This document shows positions 1 to 64,000 of a DNA stretch of 64,000 nucleotides, one piece after another (the stretch's first letter is position 1; each line of letters starts with the position of its first letter). Made by a program: the position numbers and the translations under genes. This DNA comes from Ruditapes philippinarum. Lineage: Eukaryota. The notes beneath the pieces were generated by a model that saw only the letters and a program-made list of their open reading frames with translations, was not told the DNA's origin and searched no databases. The DNA is taken from the NCBI RefSeq assembly GCF_026571515.1, contig NW_026852123.1, positions 310,001-374,000 on the forward strand, given 5' to 3'.

Positions 1-32
1 GTTTGAGCAAGATAAAAATAACTAAAGCTTAG
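1..32 (+). CDS. CAV: 3' end of a caveolin core exon (..LSKIKITKA*), truncated by the window start
   Basis: Nearly identical to the end of the 2968-3300 exon (tgtttgagcaagataaaaataactaaagct + stop), followed by the same 3' flank. Confidence 0.8.
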   Translation, partial: LSKIKITKA

Positions 33-1023
33 CCAAGTGAAATAAACTAAGACACAATAGCTGTGTAATGTATTCTAAATATAATCATGTTACAGTGTAA
101 AAATATTTATTATAATATCCGGCAGGCAATGTGTATTTTAAGACTTGTGAATGACTTCTTTGAATGAACAAGAAAATACAAACAAACATTGCAAATGAAT
201 GAAAGAATAAAAATAAATGATCAATTATTAAAGTTTTCGAGTTTCTTTTATTGTGTATGGTCCATGGCCAGCTGTCCATTAGCATACATATAAATGTAGG
301 GAACAGCAAAGTAAAACAAACAGAAGCATATATATATATATAATTCAAGAATACAATAATACAAGGATATAAGACTATAACAAATTCATTGACCACACTA
401 TCAAAACCATTGATTCAGTCAATATTGCAAATTGTAATTATAAGCTGCATGTCTCCAAATGGCCAATCTATTTCGAGAAAACTGAACTTCAGAAAAATGT
501 ACTTAGATTCTAAGGAAAGTAAAAATATTTAAAAATGAAGTAATAATTTCCAAGCAATGTGCTATTATGGACTGTTTTTGCAGTATTTATAGCCATATTT
601 CTACTGCGTTAATAATACAATGACAGCTTGTGTTGCTTTATATACATCATTTTGGTAATGTACGTTGATTGAAAGTGCTGTTTGCAAATTCTTGGTTCAT
701 TTCACAATATTTTACTTTTAAAAACAATTTTAAATTTTTTCAAAAAATAGCATGACACTGAAGACATGCTGCTTTAAATTATCAAATACAAATGCATGTA
801 AAAAGATACATTTTTACAACTTCTTTGAATGTAAACTTGAGACCGCTAGAAGATGTAAATAGCTTCTTTCAAATATTTTCAAATCAAACCTAAGAAATAA
901 TTCAAAATGAATGAGACACAAGCGTGATACCTTTTGCTTTGATGAATTTTCAAATATAATGTCAACTTTTAAAAAATGAGTTCGCGAAAAAGCATGTATC
1001 CTCTTTAATAGAATACGCCACGT

Positions 1024-1347
1024 GAGTTTGAAGATGTGCTTTGTGAACCCGAGGGAATTCGTTCCACTGAATGTTATTGGAAGTTATCCTAAAGATGTTT
1101 CAGTCTCTTGAGAGATTGCGGTTACAAGCTGGCTACACTGCTGTGTGGAATTTGTATGGCTGCATGTCTTGGGTGTCAGTTTGCTTGTGAAGCTCGTAGG
1201 CATATCTGGCTTGTGACTCCAAGAATGAAGAAGCGTGAGATCAAATTCATTGTACTCAGAAAGTTCTACTCTATGTGCATTGACTGTTGTTATGGTCCAA
1301 TCTGTGAGGCTGCTGGTCTCTTTTTGAGCAAAATAAAAATAAAATGA
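1024..1347 (+). pseudogene. Caveolin core-exon pseudogene
   Basis: Reads EFEDVLCEPEGIRSTECYWKLS*RCFSLLRD..., with in-frame TAA at 1090-1092. The splice acceptor is lost through a ~300-nt deletion relative to the 2968 copy, and there are several disruptive substitutions. Confidence 0.85.
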
Positions 1348-2967
1348 AATAAACTAAGACACAATAGCTGTTAAATGTATCTTTAACATTATCATGTTAC
1401 AGTGTACAAATATTTATTCTGAGATCCGTCAGGCAATGTGGTTTTATTCCGAAAAGAAAAACAACTTGTGAAACGACTTCTTTGAATGAACAAGAAAAAA
1501 CAACAAACATTGCAAATGAATGACTGAATGAATGAATTAATTAATAAAATAAATGATCAGATATTAACGTGTTCGAGTATCTTTCATTGTTTGTAGTTCA
1601 TGGCCTATAATCCGTAAGTATACATAAGTAAAGTAGGGAATATAAAAGTAAAACTAACAGAAGCATATAACCAATCCCTTTTTAAACTATATTGACCGAA
1701 TACAAGACTCTAGCAAATTCACTGACTACAAACAAACCATTGATGCGGCCAATATTGCAAATTGTAATACAAATTATTAGATACAAATGCATATAAAATG
1801 TGGAAGTTTTACAGTCATGATACAGATGTCTGAACAATGGCATTTTATTTCGATCTATTCGTGTCTGATCTTTACTCATCATATCCTTCTTCTCCTCCGT
1901 TCTTTTATCACCTTTTGGTTGAGGATGTTGCAACTATTCTACGTACAAGGAAACGTATCATCATCATAAACAGTGCCCTTAAATACCAATGTCTGCCTTC
2001 TCATGACTAATTATAACCACTTTGTGTTGATGATCGTTGGGAATGGACTAGTGTTTCAAACAAATTAATCTGTTCATGGTAAGATGTTCTGATAATTTAT
2101 TGGAATACTCAACGTTTACCCATAACCTGCTGATATTTATGTAATAGATTGGTTCTACATTGAATTTATAACAGTTCATTTAAAGGGATAACAATATTAT
2201 AATATAAAACACTGAGTAAGATACGGTATATATCCTGAACACATGGCCAGACGGCCTGGATGTGCAGACTGACCAGTCTGTACATGGCTAGGCTAAAGTA
2301 ACATCAATACTTTTTCAAAAACAAAGCACTGCTTCGGTTTGAAGTTGTTTTGAAGCACAGTTTTAAATTTACAAGGTATGTTGTTTCTCTTACATGCACA
2401 ACTTGTAGTTTCTTTATAAAAAAATTAATATTTTACAACTTCCAATCTTTGACTTCTTAAAATGTAAGGTAGAGACCGCTAGACGACTGAAATTACTTCT
2501 TTCATTTTTTTTTTCAAATAAAATCTAAGAAATGATTCAACATGAATGAGTTGCAAGCATGACATTCCTTTTCCATGATTTTACTATTTTAAAATCTTTT
2601 CAACTTTAAAAAAAAATGATTTCGCGAAGCCTGCTTTCTCTTTTTCCAATACATGTAAATAGAATACGACAAATAAAGAATTATTTAAAGTCTTCTTCTG
2701 AATCAGCGATAGAAAAAACTTGACATGTAGATTTACTCTTTTTTTCATAGTCAACGATGCAACTGCACATATTAATTTTGGTAGCACGTTTTAAAGCAAT
2801 CTGGTTTAAGTGGTTTTATGGAACAGTATAATAATGCAAATGGCCCCTTAATAGAAAAATTCATAAGTACTTTTATTTTGGTTAACAAACTAATGGCTTA
2901 AATGTAATGCAATATTAAAAGTTTCCTTCATACCATTACTTGAGTGTATAATCTGAATATTTATTAG

Positions 2968-3300
2968 GCAGAGTTTGAAGATGTTCTTGGTGAACCCGAG
3001 GGAGTTCGTTCTATGGAATGCGTCTGGAAGTTGTCCTATAGATGTTTCAGCCTCTGGAGGGATTGCTGTTACAAGCTGGCTACACTGTTGTGTGGAATTT
3101 GTATGGCTGCATGGCTCGGGTGCCAGTTTGCTGGTGTGGCTCTTGATCATATCTGGTGTGTTACTCCAGGATTGAAGATGTGTGAGATCAATTGTATTGT
3201 ATTCAGGAAGTGCTACAATATGTGTATCGACTGTTGCGCTGGTCCAATCTGTGAGGCTGCAGGTCTCTGTTTGAGCAAGATAAAAATAACTAAAGCTTAA
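2968..3300 (+). CDS. CAV: Caveolin core exon (intact, Cys-rich); no own first exon found
   Basis: ttattag|GCA GAG TTT GAA GAT gives AEFEDVLGEPEGVRSMECVWKLSYRCF...LSKIKITKA*; open frame of 110 aa plus stop. Confidence 0.8.
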   Translation, partial: AEFEDVLGEPEGVRSMECVWKLSYRCFSLWRDCCYKLATLLCGICMAAWLGCQFAGVALDHIWCVTPGLKMCEINCIVFRKCYNMCIDCCAGPICEAAGLCLSKIKITKA

Positions 3301-3693
3301 TCAAGTGAAATAAACTAAGAAACAATACTCTTTAACCTTACTTGTAGAAATATTTATTCTGAGATCCGTTAGCCAATGTGTGTTTTCTTTAAACTTGTGA
3401 AATGACTTCTTTGAATGAACAAGTTAAGAAAACAAATATTGCAAATGATGAATAAAATAAATGATAAGATATTAATGTGCTTTGAGTTTCTTATTTGACC
3501 CATGAGCAACTGAATATTAGAACATATTTTAAAGAAGGCATATTGGGAAAAATATGCTGTACGTTTAGTCATATAATTGTTAAATGTACAAATTAGAACC
3601 AACTGTATCTTCTTAAAACATGCCGATTTATCTCATGAGCTTAGCCTTTATTAGCATAACATAACATAAACGGGTGTGTTATAATTAAAGTAA

Positions 3694-3934
3694 AATGAGC
3701 CGTGTTACGACAAAACCAACATAAAGAGTTTGAGACAAGAATGGATCCAGACCAGCCTGCGCATCCGCGCAGTCTGATCAGGATCCATGCTGTTCGCTTA
3801 CAAACCCTATAACGAGTATAGAAACTGATAGCGAACAGCATGGATCCTGATCAGAGGGCGCGGATGCGCAGGCTGGTCTGGATCCATGCTGGTCGCAAAC
3901 CCATTATGTTGATTTTGTCGTGACGCAGCTCAAA
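3694..3934. mobile_element. Palindromic MITE-like non-autonomous DNA element (~240 bp)
   Basis: Near-perfect fold-back: tgagccgtgttacgacaaaaccaacataa...ggatccagaccagcctgcgcatccgcgc versus gcgcggatgcgcaggctggtctggatcc...ttatgttgattttgtcgtgacgcagctca. Confidence 0.8.
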
Positions 3935-4282
3935 TATCTTTCACACACACAAACACAAATGAATATGCCTTGCATCTTACTTTTTGTAGACGCGAATTAG
4001 ATGCGCCTTGATTTATTAACATCAGCTACTTATTAGAAAGGAACCGTGATAGAAAGCCTTTGTTATTCATATTAACATAGCACCTGTATTTCATTTTACT
4101 TAAATAGGAACTCTTGGAAGTGTAACACATGCTACTTGATATCCGTGTATACTTTTAATTACGTTTTTTACAAAACAGTTACCACATACAGCATAAAGAA
4201 TCATTTAAAATTGTGCCTGCCTTTCATTAACGGTATAGATTTATAAACAGGGTACATTTGATATGATTTTTTTACTTTTATG

Positions 4283-4397
4283 TCATAATTTGGTTTGTTT
4301 TTTATTCTGTGAACCGTTTTATGTTAACATATTTGACTTTCATTTCATAATTTGGTTTGTTTTTTATTCTGTGAACCGTTTTATGTAAACATATATT
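4283..4397. repeat. Two-copy ~63-bp tandem duplication
   Basis: tcataatttggtttgttttttattctgtgaaccgttttatgt occurs twice. Confidence 0.8.
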
Positions 4398-4888
4398 TGC
4401 ATAAATGTGTTTGAATTTAATACCGGTAATTTGATTAAAGATTTGATTGGCATGTCAATTATAATGCAACATTTTCCAAAATGACGAGTGGAAGTGGAAC
4501 TCCAATGAGGTTTATATAACCGCAATGGATTTGGTAATATATTTTTCCAGATTAATACCGTTTATTAATGGTGTATAGTAAACCAATAATTTGTGTGCAA
4601 AATTTCAGATCATTCGCTTACTTTGTTTTATTTTCATGAATATCCATATTCATTGTGTAAAATGACCAAAAATAAAAAGAGTTTAAACCGTTTTCACTCA
4701 AATAGGGATGAAAAAATAGAAGGCTTAAAGTCGATTTTAGAATTTATTTTTAGTGCATTTCTTTTTTAATATTTTTCAATTTAAAGTGCTCAGTTGGTCT
4801 TTTCAACCAGATTTTATGTTTTAGCGACCATTGAGTTACTTCAATTACTTCAATTTATAACAGTTCCTAATTTCCATGTTTCCTTTAG

Positions 4889-5224
4889 ATTGACTTCCAT
4901 GATTCATTTGGTGAACCAGACGGAATACATAGCATTGACTGTGTGTGGACACACAGTTACAAATGCTACACATGTGGAAAGAACTGCTGTTACAAAACAG
5001 TCACTCTCCTCTTCGGCATCTTTATCGCTCTAGCTTGGGGATGTGAGTTTGCCATGACCGCATTTTGGCATATCTGGCTGTGTACCCCGCAGTTGAGATG
5101 GTATTCTATATGGTGTGGAATGTTTCAGAAATGTTTTGGTACAACAGTAAACTGTTTCCTTTCGCCAGTCTGCGAAGCGTGCGGCCTGTTTCTCAATAGC
5201 ATGAGATTGAGACAAGATCGATGA
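4889..5224 (+). CDS. CAV: Divergent caveolin core exon (IDFHDSFGEPDG signature); no own first exon found
   Basis: tttcctttag|ATT GAC TTC CAT gives IDFHDSFGEPDGIHSIDCVWTHSYKCY...WGCEFAMTAFWHIWLCTP...CEACGLFLNSMRLRQDR*. Confidence 0.8.
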   Translation: MDFHDSFGEPDGIHSIDCVWTHSYKCYTCGKNCCYKTVTLLFGIFIALAWGCEFAMTAFWHIWLCTPQLRWYSIWCGMFQKCFGTTVNCFLSPVCEACGLFLNSMRLRQDR

Positions 5225-6265
5225 TGACTTAAATCACTTTTGTATCCCCAAATCTCACAACCGCAAAATTCTAAAAGCAAACATTTAAAGTAACTGCTGG
5301 CTCAGATAATGAATTGACGCATATAAAAGATAGCTGGTAAATTTCTAAAGACTTATTTTAAGTAAGTTTGATATATCGGAGTCGCAAATTGCGTGAACAC
5401 AAATAGCACTATTAGCTTTTTTTTAATTTTCGTTACTAATGACCACTACGAGAGCTAAATCTCTGTCATTATACGGATATCAAAAATAGATTCAGGTTAA
5501 TGTATAGATATATATACGTGGCTAATTATCTTGAAAACTGAAAAACGTCTTTAAAAGATTTTATGGAAAAAAAAACAAACTTTGTGAGTGATATTTTGAG
5601 TTTTATGATGCATTTTTAACATTTAAACCAGTAAAAAATACCACATAAACAGATGTTTTCCCCTGAAACGAAATTATTTGTTGTTTTCTTCTAAAACAAC
5701 ACAAATCATTGTCGTAATAAAGCCCATTAACCATCGGAGGTTGTCCCGTACAGACGGAGTGATAGACCAACGGACGTACGGAGTGACTAAGCAAAATCCC
5801 TAGGCCCTCGAACTTTATTAACTAAATAGGAACTATAAGTTCACATTTTAGAACCTAACCTAACTATACAGTTTTAAAAAAAAAACCCAGAAGTATCTTG
5901 ACTTAAGAGTATATTAAGAAGAGCTGGAGAGAATACTGTTTAACTTTTCTCATTAAGGATACTGTTTAACGATCCTTATAAACAACATAATAGAAAAGTC
6001 AGAAAATGTTATTTTTTTACGCTTGATAAAGCTTGTTCTTAAATATACTTCAAATACGACTAGAAACGCTTAAGAACAATTCAAATATATTTAAAAATAG
6101 TCTATGATATTATAAACTGTTTTTTTTTTACAAAAATGTAAATTTTATCAATGTTCATTTAGTCCAAACTCTTAACATCGATGACACAATTACAGTGAAT
6201 TAGCTATGTGGTGTAAAACATTTTCAGGTTTACTTCTTGGTCAGCAAACATAACATCAAATCTAT

Positions 6266-6915
6266 AAAAATCAAATTTGAAATTATACCAGATAGTTAAA
6301 TATCTTAATATCTAAATGTGCTGTATTTCAAGTTTCAGTGCTTAGAATCGCGTTTCAAATAATTGGGGAAAAGGCGGGAAAAGTCATCACAATAATATTA
6401 TTTGCAAATATGTCGTTATCACCTGTTTGAGGAAATTTCTATTTAATCAATGTCAAAATTTCAGAATTGAACAAAAATAGTAAACAGTAATGAAAAAATA
6501 TTAGTATATATCCCACCATATGCGGTTCTGCGGAATTGAGTCTGGTCCCCACAGGGGCCAGCCGGAATTGGCCAGATATGAGCTGTATAGTACGATTTTC
6601 GGCACAACGTCGGCAAAATACCAGGACACACAATGCACAATACATATATTCTTCAATCTGTTGTCGGATTTTCTTTCATCTTATATAGCCTTGATTTCTG
6701 TTTTTTTGGCTAGCCGTAATAGCCGGAGATCGTTGTTATAAGTAATTTGACATTACATTATGGAATAATCCAATGGTCTTTTGCACAAGTTTTACCGTAT
6801 CATCTATGGCCAGCCTGTATAACCAGAACCGGATTCCGGCCAGCCGAAGTAGTCGGAACAGCCGGAGTTGACAAAAATAAATTCCGGCTGTTCCAGCTGT
6901 CTGGCTACTATCACG
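6266..6915. mobile_element. ~650-bp segment specific to duplicate A (putative interspersed element)
   Basis: Absent from the homologous site in copy B (~10305-10335); contains recurrent GC-rich cagccgg/ccggct motifs. Confidence 0.5.
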
Positions 6916-7131
6916 AACATTCTTAATATATGTATTGTTTTATTATCGTAAAATCCTATCTTATTACATAGGTTTTAAACTGCTTTTTTCATATATAAAA
7001 GAATGTATTTTACATGATCAAAAATCCGATTTTTATTGTTGTTGAAGACAGTATCACGGTTAAGTCTTGATACATACAATAGGTAGGACAAAACAAAAGG
7101 ATTGTTTAATTGACAACTGAATTAATTAAAG

Positions 7132-7137
7132 TATAAA
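7132..7137 (+). promoter_or_regulatory. Candidate TATA box of the caveolin gene at 7219
   Basis: TATAAA 87 nt upstream of the ATG, conserved in the duplicate (10579-10584). Similar motifs precede other copies (18797-18804 -, 22556-22561 -, 23688-23694 +, 52506-52513 -, 57213-57219 +), but AT-rich background limits specificity. Confidence 0.5.
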
Positions 7138-7218
7138 TGTAATTACTTTGTAAAAAACGTCCAGTCGCTTGTTGAACACACTCACGAACAGAGCAACCGA
7201 AACTTTAATCGAGGCAAG

Positions 7219-7872
7219 ATGGGAGATGTTGACCTTATAAACAGAGATCCAAATGCTATCAATCCGCATTTAAAGGTAACATTTTATTTTTTTATATAAA
7301 ATATTCATCATTTCATTCATTTTTCAAAAAAAAGAATCATTTATTTACCTTTATTATATATTTTTTTCAAGTTTTTTAATTATTTTTAAAATGTTCATCG
7401 TTACCCGGATTCTTTTCATACAAACACTTAACACAATTTTAAAATGCATTTCTTTAATTGAAAGTGTGAAAAAAAAGAAAAGAAATTTTGTTCTTTATAT
7501 TCTTGAATTGATTAAGTGTTATTGTTTATTCAGTGTGCCTTCGAAGATGTTTTGGCTGAACCAGATGATATCCACAGCATGGATTTTTGCTGGAATCTAT
7601 CCTATTCCTGCTTCAACTTCTGGAAGAACTGCTGCTATAAGCTCAGCACTTTCTTGTGTGGTTGCTGCATAGCTATCGAATTAGGATGTGAATTTGCCGG
7701 CCTTGCCTTCACACACATTTGGTGTATCACACCTTGCCTTAGAATTGTTGCTATCAACTGCACCCCGTACCAGAAATTGTGGGGAGTTTGCTGTAACTGC
7801 TGCGTATCTCCAGTTTGTGAAGCTTGTGGAATGTACTGGTCTCAAATCAAAATTAACATGCAAAAGTCTTAA
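7219..7872 (+). CDS. CAV: Caveolin, Cys-rich minimal type, 131 aa; exons 7219-7275, 7534-7872
   Basis: MGDVDLINRDPNAINPHLK|gt..ag|CAFEDVLAEPDDIHSMDFCW...SQIKINMQKS*; phase-0 GT-AG intron. Confidence 0.93.
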
Positions 7873-10667
7873 CGAATTATCGGTAGTGTTTCATAAAGAT
7901 AATATTCTGAAAGTTTTGATAATGTAAGAATACTAGTTTGTAATGAACGCTTTTTAAATTTTGTTTAACATCAGAAGTATTCCAATTCCAGTTACTATTA
8001 CCTCTGTAACTTGGCAAAACATGTTGTTATAAAGCAACAAATCACAGCAAAACAGCAAACATTTCTAGACTAAGACTAATATATTTTATGTAATGTAATG
8101 ATTATATTGGCGAAAGCTTGTGTTTTTTGGTTTTTTTTTTATTATTTATTAATAAATATATATGTGTAAAATTGTTAACCTGGACATGGATTTATATGAG
8201 TTAAAACCTATCTTTTTTAATCTAGATAGTGAAACAAGGTTTTACTTCTAATTTTGATCACATTCTAGTCTATTAACTTGGACTAAAATTACTGGTGTAA
8301 TATAAGAAAGAGTTGTCATATCTCGAGCATATCTTGAACCCTCGATCTCTTGGTTTCGGCACCTTAACCACTATGCAATCGCTTCCCATGGATTATTATA
8401 ATTCTCTTAACATCTTATAAAATGGACAGATGTACCTGAGTGCTCTTATTATTATACCGGTCACATAAGAATATTTTGCGCCCCTTATTTCTAACGGAAG
8501 GTCGTGGGTTAATCAAGGTCCGACCAGGCCCTCAAACAACTAATTGCTAGGGAAACGTTACCCTTTCTTTGAATGGAAAATTTAAAAGTCGTTCTGGTTT
8601 CATTCGTATGGATGTTTCCTTTTTTATCTTTTCAATGGATGTGTTGTCTTTATTGGATAACGGAGAATGGCCATTTACTATAATATATTTAAGAAATAAT
8701 GTACTGCAGAGAGTGATTTTATCGCTTAGTAAAATCACTGTTTGGAGGTCGGTTGCGAGGAATTATGCGAGCCGAAGGACAAACAGTGATTTTATCAAGA
8801 ATGCATATTCTAACACGACCTGCATTTTTCCCTATTGAACACAGAAGAACCGAATGTGTGTATAATAATGCAATCATTGTTTGACGTTGTATACTTAGAC
8901 ATGTGACGGAATCATTTTACACGTGACGTTACCATACTGAAAATAAGCGCGGAAACAAACAGGCGCAATTTAGCTTAATATTGGTTTAATAACAGGTACG
9001 GCAGCATTTATTTATTAATGTCGTGTAAGAATCGAAATAATATATCAAATTCGGTGATTTTATCGCTTTATAAACAAAAGAAATAATAAGAAAAAAAAGA
9101 ATTTTAAAAACATCCAGGCACACTGACGAATAGGGAAACCGAAGCTTTAACCAGATGCTCAATCAAACCGAGTCTGCAACATTTTCAATTTTATCGTTTT
9201 CGGCGTTCTTTTCCCTATTTTATTAGTTGAAAGAAACGAAGATTGCGTTAATGTGTTATTGTAAGGGGACAGTAACTTTTTTAAAATAAACATACAAATA
9301 TTTGAGTCAAATGCTATGCGGCTATTCACATTTTTGCCCCATTATTTCTCTTACGATTGCTGTATTTTTTTGCCCTTTGAGGATTTTAATTTCACTATCT
9401 TTTGTTTTGAGGAATAAACACTGCTTTAGCGTAAATATAAAGTCGAAAACTAAACCTCCCTATTATTGAACTGTGTTGTTTGCTTTTGACTTTCGATGAA
9501 TATCTCTTTTCAACAGATTAGTGAAAAACAGCACCCTTAAAGCAGCACGCTTCCAATGTGGTTAATTATCTTGAAAACTGAAATACGTCTTTAAAATATT
9601 TTATGTAAAAAACTGTGTGTGTTATGTTTGGCTCATGAGCTTTTTGATATTTATGTTGCATTTTCAACATTTAAACAAGTAAAAAATATCACATTAACAG
9701 ACGTTTTCACGTAAACCGAAATGTTATATTGTTTCCTTCTTTTACAACACAAATTATGGCCGTAATAAAGCTCATTAACCATTGGATGTTGCCCCGTACA
9801 GACGGAGTGATAGACCAACGGACATACTGATGGACTAAGTCCTTGAACTTAATTAACTAAATAGGAACTACGAGTTCACATTTTAGAACCAAACTATACA
9901 GTTTTGAAAAAAAAAGACAGAAGTATCTCTACTTAAGAGTATATTAAGAATTAAGAAGAGCTGGAGAGGATAATGTTTGACGATCCTCATTAAGGACACT
10001 GTTTAAAGATCCTCATTTACGACATAAAAGAAAAGTCAGAAAAATGTTATTTTTTCCGCTTGATAAAGCTTGCTCTTAAATACACTACAAATACGACTAG
10101 TAACACTTAAGAACAATTCAAATAAATCAAAGATAGTCTATGGTATCATACACTGCATTTTTTACAAAAAATGTTAATTTTATCAATGTTGTTTTTTTTT
10201 GTCCAAACTCTTAACATCGATGACACAATTACGGTGATTGGCTATGTGGTGTAAAACATTTTCAGGTTTACTTCTTGGTCGGCAAACATAACATCAAATC
10301 TATACAACATTTGGTCCGACAAGCATTATATACATTTCTCAATATATGTATTGTTTTATAATCGTAAAATCCTATATTATTGCATAGTTTTTAACTTAAG
10401 TTAATTTAATATGTAAAAGAATATTTTGTTACAGTCACGACGATTCGTTTAGATTAAATTCAAAGATGTATTTTGCATTATCAAAAATCCGATTGTTCGT
10501 TGAAGACATTATATCGGTTCAGTCAATAGGTAGGACAAAACAAAAGGATTGCTTAATTGACAACTGAAATAATTAACGTATAAATGTAATTACTTTGTTA
10601 AAAAAACGTCCAGTCGCTTGTTGAACACACTCACGAACAGAGCAACCGAAACTTTAATCTAGGCAAG

Positions 10668-11296
10668 ATGGGAGACGTTGACCTTATAAACAGAGATCCA
10701 AATGGTATCAATCCACATTTAAAGGTAACATTTTAATTTTTTATATGAAATAAACATCATTAAAATTTCAAAAAAGAATCATAAAAAATCATAAAATTTA
10801 CCTTTATTATTTTTTTTTTCAACTTTTATAATTATTTTTAAAATGTTCACCGTTACCCAGATTCTTTTCATGCAAACATTTAACACACACTTGAAATGAA
10901 TATCTTTAATTGGAAGTGCAAAAAAAAATTGTTAATATTTATATATTGTTTATTCAGTGTGCCTTCGAAGATGTTTTGGCTGAACCAGATGATATCCACA
11001 GCATGGATATGTGCTGGAAACTCTCCTATTCCTGCTTCAACTTCTGGAAGAACTGCTGCTATCGACTAAGCACTTTCTTGTGTGGTTGCTGCATAGCTAT
11101 GGAATTAGGATGTGAATTTGCCGGCCTTGCCTTCCAACACATTTGGTGCATAACGCCTTGCCTTAGAATTGTTGCCATCAACTGCACCCCGTACCAGAAA
11201 TTGTGGGGAGTTTGCTGTAACTGCTGCATATCTCCAGTTTGTGAAGCTTGTGGAATGTACTGGTCTCAAATCAAAATTAACATGCAAAAGTCTTAA
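10668..11296 (+). CDS. CAV: Caveolin, Cys-rich minimal type, 131 aa; exons 10668-10724, 10958-11296
   Basis: MGDVDLINRDPNGINPHLK|CAFEDVLAEPDDIHSMDMCW...; near-identical paralog of 7219-7872. Confidence 0.93.
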
Positions 11297-11925
11297 CGAA
11301 TTATCGGTAGTGTTTCAAAGAGATGATATTCTGAAAGTTTTGATAATGTAAGAATACTAGTATATAATGAATGCCTTTTAAATTTTGCTTAACATCAGAA
11401 GTATTCCAGTTCCGATTACTATTACCTTTGTAACTTTGCAAGACATGTTGTTATAAAGCAACAACTCACAGCAAAACAGCAAACATCTCTAGACTAAGAC
11501 TAATATATTCAATGTAATTTAATGATTATATTGGCGAAAACTTGTGTTTTTTCGGTTTTGTTTTTTTTATTATTTATTAATAAATATATATGTGTAACAT
11601 TGTAAACCTGGACATGGATTTATATGAGTTAAAACCTATATTTTCTAATCTAGATTGTGAAACAAGTTTTTGCTACTAATATTCTATTAACTTGGACTAA
11701 AATTACAAGTGTAATATAAGAAAGCGTTGTCATACCTCGAGCTTATCTTGAACCCTCGATCTCTTGGTTTCGGCACCTTAACCACTATGCAATCGTATCC
11801 CGTAGATTTTTATAATTCTCTGAACATCTTATAAAATGGACAGATATACCTCATTAAGACCGGTGACATAAGAATATTTTGCGCCCCTTATTTCTAACGG
11901 AACAACTAATTGCTAGAGAAACGTT

Positions 11926-12770
11926 TCTAGAACGCCGTCACTGTCTTATGTAATCAATGTTTTTTGTTATGTTGTGAAAAGATGATATTATTTTGTCGTT
12001 TGAGCGTGTTAACATGAGCAATTTTCATTGGAACATGCTGACTCACAAACAGCTTGTCAAATTATTATGATCACAGGTGCAGACAGCATGCTAACTTGTC
12101 ACAGTCTCGTGATGACTTGTGAAAACAACATGTTAACTTGTCAAAGTATAAATATGACTTGTGCAAATGCCATGGTAACTTGTCAAAATGTAATGATGAC
12201 TTGTGCAAGCGACATGTTTACTTGTCGAATTATTGTAATGACATTTGCAAACAGCATGTAACTTGTCAAAGTGACATGATGACTTGTGATGACTTGTGCA
12301 AACACCATGTTAACTTGTCAAAGTATAATGATGACTTGTGCAAACGACATGTTAAATTGTCGAATTATCGTGATGACATGTGCATACAGCATGTTAACTT
12401 GTCAAAGTTTCATGATGACTTGTGCAAACAGCATGTTAACATGTCAAATTACCATGATGACTTGTGAAGACAACATGTGAACTTGTCAAAGAATCGTGAT
12501 AACTTGTGCAAATGACATGTTATCTTGTATCATGCTGACATGCACATGTTTGCACATGTCATTATGATACTTTGACAAGTTAACATGTTGTCTGCACATG
12601 TCATAATGATTATTTGACAAGTTAACATGCGGTTTGAACAAGTCAGCATTGTCTGTAGACAAGATATGATGTACATTGCACATGTTAATATGCTTAAATG
12701 ACAAAAAAATATCATCATTTCAGAAGATAGCAAAACTATTGATAGCATAAGACAGTCACGGCGTTCCATA
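11926..12770. mobile_element. Foldback-type TIR element with internal 42-bp tandem repeats
   Basis: TIRs tctagaacgccgtcactgtcttatg... / ...cataagacagtcacggcgttccata. AACGTT is duplicated at 11920-11925 and 12771-12776, and empty sites are visible at ~8554 and ~15479. The 42-bp unit switches orientation near 12540. Confidence 0.85.
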
Positions 12771-12929
12771 AACGTTGTTCTTTCTTTTCATGAAAATTTG
12801 AAAGTCGTTCTGGTTTCATTAGTGTGGATGTTTCTTTTTATCTTTTCAATGGATGTGTTGTCTTCGAATTATGGATATCGGAGAAAAACGATTTACTGTA
12901 ATATATTTAGAAATAAAATACTCCAAACT

Positions 12930-13830
12930 GTGATTGCATCGCTTAATTAAATGACTGATTGGAGTTCGGTTGCGAGGAATTCTAATACGACCCGCATTTT
13001 CCCTATTGACCATAGAAGGAACGCAAGTGTGTGTTATTATGCAACGGAGTCACAGTTTGACGTTCTATATTAAGACATGTGACGTATTCATTGTACACGT
13101 GACGTAACCACAAAAAATCCAACGCGCTGAAAATAAGTACAGAAACAAATCAGGCGCAATTTTGCTTAAAATCAGGTGTGGCAGCATTTATTTGTTGATG
13201 TCGTGTAAGAATCGAAATAATATATCCAAATCGGTGATTTTATCGCTTGATAACATCACTGTTTGTCGTTCGGATGCGCATCATTGTATCACGAGGGCGT
13301 AGCCCTCGTGATATAATTCCTCGCATCTGAACTCCAAACAGTGATGTTATTGAGCGATAAAATCACTGTTTGGGATATACTATTTCTTAATTATATCACG
13401 AGGGTGTAGCCCGAGTGATATAATTTTGCGCTCCGAACGACAATCAGTGGTTTTATAAAGAGTGAATATTCTAACATGACCTGCTTTTTTCCGTATTGAG
13501 CACAGAAATATGTGTGTAATAATGCAATCACTGTTTGTCGTTCTAAATTTAGACATGTTACGTAATCATTATACACGTGACGTTACCACTAAAATGTGAC
13601 ACACTGAAAATAAGTGCGGAACAAGCAGGCGCAATTTAGCTTAATATTTGCTTAATATAAGATACAGTGGCATTTATTTATTGATGTCGTGTTAGAATTG
13701 AAAAAAAATCCAAATCGGTGATTTTATCGCTTTATAAAATCACTGTTTGCCGTTTGGATGCGAATCATTATATCACGAGGGCTTAGTTTCGCATCCGAAC
13801 TCCAAACAGTGATCCACTATTTGGGATAGA
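12930..13830. mobile_element. Palindromic MITE-like element, present as ~2 tandem copies (partial copy at ~8720-9070)
   Basis: Inverted ends (cactgtttgg..cggttgcgaggaatt / aattcctcgcatctgaactccaaacagtgat), a tatcacgagggcgtagccc(t)cg(a)gtgatata-type hairpin, and a repeated ~480-bp body. Confidence 0.65.
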
Positions 13831-15391
13831 TAATTTATGAAATAACACACACTTTCGGGTTTTTTTTTATGTACAACAGGGAAAAATGCAGGTCATGTTA
13901 TAATTTTTTAACACAATACTGTTGAAAATATAATCATAAAAATATCACGATTGCAATGTGCATATATTTGACAGAAATGCGTTTATTTTCTTACTTTTAA
14001 AAAGCATTCTGAACAAATTTTTAAATCTTTTGAAACGAATATAAATGATTCACTTAAGAAAAAATATCGTTCTCAGTGGTGTTTATCGGCTATTTAACAG
14101 TTTTGATGCGTAGGAATCGACCAATAAGGCCGAGGGCCTGAATGGTTGATTTGCTTGCATCAAAACGATAAATACCGATGTTACATAGCCGATAAATACC
14201 CCTCATACCGATATTATTTCGATTCTTACAGAACAAAATAAGGGAAATCACTAACGTTGTTTTTTTTTTCAAGCAGAGATAACTTCTGCTGCCGATTTTC
14301 GTAAAACGCTACTCTAGTCTCACCCAACAGTCTCTAATGTATAAACATATTGAACAAAATAAATAATAAGAAAAGACAAAGTTAATTAAACGTGCGTCTC
14401 TTAAAGACAAACATTGGAATTTACATTTATAAATGTGTTATCTTTTCTTCCGATTGTAATTATTTCCACTCACACACCCCAAACCGACCACCGCCCTTTT
14501 TTATCCCCTTTATCTTAAAAGTATGCGTACGCAAAGATACATAGATCACCGTTCCATGGTTCATAAAGAAATTTATATATTTCCAGTAAAGGATCCATAG
14601 TGGGCTGGCCCAGCTCTGAATCTTGAACAATTCATCCAATGTTTAAAAGATGTCGATGTACAAAATATGAATATTAAGCAACCAACAGTTTACCGCCTGG
14701 TCTGTCTACATGGAATTGCAGGGATCATTCAATTTCCAGATTTTTGTCTGCTCTATACTGTTGACCTTTGGTTTTATTTTCCGAAGAATTAAATATATCT
14801 CCAACGTGCAGTATGATAAGAATAAAGCACGATGATTCAATCACTTCTCATATCACACTAAAATGCATTATATTAATTTTGTTGTGTTAATGAATTACCA
14901 CTTAAGCGTACAGAAACTTTAAAAAATGATTATAGTTTGTCAATGATAGGGTGTAAAGAATTATAGAGTGTATTTTATTATACAGTTTTTGTCTTTCAGG
15001 ACCATTCAAGCCTTTTGTTGTTTTTTTAAAGAAACAACTTTTTCTTTAACATGATATATAATTTTTGCATAATAAAAAATGTGACTAAGGATTACCTCTG
15101 TATAACACTTTGGTAATAAGATGATTTCAATGATCAGTTCAGTGTTTAGTCGACTGTCGCCGCATAGTTTTCAATATGACAGATGTTGATTTTGTCAACA
15201 AGGATAGTAACAATATCAATACACTTAAAGTTAAGCTGAGTGGAAAAAAGCTGAGTGGAAATGTTGTATATATCGTTAAAGATCAACAACACGCCTTAGC
15301 TTTTTATCTAACTTGCGATATATGGCCAAAACATCCGGCCAGAATTCAACAATAAATTTTAATTTGATGTTATCATTAGGACCGACGACAA

Positions 15392-15565
15392 AAGAATATT
15401 TTGCGCCCCTTATTTCTAACGGAAGGTCATGGGTTTATCAAGGTCCGACCAGTCCCTAGAACAGCTAATAGCTAGAGAAACGTTGTCCTTTCTTTGAATG
15501 GAAAATTTGAAAGTCGTTTTGGTTTCATAAATGTGGATGTTTCTTTTTTAATCTTTTCAATGTTG
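15392..15565. repeat. Third copy of a dispersed repeat also at ~8467-8650 and 11870-12860 (the latter split by the foldback element)
   Basis: aagaatattttgcgccccttatttctaacggaaggtc...gaatggaaaatttgaaagtcg. Confidence 0.7.
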
Positions 15566-15639
15566 TCAATATAGTTTAGTGTTTGTTAGTCAGCATTAAT
15601 GAAATGAAGTATGTCTCGATGGTACGAAATTCCCAATTT

Positions 15640-15880
15640 TAATTTCCTGAATTCACGTTTTCAACATATAGAGGATATTTGTTTGTTTTGCATGTAAGAT
15701 TTAAATATATTTCACTGAGTGAACATCAAATTCAATAATTTCACGAATTCACTGTTTCATCTTCACGAATTCCACATATTCAAGATGTTGGAACCATAAA
15801 TTCATTAATTATGTATGTTGAAATCGTGAATTCATGAAGTTGAGGTGATGAACCCGATAATTCAAAAAGTTGAAATGTCA
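15640..15880. repeat. ttcacgaattcacgatttcaac-type short-period repeat with inverted halves; related array at ~34365-34480
   Basis: Repeated (t)tcacgaattc motifs and their reverse complement gttgaaatcgtgaattcatgaa. Confidence 0.55.
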
Positions 15881-18054
15881 CCACCGGTCTTTTGAAGGAA
15901 CTGCATAATCCACTTAGTTTTTGAAGTTATGCTTTGAATCTTTACACTTTACGCGTATGTTAAGCTGATTTAATGGTATGGTATTTAACAAGTTTATGCC
16001 GATTATTGAATAGATCAAATATATAAAAGATTTTTTTTATTTAAAAAAATATTTCGATATCATTTGACAAAATAGAATTACAACAAGTAAAAAGGTTAAG
16101 CTGAATTTATTTACTTTTCTTTCGGTCATGATAAAACAATATTATAAGTTTAGTAGTTATGTGTATTATGTAACAGCCATACCATGTTGTTGTTTTTTGT
16201 TGGGTGGGTGTATGCGGTATTTTGTTGTTGATTAAATTTATGGCTTTTTGTTGAATAGAAGGTATCCCGATGAAAGTTAATCTATAAATAATTAGAAGAT
16301 AGTTATATTTATCATATTAGTTCTCTAGCGTTATATAACCATTACGTATAACGCGTGTAATATAACGACCGCACCACGCCTGTTTATCAATTAAAATGTT
16401 ATAAATGAATTGTTTAGTCTGACATTGGTTGTCATTTAAAATAAACTTTAATAAAAGGCATCTTGCCAGAGAACACTTAAAATAAGATTTTCCTGAACAT
16501 GTTTCGTAAACACTGTAACTAAACGGAAATTAATCAAAAAATAACTTTCCATATCGTATTCCATTAGGGCCAGTTTGTTTTCTTTGAGAACGAAAAGCGC
16601 ATCTTTGAGAACGAAAAGCGCAAAATAGTACGCTTGTGACAGTACGACAGCACGATAGTGATAGTCTATTGTACTTCCGTACTGTCACCATCATATTGTC
16701 GTTCTGTCACCTTCGTACTGTCGTGCTTTGCGATTTTCTTTCTCAGAGAATACGAGCTGTCTCAAACGGAAAAACATCGAAAATCCCTGCCTGTCAACAT
16801 GATAAAAGTTTATAGCAAATGACAATGAATGTTATGTCCTATATGTCTTATATTCAGATTCTATATTGTCCAAGTTGTTTCAGTTTACTCGTCACTTTCT
16901 TTTTTCTTTACTTATTTTTTCTTGTTTGGCTGATAAAATATTGTACAATAAGTAAGACTGAGATTTTCCTTTCGTTAACTATAAACTATAGAAAGTAAGA
17001 TTTTTTTGTGCATGTAACCCACTAAAATACGCGATCTAAATCCAATCCCCGCATATATTTCTCATTTGTGAGTCTTAAATCAAAATCCTTTATCTAAATC
17101 AGGTTTGAGTAGTTTGAATTGGAATTGGAAGTATTGCTTTAAATTTTTTCATAAAAATCTGCAATTTTTACCCCGAAATTGATTCTTTTTCGAGCGATTA
17201 AAGAACAGATGCTATCTTTTGTACCGAAAAACAAGCATTTAGACATAGAAATCAATTAAGAGTACATTGCTTATCTTCAGTAAGTATGATAAACTGATAC
17301 TTCATATGCCCAAAAAACACCCAAGCATCGAAACTGCTGGTGTAAAAGACATCTCTTAATTACATTGTACAATTGTATGTACTTATAAATGAAATATTGA
17401 GAAATATTAATGAAATAAAATGCGTATTTTCATTTTCCATACTTTCATTTGAAAACAAAATATTTTTCACTGCAGTGAAATATAATTCCCATATTTTAAC
17501 TTGTGTCTTGACGGAATTCTTTCCTCTTGATTCAGCCAAGACACATCAAAAAAACTTTTTCTTTATTTTCATCTTGTGACATGAAAATTATCATATTCCA
17601 TACCATTCGACCTTGTATTTCAAGAAAAAAAAACTTGAATATCCTCAATCACAATTTAATATTTCACTGTGGAGACTTATCATAACATAAACATATAAAA
17701 ACATTCGGAGTATGTTAAAAGGCTTAACTTAATAGGGAGAACTCTAGAATATTGAGAACAAAACAAGAAAACTTGACAAAAATAAATAACACAGAGTCTG
17801 GATAGAATTTAACAAACTATCATGGTTAGAAAAAAAATTAGACAACAACCTTATTTTATCAAGTTAATTTTTCACCAAGATGAATCTTTCTTTTTTTTAG
17901 TTGTTAAAAATGCTGTTTCAAGTGCTTTGTCGCTGTAAGAATAAGTTGTTTTCATTGAATTACTCCTGCTGTCAAAGTCAAAAATTATCCAGTCCAATAG
18001 CATTTTTAAAAAGACAGTTTCTAATAGTTTTCCACTGTTGCAACCTCTCCAAAT

Positions 18055-18726
18055 TTAACCCTTGGTTATCTTTATTTTGCTGAAGAGTGCTCCACAAGAT
18101 TCACACACAGGTACCACGCAACAACTGAGACAGGATCCGAAGAATTTCTGCGCACATCCCATGCATATAGAGAAGGCTCTCAAGAAAGGGGTACAACACC
18201 ACACGTTTTGAAATGTGATACCGGCAAAACAGCAACCCCATTCCAGAGCAATGCACAATCCACAAAGGAAGGTCAAGATCTTGTAACAAAGGTTCTTGCC
18301 ACATTCGAAACAGGAATAGCTGTTCTTCCAAACGCAGTCCATAGACCGTATACCCTCAGGCTCGCCAAGGACATCTTCAAACTGAACCTGTAAATATCCG
18401 GAAAGATTTAAAAATTAAAGTTTTGAACAATAACGTAGAAATACTCATTGTTATAACAGTCATTGTAATAAAGTTAAAACATTATCATATAATTATATTT
18501 TAGAAATGTATTTTTGCTTTAATAAATCCAAGGAAGTGTCATGAAAAAGTTTGAAATGAAGAAAATTATTTTCTTTTAACAGAATGTCATGGTTTTATTA
18601 TAATTTTGTTTTTAATTTTTATTATTAAACACCATCATTTAATTTTGAAATATGTATATTTTTTCATTTTACCTTAATATGGCCATTAAGTTCATTTGGA
18701 TCACGATTATCTAAATCAACACCCAT
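18055..18726 (-). CDS. CAV: Caveolin, Cys-rich minimal type, 128 aa; exons 18726-18673, 18387-18055
   Basis: MGVDLDNRDPNELNGHIK|VQFEDVLGEPEGIRSMDCVW...FSKIKITKG*. Confidence 0.93.
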
Positions 18727-20997
18727 GATGTCTTCAGCTATCAGCACTCACTAAGGTCCAACAAGAAAATAAACACCAACTGGCTTTGAATTCTTATTTT
18801 TATACATTTTAATAGTCATGTCACACTTTGGGAACAAAAGAAATAGCGTTTCTATTTTTTTTCTTTTTATTATATCGTCCTGTATTTTTATGGAAACAAA
18901 ACAAAACGAGTAGTAATTCAACGGTGAAATTATTATAATTATAATAATTGTCTTCATTGTTACTTGCCCTTTTAGAAACGTACCTACATACCACATGATA
19001 GTTAAAAAAGCAGTTAGAAATTATTTCAGTAAATTTCTGCCCTGACTGAGGTATTAACAAAAAGTAACTAAAGAATTTGGTAAAAAGGCTAAGAACCTTA
19101 TTATTTCTGAATAAATGATGTATTGCAATGAGAAGCTTTGCGTACGGGCTAGAAGTACTGCGCACCAGATACAACCATCGTCAGTAAAATATGAATAAAA
19201 AAAATCATCAAGGAAGGGCAACAATGAACGCATCCCACAACACAACACGGGACCACCGGCAAGGAGTCCGGCAGGACATCAAACAGGACAGGTAAATGGG
19301 TCAGTCATGGACAGGACATCATTATAGATTATTCAAAATAGGAATTCATAGAAACCGACAATGTAATTAATGAGGAAAATTAAATAATAAGCCTACAAAA
19401 GGATAAGCATGAAGGGGCGGTGAAGTGCGGGAGAGGGGGCGGCAAAATTCAAAAAAAATAGGGGGAAAGAGATTATTCTTACCGTAGACGACAAAAACAA
19501 GAAGGGACACAGAGGTGTCCCTACAATTGAATAATTGCATATACAATATACAAGATAAACATCTAAATCATTACTCAATTATGCTACCTTTTATTTTAGT
19601 TTTATTACATAATAAAGAGTGATTATTATAATACTGATACTGATGGTGATGATAAACCCGATGTTGATGATTTATTTTCTAGTGTATTGTTAATGCTTAA
19701 AGGTGATATATTTCACTTTGATGCTATTTAATTTTTTACAGTATGTTTAGACTTACATTTTACTATTTCACTTACAACTGTTAATTCTTAGAGTTAATAT
19801 AAATGATCTTTACTTAACGGCTGTGTATTTACTTACCATAGCTTCTGAACTTTTAACATGTCTATAAAATGGCGCGCCAAAAAGAATCAATTCAAAACAT
19901 CTACGGTTGGATATAATACATATTCAAAAATTCAAACAACTTTTTAGAGGGCTGTGTCTATGCATATACGTTTTAGACTAAATCTAGAGTTGAATTCGAT
20001 GAATTCCTGAAACGATATGCAGGAAATTTATTCTAATGCCCTTCATTTTGACTATACTTGGATGAGTTATGTGAGAACAATTTTATCTGTCATAATGCAA
20101 CAATTGTCAAAAATTATTCAAAGGATGGCATATGTCTCATCATATTAGGAGCAATCATTACACAAGCTATGAAATTATTTCAATTAATCAACAATGAATA
20201 TTTATTTTAGAGAAACTTATTCATCAAAACTGTGTATAAACCATACAATGATTATTTGAGGATTACTTACATGTATTTTAAGTGTGTTTTATGATAGTGC
20301 ACATAATGCATTTTCGCTTTTTGCTTTATTTATATTATTTGATTGTAAACAGAGGTTGTCCGAAACATTTTCCTATGTTATCCTGGGGTACACAAGTTGG
20401 TAAATATATCGATAAAAAGCGCAACGCTTTGATCACGCTATTGTAAACGGTAGTGCACCATTAAACTATAATCATCGAAGTTTATTTGTACCACGGGAAT
20501 ATTTGGGACTCGTTACGATTGCCAGAGGCTTCAAAAACCACTTTATGCGAAACATTGATGAGGCGACAGAGAATTTATTAATAATTATAATATTCATAAT
20601 GCTTTATGTTGTAGTTGTACATGCATCATGTCTTCTTGTACACCCTAAGTACAAAATTTCTCGCATAGTGCATTTAAGTGTTTAGTTGTTATTTGTGGAT
20701 TATCTGGTAAAAAATAAAATGTTACAAACCCCTCATTTGCCGAGTTCTTAATAAAATCTATTGTTTCAAATTGTATTATTTTGATAATAATTTGATGATC
20801 ATGTAGGACGTTCAAGATGATCACAACTTTTACAAAAAAACTAGGAAGAAATTATCTTTAATTTTCTAAGATTAATACCCCTTTTTCTGATTTTGTACTT
20901 TGTATTTTTAACTACTTTCAAATTACAAGAATTTTCGTTAGAACATCATTAATTGCCGTTTTTATTGTTTTAATTATTTCTACAACATTAAAATTTT

Positions 20998-21064
20998 AGG
21001 CCGCCAGGCCGCTGGTCCGCCAACTTCACGCCGCCAGGGCGCTAGGCCGCCAACTTCACGCCGC
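20998..21064. repeat. GC-rich ~30-bp tandem repeat (2 copies)
   Basis: gccgccaggccgctggtccgccaacttcac / gccgccagggcgctaggccgccaacttcac. Confidence 0.7.
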
Positions 21065-21740
21065 TGTTTTAACTCTGTTTCCTTTTAAAGGTATACATAT
21101 AATAAATAATAATCTATAATAAAAACGCATGACGTATTGCCAAACTTATTTATAGTTTGGCTAAACTTTGACCAGACCTTTTTCTTTTTGTACTTTTAAT
21201 TTTAATTTTTTCTTCTATACTGCCGTTTTATTTGAGCATTTTTACATTGCAATCTTAAGCACTAGGTATACTGAGTTATTTTAAGTCAAGAAGATATAAA
21301 CGTCGAGAGGATGATTGTGGATTTTCCAAAGAAAACTGGAGAAAAAGTAGTTTGAAAATTTTATATAACATCGTTTACTTATAAATTATTATATAGATAC
21401 TTTAATAAATAGAATTATTGAATAAAACAAAGGTCACATAATTTTTACCTGAACAAACAAATTATTCATTTAATTTAATTTTTATTTTTCATCCGAAAAG
21501 AAATATTCAAATTTAATTGTGTCAAATACTTTGATCCAAATTTGTTAATAATAACACAATTAATCAAAAAAGGAAAGAAGGAACATTCACTGTAATAGAA
21601 TTAAAGCAATCGTAAGTTTAAATATATCCCCTTATCTATCAGTTGTGATATTGATGAGAAAGTATGCTCAAACTTTGTTTTATCACATCACACTTTCCTT
21701 TAATCCACTTGCTGTTCTTCTATTATATTGTTGATACCAG

Positions 21741-22474
21741 TTAACTTTTTGCAATCCTTATTTTGCTGAAGAGTGCTCCACAAGATTCACAGACAGGTAC
21801 TACACAACAACTGAGACAGGATCCGAAGAATCTTTGAAAACATCCCATACATATAGAGAAACATCTGAGGCATGGGGTATAAAACCATACGTTTTGAAAT
21901 GTGATACCGGCAAAACAGCAACCCCATTCCAGAGCCATACACAACCCACAAAGGAAGGTCAAGATCTTGTAACAAAGGTTCTTGCCACATTCGAAACAGG
22001 AATAGCTGTTCTCCCAAACGCATTCCATGGAACGTACACCGTCGGGCTCCCCAAGGACATCTTCAAACTGAACCTATAAATAGCCGGAAAGATTCAAACA
22101 ATAAAGTTTTGAACGGTAACGTAGAAATACTCATTGTTTTAACAATAATTTTGTTATAAAAATGTAAGGAAGTGTCAAAATAATCAATCATATTTTCCAA
22201 TTTTTTTCTTTAATTATAATACTCACTCAGGTTCGAAGCGTTTTATGTTATAACAAAAAAGTAAAAATATCATAAAAATAATTCTCCATCATTTTTATCT
22301 ATTTATATATATTTTTTTAATGAATCGTTTTATAAAAACATCAGTATCAACAATCTGATTTTGTTTTCAAAAGATATAGAAAGAATGTTTTCATTACTTA
22401 TCTAAAGTTGTTTAGCTTACCCTGATATGGTTATTAAGATCATTCGGGTCACGGTTTTCTAAATCAACACCCAT
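21741..22474 (-). CDS. CAV: Caveolin, Cys-rich minimal type, 128 aa; exons 22474-22421, 22073-21741
   Basis: MGVDLENRDPNDLNNHIR|VQFEDVLGEPDGVRSMECVW...FSKIRIAKS*; closest to the 18055 gene. Confidence 0.93.
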
Positions 22475-23786
22475 CTTGTGTTCAGATAATACCATTCACC
22501 AATGTCCAACATGAAAATGAACAGCAACTGATTTTGAATTTTTTTTGTTCTCGCCTTTATATCTTTATCTTCTTCAGAAACAAAAGCAAGGTGCGTGTCC
22601 AACTATTTACGTTATTTAACAAGATTATGCTTTCAAAACAGAAATCATAATACAATAGTGAAGTTATTATAATTATACATAATTGTCTTAAAGTTTTTAC
22701 TCGATTTAGTTTCACATATTTACTATCTATATTCTATTTGAGTCGTTCTAAACAGAACTAATTATTTCGTAACGTATCCTATTAGACGACCACATTGGCA
22801 ACAATTTATTGTTAACAGGTAATTTTACTTTAGATACGTAATATAAATTGTTCTACTTTAATGTTTGAAAACAACATAAACATGTACATTACTATTATTT
22901 ATAGTGCTCAATATCTTGAATCTTCATCTTTTTAAGTCAAACATAAACTATAACCAGATCAACCATATATTTATTGTTGATATTAAATTGATAAAATCCT
23001 TTCGAGATTCATGATTATCTGCTTCAGGCCGTTGATTCAGAAGTCATGTGGGATTAGTAGTCGGTCTCTTGCGGAGAAATTGGTAATTCGAGGAGACAGT
23101 TCGTTGGGTCGACAGCCGAGATGTGACAAAATGAAGTGTTACAATCAGCTTAAAACAGAAAACCAAACAGACAAATCAGTTTTATATCAAAGAATAATAA
23201 TAAAATAAAACAAAAACTACCGTTTTGGGTGTACTATTTAATCTATTTCTGAATAGGTCATGAAAATTTCGGGAAAAATTACTTTATCATTCGATGGTAA
23301 AATGATAGTAATTATACATGTATGTAACTGGTGCAATTATTATATCACTGTAGTCTTAATACAACTGTTTCTCCACTGTTTTTTCTGCTTAATTAGTCAT
23401 ATGTGTATATATATTTATAATTTTACAATTTAATTGTTAGATCTATATTATGTGATTTACCTGTTCTCCTATATTATAAATATTAATGTAAAAAATGTTA
23501 AAAGATAAAGGCAATTTCGCTTATGCCTTTCAATTCAGACATAACTGTATGCCATTGAGATCACGGCGTTCCTAAGCAATTAAGGTATCACATTAAACTT
23601 TTTTAATATTTCTATTTTTGAAGGAACCTTGATTTTTATTTACAGTCAATGGCAATAAGGTTATTAAATGCTCGTTCACAATACCAGTATATAAGGAAAT
23701 AATCATGAAAAAATCAAATCCACTTTTGGAAGTGACTGGGCTGGACGTGGTAAACACTAGTATATCACATAAATATATCATAAAAA

Positions 23787-24433
23787 ATGGCTGGCCAAGA
23801 ACCTGATTTGGATAATCGTGATCCTAATGACCTCAACAGTCATGTACAGGTATGAATAATTCTTTTTGTTCAATATTTTATCTATTTAACGTGTTTTTGA
23901 TGAAATTACAAATCATAATAAAGGCTTGACAAATACTCGAAAAAGCTACTAGTATTTATATTTATTTCTTGAATCGCAAATCATTCTAAACTCTACCTGT
24001 GTGTTGAGTATGTCTTCCAATAATCCGGTGGTGATCTTAACTGAAAACACCATTTCAAACGTTAAGCTAGTAATTTGATATCTATCCTTTCAATTTCAAG
24101 GTTATGTTTGACGACGTCTTTGGAGAGCCGGAGGGTGTGAAATCCATCGACTGTATTTGGAAAAACAGCTATTCCTGTTTCGAATGTGGCAAGAACCTTT
24201 GTTACAAGATTATGACCACTCTTTGCGGGTTGTGCATTGCTCTGGAGTGGGGTTGCGAATTTGCCATGCTCACATTTCATCATGTGTGGTGCTGGACACC
24301 ATGCTTGAGGGATTTCTCCATCACAATGGGATGTGCCCAGAAGTTCTACGGAACCTGCCTGAACTGTTGCATAACACCATGCTGTGAAGCATTTGGATCA
24401 GTCTTCAGCAAAATAAAGATTCAAAAATCATAA
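23787..24433 (+). CDS. CAV: Caveolin, Cys-rich minimal type, 131 aa; exons 23787-23849, 24101-24433
   Basis: MAGQEPDLDNRDPNDLNSHVQ|VMFDDVFGEPEGVKSIDCIW...FSKIKIQKS*. Confidence 0.93.
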
Positions 24434-26455
24434 CGACTTGATTATGTTAAAACTACAACTTGTTTGAAATTGTATAGGTATTAAAATTTAATGGAAGAAA
24501 GGACAAGTTATCAACTCTCTTACATAATACATTAGAAAACAGCTAGATTGTATGGAAAGTGTGTCGATTCAAAGAAGAAAACTATTAAGGAATATAAAAT
24601 CTGAAAGTTAAAATGAAAACCTTTATCGCGAATTGTTTGATGTAACTGAACTTTTGTTTTGAAAGATAAAGGTAAAGTTTTTTGTCAAACTTAATTATGA
24701 TGTTACATCATGATCAATAAAATATTTATTTGTTACTTTATATATTATTGTTTTCCTTTTTGAACACCTTCCTTCAGTAGTGCTCTTGGTTAGATAAAGA
24801 AGATTTGATATAGTGACAAAAGGCTCATTTGAGTTTGAACTGTGTGTGTGTTTGACAGCTGCATTTGAATATAAGCAGTATCATAATAATTATTCAGCAA
24901 CTTTTGCCAAGCCCGTAGTTTTGTAATTAGACAATGTATATTTTTATTGAAAAAAAAATACTTCCAAGTAACTGTATTATTAGTCTATTCTTCGATCAAA
25001 GAAACAACACATTCCTGCAATTTTTCACAATTACAATTATAACTACATAAATCATGTATCTGTATATCTGTGTTCAACGAATTTAAATTGATAGATTTCC
25101 TATGAGTATTCTTCTTAATATTAAAACTTCATACGTGCTATCTTTTATATAATCATAATTTGTTTCGAAAATGCGCACAAATTCTTTATATATTACACAA
25201 CAGTTACTGTTTCTTTGCTGTGCTGTTTTACATGATAACTCACTAGACTACATGATGTTGCTTGAATTTTTCACTCAAGGATGTTGGTATATCCCTTCAA
25301 GTTCATCTACCGACATTCCGACGAAATAAATCAATACAAAGGCAACTTTGCTTGCTTTTATGATAGTTAATAAAAAAAATAAGCTAAAATTAGATTTCTG
25401 CCAAAATCGTGAAATTTGCCATACGCGAAAATAGCCTGATATACGGTAGTATATTTCGAAACCATACGTCATCCAATCCGTAAAATTGTTAAATGTTGCA
25501 GTTTGTTTGAGCCTGATCGTTAAAATAATCGTAATTACAAAGGTATACCTCCGTTTCCACCTTCCCTAGCACTAGCTGTATCACTACGTGATATTTAGAT
25601 GTAGAATTGAACGCATTTAATTTAATAGATTTATACTGTTTGGTCAATAGTATAACATTGTGTTAGTCCTAAATAAGAACAAATTAAATTGAAAGAATAA
25701 ATGAAGTTGAGAAAGACAGATATATTTGAAAAATAGACAATATATCCTAATGGTGATTGAATTCCGGAAAAATGTCAAATATATATAGATTTTTTAAATC
25801 ACTGGCGCGCTATTAGCAATAGCTAAAATGTACTGGTTTTATCAAGTAAAATGATATAAAGTTCAACATATATTTTGTTCATTTAAAACAATGTTTATAC
25901 TTAAAAGGTAGGATAAGGTTTATCGTTATAAATTGATGTATTAAAACCCGAGCAAAATAAAAAAAATAAGAATATTAACTTCTTTATCTTATCTGTTTTA
26001 AGGTGTTTCCTAATTTTTTTATTCTGAAAGTGATTATAAAAACAAACATAAAATCACTAATAATGATAATTTGTTATGTTAAATGATTTGATTTGACAAT
26101 TACATGTTACGTAAAAATATATAAACGAGATAAATATCTCAATAACGTTTTCAAAAATGAACTTTAACTTCATATACGATAATGAATAAATTCATGTGTT
26201 TACAAACCAGTGTTTAACCACTTAAACTGTTTTGTTGTACGAGAAAATGTTGATGAAGAGATATGGTATTACATTTCAGAGTGTGTCGTTATCAGAGATA
26301 AGATCTGAAAGTTAACAATGATGAATGCCGGACTAATTTTGTTGCCTTATATCGTTTAAATTAATTTACCAAAGGTGTTTAGGTAAATTGATTAAAGATA
26401 ATTTACCACAAAATCTATAGGTTGTCTTCAACGTTGGATGGCTTTTTACAGTAAA

Positions 26456-26757
26456 AAGATTATTCTTTTGCCGAAGATAATTGTCCTAGTTGCCCCTTCA
26501 TTTTATTAAACGACAAAAATGTCATGTTTAAGGATAATCAAAATTGCAATGTAAGAGATTAAATTTTATATATTTTTGTTTGGTTTTCTTTAGTTTTACG
26601 GCGCACCAACAAAATAAGATTATTCTTTTGCCGAAGATAATTGTCCTAGATGCCCCTTCATTTTATTAAACGACAAAAATGTCATGTTTAAGGATAATCA
26701 AAATTGCTATGTAAGAGATTGAATTTTATATATATTGTTTTGGTTTTCTTTAGTTTT
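26456..26757. repeat. Two-copy ~160-bp tandem duplication
   Basis: aagattattcttttgccgaagataattgtcctag...tggttttctttagtttta is repeated; a SINE-tail-like fragment lies at the junction. Confidence 0.85.
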
Positions 26758-29583
26758 AGATCACAACCAATCGTCATATGGTTGCAAAATTTGACAAACT
26801 TTGAGAAAGAGGTTAAAATCACCCACCTGCTGGAGCTAAGAAATGGATAGACTCCAGTAATTCAAAATCCGTTTAATCACCTCTTTTAATCGCGCAGGTA
26901 TAAACGGTAGGCCTCAACACTTAAAGGCAACCCCTTAGCCACTAGAGGGTTAAATATTACTAAAATACTTTATTCAAATACTTTGATTCTCGTTAATTGG
27001 AACTTTGATTATTAAATAATATAATTTATAATACACACCCTTTGTACCGACAAACGAAGCAAAAACAAAGTTTAATTGAATAAAAATATAAATAACTTGG
27101 ATGATATATATAAAAGATCAATCTGTGTTGAACAAAGCCCATGTTGAGCTCGCTGGAACTATTTTATATAATAATTCAAAAACAATCAATGCATGAGTAT
27201 TGATGGAAGATGAGATTCAGCGTCCTAAACTATCGTTTTGAGCCTGAAATATGCTTTTTATTACATTTATAAATGTTAAATATGTTCGTAAATGGGTCTT
27301 ATTATTATGTACAGATGAAAGCCTTAAAACTAAGATTCTTATTTTCTTTCCCAAATTAGCCAGCAACTAATACAATGTTATAAAAATATCACCATTAACA
27401 TTCAATTAACATACGGAAAAGAACTATTAAAACGATACATATACTGAAAAAGGTGGATAACAAGTATGCAAAACGTTCAATCTGACTAAAGTTTGTTCAC
27501 ATCTACGAAGTTCAGATCGTACTTTATTTCTTGCATTAAGATCTGATTCTTACCGTATATGTTTATTTACCGAGTAAGCTAATTTTGCCATGCAGTCAAA
27601 CCGTCCTTTACAGGTAGGCATTAGACGAAGTATCAAAATATTGCTGTCAGTGGAAGTAAAATAAATGTCGATTTTTGTTAGAAAAAAAATGTTGAAGTAA
27701 TTTGAAACAATTAAACTTGAAATAATTTGACTCAATTTTTGGTTTAAACATATTTATTTTTTATCAAGTTAAATTACTAGTAATCAAACACAAACTTTAT
27801 ACAAAGTCATGATAATTTTGATTTAACGTGAAGCTCAAAGCTTATAGTAATTCTCTCAATTTTTAATGAGCAAGATTGTTTTGCCAGTTTACATGCCGAC
27901 CATATGGACAGCGCCATGTTTGTTCTCAAAATCCGATAAAAGGTCATGAGAAGGTGACCTCTTATTGGTGTCTGTCAGATCCTATTGCGTAGTGTGAATA
28001 AGGCGCTGATTTAAACACCTAAGTCAATATGAGAAAAAACGCACGACAAATTGCAAGACAATGAAAGCTTTCAAAAGAATAATATTAAGACTTTGAAAAG
28101 TTTTATCCATACAACAGAGCAGACATGAATATAGATATACTCAACGTCCGGAATATCAAATGAAATTAGACGCAACACTCGTGCAATATTATACATGTAT
28201 TTGCTTTTCTTAAAGATCGACCAAAAAAGAGATGTAGGCAGCAATGAACAAAAAATATGTACATGCTCCTTCGTTGCAGATTCTTATCTTAGAATGAAAA
28301 AATAAGCTATGGCTCCTTTACCACACTCACCATTTTTTTACTGTTATAGTTAAAGGTGGTTTTCAAACTAAAGGAATGAAAGGGGAAAAAGAAAAAAAAG
28401 GCAGACAAAGTGAATTGCTGTTGCTTTTTTTATGTAAAAACGAAAGAATTTATAGAAAAAATGAACAATTGGCATTACTATACATGCTAAAGACGACATA
28501 ATACTTCATCCTCTGATAAAATGGCAATGCACATCCGTTAAATACGTATTTATGAGTTTGTTTTTCTTATTTTTAAAGCACTTGATTAGAAATCATTATT
28601 TTCTTGCCAATCAATGTGTAGAAAAGAGCTAATTAAGGCCATTCGGGTTGAGTGTCTTATAAAGAGAGCAATATTATGTCTCAACGGCTAAGATTATTTA
28701 AAATCTGTGAAAGGGTGATCCCTAAAAAGCAATGAAAACATCAATATTTTATGAAAAATTATAGACTCTCAATTAGTCTTTTCATGAGGGGAAATCCAAA
28801 ACTCCAACATCCGACTTAAGGGGTATTCTGAAACACTTAATAAGCTGGAATCAATGACCCTGAAGGACAGGAAAACATTGAAGTTGATAAAGCAGTGATT
28901 GTATTTTTATATCTATTTCTTTTATATATACCCCGACCTTATCTCTTCTGTTCAGCCTCCGGAGGAAAAAAGAAAATACTTACTTACTTTACAGTTTGTT
29001 TCAAATCTTTTCCTATAAAGAAAATGATAATAATCTTGTAAAGAAAACTGTTAAGGTTTAAGCTATCATTTTTCAATTTTATTTGTAAATTGGCCATGAA
29101 GTTTTGAAAAGCCAAATGAGAATTCAATGTTAAAATTATTGCAATTATGAATAATTGATATTAACCCTAAAATTGTTTGTGTATTTCATATTGTTCATAT
29201 ATGTATGTTTAATAGAAGATATTTGTTAGTGTAGGCATTAATTTGTGATCTTTTTCGTGATATTCATATTAATAATTATTTTGTCATGTCAAATTACCAT
29301 AGATTTCCACATAGATTTTTCTTTATTTGTGAAAAAAAGTCTGACCCCGGGATCGCGGCGTTACTAAGCAATTACCATATCGAATTAAATCTTTTTCATA
29401 TTCCTTTTTTTAAAACACCTTGAAAATATTTATAGTCTTTAGCAATAAACTGATTAAATGTTTCTCCAATTTACTAATATTTAAAGGTTGATATATTTTC
29501 ATTTTTCAGACGCACTTTTGGAAGAGAGCAGACCAGTCGTGATAGTTGATTTTTATAAATAGCAGAAGAAAAAGACATCAACC

Positions 29584-30142
29584 ATGGCTGATTTATCTAA
29601 CCGTGATCCTAATAAACTTAATAGCCATATAGAGGTACGAATATGTTACCTTTTCATGTTCTATAATCAAGAAAAAGTTTTTTTCTTTTCTTTCGTTCTT
29701 TGTAATTTATAGTCTAAGAATATTTAAAGTCTTAAAATAAAAAAAACTGGTAAAACAGATATGATATATAAAACACAACATTTGTCTAGATTATTCTTTT
29801 ATTTTCAAGGTTATGTTCGAGGATGTCTTTGGAGAACCCGATGGCGTTCGATCAATGGACTGTATTTGGAAAAACAGTTACTCCTGTTTCGAATGTGGCA
29901 AGAACCTTTGTTACAAGATTATGACCACTCTTTGCGGGTTGTGCATTGCTCTGGAGTGGGGTTGCGAATTTGCCATGCTCACATTTCATCATGTGTGGTG
30001 CTGGACACCATGCTTGAGAGATTTCTCCATCACGATGGGATGTGCCAAGAAGTTCTTCCAGACATGCCTGAGCTGCTGCGTCGCCCCATGCTGTGAAGCA
30101 ATTGGTGCATTCTTCAGTAAAGTTAAGATCGAGAAATCATAA
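29584..30142 (+). CDS. CAV: Caveolin, Cys-rich minimal type, 127 aa; exons 29584-29634, 29810-30142
   Basis: MADLSNRDPNKLNSHIE|VMFEDVFGEPDGVRSMDCIW...FSKVKIEKS*. Confidence 0.93.
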
Positions 30143-32024
30143 CACTACATCATTTAAATCGTTTAACCCTGATACTATGATTCAAAGAATGTGATGAGAT
30201 GATACCAGGACTTTCTTTTTGCTGATGATATTGAAATAAAAATGAATATCATGATTGTATTGAATTTCTTAACATTTTTAAAAAAAGACGTGCATTTAAG
30301 ATTATGAAATTTAGACGAAAATATTTTGGATTTAAACAGGAATTTTTATATCAAGTATGTTGCTTTGAAAAGGTTATTTATTTAATAAATTCATATTGTA
30401 TTACATCATATAAATAAAATATATTTGTTTTTCTTTTATCCAATGTAAAAATTAAAATAGCGTGTTTATAACTTGAATTACATTGCTAAATTTATACTTT
30501 TCTACTAGTATGAAACGATTGAAAAATGATTTTCAAATTTTACTGAATTGATGTATTTGTTAGTCCTTAGACTATTTCATTAATGTTCATTCTAAACATA
30601 GAGAATAACTTGAGCGCAATAAGAATAAAAACAAAAAGGTGAACATTGGACAGTCGGTTGAAACGAGTCTGTTCATGTGAGGTCTCGGGTGTTCAGCATT
30701 TCTTCTTGTCGCCGTCGTCCTAAACAGTCTTCAATCATTTGAAATTATTTTGATGAGCGTTGACTGCAGATCTTCTTTTTGCTAGACTGAAATGAAATTA
30801 CAACGAGCACATGCTATTTGTGACATCGTTTAAGTTTTGTGAGCATCAGCTCGCGGTTTTGTATATACACCAATTTTTATTTTTATTATCAAATGTGTAA
30901 ATATGTCAAGTATTTTACTCTATAATTTTAAGATTTTCTCAATCGTAAACTTATTCATTGGAATACCACTCGTTTAAATGACAAACTTGCAATGGTAGAA
31001 AATTAATTCCACCGATTACAAAAATCATGTTTTATGATTTATTAAACTTTCGTAGATTACAAGTTTTGATAAAGTGTAAATAATTCAAAACTCTGGTTTG
31101 CATATCAGCTTACATTTTGATTCCTTATCGTCTTTAATCTTAAAATGTTAGTAGAAACTTACGGAAGAAAACAGAAAATTTGCCAAGGTTCATTCGAATA
31201 CTAGTGATTTCACTGACGGATCAGTTTAAAACATTTTGCTCGGCAACGCCCATAAGTTACCGTTTTAACACTTTATAATATTCATACATGAATAATAATT
31301 TTTTTGAAATATCAAAAAAATGTCTGCTGGTTTATGTCACACCACACTTTTTACGTAACAGTAGTAATTGTTGAGGTATGTACTTTATTGAAAAGGCAAA
31401 CTTATTTGTGTGTACAAAATGATTTTAAAAGAAATATGATATTTTAATGATACGGATACATAAAATGGTTTAAAGTCCCTTTTAAAAGAAATTGAGCATA
31501 TTGAAATTAACATTATTAAATGTTTGACACTTAGACTATATTAATAATTTACTTTTGGTCTGGTTTATCTTAGTTATCAAGTGTTTATAGCAATACACTA
31601 TCTAAAAAGTATCTAAAACTACAGCATTGAATTGACAATTTAATAACAAATCAAACTTTCACGAGATTCAGTATCATAAACACTTGATTTAAAACCTTTG
31701 CGTTCTAAAAACGTTTGGTCACCTTTAATAATTAAAAGCGATGTAAAAGTTAGTGCCAGTAATTATGTAATTCAATATCTAAATGTACGATGTATTCTCA
31801 AACAAATTTTATACCAAAATAATTGAATGCAGGCTTTATTTCAAATTATTATTACCTTATAATGAGACCTAAATGTGCAATTAGGGTTCATAATTACCCG
31901 TGTAAATATATACCCAAAGATCTTAGCATTAAGTGAGTTGATTTTGGGATGAAAAGTACAAAAAACTAGAAGAAGAAAAAACCAGCATAAAATATCGAGA
32001 TTTTGTTTATAAACACATTGCAAT

Positions 32025-32818
32025 ATGGCAACCAATGAAAAGATGACATTAGACATGGAAAATAGAGATCCGAACGATTTGAATCAGCATATCAAGGTAA
32101 GGTTCTTGTTTTAGACATGATTAATGTGTAGGGAGGGCGTTGTGGCACAATGTTTGTCTTGAAAAATAAAAAAAAAACATGTACAGAAAGAAACATACAA
32201 ATTGATTGAAATGTTCAGTATTTTCAAAAGCAAGTTATGAAAACATCATTAAGGAAAGTGTATGACGTTATATGCCTAATATAAAACTGGGACGTATACT
32301 ATGGAAGCAATAAATGATAAAAGCTTTTTTCGTGTAACCTCATATTATATTTTACTCATGAACGCCAGCTGTTAAATTTTAATCAATTCAACAACCTTTG
32401 TTGCTGTTTTTTGTGTGTTTTTATCAATATCCTTTACTGCATTTACTGCTAAGCTAAAATATGTCCGGATTATTTTTTATTATAGGTGATGTTTGAAGAT
32501 GTAATAGCGGAGCCTGAAGGGGTAAGATCCTTGGATTGCACGTGGGTCAATGGATTCAAGTGTTTTGAGTGTGGAAAGACCGTCTGTTACAGGATGCTAA
32601 CTATATTTTGTGGTCTGTGCATAGCTTTATTTTGGGGCTGTGAATTCGCAGTCGCAAGCTTTACACATATCTGGTGTTACACGCCATTCATAAGGGATGT
32701 TTCAATTGGAATTGGTTGCTTGAAGAAGATATTTATGATTGTGCTTGACTGTTGCCTAGCGCCTGTTTGTGAATCGTTTGGACTTTTGTTCGCAAAAATT
32801 CGTATTGACAAACATTAA
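32025..32818 (+). CDS. CAV: Caveolin, Cys-rich minimal type, 134 aa; exons 32025-32096, 32486-32818
   Basis: MATNEKMTLDMENRDPNDLNQHIK|VMFEDVIAEPEGVRSLDCTW...; exact FEDVIAEP caveolin signature. Confidence 0.95.
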
Positions 32819-34111
32819 TTCAAAGGACATAAGCAGAAAATGAGAGATATTTTTTTATTTTACGTGAGATGTATACACGGTTATAAACTACAAAATGAAA
32901 ACAAAGGTCACCAAGTGAAAGGCAACGTTCACAGGACACAGCCCCCGACACAAACTAGCCACAGTTTGATTTAAATATTAGTTACAGTATACATTTCATA
33001 GAACGATATATTTCTGTTTCATAAGATGTAATTGTCACTAATAAGCTGTAGGTTTATAAAATAAAAATAAAATGTTGAAAGTATGTATGGAGGAATGTTA
33101 ATTTTTCCTTATGAGTATGATATATTATGTATTGTTATGTGCTGTGTTTTAGAGAATAAAATTAATACATGGATATTACATACTTGTTACATACAGTTTA
33201 ACTTTTTCTTAAAAAATGTAAATATCCAAGACAATTGAATTACTTCAATACTGATGTGAATTCCGCAAAACAAAAACATTTTCCCCAGAAAGGCTTTTTA
33301 AATTTAAGGCTGAGGACGGTTGTTTTGTTGACACTATTACCCGCCTTATCTTTGTCATTAAATTCACATCTTTGTCCTACTAACAGCAGGTTATTCTTTA
33401 AACTCCCTCAGCAGCTAATTGAATAAACTACAAGTGAAGGGTGGTGGAACATTTGAACGATGCGAAGGAGATATTCTGGCAAGGGCAAATCAAATTATTT
33501 GCATTATCTGTATATGTCATATTTCGGTATTGAACAATTTTGTAAACATCTTATGGCCATACAACCAAGTATGTAAAGTTTAACATTGTACAAACCCTTT
33601 TTCATAAACCTTCCTAAAAGAGTAAATTATTTTACTCACTACATAGATGAACTTTTGATGTAATGGCGGTATTGTAATTATGTATATCGAACAGGCGTTA
33701 GTGTTAAATGCCTCATAAATATTGAAAATAAAATTAACCGACAAGTTTATACAAAAATGAACGTGTACGTGCCTACGAAAGTAAATAAACATTAATATTA
33801 AATAAATTTTCAATGTTATCTTTTTTTTTAATTTTTACATGCGGTCATACGTTTAAAGACCGATTATGCTTCAGGAAAGCTCTTCAAAGATTTTTATTAT
33901 ATGGTGAACTTTTATTGTTTCCAAAAAATTACTTACTTGCTAATTGAACAATCCATTTTGGCAATTAATACAGTTATGGTGAATTAGTATTTTGTATGGA
34001 AGTCAAAATATTACTTTCTTTACCTTTTGCTGCGTTAAAATGTTAAATTATTTCACATTCAGCGCTACTTTCATCAGATGTGAAGCATCTTTCTTGATCC
34101 TAAATCATTTT

Positions 34112-34328
34112 GGGGCGTCCGTGGCTGATTGGTTACGGTCGTTGACTTCAAATCACTTGCCCCTCAACGCTGTGGGTTCAAATCCCGACAGGGACTTTTG
34201 ATTCTTTCATGTGAGGCAGCTATCCAACTAGTCAGCTAGCTTACGGTGGTTCTACTCAGGTGCACGTTTGTGCCTGAATGACCAATACGGTGTTAGTGTG
34301 ACGTAAAAACCCAATGTACCAACAAACC
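34112..34328 (+). mobile_element. tRNA-derived SINE
   Basis: Head ggggcgtccgtggctgattggttacggtc with A-box-like tggctgattgg and B-box-like ggttcaaatccc; A/C-rich tail; flanking direct repeat aaatcatttt (34102-34111, 34329-34338). Confidence 0.8.
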
Positions 34329-37326
34329 AAATCATTTTTAATGTAAGATTTCAACATACATAACTCACGAATTCGCAATTTCAAAATCACGAATTCACGA
34401 TTTCAACTTTATGAATTCATGATTTCAACTTCACGAATTCAACTTCATGATTCCACGTTTTGAAATTCATGATTTCAAATCAACTATGGTTCAGTAAGCA
34501 CAATCAGATTTATCTCTGTGTTAAATATCCTTGACGTTTAGGTGGATAAGAATTGCAATGATATATAGACTCGGCTCCTGAGCTTAGTTTACACCAAGGT
34601 TAGGGTAGTACATACGACAGGGTCGTCGTGTTCTTAAAGAATGTTTCTAATAGATGTCTAGATTCCATGCTTATATTTCAAATTACAGTCAATGTTTTAT
34701 CTAGAAATTGCTAAGCATCATTAAATTAGTATGAAGTCCTTTTTTCGTTGGCCTTTATATATTTATAATCAAGAAATTGATAACTAATTAAAACAGTGTT
34801 CAATCAATACTGCCCAAACTTGGAATGATTATTACATTACAGCTGCTTCAATAACTTGGCTTAACGCTTCTGGAAAAATAGTTAAAATGTCCATTATATA
34901 AAGTAAGATATTGTAGAAACAGTAAACAGCTGTGTAAGTGTCACATTAAAAGAAGGTCCTCATTGGTTCAAGCACTGAGTTCAATTGAAATGCGACTTGA
35001 TTTGCAAACATTCACCCGAACTTTGAATCAGATTACCACTCATGCACATATCAATAAAGCAAGTCAAAACAAACAAAAACGACTGGTAAGTATACTCCTC
35101 TAATATTTCTTGAATGTTTAAGGTACAAGTCATTAATTCGTGCTTCTCATCCCATGGAAAGCAATAGAGATAACGGGCGCAATAAGCCGAGTTTTTATTT
35201 TACCTTTCCTATTGTCAGAACAATGTTAGGGTTTGGTATTGCGCAAAAATACTCACAATTGAACTCCGTCTCAGTGCTTTTCTGAAACGCATCCTTAAAT
35301 CACTCATTTTGTTGGGGTTTTTTTTACCATATTTTCAACTGAGACTATCGGTTAAGTTTAAATTACATTTGTACAGTTCGTTTTTATTTAATTTCGGTCT
35401 AATCTCTCTTGGTCTAAAAAGACTATATTTAAGTAGAACCTTCAATGTGACACTAAGTGCCATTCCATGAAAAGCGGCATATGGTCCCCAAGTAAAAAAA
35501 AATGCGTGTGCCCTAAACGAGAAAACAATGGGCGGAACTAAATAAAATGGAATTTTGAAAGGGGATCAGAGGTTATGAAGCCTGCATATCACAGATAATA
35601 CGTCAAAAGACAAATTTAAAAAGCAGGCCACATATCCTAAGTGTGATTCAACAGTATTCAAGTGAGGAATACTGGAACCACCCAACAAGAAAAAAGCCAA
35701 ATAGAAATAACTAAATTACCACAAGCACAACAATTATGTTGTGCTGAACGATCTTTAAGGATCGGAACTCGAGTTGAAATTCAAACTAGAAAAATAACCG
35801 GGCAGCACAGTTTAAATGCTTTTGGGTGTTCTTAGTAGGTATATTATAAATCAACAACCGACGACATATTGAGTTATAAAGTAATAAATTTGCATCCATT
35901 TTTCTATATTCCATCAATTCATCCAATAAGTCAGGTACATTGTACTCCTTCATTCTTGCAATTATTCATTCATTTGTTCATTAATTCATCTATTAACAAG
36001 TATGTACTAGCCGGTGGTACATTTATTTCCGCACTACGTACTGTCAAGCATGCGTACTCGTTTTGAAGGTTTCCATAGCGCGAGCATGATGATAAATATT
36101 TTCTGAGAGCACGTTTCTGTAATTTTACAGGTAAATGTGAATATCTGAATAAATCCCATACCAGTTACATTCAAGATTTTGCGTGATTTGTTTTGTTATT
36201 GACATTCGTAATGAAGTTTTCATGGCGCGATGATTAATCATAAGGGTTTTCTGAGAACGTGTATCTCAAGCCCTGAACCTATGAGCAGCACCCTATCATT
36301 TTAATAGCAGTAGACTGCGACATGTGCATTTCCATTTTTGTAAACCATAATGATAAAATAATCTAAAAGACAATATATTATTGGAAAATTATATGAATTA
36401 CTTAATGATTGCTAAAGATTTATTTCAGGAAAAACTGGGATACATTTCTTCGCATATTTATCCACGAATCTATGGTTCAATTATGGTTCTATTCCCAACG
36501 TTTAACCCGTTTAAGTACAATGTGACCACCTTTTGACGCGTTTAGGTTTAAAATCAGCTTACTCCAGCTATTTTCTTTTAATCTTAAATATGGCAGTGGG
36601 TATGAAAGATTTTTAAGAATCTAGAAAGAAGCAAGGTTAATACTGAATTGTTCGCAAGACCTACTTACTCTTTTTATACAAATGTTCCCAATAGACTTAC
36701 TTACTTTGCAATAAATCATCTGGAATTATCCATCATTATTTATGGGGTTTAAGTATCATCACGCCGTATTTTTTTTTTCATAGCAAACACGGTTATAACG
36801 AATGTTCGGTTATGAAGAACAATATTTTCTTTCTTAAATATGCTAATATGATAGTAACTATTATTTCTTTAGTCATCGAATTTTGTTTTATTTAACTTGC
36901 TATTTTATGAATATGAATTACAAATTCATAATTCTTGTCATAAAGACAAAACGAATATCATTTTAGTTGTTTTAATAATAAAAAAATAAAATAAAAGAAA
37001 AGTAGTATTACAGTACTACAATAATACTAGTAAAGAAAAAATAACATACTGCCCATTTGAAAAATAAAGTAAACAAACAATGATTTTGCACGTGATAATC
37101 CATTGTTTTACCTTTCAATAATCTTCATCAAAAGATATGTCATATATATATACTCGTAAAATCCGGTATAAATATAAAATTTAAAAACAATCAACTATCA
37201 CAGATGTCTTTGAAATATAATATGTATTTTCATCACATATCATGAATGAAACGTTTGAAAAGAGACGGTATTCTGCATTTCACTTGAGCATCAGAAGTAA
37301 AAAAAGTCCTCAGTTACATCAAAATC

Positions 37327-37974
37327 TTAACTCTTTTGAATTTTGATCCGAGTAAATATACCTCCACAAGCCTCACAGAATGGACTACAACAGCAGTTGA
37401 TAATTGTACCGAAGATTCTCTGTGCACAGCCCATGCAGATAGAGAAATCCCGTATCCAAGGAGTGTAGCACCACACATGGGCAAATGCCGTTTGCGCAAA
37501 TTCGCAACCCCACATCAACGCAATGCATACACCGCACAGTGTTGTCAGGATTCTGTAACAGAGGTTCTTTCCGCATTCGAAACAGCAAAAACTTGCTTTC
37601 CAGATGCAATCTAAAGAGTGGGCTCCATCTGACTCAGCTAAGACATCTTCGAACATAACCTAGAAGCACAAAAATAACTGGGCATGAATTCAATCCTTTT
37701 TTTTTTCAATTAAATGTAATTGTTTTATTTAAGGAGTGAAATAGAATTCATATTTCCTTCTCCAAATTTTAAGAAATATCCTAAAATGATATTAAAGATT
37801 GTCTGTTACGGAATCAGGAGCAAAAGTAGTGTAACTTATTTCAAAAAGAAAATTGTTCTATATTATTTAAGTTCAAGAATCTAAAAGGAAAATTAGAAAA
37901 GAAAATACCTGAATGTGACTATTAAGACCATTTGGATCTCTGTTTTCCAGATCAACTTCTCTTTGCTGAGACAT
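37327..37974 (-). CDS. CAV: Caveolin, Cys-rich minimal type, 132 aa; exons 37974-37909, 37659-37327
   Basis: MSQQREVDLENRDPNGLNSHIQ|VMFEDVLAESDGAHSLDCIWKASF...FTRIKIQKS*. Confidence 0.93.
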
Positions 37975-40709
37975 CTTTATTACGTTTTAGTTTGCCTAGT
38001 TTAAATCAAAATGTGGTCTGATGTATGCCCAAATGCTGTACCAACTGACAGCCACAAACTCTAACACAAGACCTTAAATACTAGACACCTGTTGGTTGCC
38101 AGAGATATGTTGTTATTTACTTTTACCTAGAGACCTCCGGTTTTCAAATGGGTATTTGTTATTTAAAAAATGATTATAATATTTCATCTTATTCCCTATT
38201 CATATTTATTTACATATTTCAATCATAACAGTACAATGACCAAAAGGTGTTCATTTATAATATAATCTATAGCTGGGTATTCATATTTCTTAATATATTT
38301 CGGTTTTTCAAAAGAATCCATTTTTCAATTGAGTTTTTTTCAATTCATTCCACATTGATAGGCAGTTAGAAGAAAACGTTTCCATCGACGGTATTGATGT
38401 TCGTACTCGGAGTCCATTCATTTAAAGTAACCATTCATTTGAACATAACTTTTTCATTATTCAAGCAGTTTGATATTTTTCATACTCTTTATGTTAAGGT
38501 AAAGAATAAGTCGTGTTTTTCAATGTCTACCATGAAAATATGAACTAAAATAACATCTTCCACTAGACCCATTCAATGTATATATTGATAAATCACTTTT
38601 AAAAAGGTTATGTATTTGTAGTGTTACAAAAAAAATGCAACATGGTTTGAAGTTTAATTATCTATATGAACAACAATATTTTGTTATTCAGCATTCTATC
38701 CGGTTTCTGCAAAGGAAAACAATTGACATGGACAAGAAGCTATGTAAAATCATGTTTTCATAAACAACAATAATTTGATAATTTTAGGAGAGATGATTCG
38801 TTGGAACAATAATGATGTTAATCATACTACTAAGAAGATAATGGGAATATTTATTGTCATACTGAGCGTAAGTATAGCAACTATCTATGTTAATGTCTTT
38901 ATCTTTCGCATTGTCAAAAAAATATTGATTTTTTAACCATATGTTGATGGGTTTATTCGACCATTATCTTCAATGTGTTACAACGCTTGCTTTTCCTGAA
39001 ACACGATATTTTTCCTTTCATATATTTAAAAACTACTAAATAAATTCAGTTTTCAAAAGTTTAAAAATGTAACAAAGAAGTGTATACCAAAATAAACTAA
39101 GACATTTTATTATACATGGGAACATAAAGGATGGTCACAGCCATGAACGGTCATGATATTTGTGAAAAGATTACTCATACTTGTGAATGTTTCTTTGGTA
39201 ACATTGATTCTTACACAAAAAGTACTGTGATATAAGCATTGCTTTATAAAGTATACCAAAATACATATATGTTTTTTTTGTTTTTTTTTGTTTTTTTTTT
39301 TGTTGTTTTTTTTTGTTTAAACGTTAAGATCAATAAATGGTACATTAATGCATTGTATTATGTGAGAATACTATCAATAATAATTTTCATTTATTGTTTG
39401 AATTGAGATAAAAAAAAAAATGATACTTTAACTTAAGTAACACTCACCCTTACATTGTTTAACTTTTGAATGTTCAAATATTACTATTTCATAATTGTCA
39501 CAAATTCATGTATTGTTTGATGTCGATGTGCTGTAATAAATGCATAAATCTGGATACATTTCTATCCTGTTCTATTATTTCATCGTTTCGTCACGCCAGT
39601 TCATGGAACAAATCCATATCTATCAGCTGTATGGCCCCATTATAAGTAAGCAAAGACCAACATTTCATTTTTAAAACATTTTTTTTTTAAAATATAAGAA
39701 ACCTCAAATATTTTCAAATGAAGAGAGATAGGATATCCGAAAGATAATCCGAAACGACAAAATTGAAAATTTTGCAGGCTCGGATAGATGGAGTCCGTTC
39801 ATGGACAGTACGAGAAAATGCAAGTTACAATCTACGCCCCCAGGCACTGCAATCACACCATTTTGTATCAAAAATATATAAAAAAGATAAAAGAAAAATA
39901 CGGACATGACAAGTTAACATATATCTTCTTTCAAAATGACCAAACTGTGTCCAATTGGTTCTGTATTTGTATCTAAAATTTCTCCCATACAATGTTAAAG
40001 CGCTTAGCTGCTTGTTATCAATAAACACAATTGTTTATGAACCATGTAAATGTCCTAATAAATTTTGAGATAATTTTAATTAAGTGTCATGTTTACTTAT
40101 ATCAGTTCTTTATTACGTATTTTATTACGTATTAAGTAAATCATCTACATTAAAACTTACATCATTCTTGAACTTTGTCAGTTTTTTTCTTAAGTAAACA
40201 TTACACAAAGCAAAACGTAAATATGACATTTCGATATTAAAGAATAATCAACTACTTTGTGTACATTAAAATATAAGTTCAATTCTTGTTGATTTGTCTA
40301 ATTTTTAATCCATTTTCTTATCATTCAATATCTGTTTACATTGTGTTTTAATATATATTGAGTTAGAGTTCTTTGCTTTGATGACGAACAGGAGTCGAGA
40401 AAGACATTCAAAATGAAACATTTGCTTGTAGAGACACTGCGTGTCTTCTACTGCCCTTACACTATCCATTGATATTTTTTTTGTCGGGAACAGTAACCTT
40501 TCTTACAATTTAGGTTAAAAGAATATTGATAATCTAATTTATATTGAATTAAATAAACTAAATAGGCGGGTTTATATATTTCAGACGCACGAGAGGCAGA
40601 CACTATGGCAACTGGTCGAGAAAACTTCTATAAAATGACTGGGCATAAGAATTCTTGTTTTATTTGAAAACCAAGGGTTTAATAATCTCAAGGGATTAAA
40701 ATTTGGAAA

Positions 40710-41753
40710 ATGGCTGACATTGATTTAGAAAATCGAGATCCGAACAACATAAATGACCATTTAAAGGTATATTTATTACATTGATAGTATGCAAATCATT
40801 CTCTTTTAATACACAATCTTTAAAGGATTTGTTGATGTTGTTTTTTTTTCTAATCAATATCAAAGAAGCCAACGTTTCAGACAGAAGCAAATCTGCATTT
40901 TCCGACTGATCGGCTGTTCTTTGTTTGGCATTTTATACATGCATTCTATGTAATTAGAACAAAGAACACGTAAATGCAACGAGGTCTATTTCGCAAAATA
41001 AGAATGAAAAGAGTTAAAAATGTAGAAATTATTTCTTTAAATTTATTTTCGATACCACTATAAAGTCTTGTAAGACCTATTAATGTAAATGGAACAGTTT
41101 TTTGGGGGGATGTCGTCTGCACATGATAAACAGATTTAAGAGATGACGAACTACGATCCCTTATAAATTGTATTTACTGTTCAATCCATTCACTGTCATT
41201 TTTTTTTCTTAGTGACGGCAATAATCTTTACCTTTTTGAGGACCGAAATGTCTAGCATGCTCGTAAATACAAATTGTTTGAAGAATTTAATACAACTAGT
41301 TCAAAATATTTTACTTTGAAGTGAAATTTTGTGCATACTAAACTCGTCTACACATACATTTAATGTTCTTACCAAGAAGTATTTTCATTTACATATACAT
41401 AAATGAATTCCCTATTTTAGGTACAATTTGAAGACGTTTTGGCAGAACCAGAAGGTATACGATCCATCCCATGCATATGGACTTTGAGTTACAAATGTTT
41501 TGAATTTGGAAAATCGATCTGCTACAAAATTCTAACAACATTTTGTGGACTCTGCATTGCGCTCGGCCTTGGCTGTGATTTCGCAATGGTGGCGTTCGAT
41601 CATGTCTGGATATGGACCCCGTGTATGAGAGACTTTACCATCTGCGTGGGTTGTTACCAGAAGATTTTTACCACTCTTGTCAACTGTTGTTGTACGCCGA
41701 TCTGCGAAGCATGTGGTGGTTTCTTCAGCAAAATACGTATCCAAAAGAGTTAA
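40710..41753 (+). CDS. CAV: Caveolin, Cys-rich minimal type, 129 aa; exons 40710-40766, 41421-41753
   Basis: MADIDLENRDPNNINDHLK|VQFEDVLAEPEGIRSIPCIW...FSKIRIQKS*. Confidence 0.93.
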
Positions 41754-44700
41754 AACAGAAACAATAATGATATAGGTTTTGGCTTAAACTTGTTCTGGTT
41801 CTTTATTTACATAATCTTTAAGTACGTGCTGTGTACATAAAAATCGCCAAGTTTATATCAGGAATTAAAAATACATACACATTTATTGCATTAAAGAAAT
41901 TATCAAATATTTATGTATGTGCAAACCATAACATAGGATATGTTCTACCAAATATTGTCAACAAAACCTTACTTAATTGAAAAAAAAAACTTTAATAAAG
42001 GATTGTTTAGGATTCTAGGATTACTTTCTTACAAGATTCGTAATTAGTTCTATTTTAGTACTTTATTCTGACACTGTGAACTTTCATGAAACTTTACATA
42101 ATATAAGCAGTCTGACATGCCCCGGTCATTTCTCAGCCTTGTACGCTCTCTCGTTTTCGGTGCACCGGTTCGGTGCCTTCTAGGTACCCTGCTAGTGTCG
42201 TTGGTTGGGTTGTGTCGGTAACAGCGTTGCTTTGTTGCTTTTTGTTCTTATTTTTTCGTAGAACGGCACCGAAAAAATTGAGTGTCATGTATGGTTTTAT
42301 TGTAATAGACAAAATGATTTTCAAATATGTTTTGTGTAACTATAAAGATAGTATGATATTGGATTTACTATGTAAACATCTTTGATTGTACATTTCTAAA
42401 GATATTTTCATGGTTAAAATTTGTTATATCAACAGGGAGGACCATCGTTTAAAACAAGCGTATTTTCTGTGATGCCTAGATTAGATAAATAGATTTTATA
42501 TCAATAAAACATAAACGCAATTACGGGGATAAATTTGATTTTATAAAAGCACAACAATGTGTTGATTGTATTAAAGGGATATTCAGGCAAAATAATGACA
42601 AAAATATTAAAATGCTCTTATGCACTCAAATCACGATAAAATAACTTTTCATGAAGTTTCAGCATGAATTTCTGTTTAAATTCTATATATTTCGGGTTTA
42701 AAGCGTAAATATATTTATATATATTGAACAAAATGAAAACGCCAATAGAATCGCCAAATGGTTTTTAAACAAGTCAGATGACTTGAACAAACCCTTGAAG
42801 TTACAAAAACAGATATTGTGGATATTGTATGATTGAAACAAGCCTAATTCATTCATTAGACATGTTCTTTAACGTTTCCAGAGTTCACTTTGACAACTTT
42901 TGTGAAATGCTAGCGTTCTAACCTGACCCACGCAGGCCAAGTTAGGAAACCTCCATTTATTTCTTTATATGGAGAAAAGTTTTGTTCCTTTGACTGCCTA
43001 ATATATTCATTTTGAGGACATTTACAGAAAAATGAATGAAAAAGTAAAAACTAAGAAGTGAAAATTTTGCCTGTGTCTCCCTTTAAGATGAATTTTGAAT
43101 CACAGATTCACTGAAATGGTCATTCCAGATTAAGTGTTCGAGGAAAACTTCAGATAAACAAAAAGATGGATTGAAAGAGAGAAAATGGACAAGTATATGT
43201 CAAGTCGCGTTCTTTTTTCTTTTTCTGATTCTTTAATTGCTACTTCATTTTTGTGTCTGAAAACTTCGCATCTTATATGATTCACGGACCTTCCTTCGTC
43301 GGTAAAATCCGAAAAGATACCGTACACTTCTAGTGCGACTAACTCCAAACTTGACCGAGACATAAATTAATAGGTTTTAGTTTCATACAATTAATATTGC
43401 TGATTAAAGTCTGATATGTCCCGAAAATGTTTAAGTCTTTTGTCGTTGGTTATTGATATGTAACTCTTGTCGTAGAATTTTACCAGAGTTGATGATGTCT
43501 GTGAAATGAATCAGAAATTGATTTCTGCATAACTTGAAAAACATGAACAGTTTAAATAATGCATAAATATATTATTTATCTCTCTCGACTGATTTTGTAT
43601 AATTTACACAACATAACCTCGTAAAGACGAAACAATTTGAAGAATTAAAAAGTGTATTCGTTTACTGTCAATAGTTCTATCTTTGGCGATTCAACTGATG
43701 TATTCTTTTTAAGTTTATTTTATAGCTGAACACAAAGCCTGTAATTTTAAATTCATATTCAACTTGTTTATCATGATTATTTATTATTTTTACTTGCCGT
43801 TAAAATTTTGTATTTTAAATAAGAAATGTATTTTAATGAAAACACAATTTGAGAAATCTTTTTCCATTGTGAAGACAACAAACATATACCCGCATTTGTA
43901 TAAGTGTGTATTCAACAAAGTGTCAAACAGACTCTTTGACTTCTTTGTATGGTGTAAAATAAATATAATATGTAAATCATCAATTGTAAAAGATATGTTC
44001 GTAGGCGGTAAAATATCTTTTCAATGTGAAAATTAGTATGAATCTTTGGTCTTGTTTTAGAAAAAGTAGATATTCAAGTTTCACGCGCATAAATCGGAGG
44101 CTTTTTTATACGAATACCAGAAACACACACGCTGATTCTTGTTTAGACCTGTTTTCAAGAGGAATACGTTGAAGAAATAAACTGTAGCTTTAAAGGCACA
44201 TTATGCCTCAGAAATGAAGAAACTGTTAATTTCTTAAGAAAGGGCAAACTTGAGGATTTTTTTTAATAATGGTTAAGGAGCATGTTAGATACTTGTTATC
44301 TGAAGAAAGTAGTGTTCGATGTGTCATAAGTGGTCATAAAATAGTAGTAAAATGTAAACAAAGGAGTACTTTTACTTTTATACAAAATACTATATCACTA
44401 TTATTTTACTTATTGCCAAAGACAACAGAAGAAAAAATGGTCCAGTACAATAGTTAATTATTGTGAACTTATAAAACAGAAGAAAAAAATATCAGGCCTT
44501 AGTTGTTATGAAATTAAAAGACAGCAAAATATTATAAAAGCTTGGAAACCAAACTGTGCCTGTAGCTAAAATAAACAACTCGCCTGTGATAGATTAACCT
44601 GACAGATTCTCGAGACCATTCTACATTTAAACAAGTCATGATTATCAGGAAATTGTTGGTTGAACAATTGATTGTGTTTTGTTGTTTGGGTTTTAGTTTG

Positions 44701-45878
44701 TATTTTGTTTTTTGTTATATAATACTTTTTGTAACCGACTACACTGTAATTTTGTCGGAATAATGGAATAAACGGTAAATAAACCTAAACATTCAGCAGT
44801 TAATAGGGGTGTAATTACTATAATGACTTCGATCTGATCGCTCAAACAACTTGTTCTATAAAGCTGTATTATTGATATCAATATCATTCGGGTATAAAAA
44901 AATATATTTTTAAATACTATTATATAATAAATGTACGGACGTCGGATGACTGATAAATACATCTTAATATGCTTGAAAATGATTCTCCTCGATGAAACAG
45001 TCAGTTCATCCAGTTCAAAATACAAAAAGGCAATACAAAAATTTATGTCAATGTTGCTTACATTTATAAATATAGTTGATGTAGACTGTGCAACATACTG
45101 TATGTATTAATTATTTATCTTTCTTTTCTATATTCTATTACACTTCCTTGGACATTAATACGCCATGTGTTTTTACGAACTACTGACTCAAAATCGATTG
45201 CTTGTATTCCTGCACTTACATTGTGTCGGTAAACAGTACTTTATGGATCGTATTGAACGCTTAACTTCAAAACAACTTGTTTTGTGCGTTAAATTGATTC
45301 TAACACTAATTTTGATCGGGAAATTTTCAAATTGATAATCTCTAAAGAAATATATTGTCAAAATACGATGTTGTAACATACGTCATAAAATCCTAATTGG
45401 TAAACTACTAATAATCTTCATGTAGCATTTGCGATTTTTGACCACATAAAAACATAAACATATCCGAAGAAACTATTTTGGCTACAATATTTTGAATGAT
45501 ATACACTGGTGCTTAAAAGACTAGATACTCGTGAACATCGATTGCTCTGTTCGAATAACAGAAAAATATGAGTATTTGGATACCTATAGGAGCTAAAGTC
45601 TGTAATCTTATTACAGGAAATGACAAAAATGAATTTTAAGACAAAAATGTTTTGTTTTATTCTCTTATTATATAAGAAGAAGACATCTCAATGAAAGAAA
45701 ATGTTATTGCAAAATTTAAAAAACAAACATCACAATATAAATATCTAAAAATGTAAATATATATATAACTAATCTAAAGATGACAGCGATGTAGATGAGA
45801 GTCGATATAAAATTGCACTTATCCCCAAGAAGTTATAGCCTGTTTTATAAAAGAAAGAAAATATGCACTCTTTATCGC

Positions 45879-48129
45879 TCAATCGTTCGAATTATGCACT
45901 TTTATGCTGCTAAACAATTTTCCAGCAGCAGCAAAACAAGGCTCAATAAAGGAATGAACTAACACTCCGTACACTTTCTGTAATGGTTTCACTTGAATGG
46001 AGAAACTCCGGATGCTTGGCTGGTAATACCAAATCATGCAAAATGAAAGGCACGCAAAATGGAGACCCCAGCACAAAGCGCAAGGAACACCACAAAGCGC
46101 TGACAGAAATTTGTAACACCAAAGCTTTGTGTCGGTGAAAATCCGATAGGTCGCGCCCCAGATGGTTCCAAAACTGTACGTTCCCTCCGGTTCCGCAAAA
46201 ATCTCTTCAAAATCAATCTAAAAAAATGTATTAACGTAAATAACATAAAATTCAAAGCAGATTTCAACATGACTTTTTTGTTTGCAATTCTAAAATAGGC
46301 AAGTGAGTTATTACAATGGGGCTTAATGGCGACACAAAAAAATCAAACGTAATACAACTGACTGGAATATGTCAAACTATATTTAGTAGTAATATATTTA
46401 ATTTGAACAGTATAAACAAGACAACATATGCAGCAAAGACAAATTGGTCTGGACACGTGATGAAAGCCATAAATACGGACCTATGCGTCTGCTTCTTTTT
46501 TTTTTCTTTGAAATGTTGTAATCAAGAATTTTACCCTTTGTTCACATGGTATTATGAATAAGAATCTGACATTTTTAGGAAAAACTAGAATATTTTTTAA
46601 AAGAAAATATTTTTTTTATTATTATTATTATTTATTCATTTACACGTTCTTATATGAATAAATGTTTCATTTCAACATATTTGGATTTAAAGTTTTCTAC
46701 ATGTATTATAATTATGTATCTTTAAACACGGTGTATTTTTAAAGCCCAAGCTGGGTAACACCGTTTATCAGCAAAGTAATATGTCTAAAGGTGGGTCTAA
46801 AGAGATTGGGGCCAACCCCCCATACCTTGCATTTTTATTTCATATATTAAATTGTCATTAAACTATAATATTTTGCTAATGTTCACAATAAAAGTCAAGA
46901 TAAAATGTATAAATCTATACATCTGCTATCTGCAGTCCACTGTCATTGGTTAAATTAAAATAATTATAATAATAATTCCAAAATATTTGTGTGAAAAAAA
47001 GTTTAAATATTTCTATGTATCATGCTTATGGTGCGTTTAAGAAAACATTGTTAAGCGATCAAAATCCTATTTTGAAATGTCAGCATAAAATTTTGTTCCG
47101 GAATATTTTAATCTGTCTAATATTTATGTTTGATACAATGCATAATTGATTTTAATGAATTGATCCAAATTTTAATCCTGATTTGAAACTGATCGTTTAA
47201 TTATCTTTACACTTACTATTGTACTTTCTAGATAATAATATGACATGATTTTATGCCAATTAGCAGATTTTATTTTCATTCATTATTATAATGCAAGAAA
47301 AGGAAATGTTTTCATCCCAATTTATCGATATAACATGCTTAAACCCATAGAAACAAAACTAGGATCAGTTGATCCTTATCCTATTTATTTTCCTTTTTAC
47401 ACCGGACATGAGGTATATGCACCTAGATAGTAAATATTCAGAAATGCTAGGAAACCTACATTATTCACTTATTATTACGTATTATTGATATTTTTGCTCC
47501 ATTTTTTAACGTTAGCGTTAAATGATTATTAGATTGTTTCATCAAGTTATTAACACATTGTTTTAGAATAATGAACATATGAGTGAAAATTATCTTACCT
47601 TTACTATGCCATTTACATCCTCGGGATCTCTGTTTTCTGGTATTTTACTTTTCTTTCCCTTCATGTTTATTGGTTTAGTTTTTGTTTTCGTTTTAGTTGC
47701 TTGTTTAGTCTTTGCGTTTGGTTTCGGAGACACGCTATGAGTGCTGGCACGAGTAGATTGCAGGTTCGGCGACATCGATGGTGATGAATTATGTGTCAAA
47801 ACCGGTTGTTCTTCAATTGATGACTTTTTGAAAGCTAGCATAGCTCTTGGTGATGCCGGTGCGGTGCTTGGTGATCCCGTATCAATTACTGGCGACTTTA
47901 TTTGCGCGACTTCTACCGTTGCGGGTCCGTCACTTATGTCACTGTGGTATGATTGTCCAGAACGCCGTCGCGTGTTATTTAGACGGATTACGTTTAAATC
48001 CTCAAAAGAAGACGTAGACGCCGATGATGCTCCGCTGGAACGCCGAGATTTATCATTTACGCGTTCATTTAGAGGAATATCCACTGATGGAGGCTCCATC
48101 ATATTCGCTTCCTTCTCATCGTCTGACAT
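45879..48129 (-). CDS. CAV: Canonical-type caveolin with long Ser/Pro/Lys-rich N-terminal extension, 289 aa; exons 48129-47599, 46217-45879
   Basis: 177-codon exon ending ..IPENRDPEDVNGIVK|gtaag, joined to tag|IDFEEIFAEPEGTYSFGTIWGATYRIFTDTKLWCYKFLSALCGVPCALCWGLHFA...FSSIKVHNSND*; an additional upstream exon cannot be excluded. Confidence 0.9.
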
Positions 48130-48754
48130 GATTATATCCTAATGTTTAGGTAGATCTACAACAGAAAAAGCAGAAACTAATCTCCCGATTTTTGTTTTTG
48201 ATCTATTGTTACGTGTCTATTATTTACCAAGAGAAGCTATCTCTATATTCTAGCTGTGCAATCACTAAGTATTACCATGGGACATTACGGGGGTCTGTTT
48301 TACATCTTAATTCTGAACCAAATGTAACTTTCATTACAGTAATTGGAAAAGCTTATACATTATCCTCACTCCGGAAAATATGACCAAGTGACACGTGAAA
48401 AACGTGCGTTTTTACTCATATTTTTATACATCCCAATTAGGTAATTAACTGCCGTGTCATCATTTATTTTTCATAAGATTGTATTTAGGTAATGTCACAT
48501 ATAATGGAGAGCTCCGCAACACCATCCCTGTACTTATGATAAGAGAAATTAAATAATATATATATCAAAGATAAAAGAACAAAGTATCTTAATTAATCAA
48601 TTAACTATATTAATTGATAAAATACATTTTGCAAATATAACTTAATATCAATCTGTTTCATGTGACATGTTTTTGCGTCTTTAAATGGCTAAAACACATT
48701 ACCAGCAATAAAGTATTTTGAGTCCGAGGAATTAAAATAAAGGGTCAGCTAAAA

Positions 48755-48830
48755 TGTTGTTGTTGTTGTTTTTGTTGTTGTTGTTTTTTGTTGTTTTGTT
48801 GTTGTTGTTTTTTATTGTTGTTTTCTTTTG
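48755..48830. repeat. Imperfect (TTG)n microsatellite
   Basis: tgttgttgttgttgtttttgttgttgttg... Confidence 0.85.
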
Positions 48831-49505
48831 TAAAACATCTTTAACACAGCATTCATGAAGTGCAGATAAAACTTAATATTGATTAGTGAAAAAAATTTAG
48901 TTAATGTCACTTATTCTAAAAATTGATAAAATTCAGGTTTATTAAAGTAGCAATGCTTCTACATGCATGTTCATGATAATTTTCATAAATTTTGTGAAGT
49001 AATTTACTCTTGCAATCCACATGAATTACGAACAAAAGGTCAAAATTTGCGAATTATTGTGATATAATACTGCAAAAATCAGAAATTAATCGCACATTAC
49101 ATGTATTTTCCTTAAAGACTTGGTACATTTTTTCTCAAGTCTGAACTCTTTAAGACATTTTGTCTCATCTGGGGGCATTCAGCTTTAAAGTGTATATGGA
49201 AAAGTTTAATGTCAGTATGATTATTTTTTTCTACCTTTTTATATAGAAGAAGAAAAGCTGATTCATCATCAGATTTAAGAGTCATTCTCTATTCATCGTT
49301 ATGACGTCTTGAAAACGTGCGTTTCATAGTGAAATGAATTAAACGCCTATTGATCCAAGTGTGGTGTTTTTTCCCAATTGTGTTGAATGCAAAGCCATTA
49401 ATTTGAACATGATCAATAGTTTTGTTTACGTCCCTTTAAGAGATGAAAGCATTTCTAATCTTTAGTTCTATCTGTTTGTGTGTTTTTAGTATGTTAGTTT
49501 GTGGG

Positions 49506-49641
49506 NNNNNNNNNNNNNNNNNNNNNNNNNNNNNNNNNNNNNNNNNNNNNNNNNNNNNNNNNNNNNNNNNNNNNNNNNNNNNNNNNNNNNNNNNNNNNNN
49601 NNNNNNNNNNNNNNNNNNNNNNNNNNNNNNNNNNNNNNNNN
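49506..49641. other. Assembly gap (136 N)
   Basis: Run of N. Confidence 1.
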
Positions 49642-51542
49642 TCTAAGCAATGGTAAGTTGGATTACGAAATACATTAGATACCTTTACCGCTCTTTCTTC
49701 ATTTGTTCTGACTTTGTATCTAGGATGACTGAAACTTATAGGAGAGTTTCCAGTATAATGTATCAAGTTACAGTAAAGAAAAAAATTAAACCATGAATAA
49801 TCCTGATCAAGCTAAATACCTGAAATTGATTTGTCCATTTTTCAACCCTCATCACGCTAAATATCTGAGATGGACTTGTCCGTATTTCAATCTGGACAAA
49901 ACCATCTATCATTTTAGGATTTTTTTTCAAAAAGTACTGACCATATAGCAAACAAGGCAGACCATGATTAAATCTGATGTGCCGGGTCAGCTCAATCTTC
50001 ACTGGACGCATGTGTCGAGTAAGTTGCTACCAAATGTGTGAAGAGGCCAATGGTTAAAGATTAATACTTCTGTCGGAATCATTGTTAAAACTGATTTCAT
50101 TCAACGCATTTTTTTTTTAAAAATCTGTATTTGGTGCTTATATGTGCACGATTACCATCGGGTTATTTGCTAACATGCTTTAAATATGATTTGAAAATAA
50201 GTCAATGCTTAATAAGGACTATTTCTTGATTTTCAATTATCAGGGTTTCATTAAATAAATAGATACTTGTACAATTTTCTTTCCCTTTTACATCACCACG
50301 CGTTATATGTTTATTTAAATTTTGCCGCTCTTATGAAGTTTATATCGTAGTCACGTGGTTTAGCGTTGACGTTCCAATTTGATATTTTTTCCGATATTGA
50401 CTGTTTACGTACTACGTAGTGTGAAATTTAAATCAAAGGTGGTTTAAGTATGAAAATCGATATAGCACTTTTTGTATACCGTTAACATGTTAAGTACAGA
50501 ACAAATAGCAAATCTGTAAATATCCGTCCATAAATTAACTATTCTTAATTTCATTGTAAAATGTATCAATGACGGCGTAGTTGAAAGCAATGAACACAAC
50601 TAAACGCAGTGAAGTGATACATTTTCTTTCGTTGTATAACTTATGTAGTTCGTACATAAACGATGCTTTTATTCTTTTTTTCTGTTTTTTTTCTCTCTAT
50701 TTTAAAGCGTGGAGAAATATACTTTCAAAATCACGTTTTCATATTCATGTCTGAAGAAAACATTTTATCAAAAGTGTCTCTGGTGTTAAACACACAATCA
50801 TATACACGTACATAAGTAAATGTTCATAATATTATACAAAATATTTTAAAGCTGATTTCTGTAGGCTTGGTGATGATTTCGCGCAATATTCGTCCCATTT
50901 CATTTTTTCACGAACATAAAAAATTCATCAAAATAACCCGAATATGAAAAATGTTTGGCCGTTTTAAACTCAAATTTGTCTCGCACAAAAACACGATTTT
51001 CAATTCAATTTTGAGTACATTTTTGCATTATCTTTAACTAATCTTTCCGTTTCCTGTTTGAAGTAAGAAATTCAAATTAAATGCTTTAAGATTTTTGGAC
51101 CTCAGTGGAGTTTCTTTAGATGATTGAAAATATTTCACGTCATATCTTTTCAAGTAGTTAACTTATTTTTGATAAAAGATTATTATTTGAACCCGTGTGA
51201 GATTTCAGTGGGGCGTATTTTTACATTTTAGGCGAATTATTTCAAGTATTTGAACAAGCTCGGGTAACTTCATGTTTTTATAGTAAAGCTGTAAATCACG
51301 GCTTATCAAATTAAATAAGACAGAATTAAAATAAAGTTTTTTTATTATCCTTTTATCATGTTGATAAAATAAATAAACAAATCCTTTTTAAAAAAAGAAC
51401 AAAATTTATTGAACTATAATGTCAAGACTTTTAATTTCATTCAAATTCAACAAAATGATCGTGTTGCTAAAAGTTTCATAAGTTAATTCGTATGCTAAAA
51501 GTTGTTGTCTATAAAATTCCATTCGCCCACGTTTTTGTTCAG

Positions 51543-52415
51543 TTAAGATTTCTTGAAAGCGCTGAAGAATAAGCTGCACGTCTGGCAGCACGGTTCACAT
51601 GCACACGTGACACACTGAGCCCAGACTTTCTTCAGGAAACCGCAGTTTAGATCCATGTATTTGATGCATGGTGTGAAACACCAAATATGGAGAAGAGACG
51701 CTTGTGCGAACTCACAACCAAGCTCCGCAGCGATACAGATTCCGCAAAGAAGTGTTGCGACTTTGTAGCATATGCCCTTCCATAGATTGAAGCACGTGTA
51801 AGACAACTTCCACACGCAGTCAATGCTGTGTGTTCCCTCCGGTTCGGCTAAAACATCTTCAAACTTGCACTGAAATGATAATAGAATATTAATACCAACA
51901 TACAGTAAATTGAATGACATTCATTTCATATTTCAAACGGAACACTGAAAGGTAATCAATTTTGATAAATATTTGCGGCAAAAAGTGCACGAGTTATAAA
52001 TGCGCTGAAGAAAGGTGAAATCGTCACAGATTATATAATTAGCCTTAATATCTATTAAGCGGTGCTACATTTATCTGATAAAAATAGGAATTTATAAATA
52101 TTGTCTTACTCAATGTTAAAAATGATTTGCTTTGCTGAAATCAGTTGATTTCTTATATTCCTCAAGTCATTTTGCATCCAATCAAAGTGTCGGAAATCAG
52201 ATCTACTATGTAAGTTAATAAATCACTGTTTATGACATTAAGTTAGGGTGCGAAAATAATAATATAAAGATAAAATAAATAAATAATAAATAATAATATA
52301 AAGATGTTCAAAATATTTAGTAAATAAAAGATAACAAAAAAATTATTGTACTTACTGAAAGATGGTCGTTGATATTATTAGGATCTCTGTTTTCAAGGTC
52401 AACACTATCAGACAT
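51543..52415 (-). CDS. CAV: Caveolin, Cys-rich short-C-terminus type, 128 aa; exons 52415-52356, 51869-51543
   Basis: MSDSVDLENRDPNNINDHLS|CKFEDVLAEPEGTHSIDCVW...FFSAFKKS*. Confidence 0.93.
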
Positions 52416-53094
52416 TGTGTTTTTATGCCAGTTTCTTTCACAAATAATTAGTCAAAATATGTACCAGGGTCTATGTTTGAATCCGCAACAACAGTTCTGC
52501 AGCCGTTTATATACGGTGTCACCGGTCTGTCTTAAACGGCTTAGACACCATGGGAATACTGGCTTTGCTTATTTGACCAGGCCAAGGTAATCCTTCTATT
52601 AGCCTTAGAACTACACATGGTCATTACATCCGGGACATACAGCCTCCGTAATTACCTGAATTACTTCATTACTATTTGTTGAGCAAATTTGTTTCTATAT
52701 ATTCCTCTATTTACACATCCACATGTAATATTTTATTTGATTATATGGATGTATCTGAAAGCTAAAAACATCAGGTATGTTAATGACACTATTGTAGTTT
52801 TAACTTGTCAAATGTATTCGAAAGTTTGTCTCTTGTTCAATATATTCGGCAGCTTCATGCAAAAATATTTTGTCAAAGTTGTCAAAGTTATGATTTATCT
52901 AACATTCAAAATGCTTGATGCGACATTTATGAAGCAGTAAAGACATTGAACATGCAAGAAATTAGATAGTATTAGAAAATTAATCATGTAAGATATTAAA
53001 CCAAATAAAAGCTAAAATAGTTTGAAGTTGATTTCTAAAAATTTGTTTTGGCATTTAGTCACATCAAACTGCAATGGTCCACTGGCGTTTTTTC

Positions 53095-53296
53095 TTCAGC
53101 TTTTACTGGTGGAGAAAGGTGCCTTTCCACGAGCGTTCAGTCACGAGCGGTTGTTGGACCACCAGCGTTCAGTAAGCTACATTAAAAGCCTCCTAATATT
53201 AAAGAATTCAATGTCCCTCGCAGCATTTGAACCCACAGAGGTGTGGGGCAAGTGGTTGGAAGACAACGACCTTAACCACTCGGCTACAGACGCCCC
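53095..53296 (-). mobile_element. tRNA-derived SINE (same family as 34112)
   Basis: Reverse complement reads ggggcgtctgtagccgagtggttaaggtcgttgtcttccaaccacttgcccc..gtgggttcaaat. Confidence 0.75.
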
Positions 53297-53998
53297 TTAA
53301 TTTGTGATGCGACATAAATTATGCTTATAATGGTTAGTTTGAATTAGTTCGGCTAGGGATGACACTATTTGCAAAAGCCAGGCAATCCATTTTTATAAAC
53401 AATTATTTGGCTGTGGAAATGATTTCCGGTGTTCTATAGAGTACTGATGTTAAGTTATTTAATAATTCATTTAATACACAAAAATTAAGTTGGATAAGTG
53501 AAACAATTATAACGCGTTATTTCACGCGTTATTTCGTGGTTGTTGTTTTTTAATTCGATAATAAAAGTGTAAAAATGCTTACATATAGTTTATAGTTATC
53601 AGCATTGAAGTGTAGACGCGTGATAGTGTGTGTCTGGAGGTGATGGGGGGGGGGGGCAAATACCCTCCACTTACTGTCGATCTGTTATGACAAATCAAAT
53701 ATTTCTGTCAGAGTGCCAGACATAAAAACTACGCAAACAACTTGAGTATTTGGTTATCTTTTTAAAGATAATGAATGTATATATATATTCGTGTCGAGAT
53801 ATATTTACTTTGTAAACAAAACATCAAAAGACAGATCTACAAAAATATACATGTATATTTATCAAAATACAAAGACAAGAATACAAAACTATTTTATCAA
53901 AACTGTTCTCTACATTTTGGTATATATGTATGATATGTCCTATGGCGTTTTGTATCAAAATATCACAAGGTAGGATTATTACCAATCCTCGATTCTGC

Positions 53999-56100
53999 TC
54001 ACGATTTCTTAAACGCATGAAAGATCTGTCCACATGAAATACAGCACGGGTCAACACAGCACGATAGAATGATGGAATAACATTTCCTGTAATAGTGGCA
54101 GTTGATCTCTAGAGCTTTAAGAAATGGTGTAAACTGCCAGACATGGTTGAATGCAATGGATGCGAATTCACTCCCAGCTGCGCGGCAATACAGCACCCGC
54201 AGAACAGTGTTAGCATCTTGTAACAACATCCCTTCCAGCACTCAAAGCACGAGTAAGATAATCTCCAAACACAGTCTATACTCTGTACGCCTTCCGGTTC
54301 CGCCAGAACATCCTCAAATGCGCACTAAAAATAGAACAGTGTATAGTTTCAAGTTTTTATTTTTGAGAACAACATAGTTTTTACAAAATAACACTAGTGC
54401 AAACGATCAAAGATTATCATAGTTTTTCAGAAGATTATAAATTTAACAATTTATGTTGACAAGAATTTTTATGTATTTTATTTTTTATGGTATAGATCAG
54501 TCCTGCTTCGGCGCCATATGACCTTAATTGTGTGGTGCGCCGTAAAACCAAACAAAACAAATATATACATGATGTACTAGCACCCAGTTTCAATTAAAAA
54601 GGTTATAATTTCAGAGTTCATTAACGGCGACATTGACACATTACTGGTCACACCGCGCCGAACACTGTAAAACGTAGGCCTAAAAATCTTAATTTCAAGT
54701 TTTTCGGAAGTTTACAGTATTATTTTACAAAACTAGTAAATTCGTACTAGCCGATTTTTTAACGAAAGAAATGAATGCTACTTTTTCTCATTTTGGTATT
54801 CTATATGTATACGAAAATCTGAATAAACTGTGGTTCATCACAACAAAATAACCTGAAAATTGCAGGCCCTGTTTAATTGAGTCTGTGCATGAGGGATAAT
54901 GAATAAGTGCAACATCACTCACGCCTCATGCACCTGAATACACCACTTCGAAACCCCTTTCATTATACTAACATCTTAGTTGGATCCAAACAATGCAAGG
55001 ACCGAAACCAAACGCCGGTCCCTATATTGTTGAAAGCCATCCGTGATGTGTACTTTTTTGGTTAAAGTCGCCCAATATATATGGTCTTGAATAAGCTGAT
55101 ATATTATATACAAAACTTGCAGACAATAGTTTATCATAATTTTTACACAAATAAATAAGTTTATTACTATAGAAAAAGAAAAATGAACTGACCCCATAAT
55201 AAAAAATGGTAAAAGCTTATTAAAATTGGCCAATTCTTGTCAAAATCAAAAGAATCCCAAAATATGCAGATTGCATCCGGTATTTCTATTTCTATGCTTG
55301 CTCGTTTCCAAATATATTTTTACAAAATGGCCAGATGAAACTAAAAACTGAAAGTACATGATACCGAAAATTTAACGCCGATTTTGACTATAACATTTTA
55401 TTTATCTATTGTTAAATAAAGAGTTGTTAGTCTAATTCAACTGCTCCAAATGATTGTTTACTTTCTTTCTTTTGATTTTTGATATCAGATTGTGTATGTC
55501 CACTTTGCATCCATTTTACTTTTTCATAAATACTTTTTTAAAGATGTCTCGAGGATTCTCTGTTTATACTCATTTCTAAGATATATAATATTTGTTTATA
55601 ACCTGTAGTGTAGCAACTCAAAAGAATTTATTTATGTAGATATTTTAGGAAGAAAAAAAGAGATATCTTTTTTAAACATTTTTTTAAGATACTGACATTT
55701 TTATTGATGATTTTATTTCAAAACAATTTTGAGCTTAGTGCAAAACCATATTTTGTAAAACATTTTGTAAAAATGATATTCGAACAATCCTTTAAATTGT
55801 CGATCAATATTAAAATTATTTTTTTCGAAATTTTGAGATACGATAAGTTACAAAAATAGGATAGCCTTGTTATATGCGTTTGTACGTTAATTGGTAAATG
55901 AAGCGTTAAAAGTTTTACCATGTAATTGTCAAAAGGATCGACATTTATTTGTTTAGCTATAAGTTTTCTAAAATCGTGTACTTTGTTAAATCAGAATAAT
56001 TGAGCAAATATTTGACAAGTTAAGTAATGTTTAACCAACAACAAACCTGTATATGACTGTTTATACAATTTGGATCTCTGTTAATTAGGTCTACCGACAT
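53999..56100 (-). pseudogene. Caveolin with a 1-nt frameshift; exons 56100-56047, 54324-53999
   Basis: MSVDLINRDPNCINSHIQ|CAFEDVLAEPEGVQSIDCVW...CIAAQLG[-1 nt at ~54171]EFASIAFNHVW...IFHAFKKS*. The exon is 326 nt versus 327 in its neighbour; could be an assembly error. Confidence 0.75.
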
Positions 56101-57318
56101 TTTTTCGATTTCTGAAATAAAATCCTTAAGATTTGTCCAAAAACAAGCTACTTAAAAGTCCAACCGATCACCAATGAGTTATTTCAAAAACTGACTTTAT
56201 TCCGTTGATATTGAAAAATATCTCAAGACAAGATTGTTCAAACATTTCTTATCAGTAAGTTTTATATACTGGCATTCGCAATTTTCAATCAAGTATATTT
56301 CCTACATACCAAATACCCCCCCCCCACCGTCTTACTCTTATCACCCCGTTTTAAGTGGGTAAGTGGATTGGTACGTACACATCAAACTATCTCACTTTAA
56401 TAAAAATTGTGATAAATTTGGTCTAAAATTTACGATTTTATTAGATGGGTACTATTTATTGGTTTGACATCATATTTTTTTGTTTAAAAATGTTTAACGT
56501 ATCTTTAAATTGTCACAATTTGATTGGATTGATGAAATATATGTGCTTAGAGTAATATAAGAACATTATTTCGTTTATTAATATTTCACTATGGGTTGCC
56601 CTTACTCAAAAACATTCCAACATCTCTTTATTTCTTAACAATACTCGTCTGCCAATAAACTAATTTATAAAAAAAACTAGTCACTAGTTGTCATTTTTAT
56701 ATGAAATTGTTTATTGTCTATCCATGGCTACAAAAGCTTCAAACAAATAAATCAGTCAATGTTGTTTAAAAATAACGAACATGTTTCTATTATTTTTAAA
56801 ATTTAAACCTATGTAAAGAATTTTAAATATTAAAATCTGTATTATACCATTACAATCATTTTCATATGATAGGTTTAAATATCTTATAATAACAATATTC
56901 AAAAATGAAAACATTGACAGCGAAACCTTTTATTAATACAAACATTAGTGCCATCGATCCATTAGTATTTCTATTCATTAAGCCAACTTGTACAAGTGTC
57001 AACAGAAGTTGCAACCAAATTGTTTGGACAGCGTTTAAGCCTCACTATATTTTCATAAGCGGCTGGTAATTGAGCAGCTATGAACTTTAAACATAATTGT
57101 AGTATTTGAACATATTTACATACTCCTTTTTGTTTGCTTTCTCACTTAAACGCTTGTTTGAGCAATACGGTTTCTTGCTGTAGCCATTGTTACCGTAGAA
57201 ACGGTATACGGGTATATAACTGGCGGTGTGTAGGGGCTTGCTACCAGAGCTTTGACAGCCCAGTCCGGCAACTCACGTGAATATTTAGCAAAGTCTGTGA
57301 TAGATTTAAAAAGTCAAA

Positions 57319-58959
57319 ATGGCTGATTCTCTCGATCTCATTAACCGTGATCCAAACAACATCAACAATCATTTGCAAGTAAGTATTTTACAAGGTTTTT
57401 TTTTTAATAAAATAACATTTCATAAGAATTTATCAAATTGAAAACAAAATGTATATTTTTGCTTTTAATGTTTAAGAAAAAATACATTATCTATAAGAAC
57501 GTTTTTCTTATATTTTTTGCGGATAACATATTTGGCTACTTTATAAAAACTACATAATAAGAAAATGATTTTATTTCTTAATTTTAGTTTTATTACAAAT
57601 GTGGAAATCCTTAAGTTATTAAGCACAAATTTATGCTGAAACATCTGTAAAGAAAACATTTTTTGCAACAATATTTCAAGTCTAGATTTTATACGATATG
57701 AAATACATATTGATAAAAGCATGATTTACTAACATTTGTATATGTTGCCTAACATTAAAAGTAGCTTAGAACCTTTTTACGACTCATACTATTATTTTAT
57801 TTATTATTATCATTATTATTAATTTATTTACTATTATTTTAAAATCTATAAAGAAAATTTATTTTGATTATAACATGTTAAAATGTACTCTTTCTAGCAA
57901 GAACCTATATATCTCTAATGCTATATAATTTAATACTTTATCATAAAGAAAAAAGAAATATAGACTAGTATTTATTTTGAGTATTGACTAACAATAATGC
58001 TGCCTAACATAGCTTTTTTTCGTCATTTTCTTCACGAATTTAATTTTGATCATTCTCATTGAAAGAATCATAGAAATATTTGAATTACAATCATAAAATC
58101 TTAACAATTTTCGATCTTTAAAAAACACAGCAAATACAAATGGATTTAAGTGAACACAAAAATGGATATTCGACGGATTTTAAACCATTCGTAGGATTTT
58201 AATTTTCACTTCGAAAATGGATTTATAACTGTGTTTTAATTCTTTGTATGGTTTTCGGTCTCACTTTTAGTTTATCATTTCACAGTTATAATAATTTAAT
58301 TTCGAAAGGACATTAGATTTAACAACATTATAGCAAACCAAGTTAAGCTCCTGGAAAGTATTCCTTCTCTAGAAAATTTTCAAAGGTAAGATACCATTTG
58401 ATCTTTATCCGTGGTCTGAACAAGCATGTGGTAAATATCTATTAATTGGATGAATTTTAAAAGTGTTAAGCTTTCAAAACTTCTAACATCGTAAAGGATT
58501 TGTTTTACGACTATCATCCTAACACAAATTCTCATAGGAAAAGCCTAGATGTAGATAGATAGTTTGGCCAATAGAATAGTTGTTAAAATGAAGTGTTCTT
58601 TTTAAATCATCATATTTGTAATACGCATTTTGCAGTGCAATTTTGAAGATGTATTTGCCGAGCCCGAAGGTACCCACAGTATTGACTGCGTTTGGAAACT
58701 CTCCTACACTTGCTTTAACTTATGGAAAGGCATCTGTTATAAGATTGCTACAATCCTCTGTGGAATATGCATTGCGGCTGAATGGGGTTGTGACTTTGCT
58801 CTAGTTTCTTTCTACCACATCTGGTGCTTCACACCCATCTTCAAGATGTTGGATATCAACTGCGGATGTGCCAAGAAGTTCTACATCCAGTGTGTTAGCT
58901 GTTGCATCGAGCCTTGCTGTATGGCATGCGGTCAGCTCTTCCACAATTTTAAGAAATAA
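57319..58959 (+). CDS. CAV: Caveolin, Cys-rich short-C-terminus type, 127 aa; exons 57319-57378, 58636-58959
   Basis: MADSLDLINRDPNNINNHLQ|gtaagt..tttgcag|CNFEDVFAEPEGTHSIDCVW...LFHNFKK*. Confidence 0.93.
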
Positions 58960-59324
58960 CTTTATACAAATTGTGACAGACTTTGTTAACATTGCCGAAA
59001 TTTTCGTTCTAACTTCCTATTCATGTACTATATTTCGTACACATTTCGTCATAGGGATATGAAATTCGTCGATATATATTGGACTTAAGATACATGCAAT
59101 AACACCAACAATGCATGCATGATGGATTTATTTTTTTAAAGATGGACTAAAACACCGTGGATAAGGCACAACCTTTTGTTTGAAATGAAGACTTTAAATG
59201 TCTGAATCATCAAAGGGTAAATTTCTGTGATATGAGAAAATGAATTAATATAGTTTATTTATTAAATCAAATTTGTTTAATTGTTTGTTTTGCTTCATAA
59301 TTCTGCTTCCAGATATATTGCATT

Positions 59325-59480
59325 TTTGTACCGCTTATAGGTATTTGCTTCATTATTTCGCTTATAGGTGCATGGATTCATTATTTCGCTTATTAGAAAA
59401 TGGATTAAGCACTCGCATTTATGAAAATGATTATTTTATCATGCTTGTAAGTACACTGCTTCAGTATTTCGCTTATAGGT
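59325..59480. repeat. Short degenerate tandem repeat (ttcattatttcgcttataggt)
   Basis: About four degenerate copies. Confidence 0.6.
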
Positions 59481-60716
59481 AAAGAAAATATTTCATAATA
59501 CTGAAATCACGATGAACCATCATCCAGTCTTGTTGGAAAAGCAGAAGGTCATCTTTTTGCAATAACTTTTCCCTTTTTGGCTGTTCATATATTCATTTGC
59601 GTTTAATATAGCCAATTACACTTATTCTTTGAAAAGGCTCTTTGATGCTATTGTCTGACTTGTGTAATAGGCAAAGGATATATTACATTTAAATGCTATA
59701 AAATCATTGATAAATTAAGAATTCATGTGTTATAAAATCATTGGTGAATTAAGAATACAATACAAATTGTAATCAGTCATATTATTCGCCGTTTTTTTAT
59801 GCATTCTGTATAATGTAATAATTTATTACACTATTTCTAAAACAACGGTGTACTAGTAATAAAAAATATTATCCCTAAAAATAACAGTAGATAAAAAATT
59901 TAAATAGCGCTTTACGAAGTTACTTATAAAGCCATTTTTGCATTGGTCTGAAATATCTTAATTCTCAAAATGAAGAAATCTCTTCAGTTCAAATACATAT
60001 TGATGTATCGAAGAATATTCATATGCAGAGACAACTTGTAAATAAGTAACTTCTTGGTTGAATACATTAAATCATATGAAGTAACTGAATTAATTTATAG
60101 TTTATCATTTTCACTCAAATGAACAAATTATACATTAAGCCGAGGATTGTTAGGAAATTATATAGATACACTATTTAGCAAGCAGCCAGTACAAAATGTT
60201 ATCATTCAACATGTCATGCAATTTAAAAAATACTGAAATTGACAAGGAGAAAAAAGGAGAAGACAATGTGTGAGTATGAAAATTTTATTTGTTCATAGTA
60301 TTAACACAATTGTAAGTGATACCAGCACAGCTACTCAAATACTTACAAAAACTTATAGCTTGAGTTTGAATGCTTTTATTTCGCTTTTTATATATCATCG
60401 CATATAGCTGTTTATGTAATATTTCTTTTATTGCTTGAATGTCCATGTGATTTTTGCTTTTTTATGTTGCGTTTCGCTTTTAGCCATACTGCTTTCATAC
60501 TTTGATATATAGCTTTTTACGTATAAACTGTTATGGTTTTGCTTTCCAAATATTTCTAACAGTGGATACAGAATACTGTTTGAATAAACGGTGATAACAA
60601 GTTAAGTTGCTTAAATCATTCGCTTCTGCAGAAAATTGCTATATACATGTATATATTTAATTGAGTCTGTAAAATGATGTTGATGCGTTATCAATTGTTC
60701 ACTTTTTTATCTACAG

Positions 60717-61040
60717 TGCTGCTTTGAAGATGTCCTGGCTGAACCTGAAGGTACCCACAGTATTGACTGTGTGTGGAAACTCTCCTACAGTTGCTTCAAC
60801 ATGTGGAAAAGCTGCTGTTATAAGCTGTCAACAATACTCTGTGGCATATGCATTGCGGCTGAATGGGGATGTGACTTTGCGGCTGCTTCCTTCTACCACA
60901 TCTGGTGCTTCACACCAATGTTTAAGATGTTGGACATCAACTGTGGATGCATGAAAAAGATGTACACTCAATGTGTCGCCTGTTGCATCGAGCCTTGCTG
61001 TATTGCATGTGGTCAACTCTTCCATCACTTTAAGAAATAA
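60717..61040 (+). CDS. CAV: Intact caveolin core exon lacking its own NRDP first exon; candidate alternative last exon of the 57319 gene
   Basis: ttttttatctacag|CCFEDVLAEPEGTHSIDCVWKLSYSCF...LFHHFKK*; 324 nt, same length and phase as 58636-58959. Confidence 0.85.
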   Translation, partial: CCFEDVLAEPEGTHSIDCVWKLSYSCFNMWKSCCYKLSTILCGICIAAEWGCDFAAASFYHIWCFTPMFKMLDINCGCMKKMYTQCVACCIEPCCIACGQLFHHFKK

Positions 61041-61504
61041 AGAAAACTGTGTTAGAATAATAACGACTAACTGTGATAAAATATATATCATTAAACTGTT
61101 CGGATAATAAAATCAAAAATGAAAACATAAAAACGAAATAAAAATAACAGTATGAAGAACAGTCGAATGTTTTATATAAAATGTGATATACAATATGAAA
61201 CGGTTTTAGATATTAAATATATTTATAAACATGCATGTTGTAGGGTTTAAATGTTTCTGTTGAATGTTCAGTCATAACGGGTTTTATCATTTTAATTGCA
61301 CGGTAGTAAATTCTATAATATGCTCAAATAAATTTGTTTCTTTTATATGTAGCTTTGTTTGGTTGTTAATTTGTTTATTTGTTTGTTTTTGTTTGTATAT
61401 GAAAACTATAGTATATACAGTCTCAGTCTCAATCACATTAAATGAAATAATGTAAACTCTACTTGTTGATTTTAAATAAATACTGGACCCTTACAAGATT
61501 CAAA

Positions 61505-61742
61505 CCGATATCGTTATGGTCATACGATGTCTTTTTAGCTTAACTTGTGGAGAAAGACCTCGGGTGCCCGTCCCATATTTACTTCAGACATGACTGGGCA
61601 CCTAAGTAGAACCACCATGGTTCCGTATGCTGGCTGAATACCTTCCTTATATGGAAGAATCTAAAGTCCCTGGCGTCATTTGTACCCAAGCGTTGAGGGG
61701 GCAAGTGATTTCAACTCAACAACATTAACCACTAGGCCACGT
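61505..61742 (-). mobile_element. tRNA-derived SINE (same family as 34112), degenerate
   Basis: gcacctaagtagaaccacc...aagaatctaaagtccctg...ggggcaagtgatttcaactcaacaacattaaccactaggccacg is the reverse complement of the 34112 element; family tail fragments also at ~54510-54560 and ~63170-63225. Confidence 0.7.
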
Positions 61743-64000
61743 ACACCTTTCAAAAGTAATGATCACAAGTAATCAAATACCGATTTGATTTAATTTAGTC
61801 TGATAGTTAAGGTGAAGGTCATGAATTTTCGGCAATTGTAGATAATTTCCTTGCCTATCATAAACAAACATCATGACTGACTGGAGCGACAAGAAACATT
61901 ACCCACATAGCGCTTTTTAAATATAAGGAAAAAAGGTCGTGACTCAAATAGGACTCGAACCGATTATCCCTGGATTGGGAGATTATTTAAATCATTATAG
62001 AATAAGCATTTGCTTGTCTAAACATAAGTGTCGCTGTTTTTATTAATTGTATAGACAAACAGTTTCATATGAAAGAAATATTCAGTAGTTATTTTAATGG
62101 TTTACATTTGATTTCACTTAATCGGCAATTTTACAAATATTATTCTTTCAATGTAAGAACTGTGGTATGATTTTCAATCAAGATACAAATAAACATTTGA
62201 ATTATTACAGAAAATCCACTATAGCTGTATAATCTCGTTAATAGCTGTTTATCCAATGTTAAATACTTGTTTGTATAAGAACAAAATAAAACCATTTCAG
62301 CGACTTCAAAATCTTTATCATTTGGTGTTAGAAGATAATTAGATAGGTAAATAGATTTAGCGACTCACTCCTTTCTAAGAGTATAGATCAATTATTTTCA
62401 TACATTTAGAAATATAATTATATCATTAAATTCAAGACAATGAAGAGTTAGCATGAATTAGAGAGTGTTAAGGAACTATATGAAGCAACAAGTGCAATTC
62501 CTCGCTTTAACGGTACAGACGTTGCATGTAACATAAATCATGATTGACAATAAAATCCTTTTTACGGAGATTCTCACTGTACTTATTATTTGGCCTGTAC
62601 AGAAGTAATATCAAATCCTTGCGAATGTGAAGGCACTAGTACTAGTAAAATGCTTGCCAGTCGGCTCTGGAACGATGCGCTGGCTGAACTGTGCTCTGGT
62701 AGGTAAGGAATTGGCTTACGGCCGTTATTCGGAAGTTTAACCACAAAAAACACCACTACTGCTTGCTTTAACAAAGTTTATTTTAAAGCGTATCAATTTA
62801 TTGGTACACAGCAGGTAGAGGTGGATAACTTGTTGTGGATTTTAGTCAATATTAAATCTGTCATTTATAATTAAAAGTTGCAAAATTTATCGCATTTGAT
62901 GTTTTTATTTAATTATACGGCTAAGATATATCGGCTCAGAGCCGTATTTCCTGACAATTTAGTAATGATCCCTTTAAAATTCCTTGAAAAAGTATATAAC
63001 GATGAATAAACATTTAGATTAAAGATGAATACATGTCTTTTATAAACATTTGTTTGATTGCCCACTAATACTGATATTGATATTAAAGAATTACGTCTTC
63101 TAAATCTTGAATTACGAAAGTCTGACCATGATTTTTAATACTGTGAATTATGTCTATTTATTTTAAACGTCGCCATATGACCTAAACTGTGTCTGTGCGA
63201 CGTAAAATCCCAATCAAACAATCAAATAATTTTATGATCCAAAGTAGAGGTAAGTATTGTGATAATATACAAACATCTAACAAACAATCCAAGATTTTTT
63301 TTGTTCTTACAAAGGCCTACTTCGTATATTAAAAGGATTTTGTATGCATTCTAAGTTACAATTACTGTGTTCGTTAGAAGAGAATAAAAAGTGCAATATC
63401 TTTAACAAGCATCTGCAATGAAATATGAAATCTCATATCCTACCTAAAAATACTTATTTAGAATTACGATGAAACAAAAATATATTTGTTAGTCTTGTTA
63501 GTCCGTATCACTTTTAAAACTCAACCTTAAACAAGTAAACAACTTTAAAGGGGTTCAACTGAGATTTTTTCTGACATGACGGGACTGGATTGTGATCTAA
63601 AGATAAATGCTCCATTTGATGTAAGTCTTGACCAATAACTTGTGTCATATCATTTGCTCACTCCGTTTTTTTCCAGAATAAATATTTTAATCACTAAAAA
63701 TGACCCAAAACTGAAAAGCGTTGCAACACTTTTCACTTAAATCGTGCTAAGAATACATAGAAATATCATTTTCAATTTATTTCAAAGTATATTTCTTAAT
63801 TATACTTTTGCATATATGTCTGCTTTAATTGCAGCAGGTGATCTTTGTAAGAAATTAAAAGGCTTGACCTCAGTGGAGTTACTCTTTAATAATATATATT
63901 TAGCATACCAAAATATAGAGAAGATGAGCTGTATGTGTTGCATCCCTTGTCGTACATTATGAACAGTACAAGTTTCAGATATGCATATTTATATTCATGA

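What the first reader, a model, noticed from the sequence alone, without database searches (positions are those of the whole stretch)
1..61040. Mega-array of caveolin genes: 18 core-exon copies in ~61 kb
Seen: 18 caveolin core exons on both strands, 13 matching first exons and no other supportable gene, with the array running off the left edge. Known: mammals have three caveolins (CAV1-3) and C. elegans has two. Inference: a lineage-specific expansion with several subfamilies (left KITKA group, DDIHS pair, CFECGKN group, long canonical copy, right FKK group). It looks like a diversified membrane-sculpting/scaffolding repertoire evolving by birth and death, like immune or stress gene arrays.
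Basis: partly seen in the sequence, partly recalled or inferred. Interest (0 to 1): 0.85.

Follow-up and report, generated by a model that had tools for sequence, protein, structure and literature searches.

The report
Large tandem caveolin array in clam
This stretch of the Manila clam genome is a real cluster of small caveolin (membrane-shaping protein) genes, part of a 31-copy, ~154 kb array that other clams and mussels share and that public gene predictions already cover, so it is a large but explainable family expansion and not a new kind of system.

Summary
The window (Ruditapes philippinarum, contig C610:310001-374000) holds 17 complete caveolin core exons plus the tail of an 18th at the left edge. 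It also holds 13 usable first exons and one decayed orphan. Every core exon I submitted to Pfam Caveolin scored above its cut-off (36-110 bits), and the cores align without gaps to human CAV1 residues 67-173. Fifteen cores are intact. One has an in-frame stop and no splice acceptor, and one has a 1-nt deletion.

The window shows only part of the array. The whole array has 31 cores and 27 good first exons over about 154 kb. It ends just left of the window and runs 13 cores further to the right.

The copies are not assembly artefacts: the best duplicated block in the window is 88.7% identical. Recent pairs have dN/dS of 0.04-0.24.

RefSeq models match 12 cores exactly. Two isoforms share one first exon but use different core exons, so there are fewer genes than cores.

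The array is therefore old, not specific to this lineage.

Expression could not be tested, and function is inferred. The scan had already noted the array's right half (s1-792534).

The parts
1..32 (+). Copy 0: last 29 coding bases plus the stop codon of a core exon that starts at C610:309700. It is used by RefSeq isoform X1.
1021..1353 (+). Copy 1: dead core exon with an in-frame stop after 'WKLS' and no AG acceptor.
2968..3300 (+). Copy 2: intact core exon (KITKA group). RefSeq isoform X2 (XP_060595761.1) splices it to a first exon 9.1 kb upstream, outside the window.
4889..5224 (+). Copy 3: open but divergent core (FHDSFGEP in place of FEDVxxEP, long tree branch). No first exon of its own was found.
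7219..7275 (+). First exon of copy 4 (19 codons).
7534..7872 (+). Copy 4 core exon (DDIHS pair). Matches XP_060595745.1.
10668..10724 (+). First exon of copy 5.
10958..11296 (+). Copy 5 core exon (DDIHS pair). Matches XP_060595733.1.
15176..15229 (+). Orphan, degenerate first exon (KDS in place of RDP, GTT donor) with no core exon nearby.
18055..18387 (-). Copy 6 core exon (CFECGKN group). Matches XP_060595771.1.
18673..18726 (-). First exon of copy 6.
21741..22073 (-). Copy 7 core exon. Matches XP_060595721.1.
22421..22495 (-). First exon of copy 7. It lies head-to-head with copy 8.
23787..23849 (+). First exon of copy 8 (21 codons, ending ...SHVQ).
24101..24433 (+). Copy 8 core exon. Matches XP_060595780.1. 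This is the copy used for the PDB comparison and the structure model.
29584..29634 (+). First exon of copy 9.
29810..30142 (+). Copy 9 core exon. Matches XP_060595520.1.
32025..32096 (+). First exon of copy 10.
32486..32818 (+). Copy 10 core exon. Matches XP_060595528.1. Its Mercenaria orthologue is placed with 100/100 support.
37327..37659 (-). Copy 11 core exon. Matches XP_060595541.1.
37909..37974 (-). First exon of copy 11.
40710..40766 (+). First exon of copy 12.
41421..41753 (+). Copy 12 core exon, intact. It groups with a Dreissena protein at 99/89 support.
45879..46217 (-). Copy 13 core exon: the canonical-type caveolin. It has 7 Cys, keeps the CAV1 Pro110 equivalent, and is the best match to human CAV1 (E 7e-35).
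47599..48129 (-). Long Ser-rich first exon of copy 13 (177 codons, ending ...NRDPEDVNGIVK). It has no Pfam domain.
49506..49641 (.). Assembly gap (N), intergenic between copies 13 and 14. It touches no caveolin exon.
51543..51869 (-). Copy 14 core exon (FKK group). Matches XP_060595791.1.
52356..52415 (-). First exon of copy 14.
53999..54324 (-). Copy 15 core exon with a 1-nt deletion near 54170, in the Cys codon of 'LGCEFA'. It is otherwise conserved. Either a young pseudogene or an assembly indel.
56047..56100 (-). First exon of copy 15 (GTT donor). The peptide is identical to that of the intact Mercenaria orthologue. It lies head-to-head with copy 16.
57319..57378 (+). First exon of copy 16. 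It is also the only candidate first exon for copy 17.
58636..58959 (+). Copy 16 core exon. Matches XP_060595815.1, which is labelled 'isoform X1'.
60717..61040 (+). Copy 17 core exon, intact, with no first exon of its own. dN/dS against copy 16 is 0.11. Probably an alternative terminal exon.

Best explanation
The window is the left 40% of one tandem array of caveolin genes in the Manila clam Ruditapes philippinarum. The whole array spans C610:303859-457520, about 154 kb, with 31 core exons and 27 good first exons.

The typical unit has two exons. A first exon of 17-25 codons encodes M...(D/E)LxNRDPNxxNxH. A phase-0 intron of 175-1700 nt follows. A core exon of about 108-112 codons then begins two codons before the FEDVxxEP signature. 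The product is a 125-135 aa caveolin. It corresponds to roughly residues 50-173 of human CAV1, the ordered part of the CAV1 disc complex. It lacks the disordered N-terminus and is unusually rich in cysteine (11-17% of the core).

One member, copy 13, is a canonical-type caveolin with a long N-terminal exon.

The array grew by repeated tandem duplication and inversion. Most of that growth predates the split of venerid, mactrid, myid and dreissenid bivalves. Duplication, decay and purifying selection continue today.

At least at the left end, and probably at copies 16 and 17, several core exons share one first exon as alternative terminal exons.

Inferred, not shown: the proteins form caveolin-type oligomeric discs in the cytoplasmic membrane leaflet, probably heavily S-acylated, without cavins. 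The paralogues would then differ by cell type or by membrane property.
For: Family membership:
- Pfam PF01146 scores 36-110 bits for the nine cores submitted, and the whole-genome scan with the same model recovers all cores.
- The cores align without gaps to PDB 7SC0 CAV1 residues 67-173 (E 2.7e-24 for copy 8, 7e-35 for copy 13).

Gene structure:
- Acceptor and donor positions and phase are conserved.
- Exon models for cores 0, 2, 4-11, 14 and 16 are identical to deposited RefSeq proteins of R. philippinarum.

Organism: the RefSeq protein XP_060595771.1 is encoded exactly by copy 6 and sits on a contig of the same length, 802382 bp.

Extent of the array.

Not an artefact: the longest self-match in the window is 1.4 kb at 88.7% identity, and dS is at least 0.12.

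Selection: dN/dS is 0.04-0.24 for 13 recent pairs.

Age:
- The careful ML tree places window subfamilies with Mercenaria, Mya, Dreissena and Mactra proteins at 96-100% bootstrap. Gastropod sequences fall in both main lineages and a chiton in one.
- The DDIHS pair has a Mercenaria counterpart in the same protein cluster.
- Runs of consecutive accessions or locus tags on one chromosome in Mercenaria, Mya, Mactra, Dreissena, Sinanodonta and Potamilus suggest arrays there as well.

Shared first exon: isoforms X1 and X2 have the same first exon but use core 0 or core 2.

No cavin: PF15237 has no match in the genome.
Against: - No expression or splicing data could be obtained.
- Cores 3, 12, 13 and 17 were not found among the deposited proteins I opened.
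- The isoform that would join the 57319 first exon to core 17 was not seen.
- The structure model is a featureless long helix and gave no specific fold match.
- Disc formation, S-acylation and any functional specialisation are inference from homology.
- Synteny in other bivalves is inferred only from accession order and shared chromosome, not from coordinates.
Confidence: 0.88

Rival explanations
1. The many copies are haplotype or assembly duplications of a few genes.
For: One small contig (C159, 23 kb) is 97.6-99.3% identical over 5.6 kb to C610:427.7-434.5 kb. It carries a core identical to copy 26. RefSeq gives two accessions for that one protein.
Against: Inside the window, the best duplicated block is 88.7% identical over 1.4 kb. 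Core pairs have dS of 0.12 up to saturation. Copies lie in tandem on one contig and on both strands. Most have distinct orthologues in other species.
Confidence: 0.03
2. The array is mostly a graveyard of non-functional duplicates around one or two working genes.
For: Copy 1 is dead and copy 15 is frameshifted. There is an orphan decayed first exon at 15176. Copy 3 is divergent with a degraded signature motif. Expression was not tested.
Against: 15 of 17 complete cores are open with AG acceptors. dN/dS is 0.04-0.24, and 0.11 for copies 16/17. If one of a pair had been free of constraint, a value near 0.5 would be expected. Subfamilies have been retained since the divergence of several bivalve families.
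Confidence: 0.06
3. The region is essentially one complex locus in which a few promoters and first exons are spliced to many mutually exclusive core exons, giving a combinatorial repertoire.
For: RefSeq isoforms X1 and X2 share one first exon and differ in core exon. Cores 3 and 17 lack first exons. Copy 16's protein is labelled isoform X1. The orthologous Mercenaria and Dreissena genes also carry isoform labels X1-X3.
Against: 13 of the 17 complete cores in the window have their own first exon 175-1700 nt upstream. Orientation switches seven times in the window. Most RefSeq models pair each core with its adjacent first exon. Sharing is therefore local: about two units in the window.
Confidence: 0.1
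4. The expansion arose within the Ruditapes lineage.
For: Several sister pairs are species-specific in the tree: copies 4/5, 6/7, 16/17, 0/2, and 20/21. The cores at 102-146 kb are near-identical to one another.
Against: Every short subfamily has orthologues in other bivalve families with strong support. Dreissena, Mya, Mercenaria, Mactra and unionids each have many such genes on one chromosome.
Confidence: 0.05

Closest known systems
Human/vertebrate caveolin-1, -2, -3 (Pfam PF01146; CAV1 8S disc complex, PDB 7SC0)
   Same: Same family. The cores align without gaps to CAV1 residues 67-173. They keep the FEDVxxEP signature, the scaffolding, intramembrane and spoke regions, and the Cys133 and Cys143 positions. 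The first exon carries the RDPxxLN stretch that precedes the signature in CAV1.
   Different: Only 125-135 aa, with no disordered N-terminus. The core is 11-17% cysteine, against 3 Cys in CAV1. Pro110 is replaced, mostly by Cys, in the short copies. The FKK group ends a few residues earlier. There are 31 core exons instead of 3 genes. No cavin gene was detected in the genome.
Predicted 'caveolin-1-like / caveolin-3-like' genes of other bivalves (Mercenaria mercenaria, Mya arenaria, Dreissena polymorpha, Mactra antiquata, Sinanodonta woodiana, Potamilus streckersoni)
   Same: Same length, the same two-part architecture and the same subfamilies. Many copies lie on one chromosome with consecutive accessions or locus tags. 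Isoform labels suggest shared first exons there too. A few of them appear in Data S1 of Han et al. 2025 (PMC12330381), placed on chromosomes bearing ancestral linkage group Eb.
   Different: Copy numbers and recent duplicates differ by species. I could not obtain coordinates to compare gene order.
Other tandem gene-family expansions of bivalves (for example C1q-domain genes, PMC6835236)
   Same: Many tandem duplicates, birth and death, and family-level conservation with local turnover.
   Different: Those families encode secreted recognition proteins with a documented immune role. Caveolins are cytoplasmic-leaflet membrane proteins, and no immune role was tested here.
Variable-exon clusters such as clustered protocadherins or UGT1A
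   Same: Several similar exons in tandem are joined alternatively to a shared exon. Here the shared exon is one first exon, joined to core 0 or core 2.
   Different: Here the shared exon is at the 5' end and tiny, while the variable exon is the terminal one and encodes nearly the whole protein. Sharing involves only a few cores. Most units are ordinary separate genes on both strands.

Membership tests
Caveolin (Pfam PF01146) | Match to the family HMM above the curated cut-off (25 bits) | tested here: met
   36-110 bits for the nine cores submitted. The genome-wide scan gives 37 matches, 31 of them on C610.
Caveolin (Pfam PF01146) | Signature motif FEDVIAEP at the start of the ordered core | tested here: met
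   FEDV[LFI][AG]EP or a close variant is present in 16 of 17 cores. It is degraded (FHDSFGEP) in copy 3.
Caveolin (Pfam PF01146) | Collinear similarity to the structurally ordered part of CAV1 (scaffolding, intramembrane, spoke and C-terminal strand regions) | tested here: met
   phmmer against PDB chains: 7SC0 residues 67-173 with no gaps, E 2.7e-24 for copy 8 and 7e-35 for copy 13.
Caveolin (Pfam PF01146) | Caveolin protomer fold | tested here: inconclusive
   The AlphaFold2 monomer has pLDDT 85 and two long helices. Foldseek found no match. In VIA-align, caveolin complexes 9dn0 and 9dn1 score Z 5.7-5.9, tied with unrelated coiled coils.
Caveolin (Pfam PF01146) | Assembly into oligomeric membrane discs | not testable with these tools
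   Would need expression and electron microscopy. No complex prediction was run.
Caveolin (Pfam PF01146) | Cysteines at the S-acylated positions of CAV1 (133, 143, 156) | tested here: met
   Positions 133 and 143 are Cys in copy 8, and position 156 is Ile. There are 12-13 further Cys in the core. Acylation itself was not tested.
Vertebrate-type caveola coat (caveolin plus cavin) | Presence of a cavin gene (PF15237) | tested here: not met
   No match in the 1.4 Gb genome. The search is exon-wise and had no positive control, so this is weak evidence. It agrees with the established view that cavins are restricted to vertebrates.
Variable-exon cluster (protocadherin/UGT1A type) | Most tandem exons share common exons within one transcription unit | tested here: not met
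   13 of the 17 complete cores have their own adjacent first exon, and the units lie on both strands. Only the leftmost unit, and probably copies 16/17, share a first exon.

The most novel reading that the evidence does not exclude
Bivalves keep, at the ancestral caveolin locus, a conserved cluster of about 30 minimal, cysteine-rich caveolins. Part of it is wired as alternative terminal exons. Its products would mix into homo- and hetero-oligomeric discs, giving different cell types (ciliated cells, haemocyte classes, symbiont-bearing gill cells) distinct cavin-free membrane platforms. That would be a combinatorial membrane-scaffold code not known in any model organism.
Probability: 0.1. Interest if true: 0.8.

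Novelty: new member of a known kind. Interest (0 to 1): 0.4.

Why it matters
Caveolin biology rests on species with two or three genes. A clam with about 30 constrained paralogues offers a natural series of sequence variants of the disc-forming core. Each paralogue is reduced to the ordered core and loaded with cysteines, and no cavin gene was detected in the genome.

The paralogues could show which parts of caveolin set oligomer size, curvature and lipid anchoring. They could also show what caveolins do where classical caveolae are not expected.

The array lies on the same conserved chromosome group as vertebrate caveolins, so it also bears on how the family expanded. The individual genes are already in public annotation, so the value lies in recognising the array and its conservation, not in discovering new genes.

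Tried and rejected
- **Fold search:** Foldseek gave nothing. VIA-align gave only tied helical matches.
- **A wrong turn, corrected:** the search with copy 8 returned no identical protein, so I first took several copies to be unannotated. Opening the clusters showed that they are looser than their nominal 90% (members at about 74% identity). The R. philippinarum proteins were hidden under Mercenaria, Mactra, Mya, Dreissena or unnamed Logan representatives.
- **First exons for cores 1-3 and 17:** broad motif scans found none.
- **Weak caveolin-like words next to the assembly gap** (for example 'WKLSYK' at 49726-49752): six-frame reading shows these are chance matches.
- **Spliced models:** joined models were not sent to any search tool. 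Exons were searched separately by reference, and deposited proteins were compared with exon translations only inside scripts.
- **Literature:** I found no paper describing a bivalve caveolin array. Han et al. 2025 list only a few caveolins per bivalve.
- **Not run:** Complex prediction and the search of protein representatives. Neither would have changed the verdict.

Full report
**What is in the window**

A tblastn search with seven core-exon translations finds 17 caveolin core exons on both strands, between 1024 and 61037. A low-stringency pass adds a 9-residue C-terminal tail at 3-29(+). After fetching the flank, that tail proved to be the end of a complete core at C610:309700-310029.

Ten ORF translations were scanned against Pfam. 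The nine that are cores match PF01146 (Caveolin) at 36-110 bits, against a cut-off of 25. The long first exon has no domain.

In every copy except copy 1, an AG acceptor lies exactly 6 nt before the F codon of the FEDV motif.

A motif scan finds first exons of 17-25 codons, M...(D/E)LxNRDPNxxNxH.., each ending in a phase-0 GT donor. It also finds one long first exon (47599-48129, minus strand). That makes 13 usable first exons. A 14th at 15176 is degenerate and has no core. Introns are 175-1722 nt long (two donor positions corrected by hand against orthologues).

**The assembly gap**

The N run at 49506-49641 lies between the long first exon of copy 13 (ends at 48129) and the stop codon of copy 14 (51543).

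Six-frame reading of 300 bp on each side shows no caveolin exon. The ORF listed across the gap is only a read-through of N.

The gap therefore does not affect any copy or reading frame. Whether a copy is hidden in it cannot be known.

**Organism and existing annotation**

The closest proteins are bivalve 'caveolin-1-like' predictions. One of them, from Ruditapes philippinarum (XP_060595771.1), is encoded exactly by copy 6. It sits on a contig of 802382 bp, which is the length of the window's contig C610.

Opening the protein clusters showed RefSeq proteins identical to my exon models for cores 0, 2, 4, 5, 6, 7, 8, 9, 10, 11, 14 and 16, and for seven cores further right.

The genes are therefore already predicted in public annotation. 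The exon structure I derived is the same as NCBI's.

**The whole array**

A six-frame Pfam search of the 1.4 Gb genome gives 37 matches, 31 of them on C610 between 309.7 and 456.3 kb. Re-annotation of C610:290-474 kb gives the following:

| Feature | Value |
|---|---|
| Core exons | 31 |
| Good first exons | 27 |
| Orientation string | ++++++--+++-+---+++------+++--- |
| Median core-to-core spacing | 4.2 kb |

The array starts with two first exons at C610:303859 and 305252, just left of the window. It ends at about 457.5 kb. The window therefore shows its left 40%.

Outside the array:
- C159 is a probable haplotig of C610:427.7-434.5 kb, 97.6-99.3% identical.
- C7258 carries one further FKK-type copy.
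- Three dispersed loci are divergent caveolins.

**Real copies under constraint**

The longest self-match inside the window is 1.4 kb at 88.7% identity, between copies 4 and 5.

Nei-Gojobori estimates on 105 gaplessly aligned codons give dS of 0.12-0.95 and dN/dS of 0.04-0.24 for the recent pairs. Most other pairs are saturated at silent sites.

Broken or decaying elements:
- Copy 1 has an in-frame stop and no acceptor.
- Copy 15 has a single-base deletion near 54170, in the Cys codon of 'LGCEFA'. It is otherwise conserved, and its first-exon peptide is identical to that of the intact Mercenaria orthologue. It is either a very young pseudogene or an assembly indel.
- Copy 3 is open but has a degraded signature motif and a long branch in the tree.

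**Fewer genes than cores**

RefSeq isoforms X1 and X2 (XP_060595756.1 and XP_060595761.1) share the first exon at C610:303859. They differ in using core 0 or core 2, skipping dead copy 1.

Cores 3 and 17 have no first exon of their own. Core 17 is nevertheless constrained: dN/dS against core 16 is 0.11 at dS 0.95. The core-16 protein is labelled 'isoform X1'.

Core 17 is therefore most simply a second terminal exon of the gene that starts at 57319. I did not see that isoform itself.

**Age of the array**

A profile search returns 259 proteins of about 125-135 aa. They come from many bivalves, gastropods, a chiton and a brachiopod.

A careful ML tree (95 rows, 131 columns, rooted on copy 13) gives these placements:

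| Window copies | Grouped with | Support (bootstrap/SH-aLRT) |
|---|---|---|
| 10 | a Mercenaria protein | 100/100 |
| 8/9 | a Mercenaria protein | 98/94 |
| 12 | a Dreissena protein | 99/89 |
| KITKA group | Mercenaria and Mya proteins | 100/97 |
| 14/16/17 | Dreissena, Mya, Mercenaria and unionid proteins | 98/93 |

The right-hand groups of the array fall with Mactra and Dreissena proteins (99-100). Both main short-caveolin lineages include gastropods, and one includes a chiton. The tree has few columns and many unresolved forks, so only the starred groupings are used here.

The DDIHS pair shares a protein cluster with a Mercenaria protein that has the same C-terminus.

Consecutive accessions or locus tags on single chromosomes suggest comparable arrays elsewhere:
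- Mercenaria: XP_045164731 to 164742
- Mya: WAR26849 to 26866
- Mactra: KAL4226695 to 226704
- Dreissena: KAH3892454 to 892477
- Sinanodonta: locus tags 016417 to 016445
- Potamilus: locus tags 038405 to 038422

Han et al. 2025 place representative members (Mercenaria XP_045164732.2, Dreissena XP_052250592.1, Mya Chr14) on chromosomes carrying ancestral linkage group Eb, which they infer to be the ancestral caveolin chromosome (PMC12330381). They list only a few caveolins per bivalve and do not describe the arrays.

No paper in the searchable library does.

**What the proteins are like**

The cores align without gaps to CAV1 residues 67-173 of PDB 7SC0. The first exon supplies the RDPxxLN stretch that precedes the signature motif in CAV1.

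The products therefore equal the ordered part of CAV1 without its disordered N-terminus. The FKK group ends a few residues earlier.

The 28 intact short cores contain 10.8-16.8% cysteine, against 6% in canonical copy 13. Cysteines stand at the CAV1 133 and 143 positions and at many positions that are hydrophobic in CAV1. The Pro110 position is mostly Cys in the short copies, and Pro only in copy 13.

An AlphaFold2 monomer (pLDDT 85) is two long helices and gave no specific fold match. No cavin domain (PF15237) is detectable in the genome.

**Likely function (inference)**

By homology, the proteins should form oligomeric discs embedded in the cytoplasmic leaflet, probably with multiple S-acyl anchors and without cavins.

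The literature on other molluscs reports caveolin transcripts with three cell-specific patterns:
- as markers of ciliary bands (cited in PMC9524096);
- as a highly specific marker of one oyster haemocyte cluster (PMC12064177);
- as enriched in symbiont-bearing gill cells of a deep-sea mussel (PMC7750550).

This fits division of labour among paralogues by cell type. It was not tested for this array.

**Verdict**

It is an old, conserved bivalve feature made of already-predicted genes, with some shared-exon wiring. It is not a lineage-specific novelty.

I rate interest as moderate. The size and conservation of the repertoire, the minimal cysteine-rich architecture and the alternative terminal exons have not, as far as I could find, been described. 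They would be useful to caveolin structural biology, but nothing here lies outside a known family or a known mode of genome evolution.

Noticed in passing
window 12053-12629: A minisatellite (42-bp unit, about 11 copies, with higher-order 177-bp periodicity). It produces the spurious ORFs listed on both strands at 12028-12769.
   Followed up: partly
window 11297-18054, especially 15176-15229: A 6.8 kb stretch without a core exon between copies 5 and 6. It holds a decayed first exon (KDS in place of RDP, GTT donor), probably the remnant of a lost unit.
   Followed up: partly
L002 (C610:303859 and C610:305252, 6.1 and 4.7 kb left of the window): Two first exons in tandem lie upstream of cores 0-3. 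The first is used by RefSeq isoforms X1 and X2. No deposited protein was found among those I opened for the second (MGPDLTNRDPNE...).
   Followed up: partly
L014 (contig C159) versus C610:427.7-434.5 kb: 97.6-99.3% identity over 5.6 kb including intergenic DNA, with an identical core exon. RefSeq gives two accessions for the one protein (XP_060579628.1 and XP_060595628.1). Probably a retained haplotig that inflates the genome-wide count.
   Followed up: yes
L015 (C2906), L016 (C11784), L017 (C13541): Three dispersed, divergent caveolin-like loci outside the array. The one on C13541 has in-frame stops. They may represent other caveolin types.
   Followed up: no
window 22495/23787 and 56100/57319: Two head-to-head gene pairs (copies 7/8 and 15/16) have start codons only 1.2-1.3 kb apart. 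These are candidate shared bidirectional promoter regions.
   Followed up: no
all short core exons, e.g. window 24101-24433: The cores are 10.8-16.8% cysteine. Cys replaces Pro110 and several hydrophobic residues of CAV1, while the canonical copy 13 keeps Pro and has only 7 Cys. The same traits occur in gastropod and chiton homologues.
   Followed up: partly
protein database clusters: Clusters described as 90% identity contain members about 74-87% identical from different species. A missing identical hit in the search for homologous proteins therefore does not show that a protein is absent.
   Followed up: yes

Follow-up and report, generated by a model that had tools for sequence, protein, structure and literature searches.

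A Ruditapes philippinarum caveolin gene with one first exon and two homologous core exons as candidate alternative termini

Introduction

The window analyzed here, a stretch of 64,000 nucleotides from Ruditapes philippinarum (RefSeq assembly GCF_026571515.1, contig NW_026852123.1, positions 310,001 to 374,000), contains a caveolin locus in which one short coding exon (exon 1) is followed by two core exons, a proximal one (A) and a distal one (B). This arrangement raises the question of whether exon 1 can be joined to either core, so that a single gene would specify two caveolins. The initial annotation, made from the sequence only, proposed that it can. Other readings are that A is a retired exon, that A and B act as two genes, or that the second core is an artefact of the assembly.

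Results

Gene layout and encoded proteins

The coordinates, frames and stops given in the initial annotation were borne out (Table 1). Exon 1 is followed by two cores of equal length and phase, each of 324 nt, preceded by CAG, open for 107 codons and closed by TAA, so that two homologous, same-phase terminal coding exons stand in tandem behind one upstream exon. The absence of an NRDP-type exon between the cores held as well: searched with an HMM of 101 exon-1 peptides, the interval between A and B gave no match reaching 3 bits, against 22-44 bits for clear exon-1 copies. Because the next core in the 3' direction (window coordinate 65752) has its own exon 1 at 65047, the unit at this locus consists of one exon 1 and two cores. 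Over the 170 kb mapped (window coordinates -10,000 to 160,000, which take in the window and 12 of 15 neighbouring caveolin loci) there are 29 exon-1 copies and 31 core exons; 27 of these cores have their own exon 1 with no core intervening, and B is among the four lacking one. The 3' UTR of the B form carries AATAAA at 61106, 61137 and 61327, and a further copy at 61036 overlaps the B stop.

Table 1. Features of the caveolin gene (window coordinates).
Feature	Position	Strand	Remarks
5' UTR of exon 1	57022..57318	+	start approximate; contigs start at 57022 (X6) and 57083 (X7) and cannot reveal the true start
Shared coding exon 1	57319..57378	+	ATG..CAA, 20 codons, phase 0; GTAAGT donor, spliced at 57378
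Intron of the major form	57379..60716	+	3,338 nt, GT..AG, holds exon A; joint 57378->60717 in X6 and X7 contigs
Caveolin core exon A, proximal	58636..58959	+	107 codons + TAA; probably a minor alternative last exon
ATTAAA, nearest poly(A)-signal-like hexamer 3' of A	59261..59266	+	candidate, from hexamer scan
Caveolin core exon B, distal	60717..61040	+	107 codons + TAA; terminal exon of the major form
3' UTR of the B form	61041..61343	+	X7 contig ends at 61343, X6 contigs end at 61287

Both cores match the Pfam Caveolin family (PF01146) at 107 bits (A) and 103 bits (B), well above the curated cut-off of 25. Exon 1 + A and exon 1 + B each encode 127 residues with a common N-terminus, and the exchanged exon accounts for 107 of them (84%). 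Identity between A and B is 84% at the protein level (17 of 107 residues differ) and 83% at the DNA level. The signature motif, scaffolding domain and spoke region of the clam cores can be aligned to CAV1 (phmmer to 7SC0), and exon 1 aligns to the pin-motif region of human CAV1, the pin motif being residues 49-60 (PMC9094659); structural elements of caveolins are also laid out in PMC12330381. When CAV1 numbering is taken as core position + 65 (from the alignment to 7SC0) and domain boundaries are those in PMC9094659, two A/B differences would lie in the signature motif region (CAV1 67 and 72), four in the scaffolding domain (90-98), five in the intramembrane domain (102-133) and six in the spoke region (144-169). 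Of the differences that the initial annotation placed in the scaffolding and membrane segments, the serine of "KSCC" in B (core position 32) is allelic: in run X7, 60810 A>G changes it to glycine, as in A.

Exon 1 is spliced to core B

Four of 24 listed sequencing runs were examined (X6, X7, X21 and X23), of which two were informative, X6 from study P3 and X7 from study P4, both presumed to be RNA. The junction between positions 57378 and 60717 that the initial annotation had predicted was found spliced, with GT..AG borders, in one assembled contig of each (depth 150 in X6 and 395 in X7). The shorter side of the joint spans at least 255 letters in these contigs, which extend into the 3' UTR; exon 1 is thus joined to the distal core and the proximal one is skipped. 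Besides A, no copy of B above 75% protein identity was present among 36 genome matches, in an assembly that may be incomplete. Given this and the canonical splice, the joint is unlikely to derive from a retrocopy.

The corresponding joint between exon 1 and A (57378->58636) was absent from the four runs, two of them informative. Exon A itself is covered at a depth of 3.5 over 58804-59146 in X6 and 4.9 over 58401-59012 in X7, always unspliced and at about 1-2% of the depth of the B contigs. The X7 contig reads straight through the A acceptor and may represent pre-mRNA or DNA. X21 gave 47 reads at the locus with no joint of any kind, and X23 gave none. The contigs joining exon 1 to B show no break at 57378, so that any A branch was absent or below the assembly threshold. 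In both informative runs, exon use looked strongly skewed to B. Expression is poorly gauged by contig depth, and rare forms are lost in assembly; the data thus show exon 1->B to be present and apparently dominant, and they do not imply that exon 1->A is absent.

Signals around the two cores differ in the same direction. When acceptors were scored with a leave-one-out matrix over the 30 cores having an AG, that of A reached 4.4 bits (third lowest of 30) and that of B 9.2 bits (seventh highest). Within 500 nt of the stop there are four AATAAA hexamers for B and none for A, where the first lies at 59858. Since six of the 31 cores have no AATAAA inside 500 nt, the hexamer argument is weak on its own.

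Exon A has been maintained by selection

The substitution rates that the initial annotation had singled out as informative were dN 0.101 and dS 0.782 between A and B (NG86), giving a dN/dS of 0.13, which indicates purifying selection. In neutral-drift simulations at 0.39 or 0.2 substitutions per site, none of 5000 exons each remained stop-free with 17 or fewer changes; the fraction rose to 4.8% at 0.1, 46% at 0.05 and 74% at 0.02. Terminal branch lengths are similar (A 0.083, B 0.088). The substitution pattern shows that A is not a decayed copy and has been under long purifying selection. Taken together with the simulations, it indicates that both copies were constrained and that A was selected through most of its history, a result still compatible with a very recent loss of function, since recent retirement would leave no trace.

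The RefSeq pipeline normally gives several isoforms for a gene only when there is transcript support. The RefSeq protein XP_060595815.1, a computed model named "caveolin-3-like isoform X1" from R. philippinarum, equals exon 1 + A letter for letter, and its label implies a second annotated form at the locus. No sister isoform or exon 1 + B protein record appeared among the members listed for 20 protein clusters, some of which were judged by name alone, and the bare cores A and B had no exact match in the protein collection. The record of the Mercenaria orthologue bears no isoform label.

Alternative explanations

The strongest competitor is that A is dormant or recently retired, formerly functional but with exon 1 now joined only to B and the RefSeq model derived from homology or stray reads. 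It would account for the unseen exon 1->A joint, for the faint and unspliced coverage of A and for its weak acceptor. Silencing within the range of drift that leaves A intact in 46-74% of simulations (0.02-0.05) would be undetectable, and the cluster does contain decayed pieces, such as an exon 1 at 15176 with no core of its own and the core at 1021, which contains a stop and lacks the AG. Against it, RefSeq attaches an "isoform X1" label to exon 1 + A. In both X6 and X7, moreover, and thus in two studies, intronic coverage is concentrated on A and its flanks (58804-59146 and 58401-59012) rather than spread over the intron. The negative splice result comes from just two informative runs in which rare forms would be lost from contigs. 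We regard retirement of A as unlikely.

It is considerably less probable that A and B function as two genes, one of them also having its own promoter and first exon (e.g., 60196/60211-60269). An ATG and a GTGAGT donor do occur within 60196-60275, the 7-nt word TTTAGCA is also present in two of 24 exon-1 leaders, and in X7 and X21 coverage of the intron directly before A is low. However, the strong donor is in phase 2, out of frame with B, and a phase-0 cut would need GTGTGA; there is no in-frame ATG before the A acceptor. The candidate at 60196-60269 has no homology to exon 1, its alignment score of 21 being matched by 144 of 200 shuffles. Depth over 60120-60280 was zero in all four runs, which agrees with the initial annotation in not placing B behind a local first exon at 60211-60267. 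For the same reasons (unsupported alignment, no HMM match, no coverage) we rejected a reading of 60196-60269 as a degenerate first exon of B.

That the second core arose from two haplotypes assembled in tandem is very hard to sustain, even for a fragmented assembly (15,874 contigs) of a polymorphic species, because A and B differ by a dS of 0.78 with flanks that cannot be aligned, allelic differences in B amount to only about 3% (17 in 623), and X6 and X7 each contain A as well as B sequence.

Origin of the two cores

The initial annotation took a short intronic match near 58268 and 60098 as a sign that only the 3' part of the gene had been duplicated. The 13-mer is real but attributable to chance, as words of at least 13 nt are common to 82 of 300 shuffled pairs and to 53 of 258 real, unrelated window pairs; it was discarded as a duplication scar. 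A 40-nt intronic match (58339-58378 vs 60598-60637) lies upstream of A and of B and could be a duplication remnant or a common element. It exceeds all of 200 shuffles of 300-nt windows, yet is equalled in 19 of 60 shuffles of the whole intervals. The flanks of A and B otherwise gave no convincing alignment, as expected at a dS of 0.78, and with flanks that cannot be aligned, duplication of the 3' exon alone and duplication of the whole gene followed by loss of the B exon 1 are indistinguishable. The pair may have originated in either way.

Core trees were built with 46 and with 21 sequences, near-identical paralogues and more distant molluscan matches being excluded. In both, B groups with the Mercenaria protein P0050 (support 93/79 and 90/87, unstarred); the AU test does not reject a tree uniting A and B (p-AU 0.456). 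Mercenaria P0050, which was compared as protein only, has an exon 1 of the same type, identical at 19 of 20 residues, and a B-like core.

The surrounding caveolin cluster

About 30 two-exon caveolin genes lie on both strands of the contig between ~303,000 and ~458,000. At the left end of the cluster (contig 303860-315206, window coordinates -6141 to 5206), exon-1 copies at -6141 and -4748 are followed by four cores at -300, 1021 (containing a stop and lacking an AG acceptor), 2968 and 4889, with no exon 1 among them. The cores at -300 and 2968 are close (dS 0.11, dN/dS 0.18). Judged by its layout, this end is probably a larger candidate for mixing of first and last exons.

Other members are less regular. 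A diverged orphan exon 1 (15176-15230, plus strand) scores 7 bits, reads NKDS for NRDP and has no same-strand core before the next gene. The minus-strand core at 54005-54324, whose exon 1 is at 56100, carries one frameshift near residue 51; the similar Mercenaria protein P0071 is intact, and the clam core is a pseudogene or contains an assembly indel. First exons at 56100 (minus) and 57319 (plus) diverge 1.2 kb apart and possibly have a common promoter region; a TATA-like word occurs near 57214, downstream of the plus-strand contig starts (57022-57083).

Many named caveolin paralogues are found in Mya, Dreissena, Patella, scallops and oysters too. A metagenome scan yielded one locus, on a marine contig (L016:5051-5416), with a caveolin match to residues 6-127 that is uninterrupted by an intron and is uninformative on exon layout.

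Discussion

The initial annotation envisaged alternative terminal exons yielding two caveolins from one promoter. The splice of exon 1 to B, the selection on A and the RefSeq model of exon 1 + A agree with this proposal, whereas the joint of exon 1 to A was not seen. We consider it likely that this is one gene in which exon 1 is joined by default to B, and A serves as a minor or condition-specific alternative last exon.

Under such a scheme, a transcript cut and polyadenylated after A would have its exon 1 spliced to A. In most cases the polymerase would read past A, and B, with its strong acceptor and several AATAAA hexamers, would win. Read-through to B is the expected default because the A acceptor is weak and no AATAAA lies within 500 nt. 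Two terminal exons would thus compete, with termination after A as the exception. Both proteins would carry the same pin-motif segment, and up to 17 differences could tune the rim and the membrane face of the caveolin disc.

If A is used, the gene would be a compact case in which gene duplicates have become splice isoforms that exchange 84% of the protein, and would offer a natural caveolin pair predicted to differ in just signature-motif, scaffolding, intramembrane and spoke residues. The locus also brings into view a clam cluster of about 30 caveolin genes. Isoforms of CAV1 differ at the N-terminus and are not known to swap the core. The element of surprise is modest, since mechanisms of this class are familiar and an isoform model for the locus is already present in RefSeq. 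The papers listed in our literature search, drawn mostly from outside subscription journals, include none on this locus, on exon mixing in clam caveolins or on the cluster as such.

As every member consists of a phase-0 exon 1 and one core exon, it is conceivable, and we raise it tentatively, that clam caveolin clusters are in part combinatorial cassettes in which first exons combine with cores of what used to be separate genes. First-exon by core combinations would be 1x2 at the present locus, up to 2x3 in the left-end group of this cluster, 2x2 in Dreissena and 2x1 in Mya, the last three being annotation models or sequence layouts rather than read-level evidence. In Dreissena polymorpha (XP_052250578, -585 and -592 for X1, X2 and X3), X2 and X3 have the same N-terminus, with 17 residue differences between their cores, and the core of X3 recurs in X1. 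In Mya arenaria (XP_052780907 and -908), X1 and X2 combine one core with two N-termini. The Dreissena cores group with Mya P0004, apart from A and B, so that these mixing events are not orthologous.

Compared with human caveolin-1 (PDB 7SC0; PMC9094659), the clam protein is short (127 aa) and Cys-rich, and has no long N-terminal region. It stops near CAV1 172, so that, unlike in human CAV1, the beta-strand segment is mostly missing or short.

Duplication of 3' coding exons, with alternative poly(A) use yielding homologous C-termini, is known from 77 human cases, GNAO1 among them (PMC8373072). The tropomyosin 3' exons of TPM1, Tm1 and lev-11 belong to the same class (PMC8373072 and PMC9741552), and PMC9741552 describes independent origins of such duplications across metazoa. 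Strict mutual exclusion of internal exons, as in Dscam or Mhc, does not describe the clam gene, in which A and B each have their own stop and B continues into the 3' UTR; in PMC8373072, terminal swaps likewise fall outside the strict mutually exclusive definition. The clam gene resembles the class outlined in PMC8373072 in having homologous 3' coding exons in tandem, of which, in that class, one is included per transcript by poly(A) choice and both are conserved; use of the proximal exon is here suggested by the RefSeq model and not seen in reads. It differs from the class in that 84% of the protein is swapped and in that its neighbours in the cluster are otherwise independent paralogues of two exons each.
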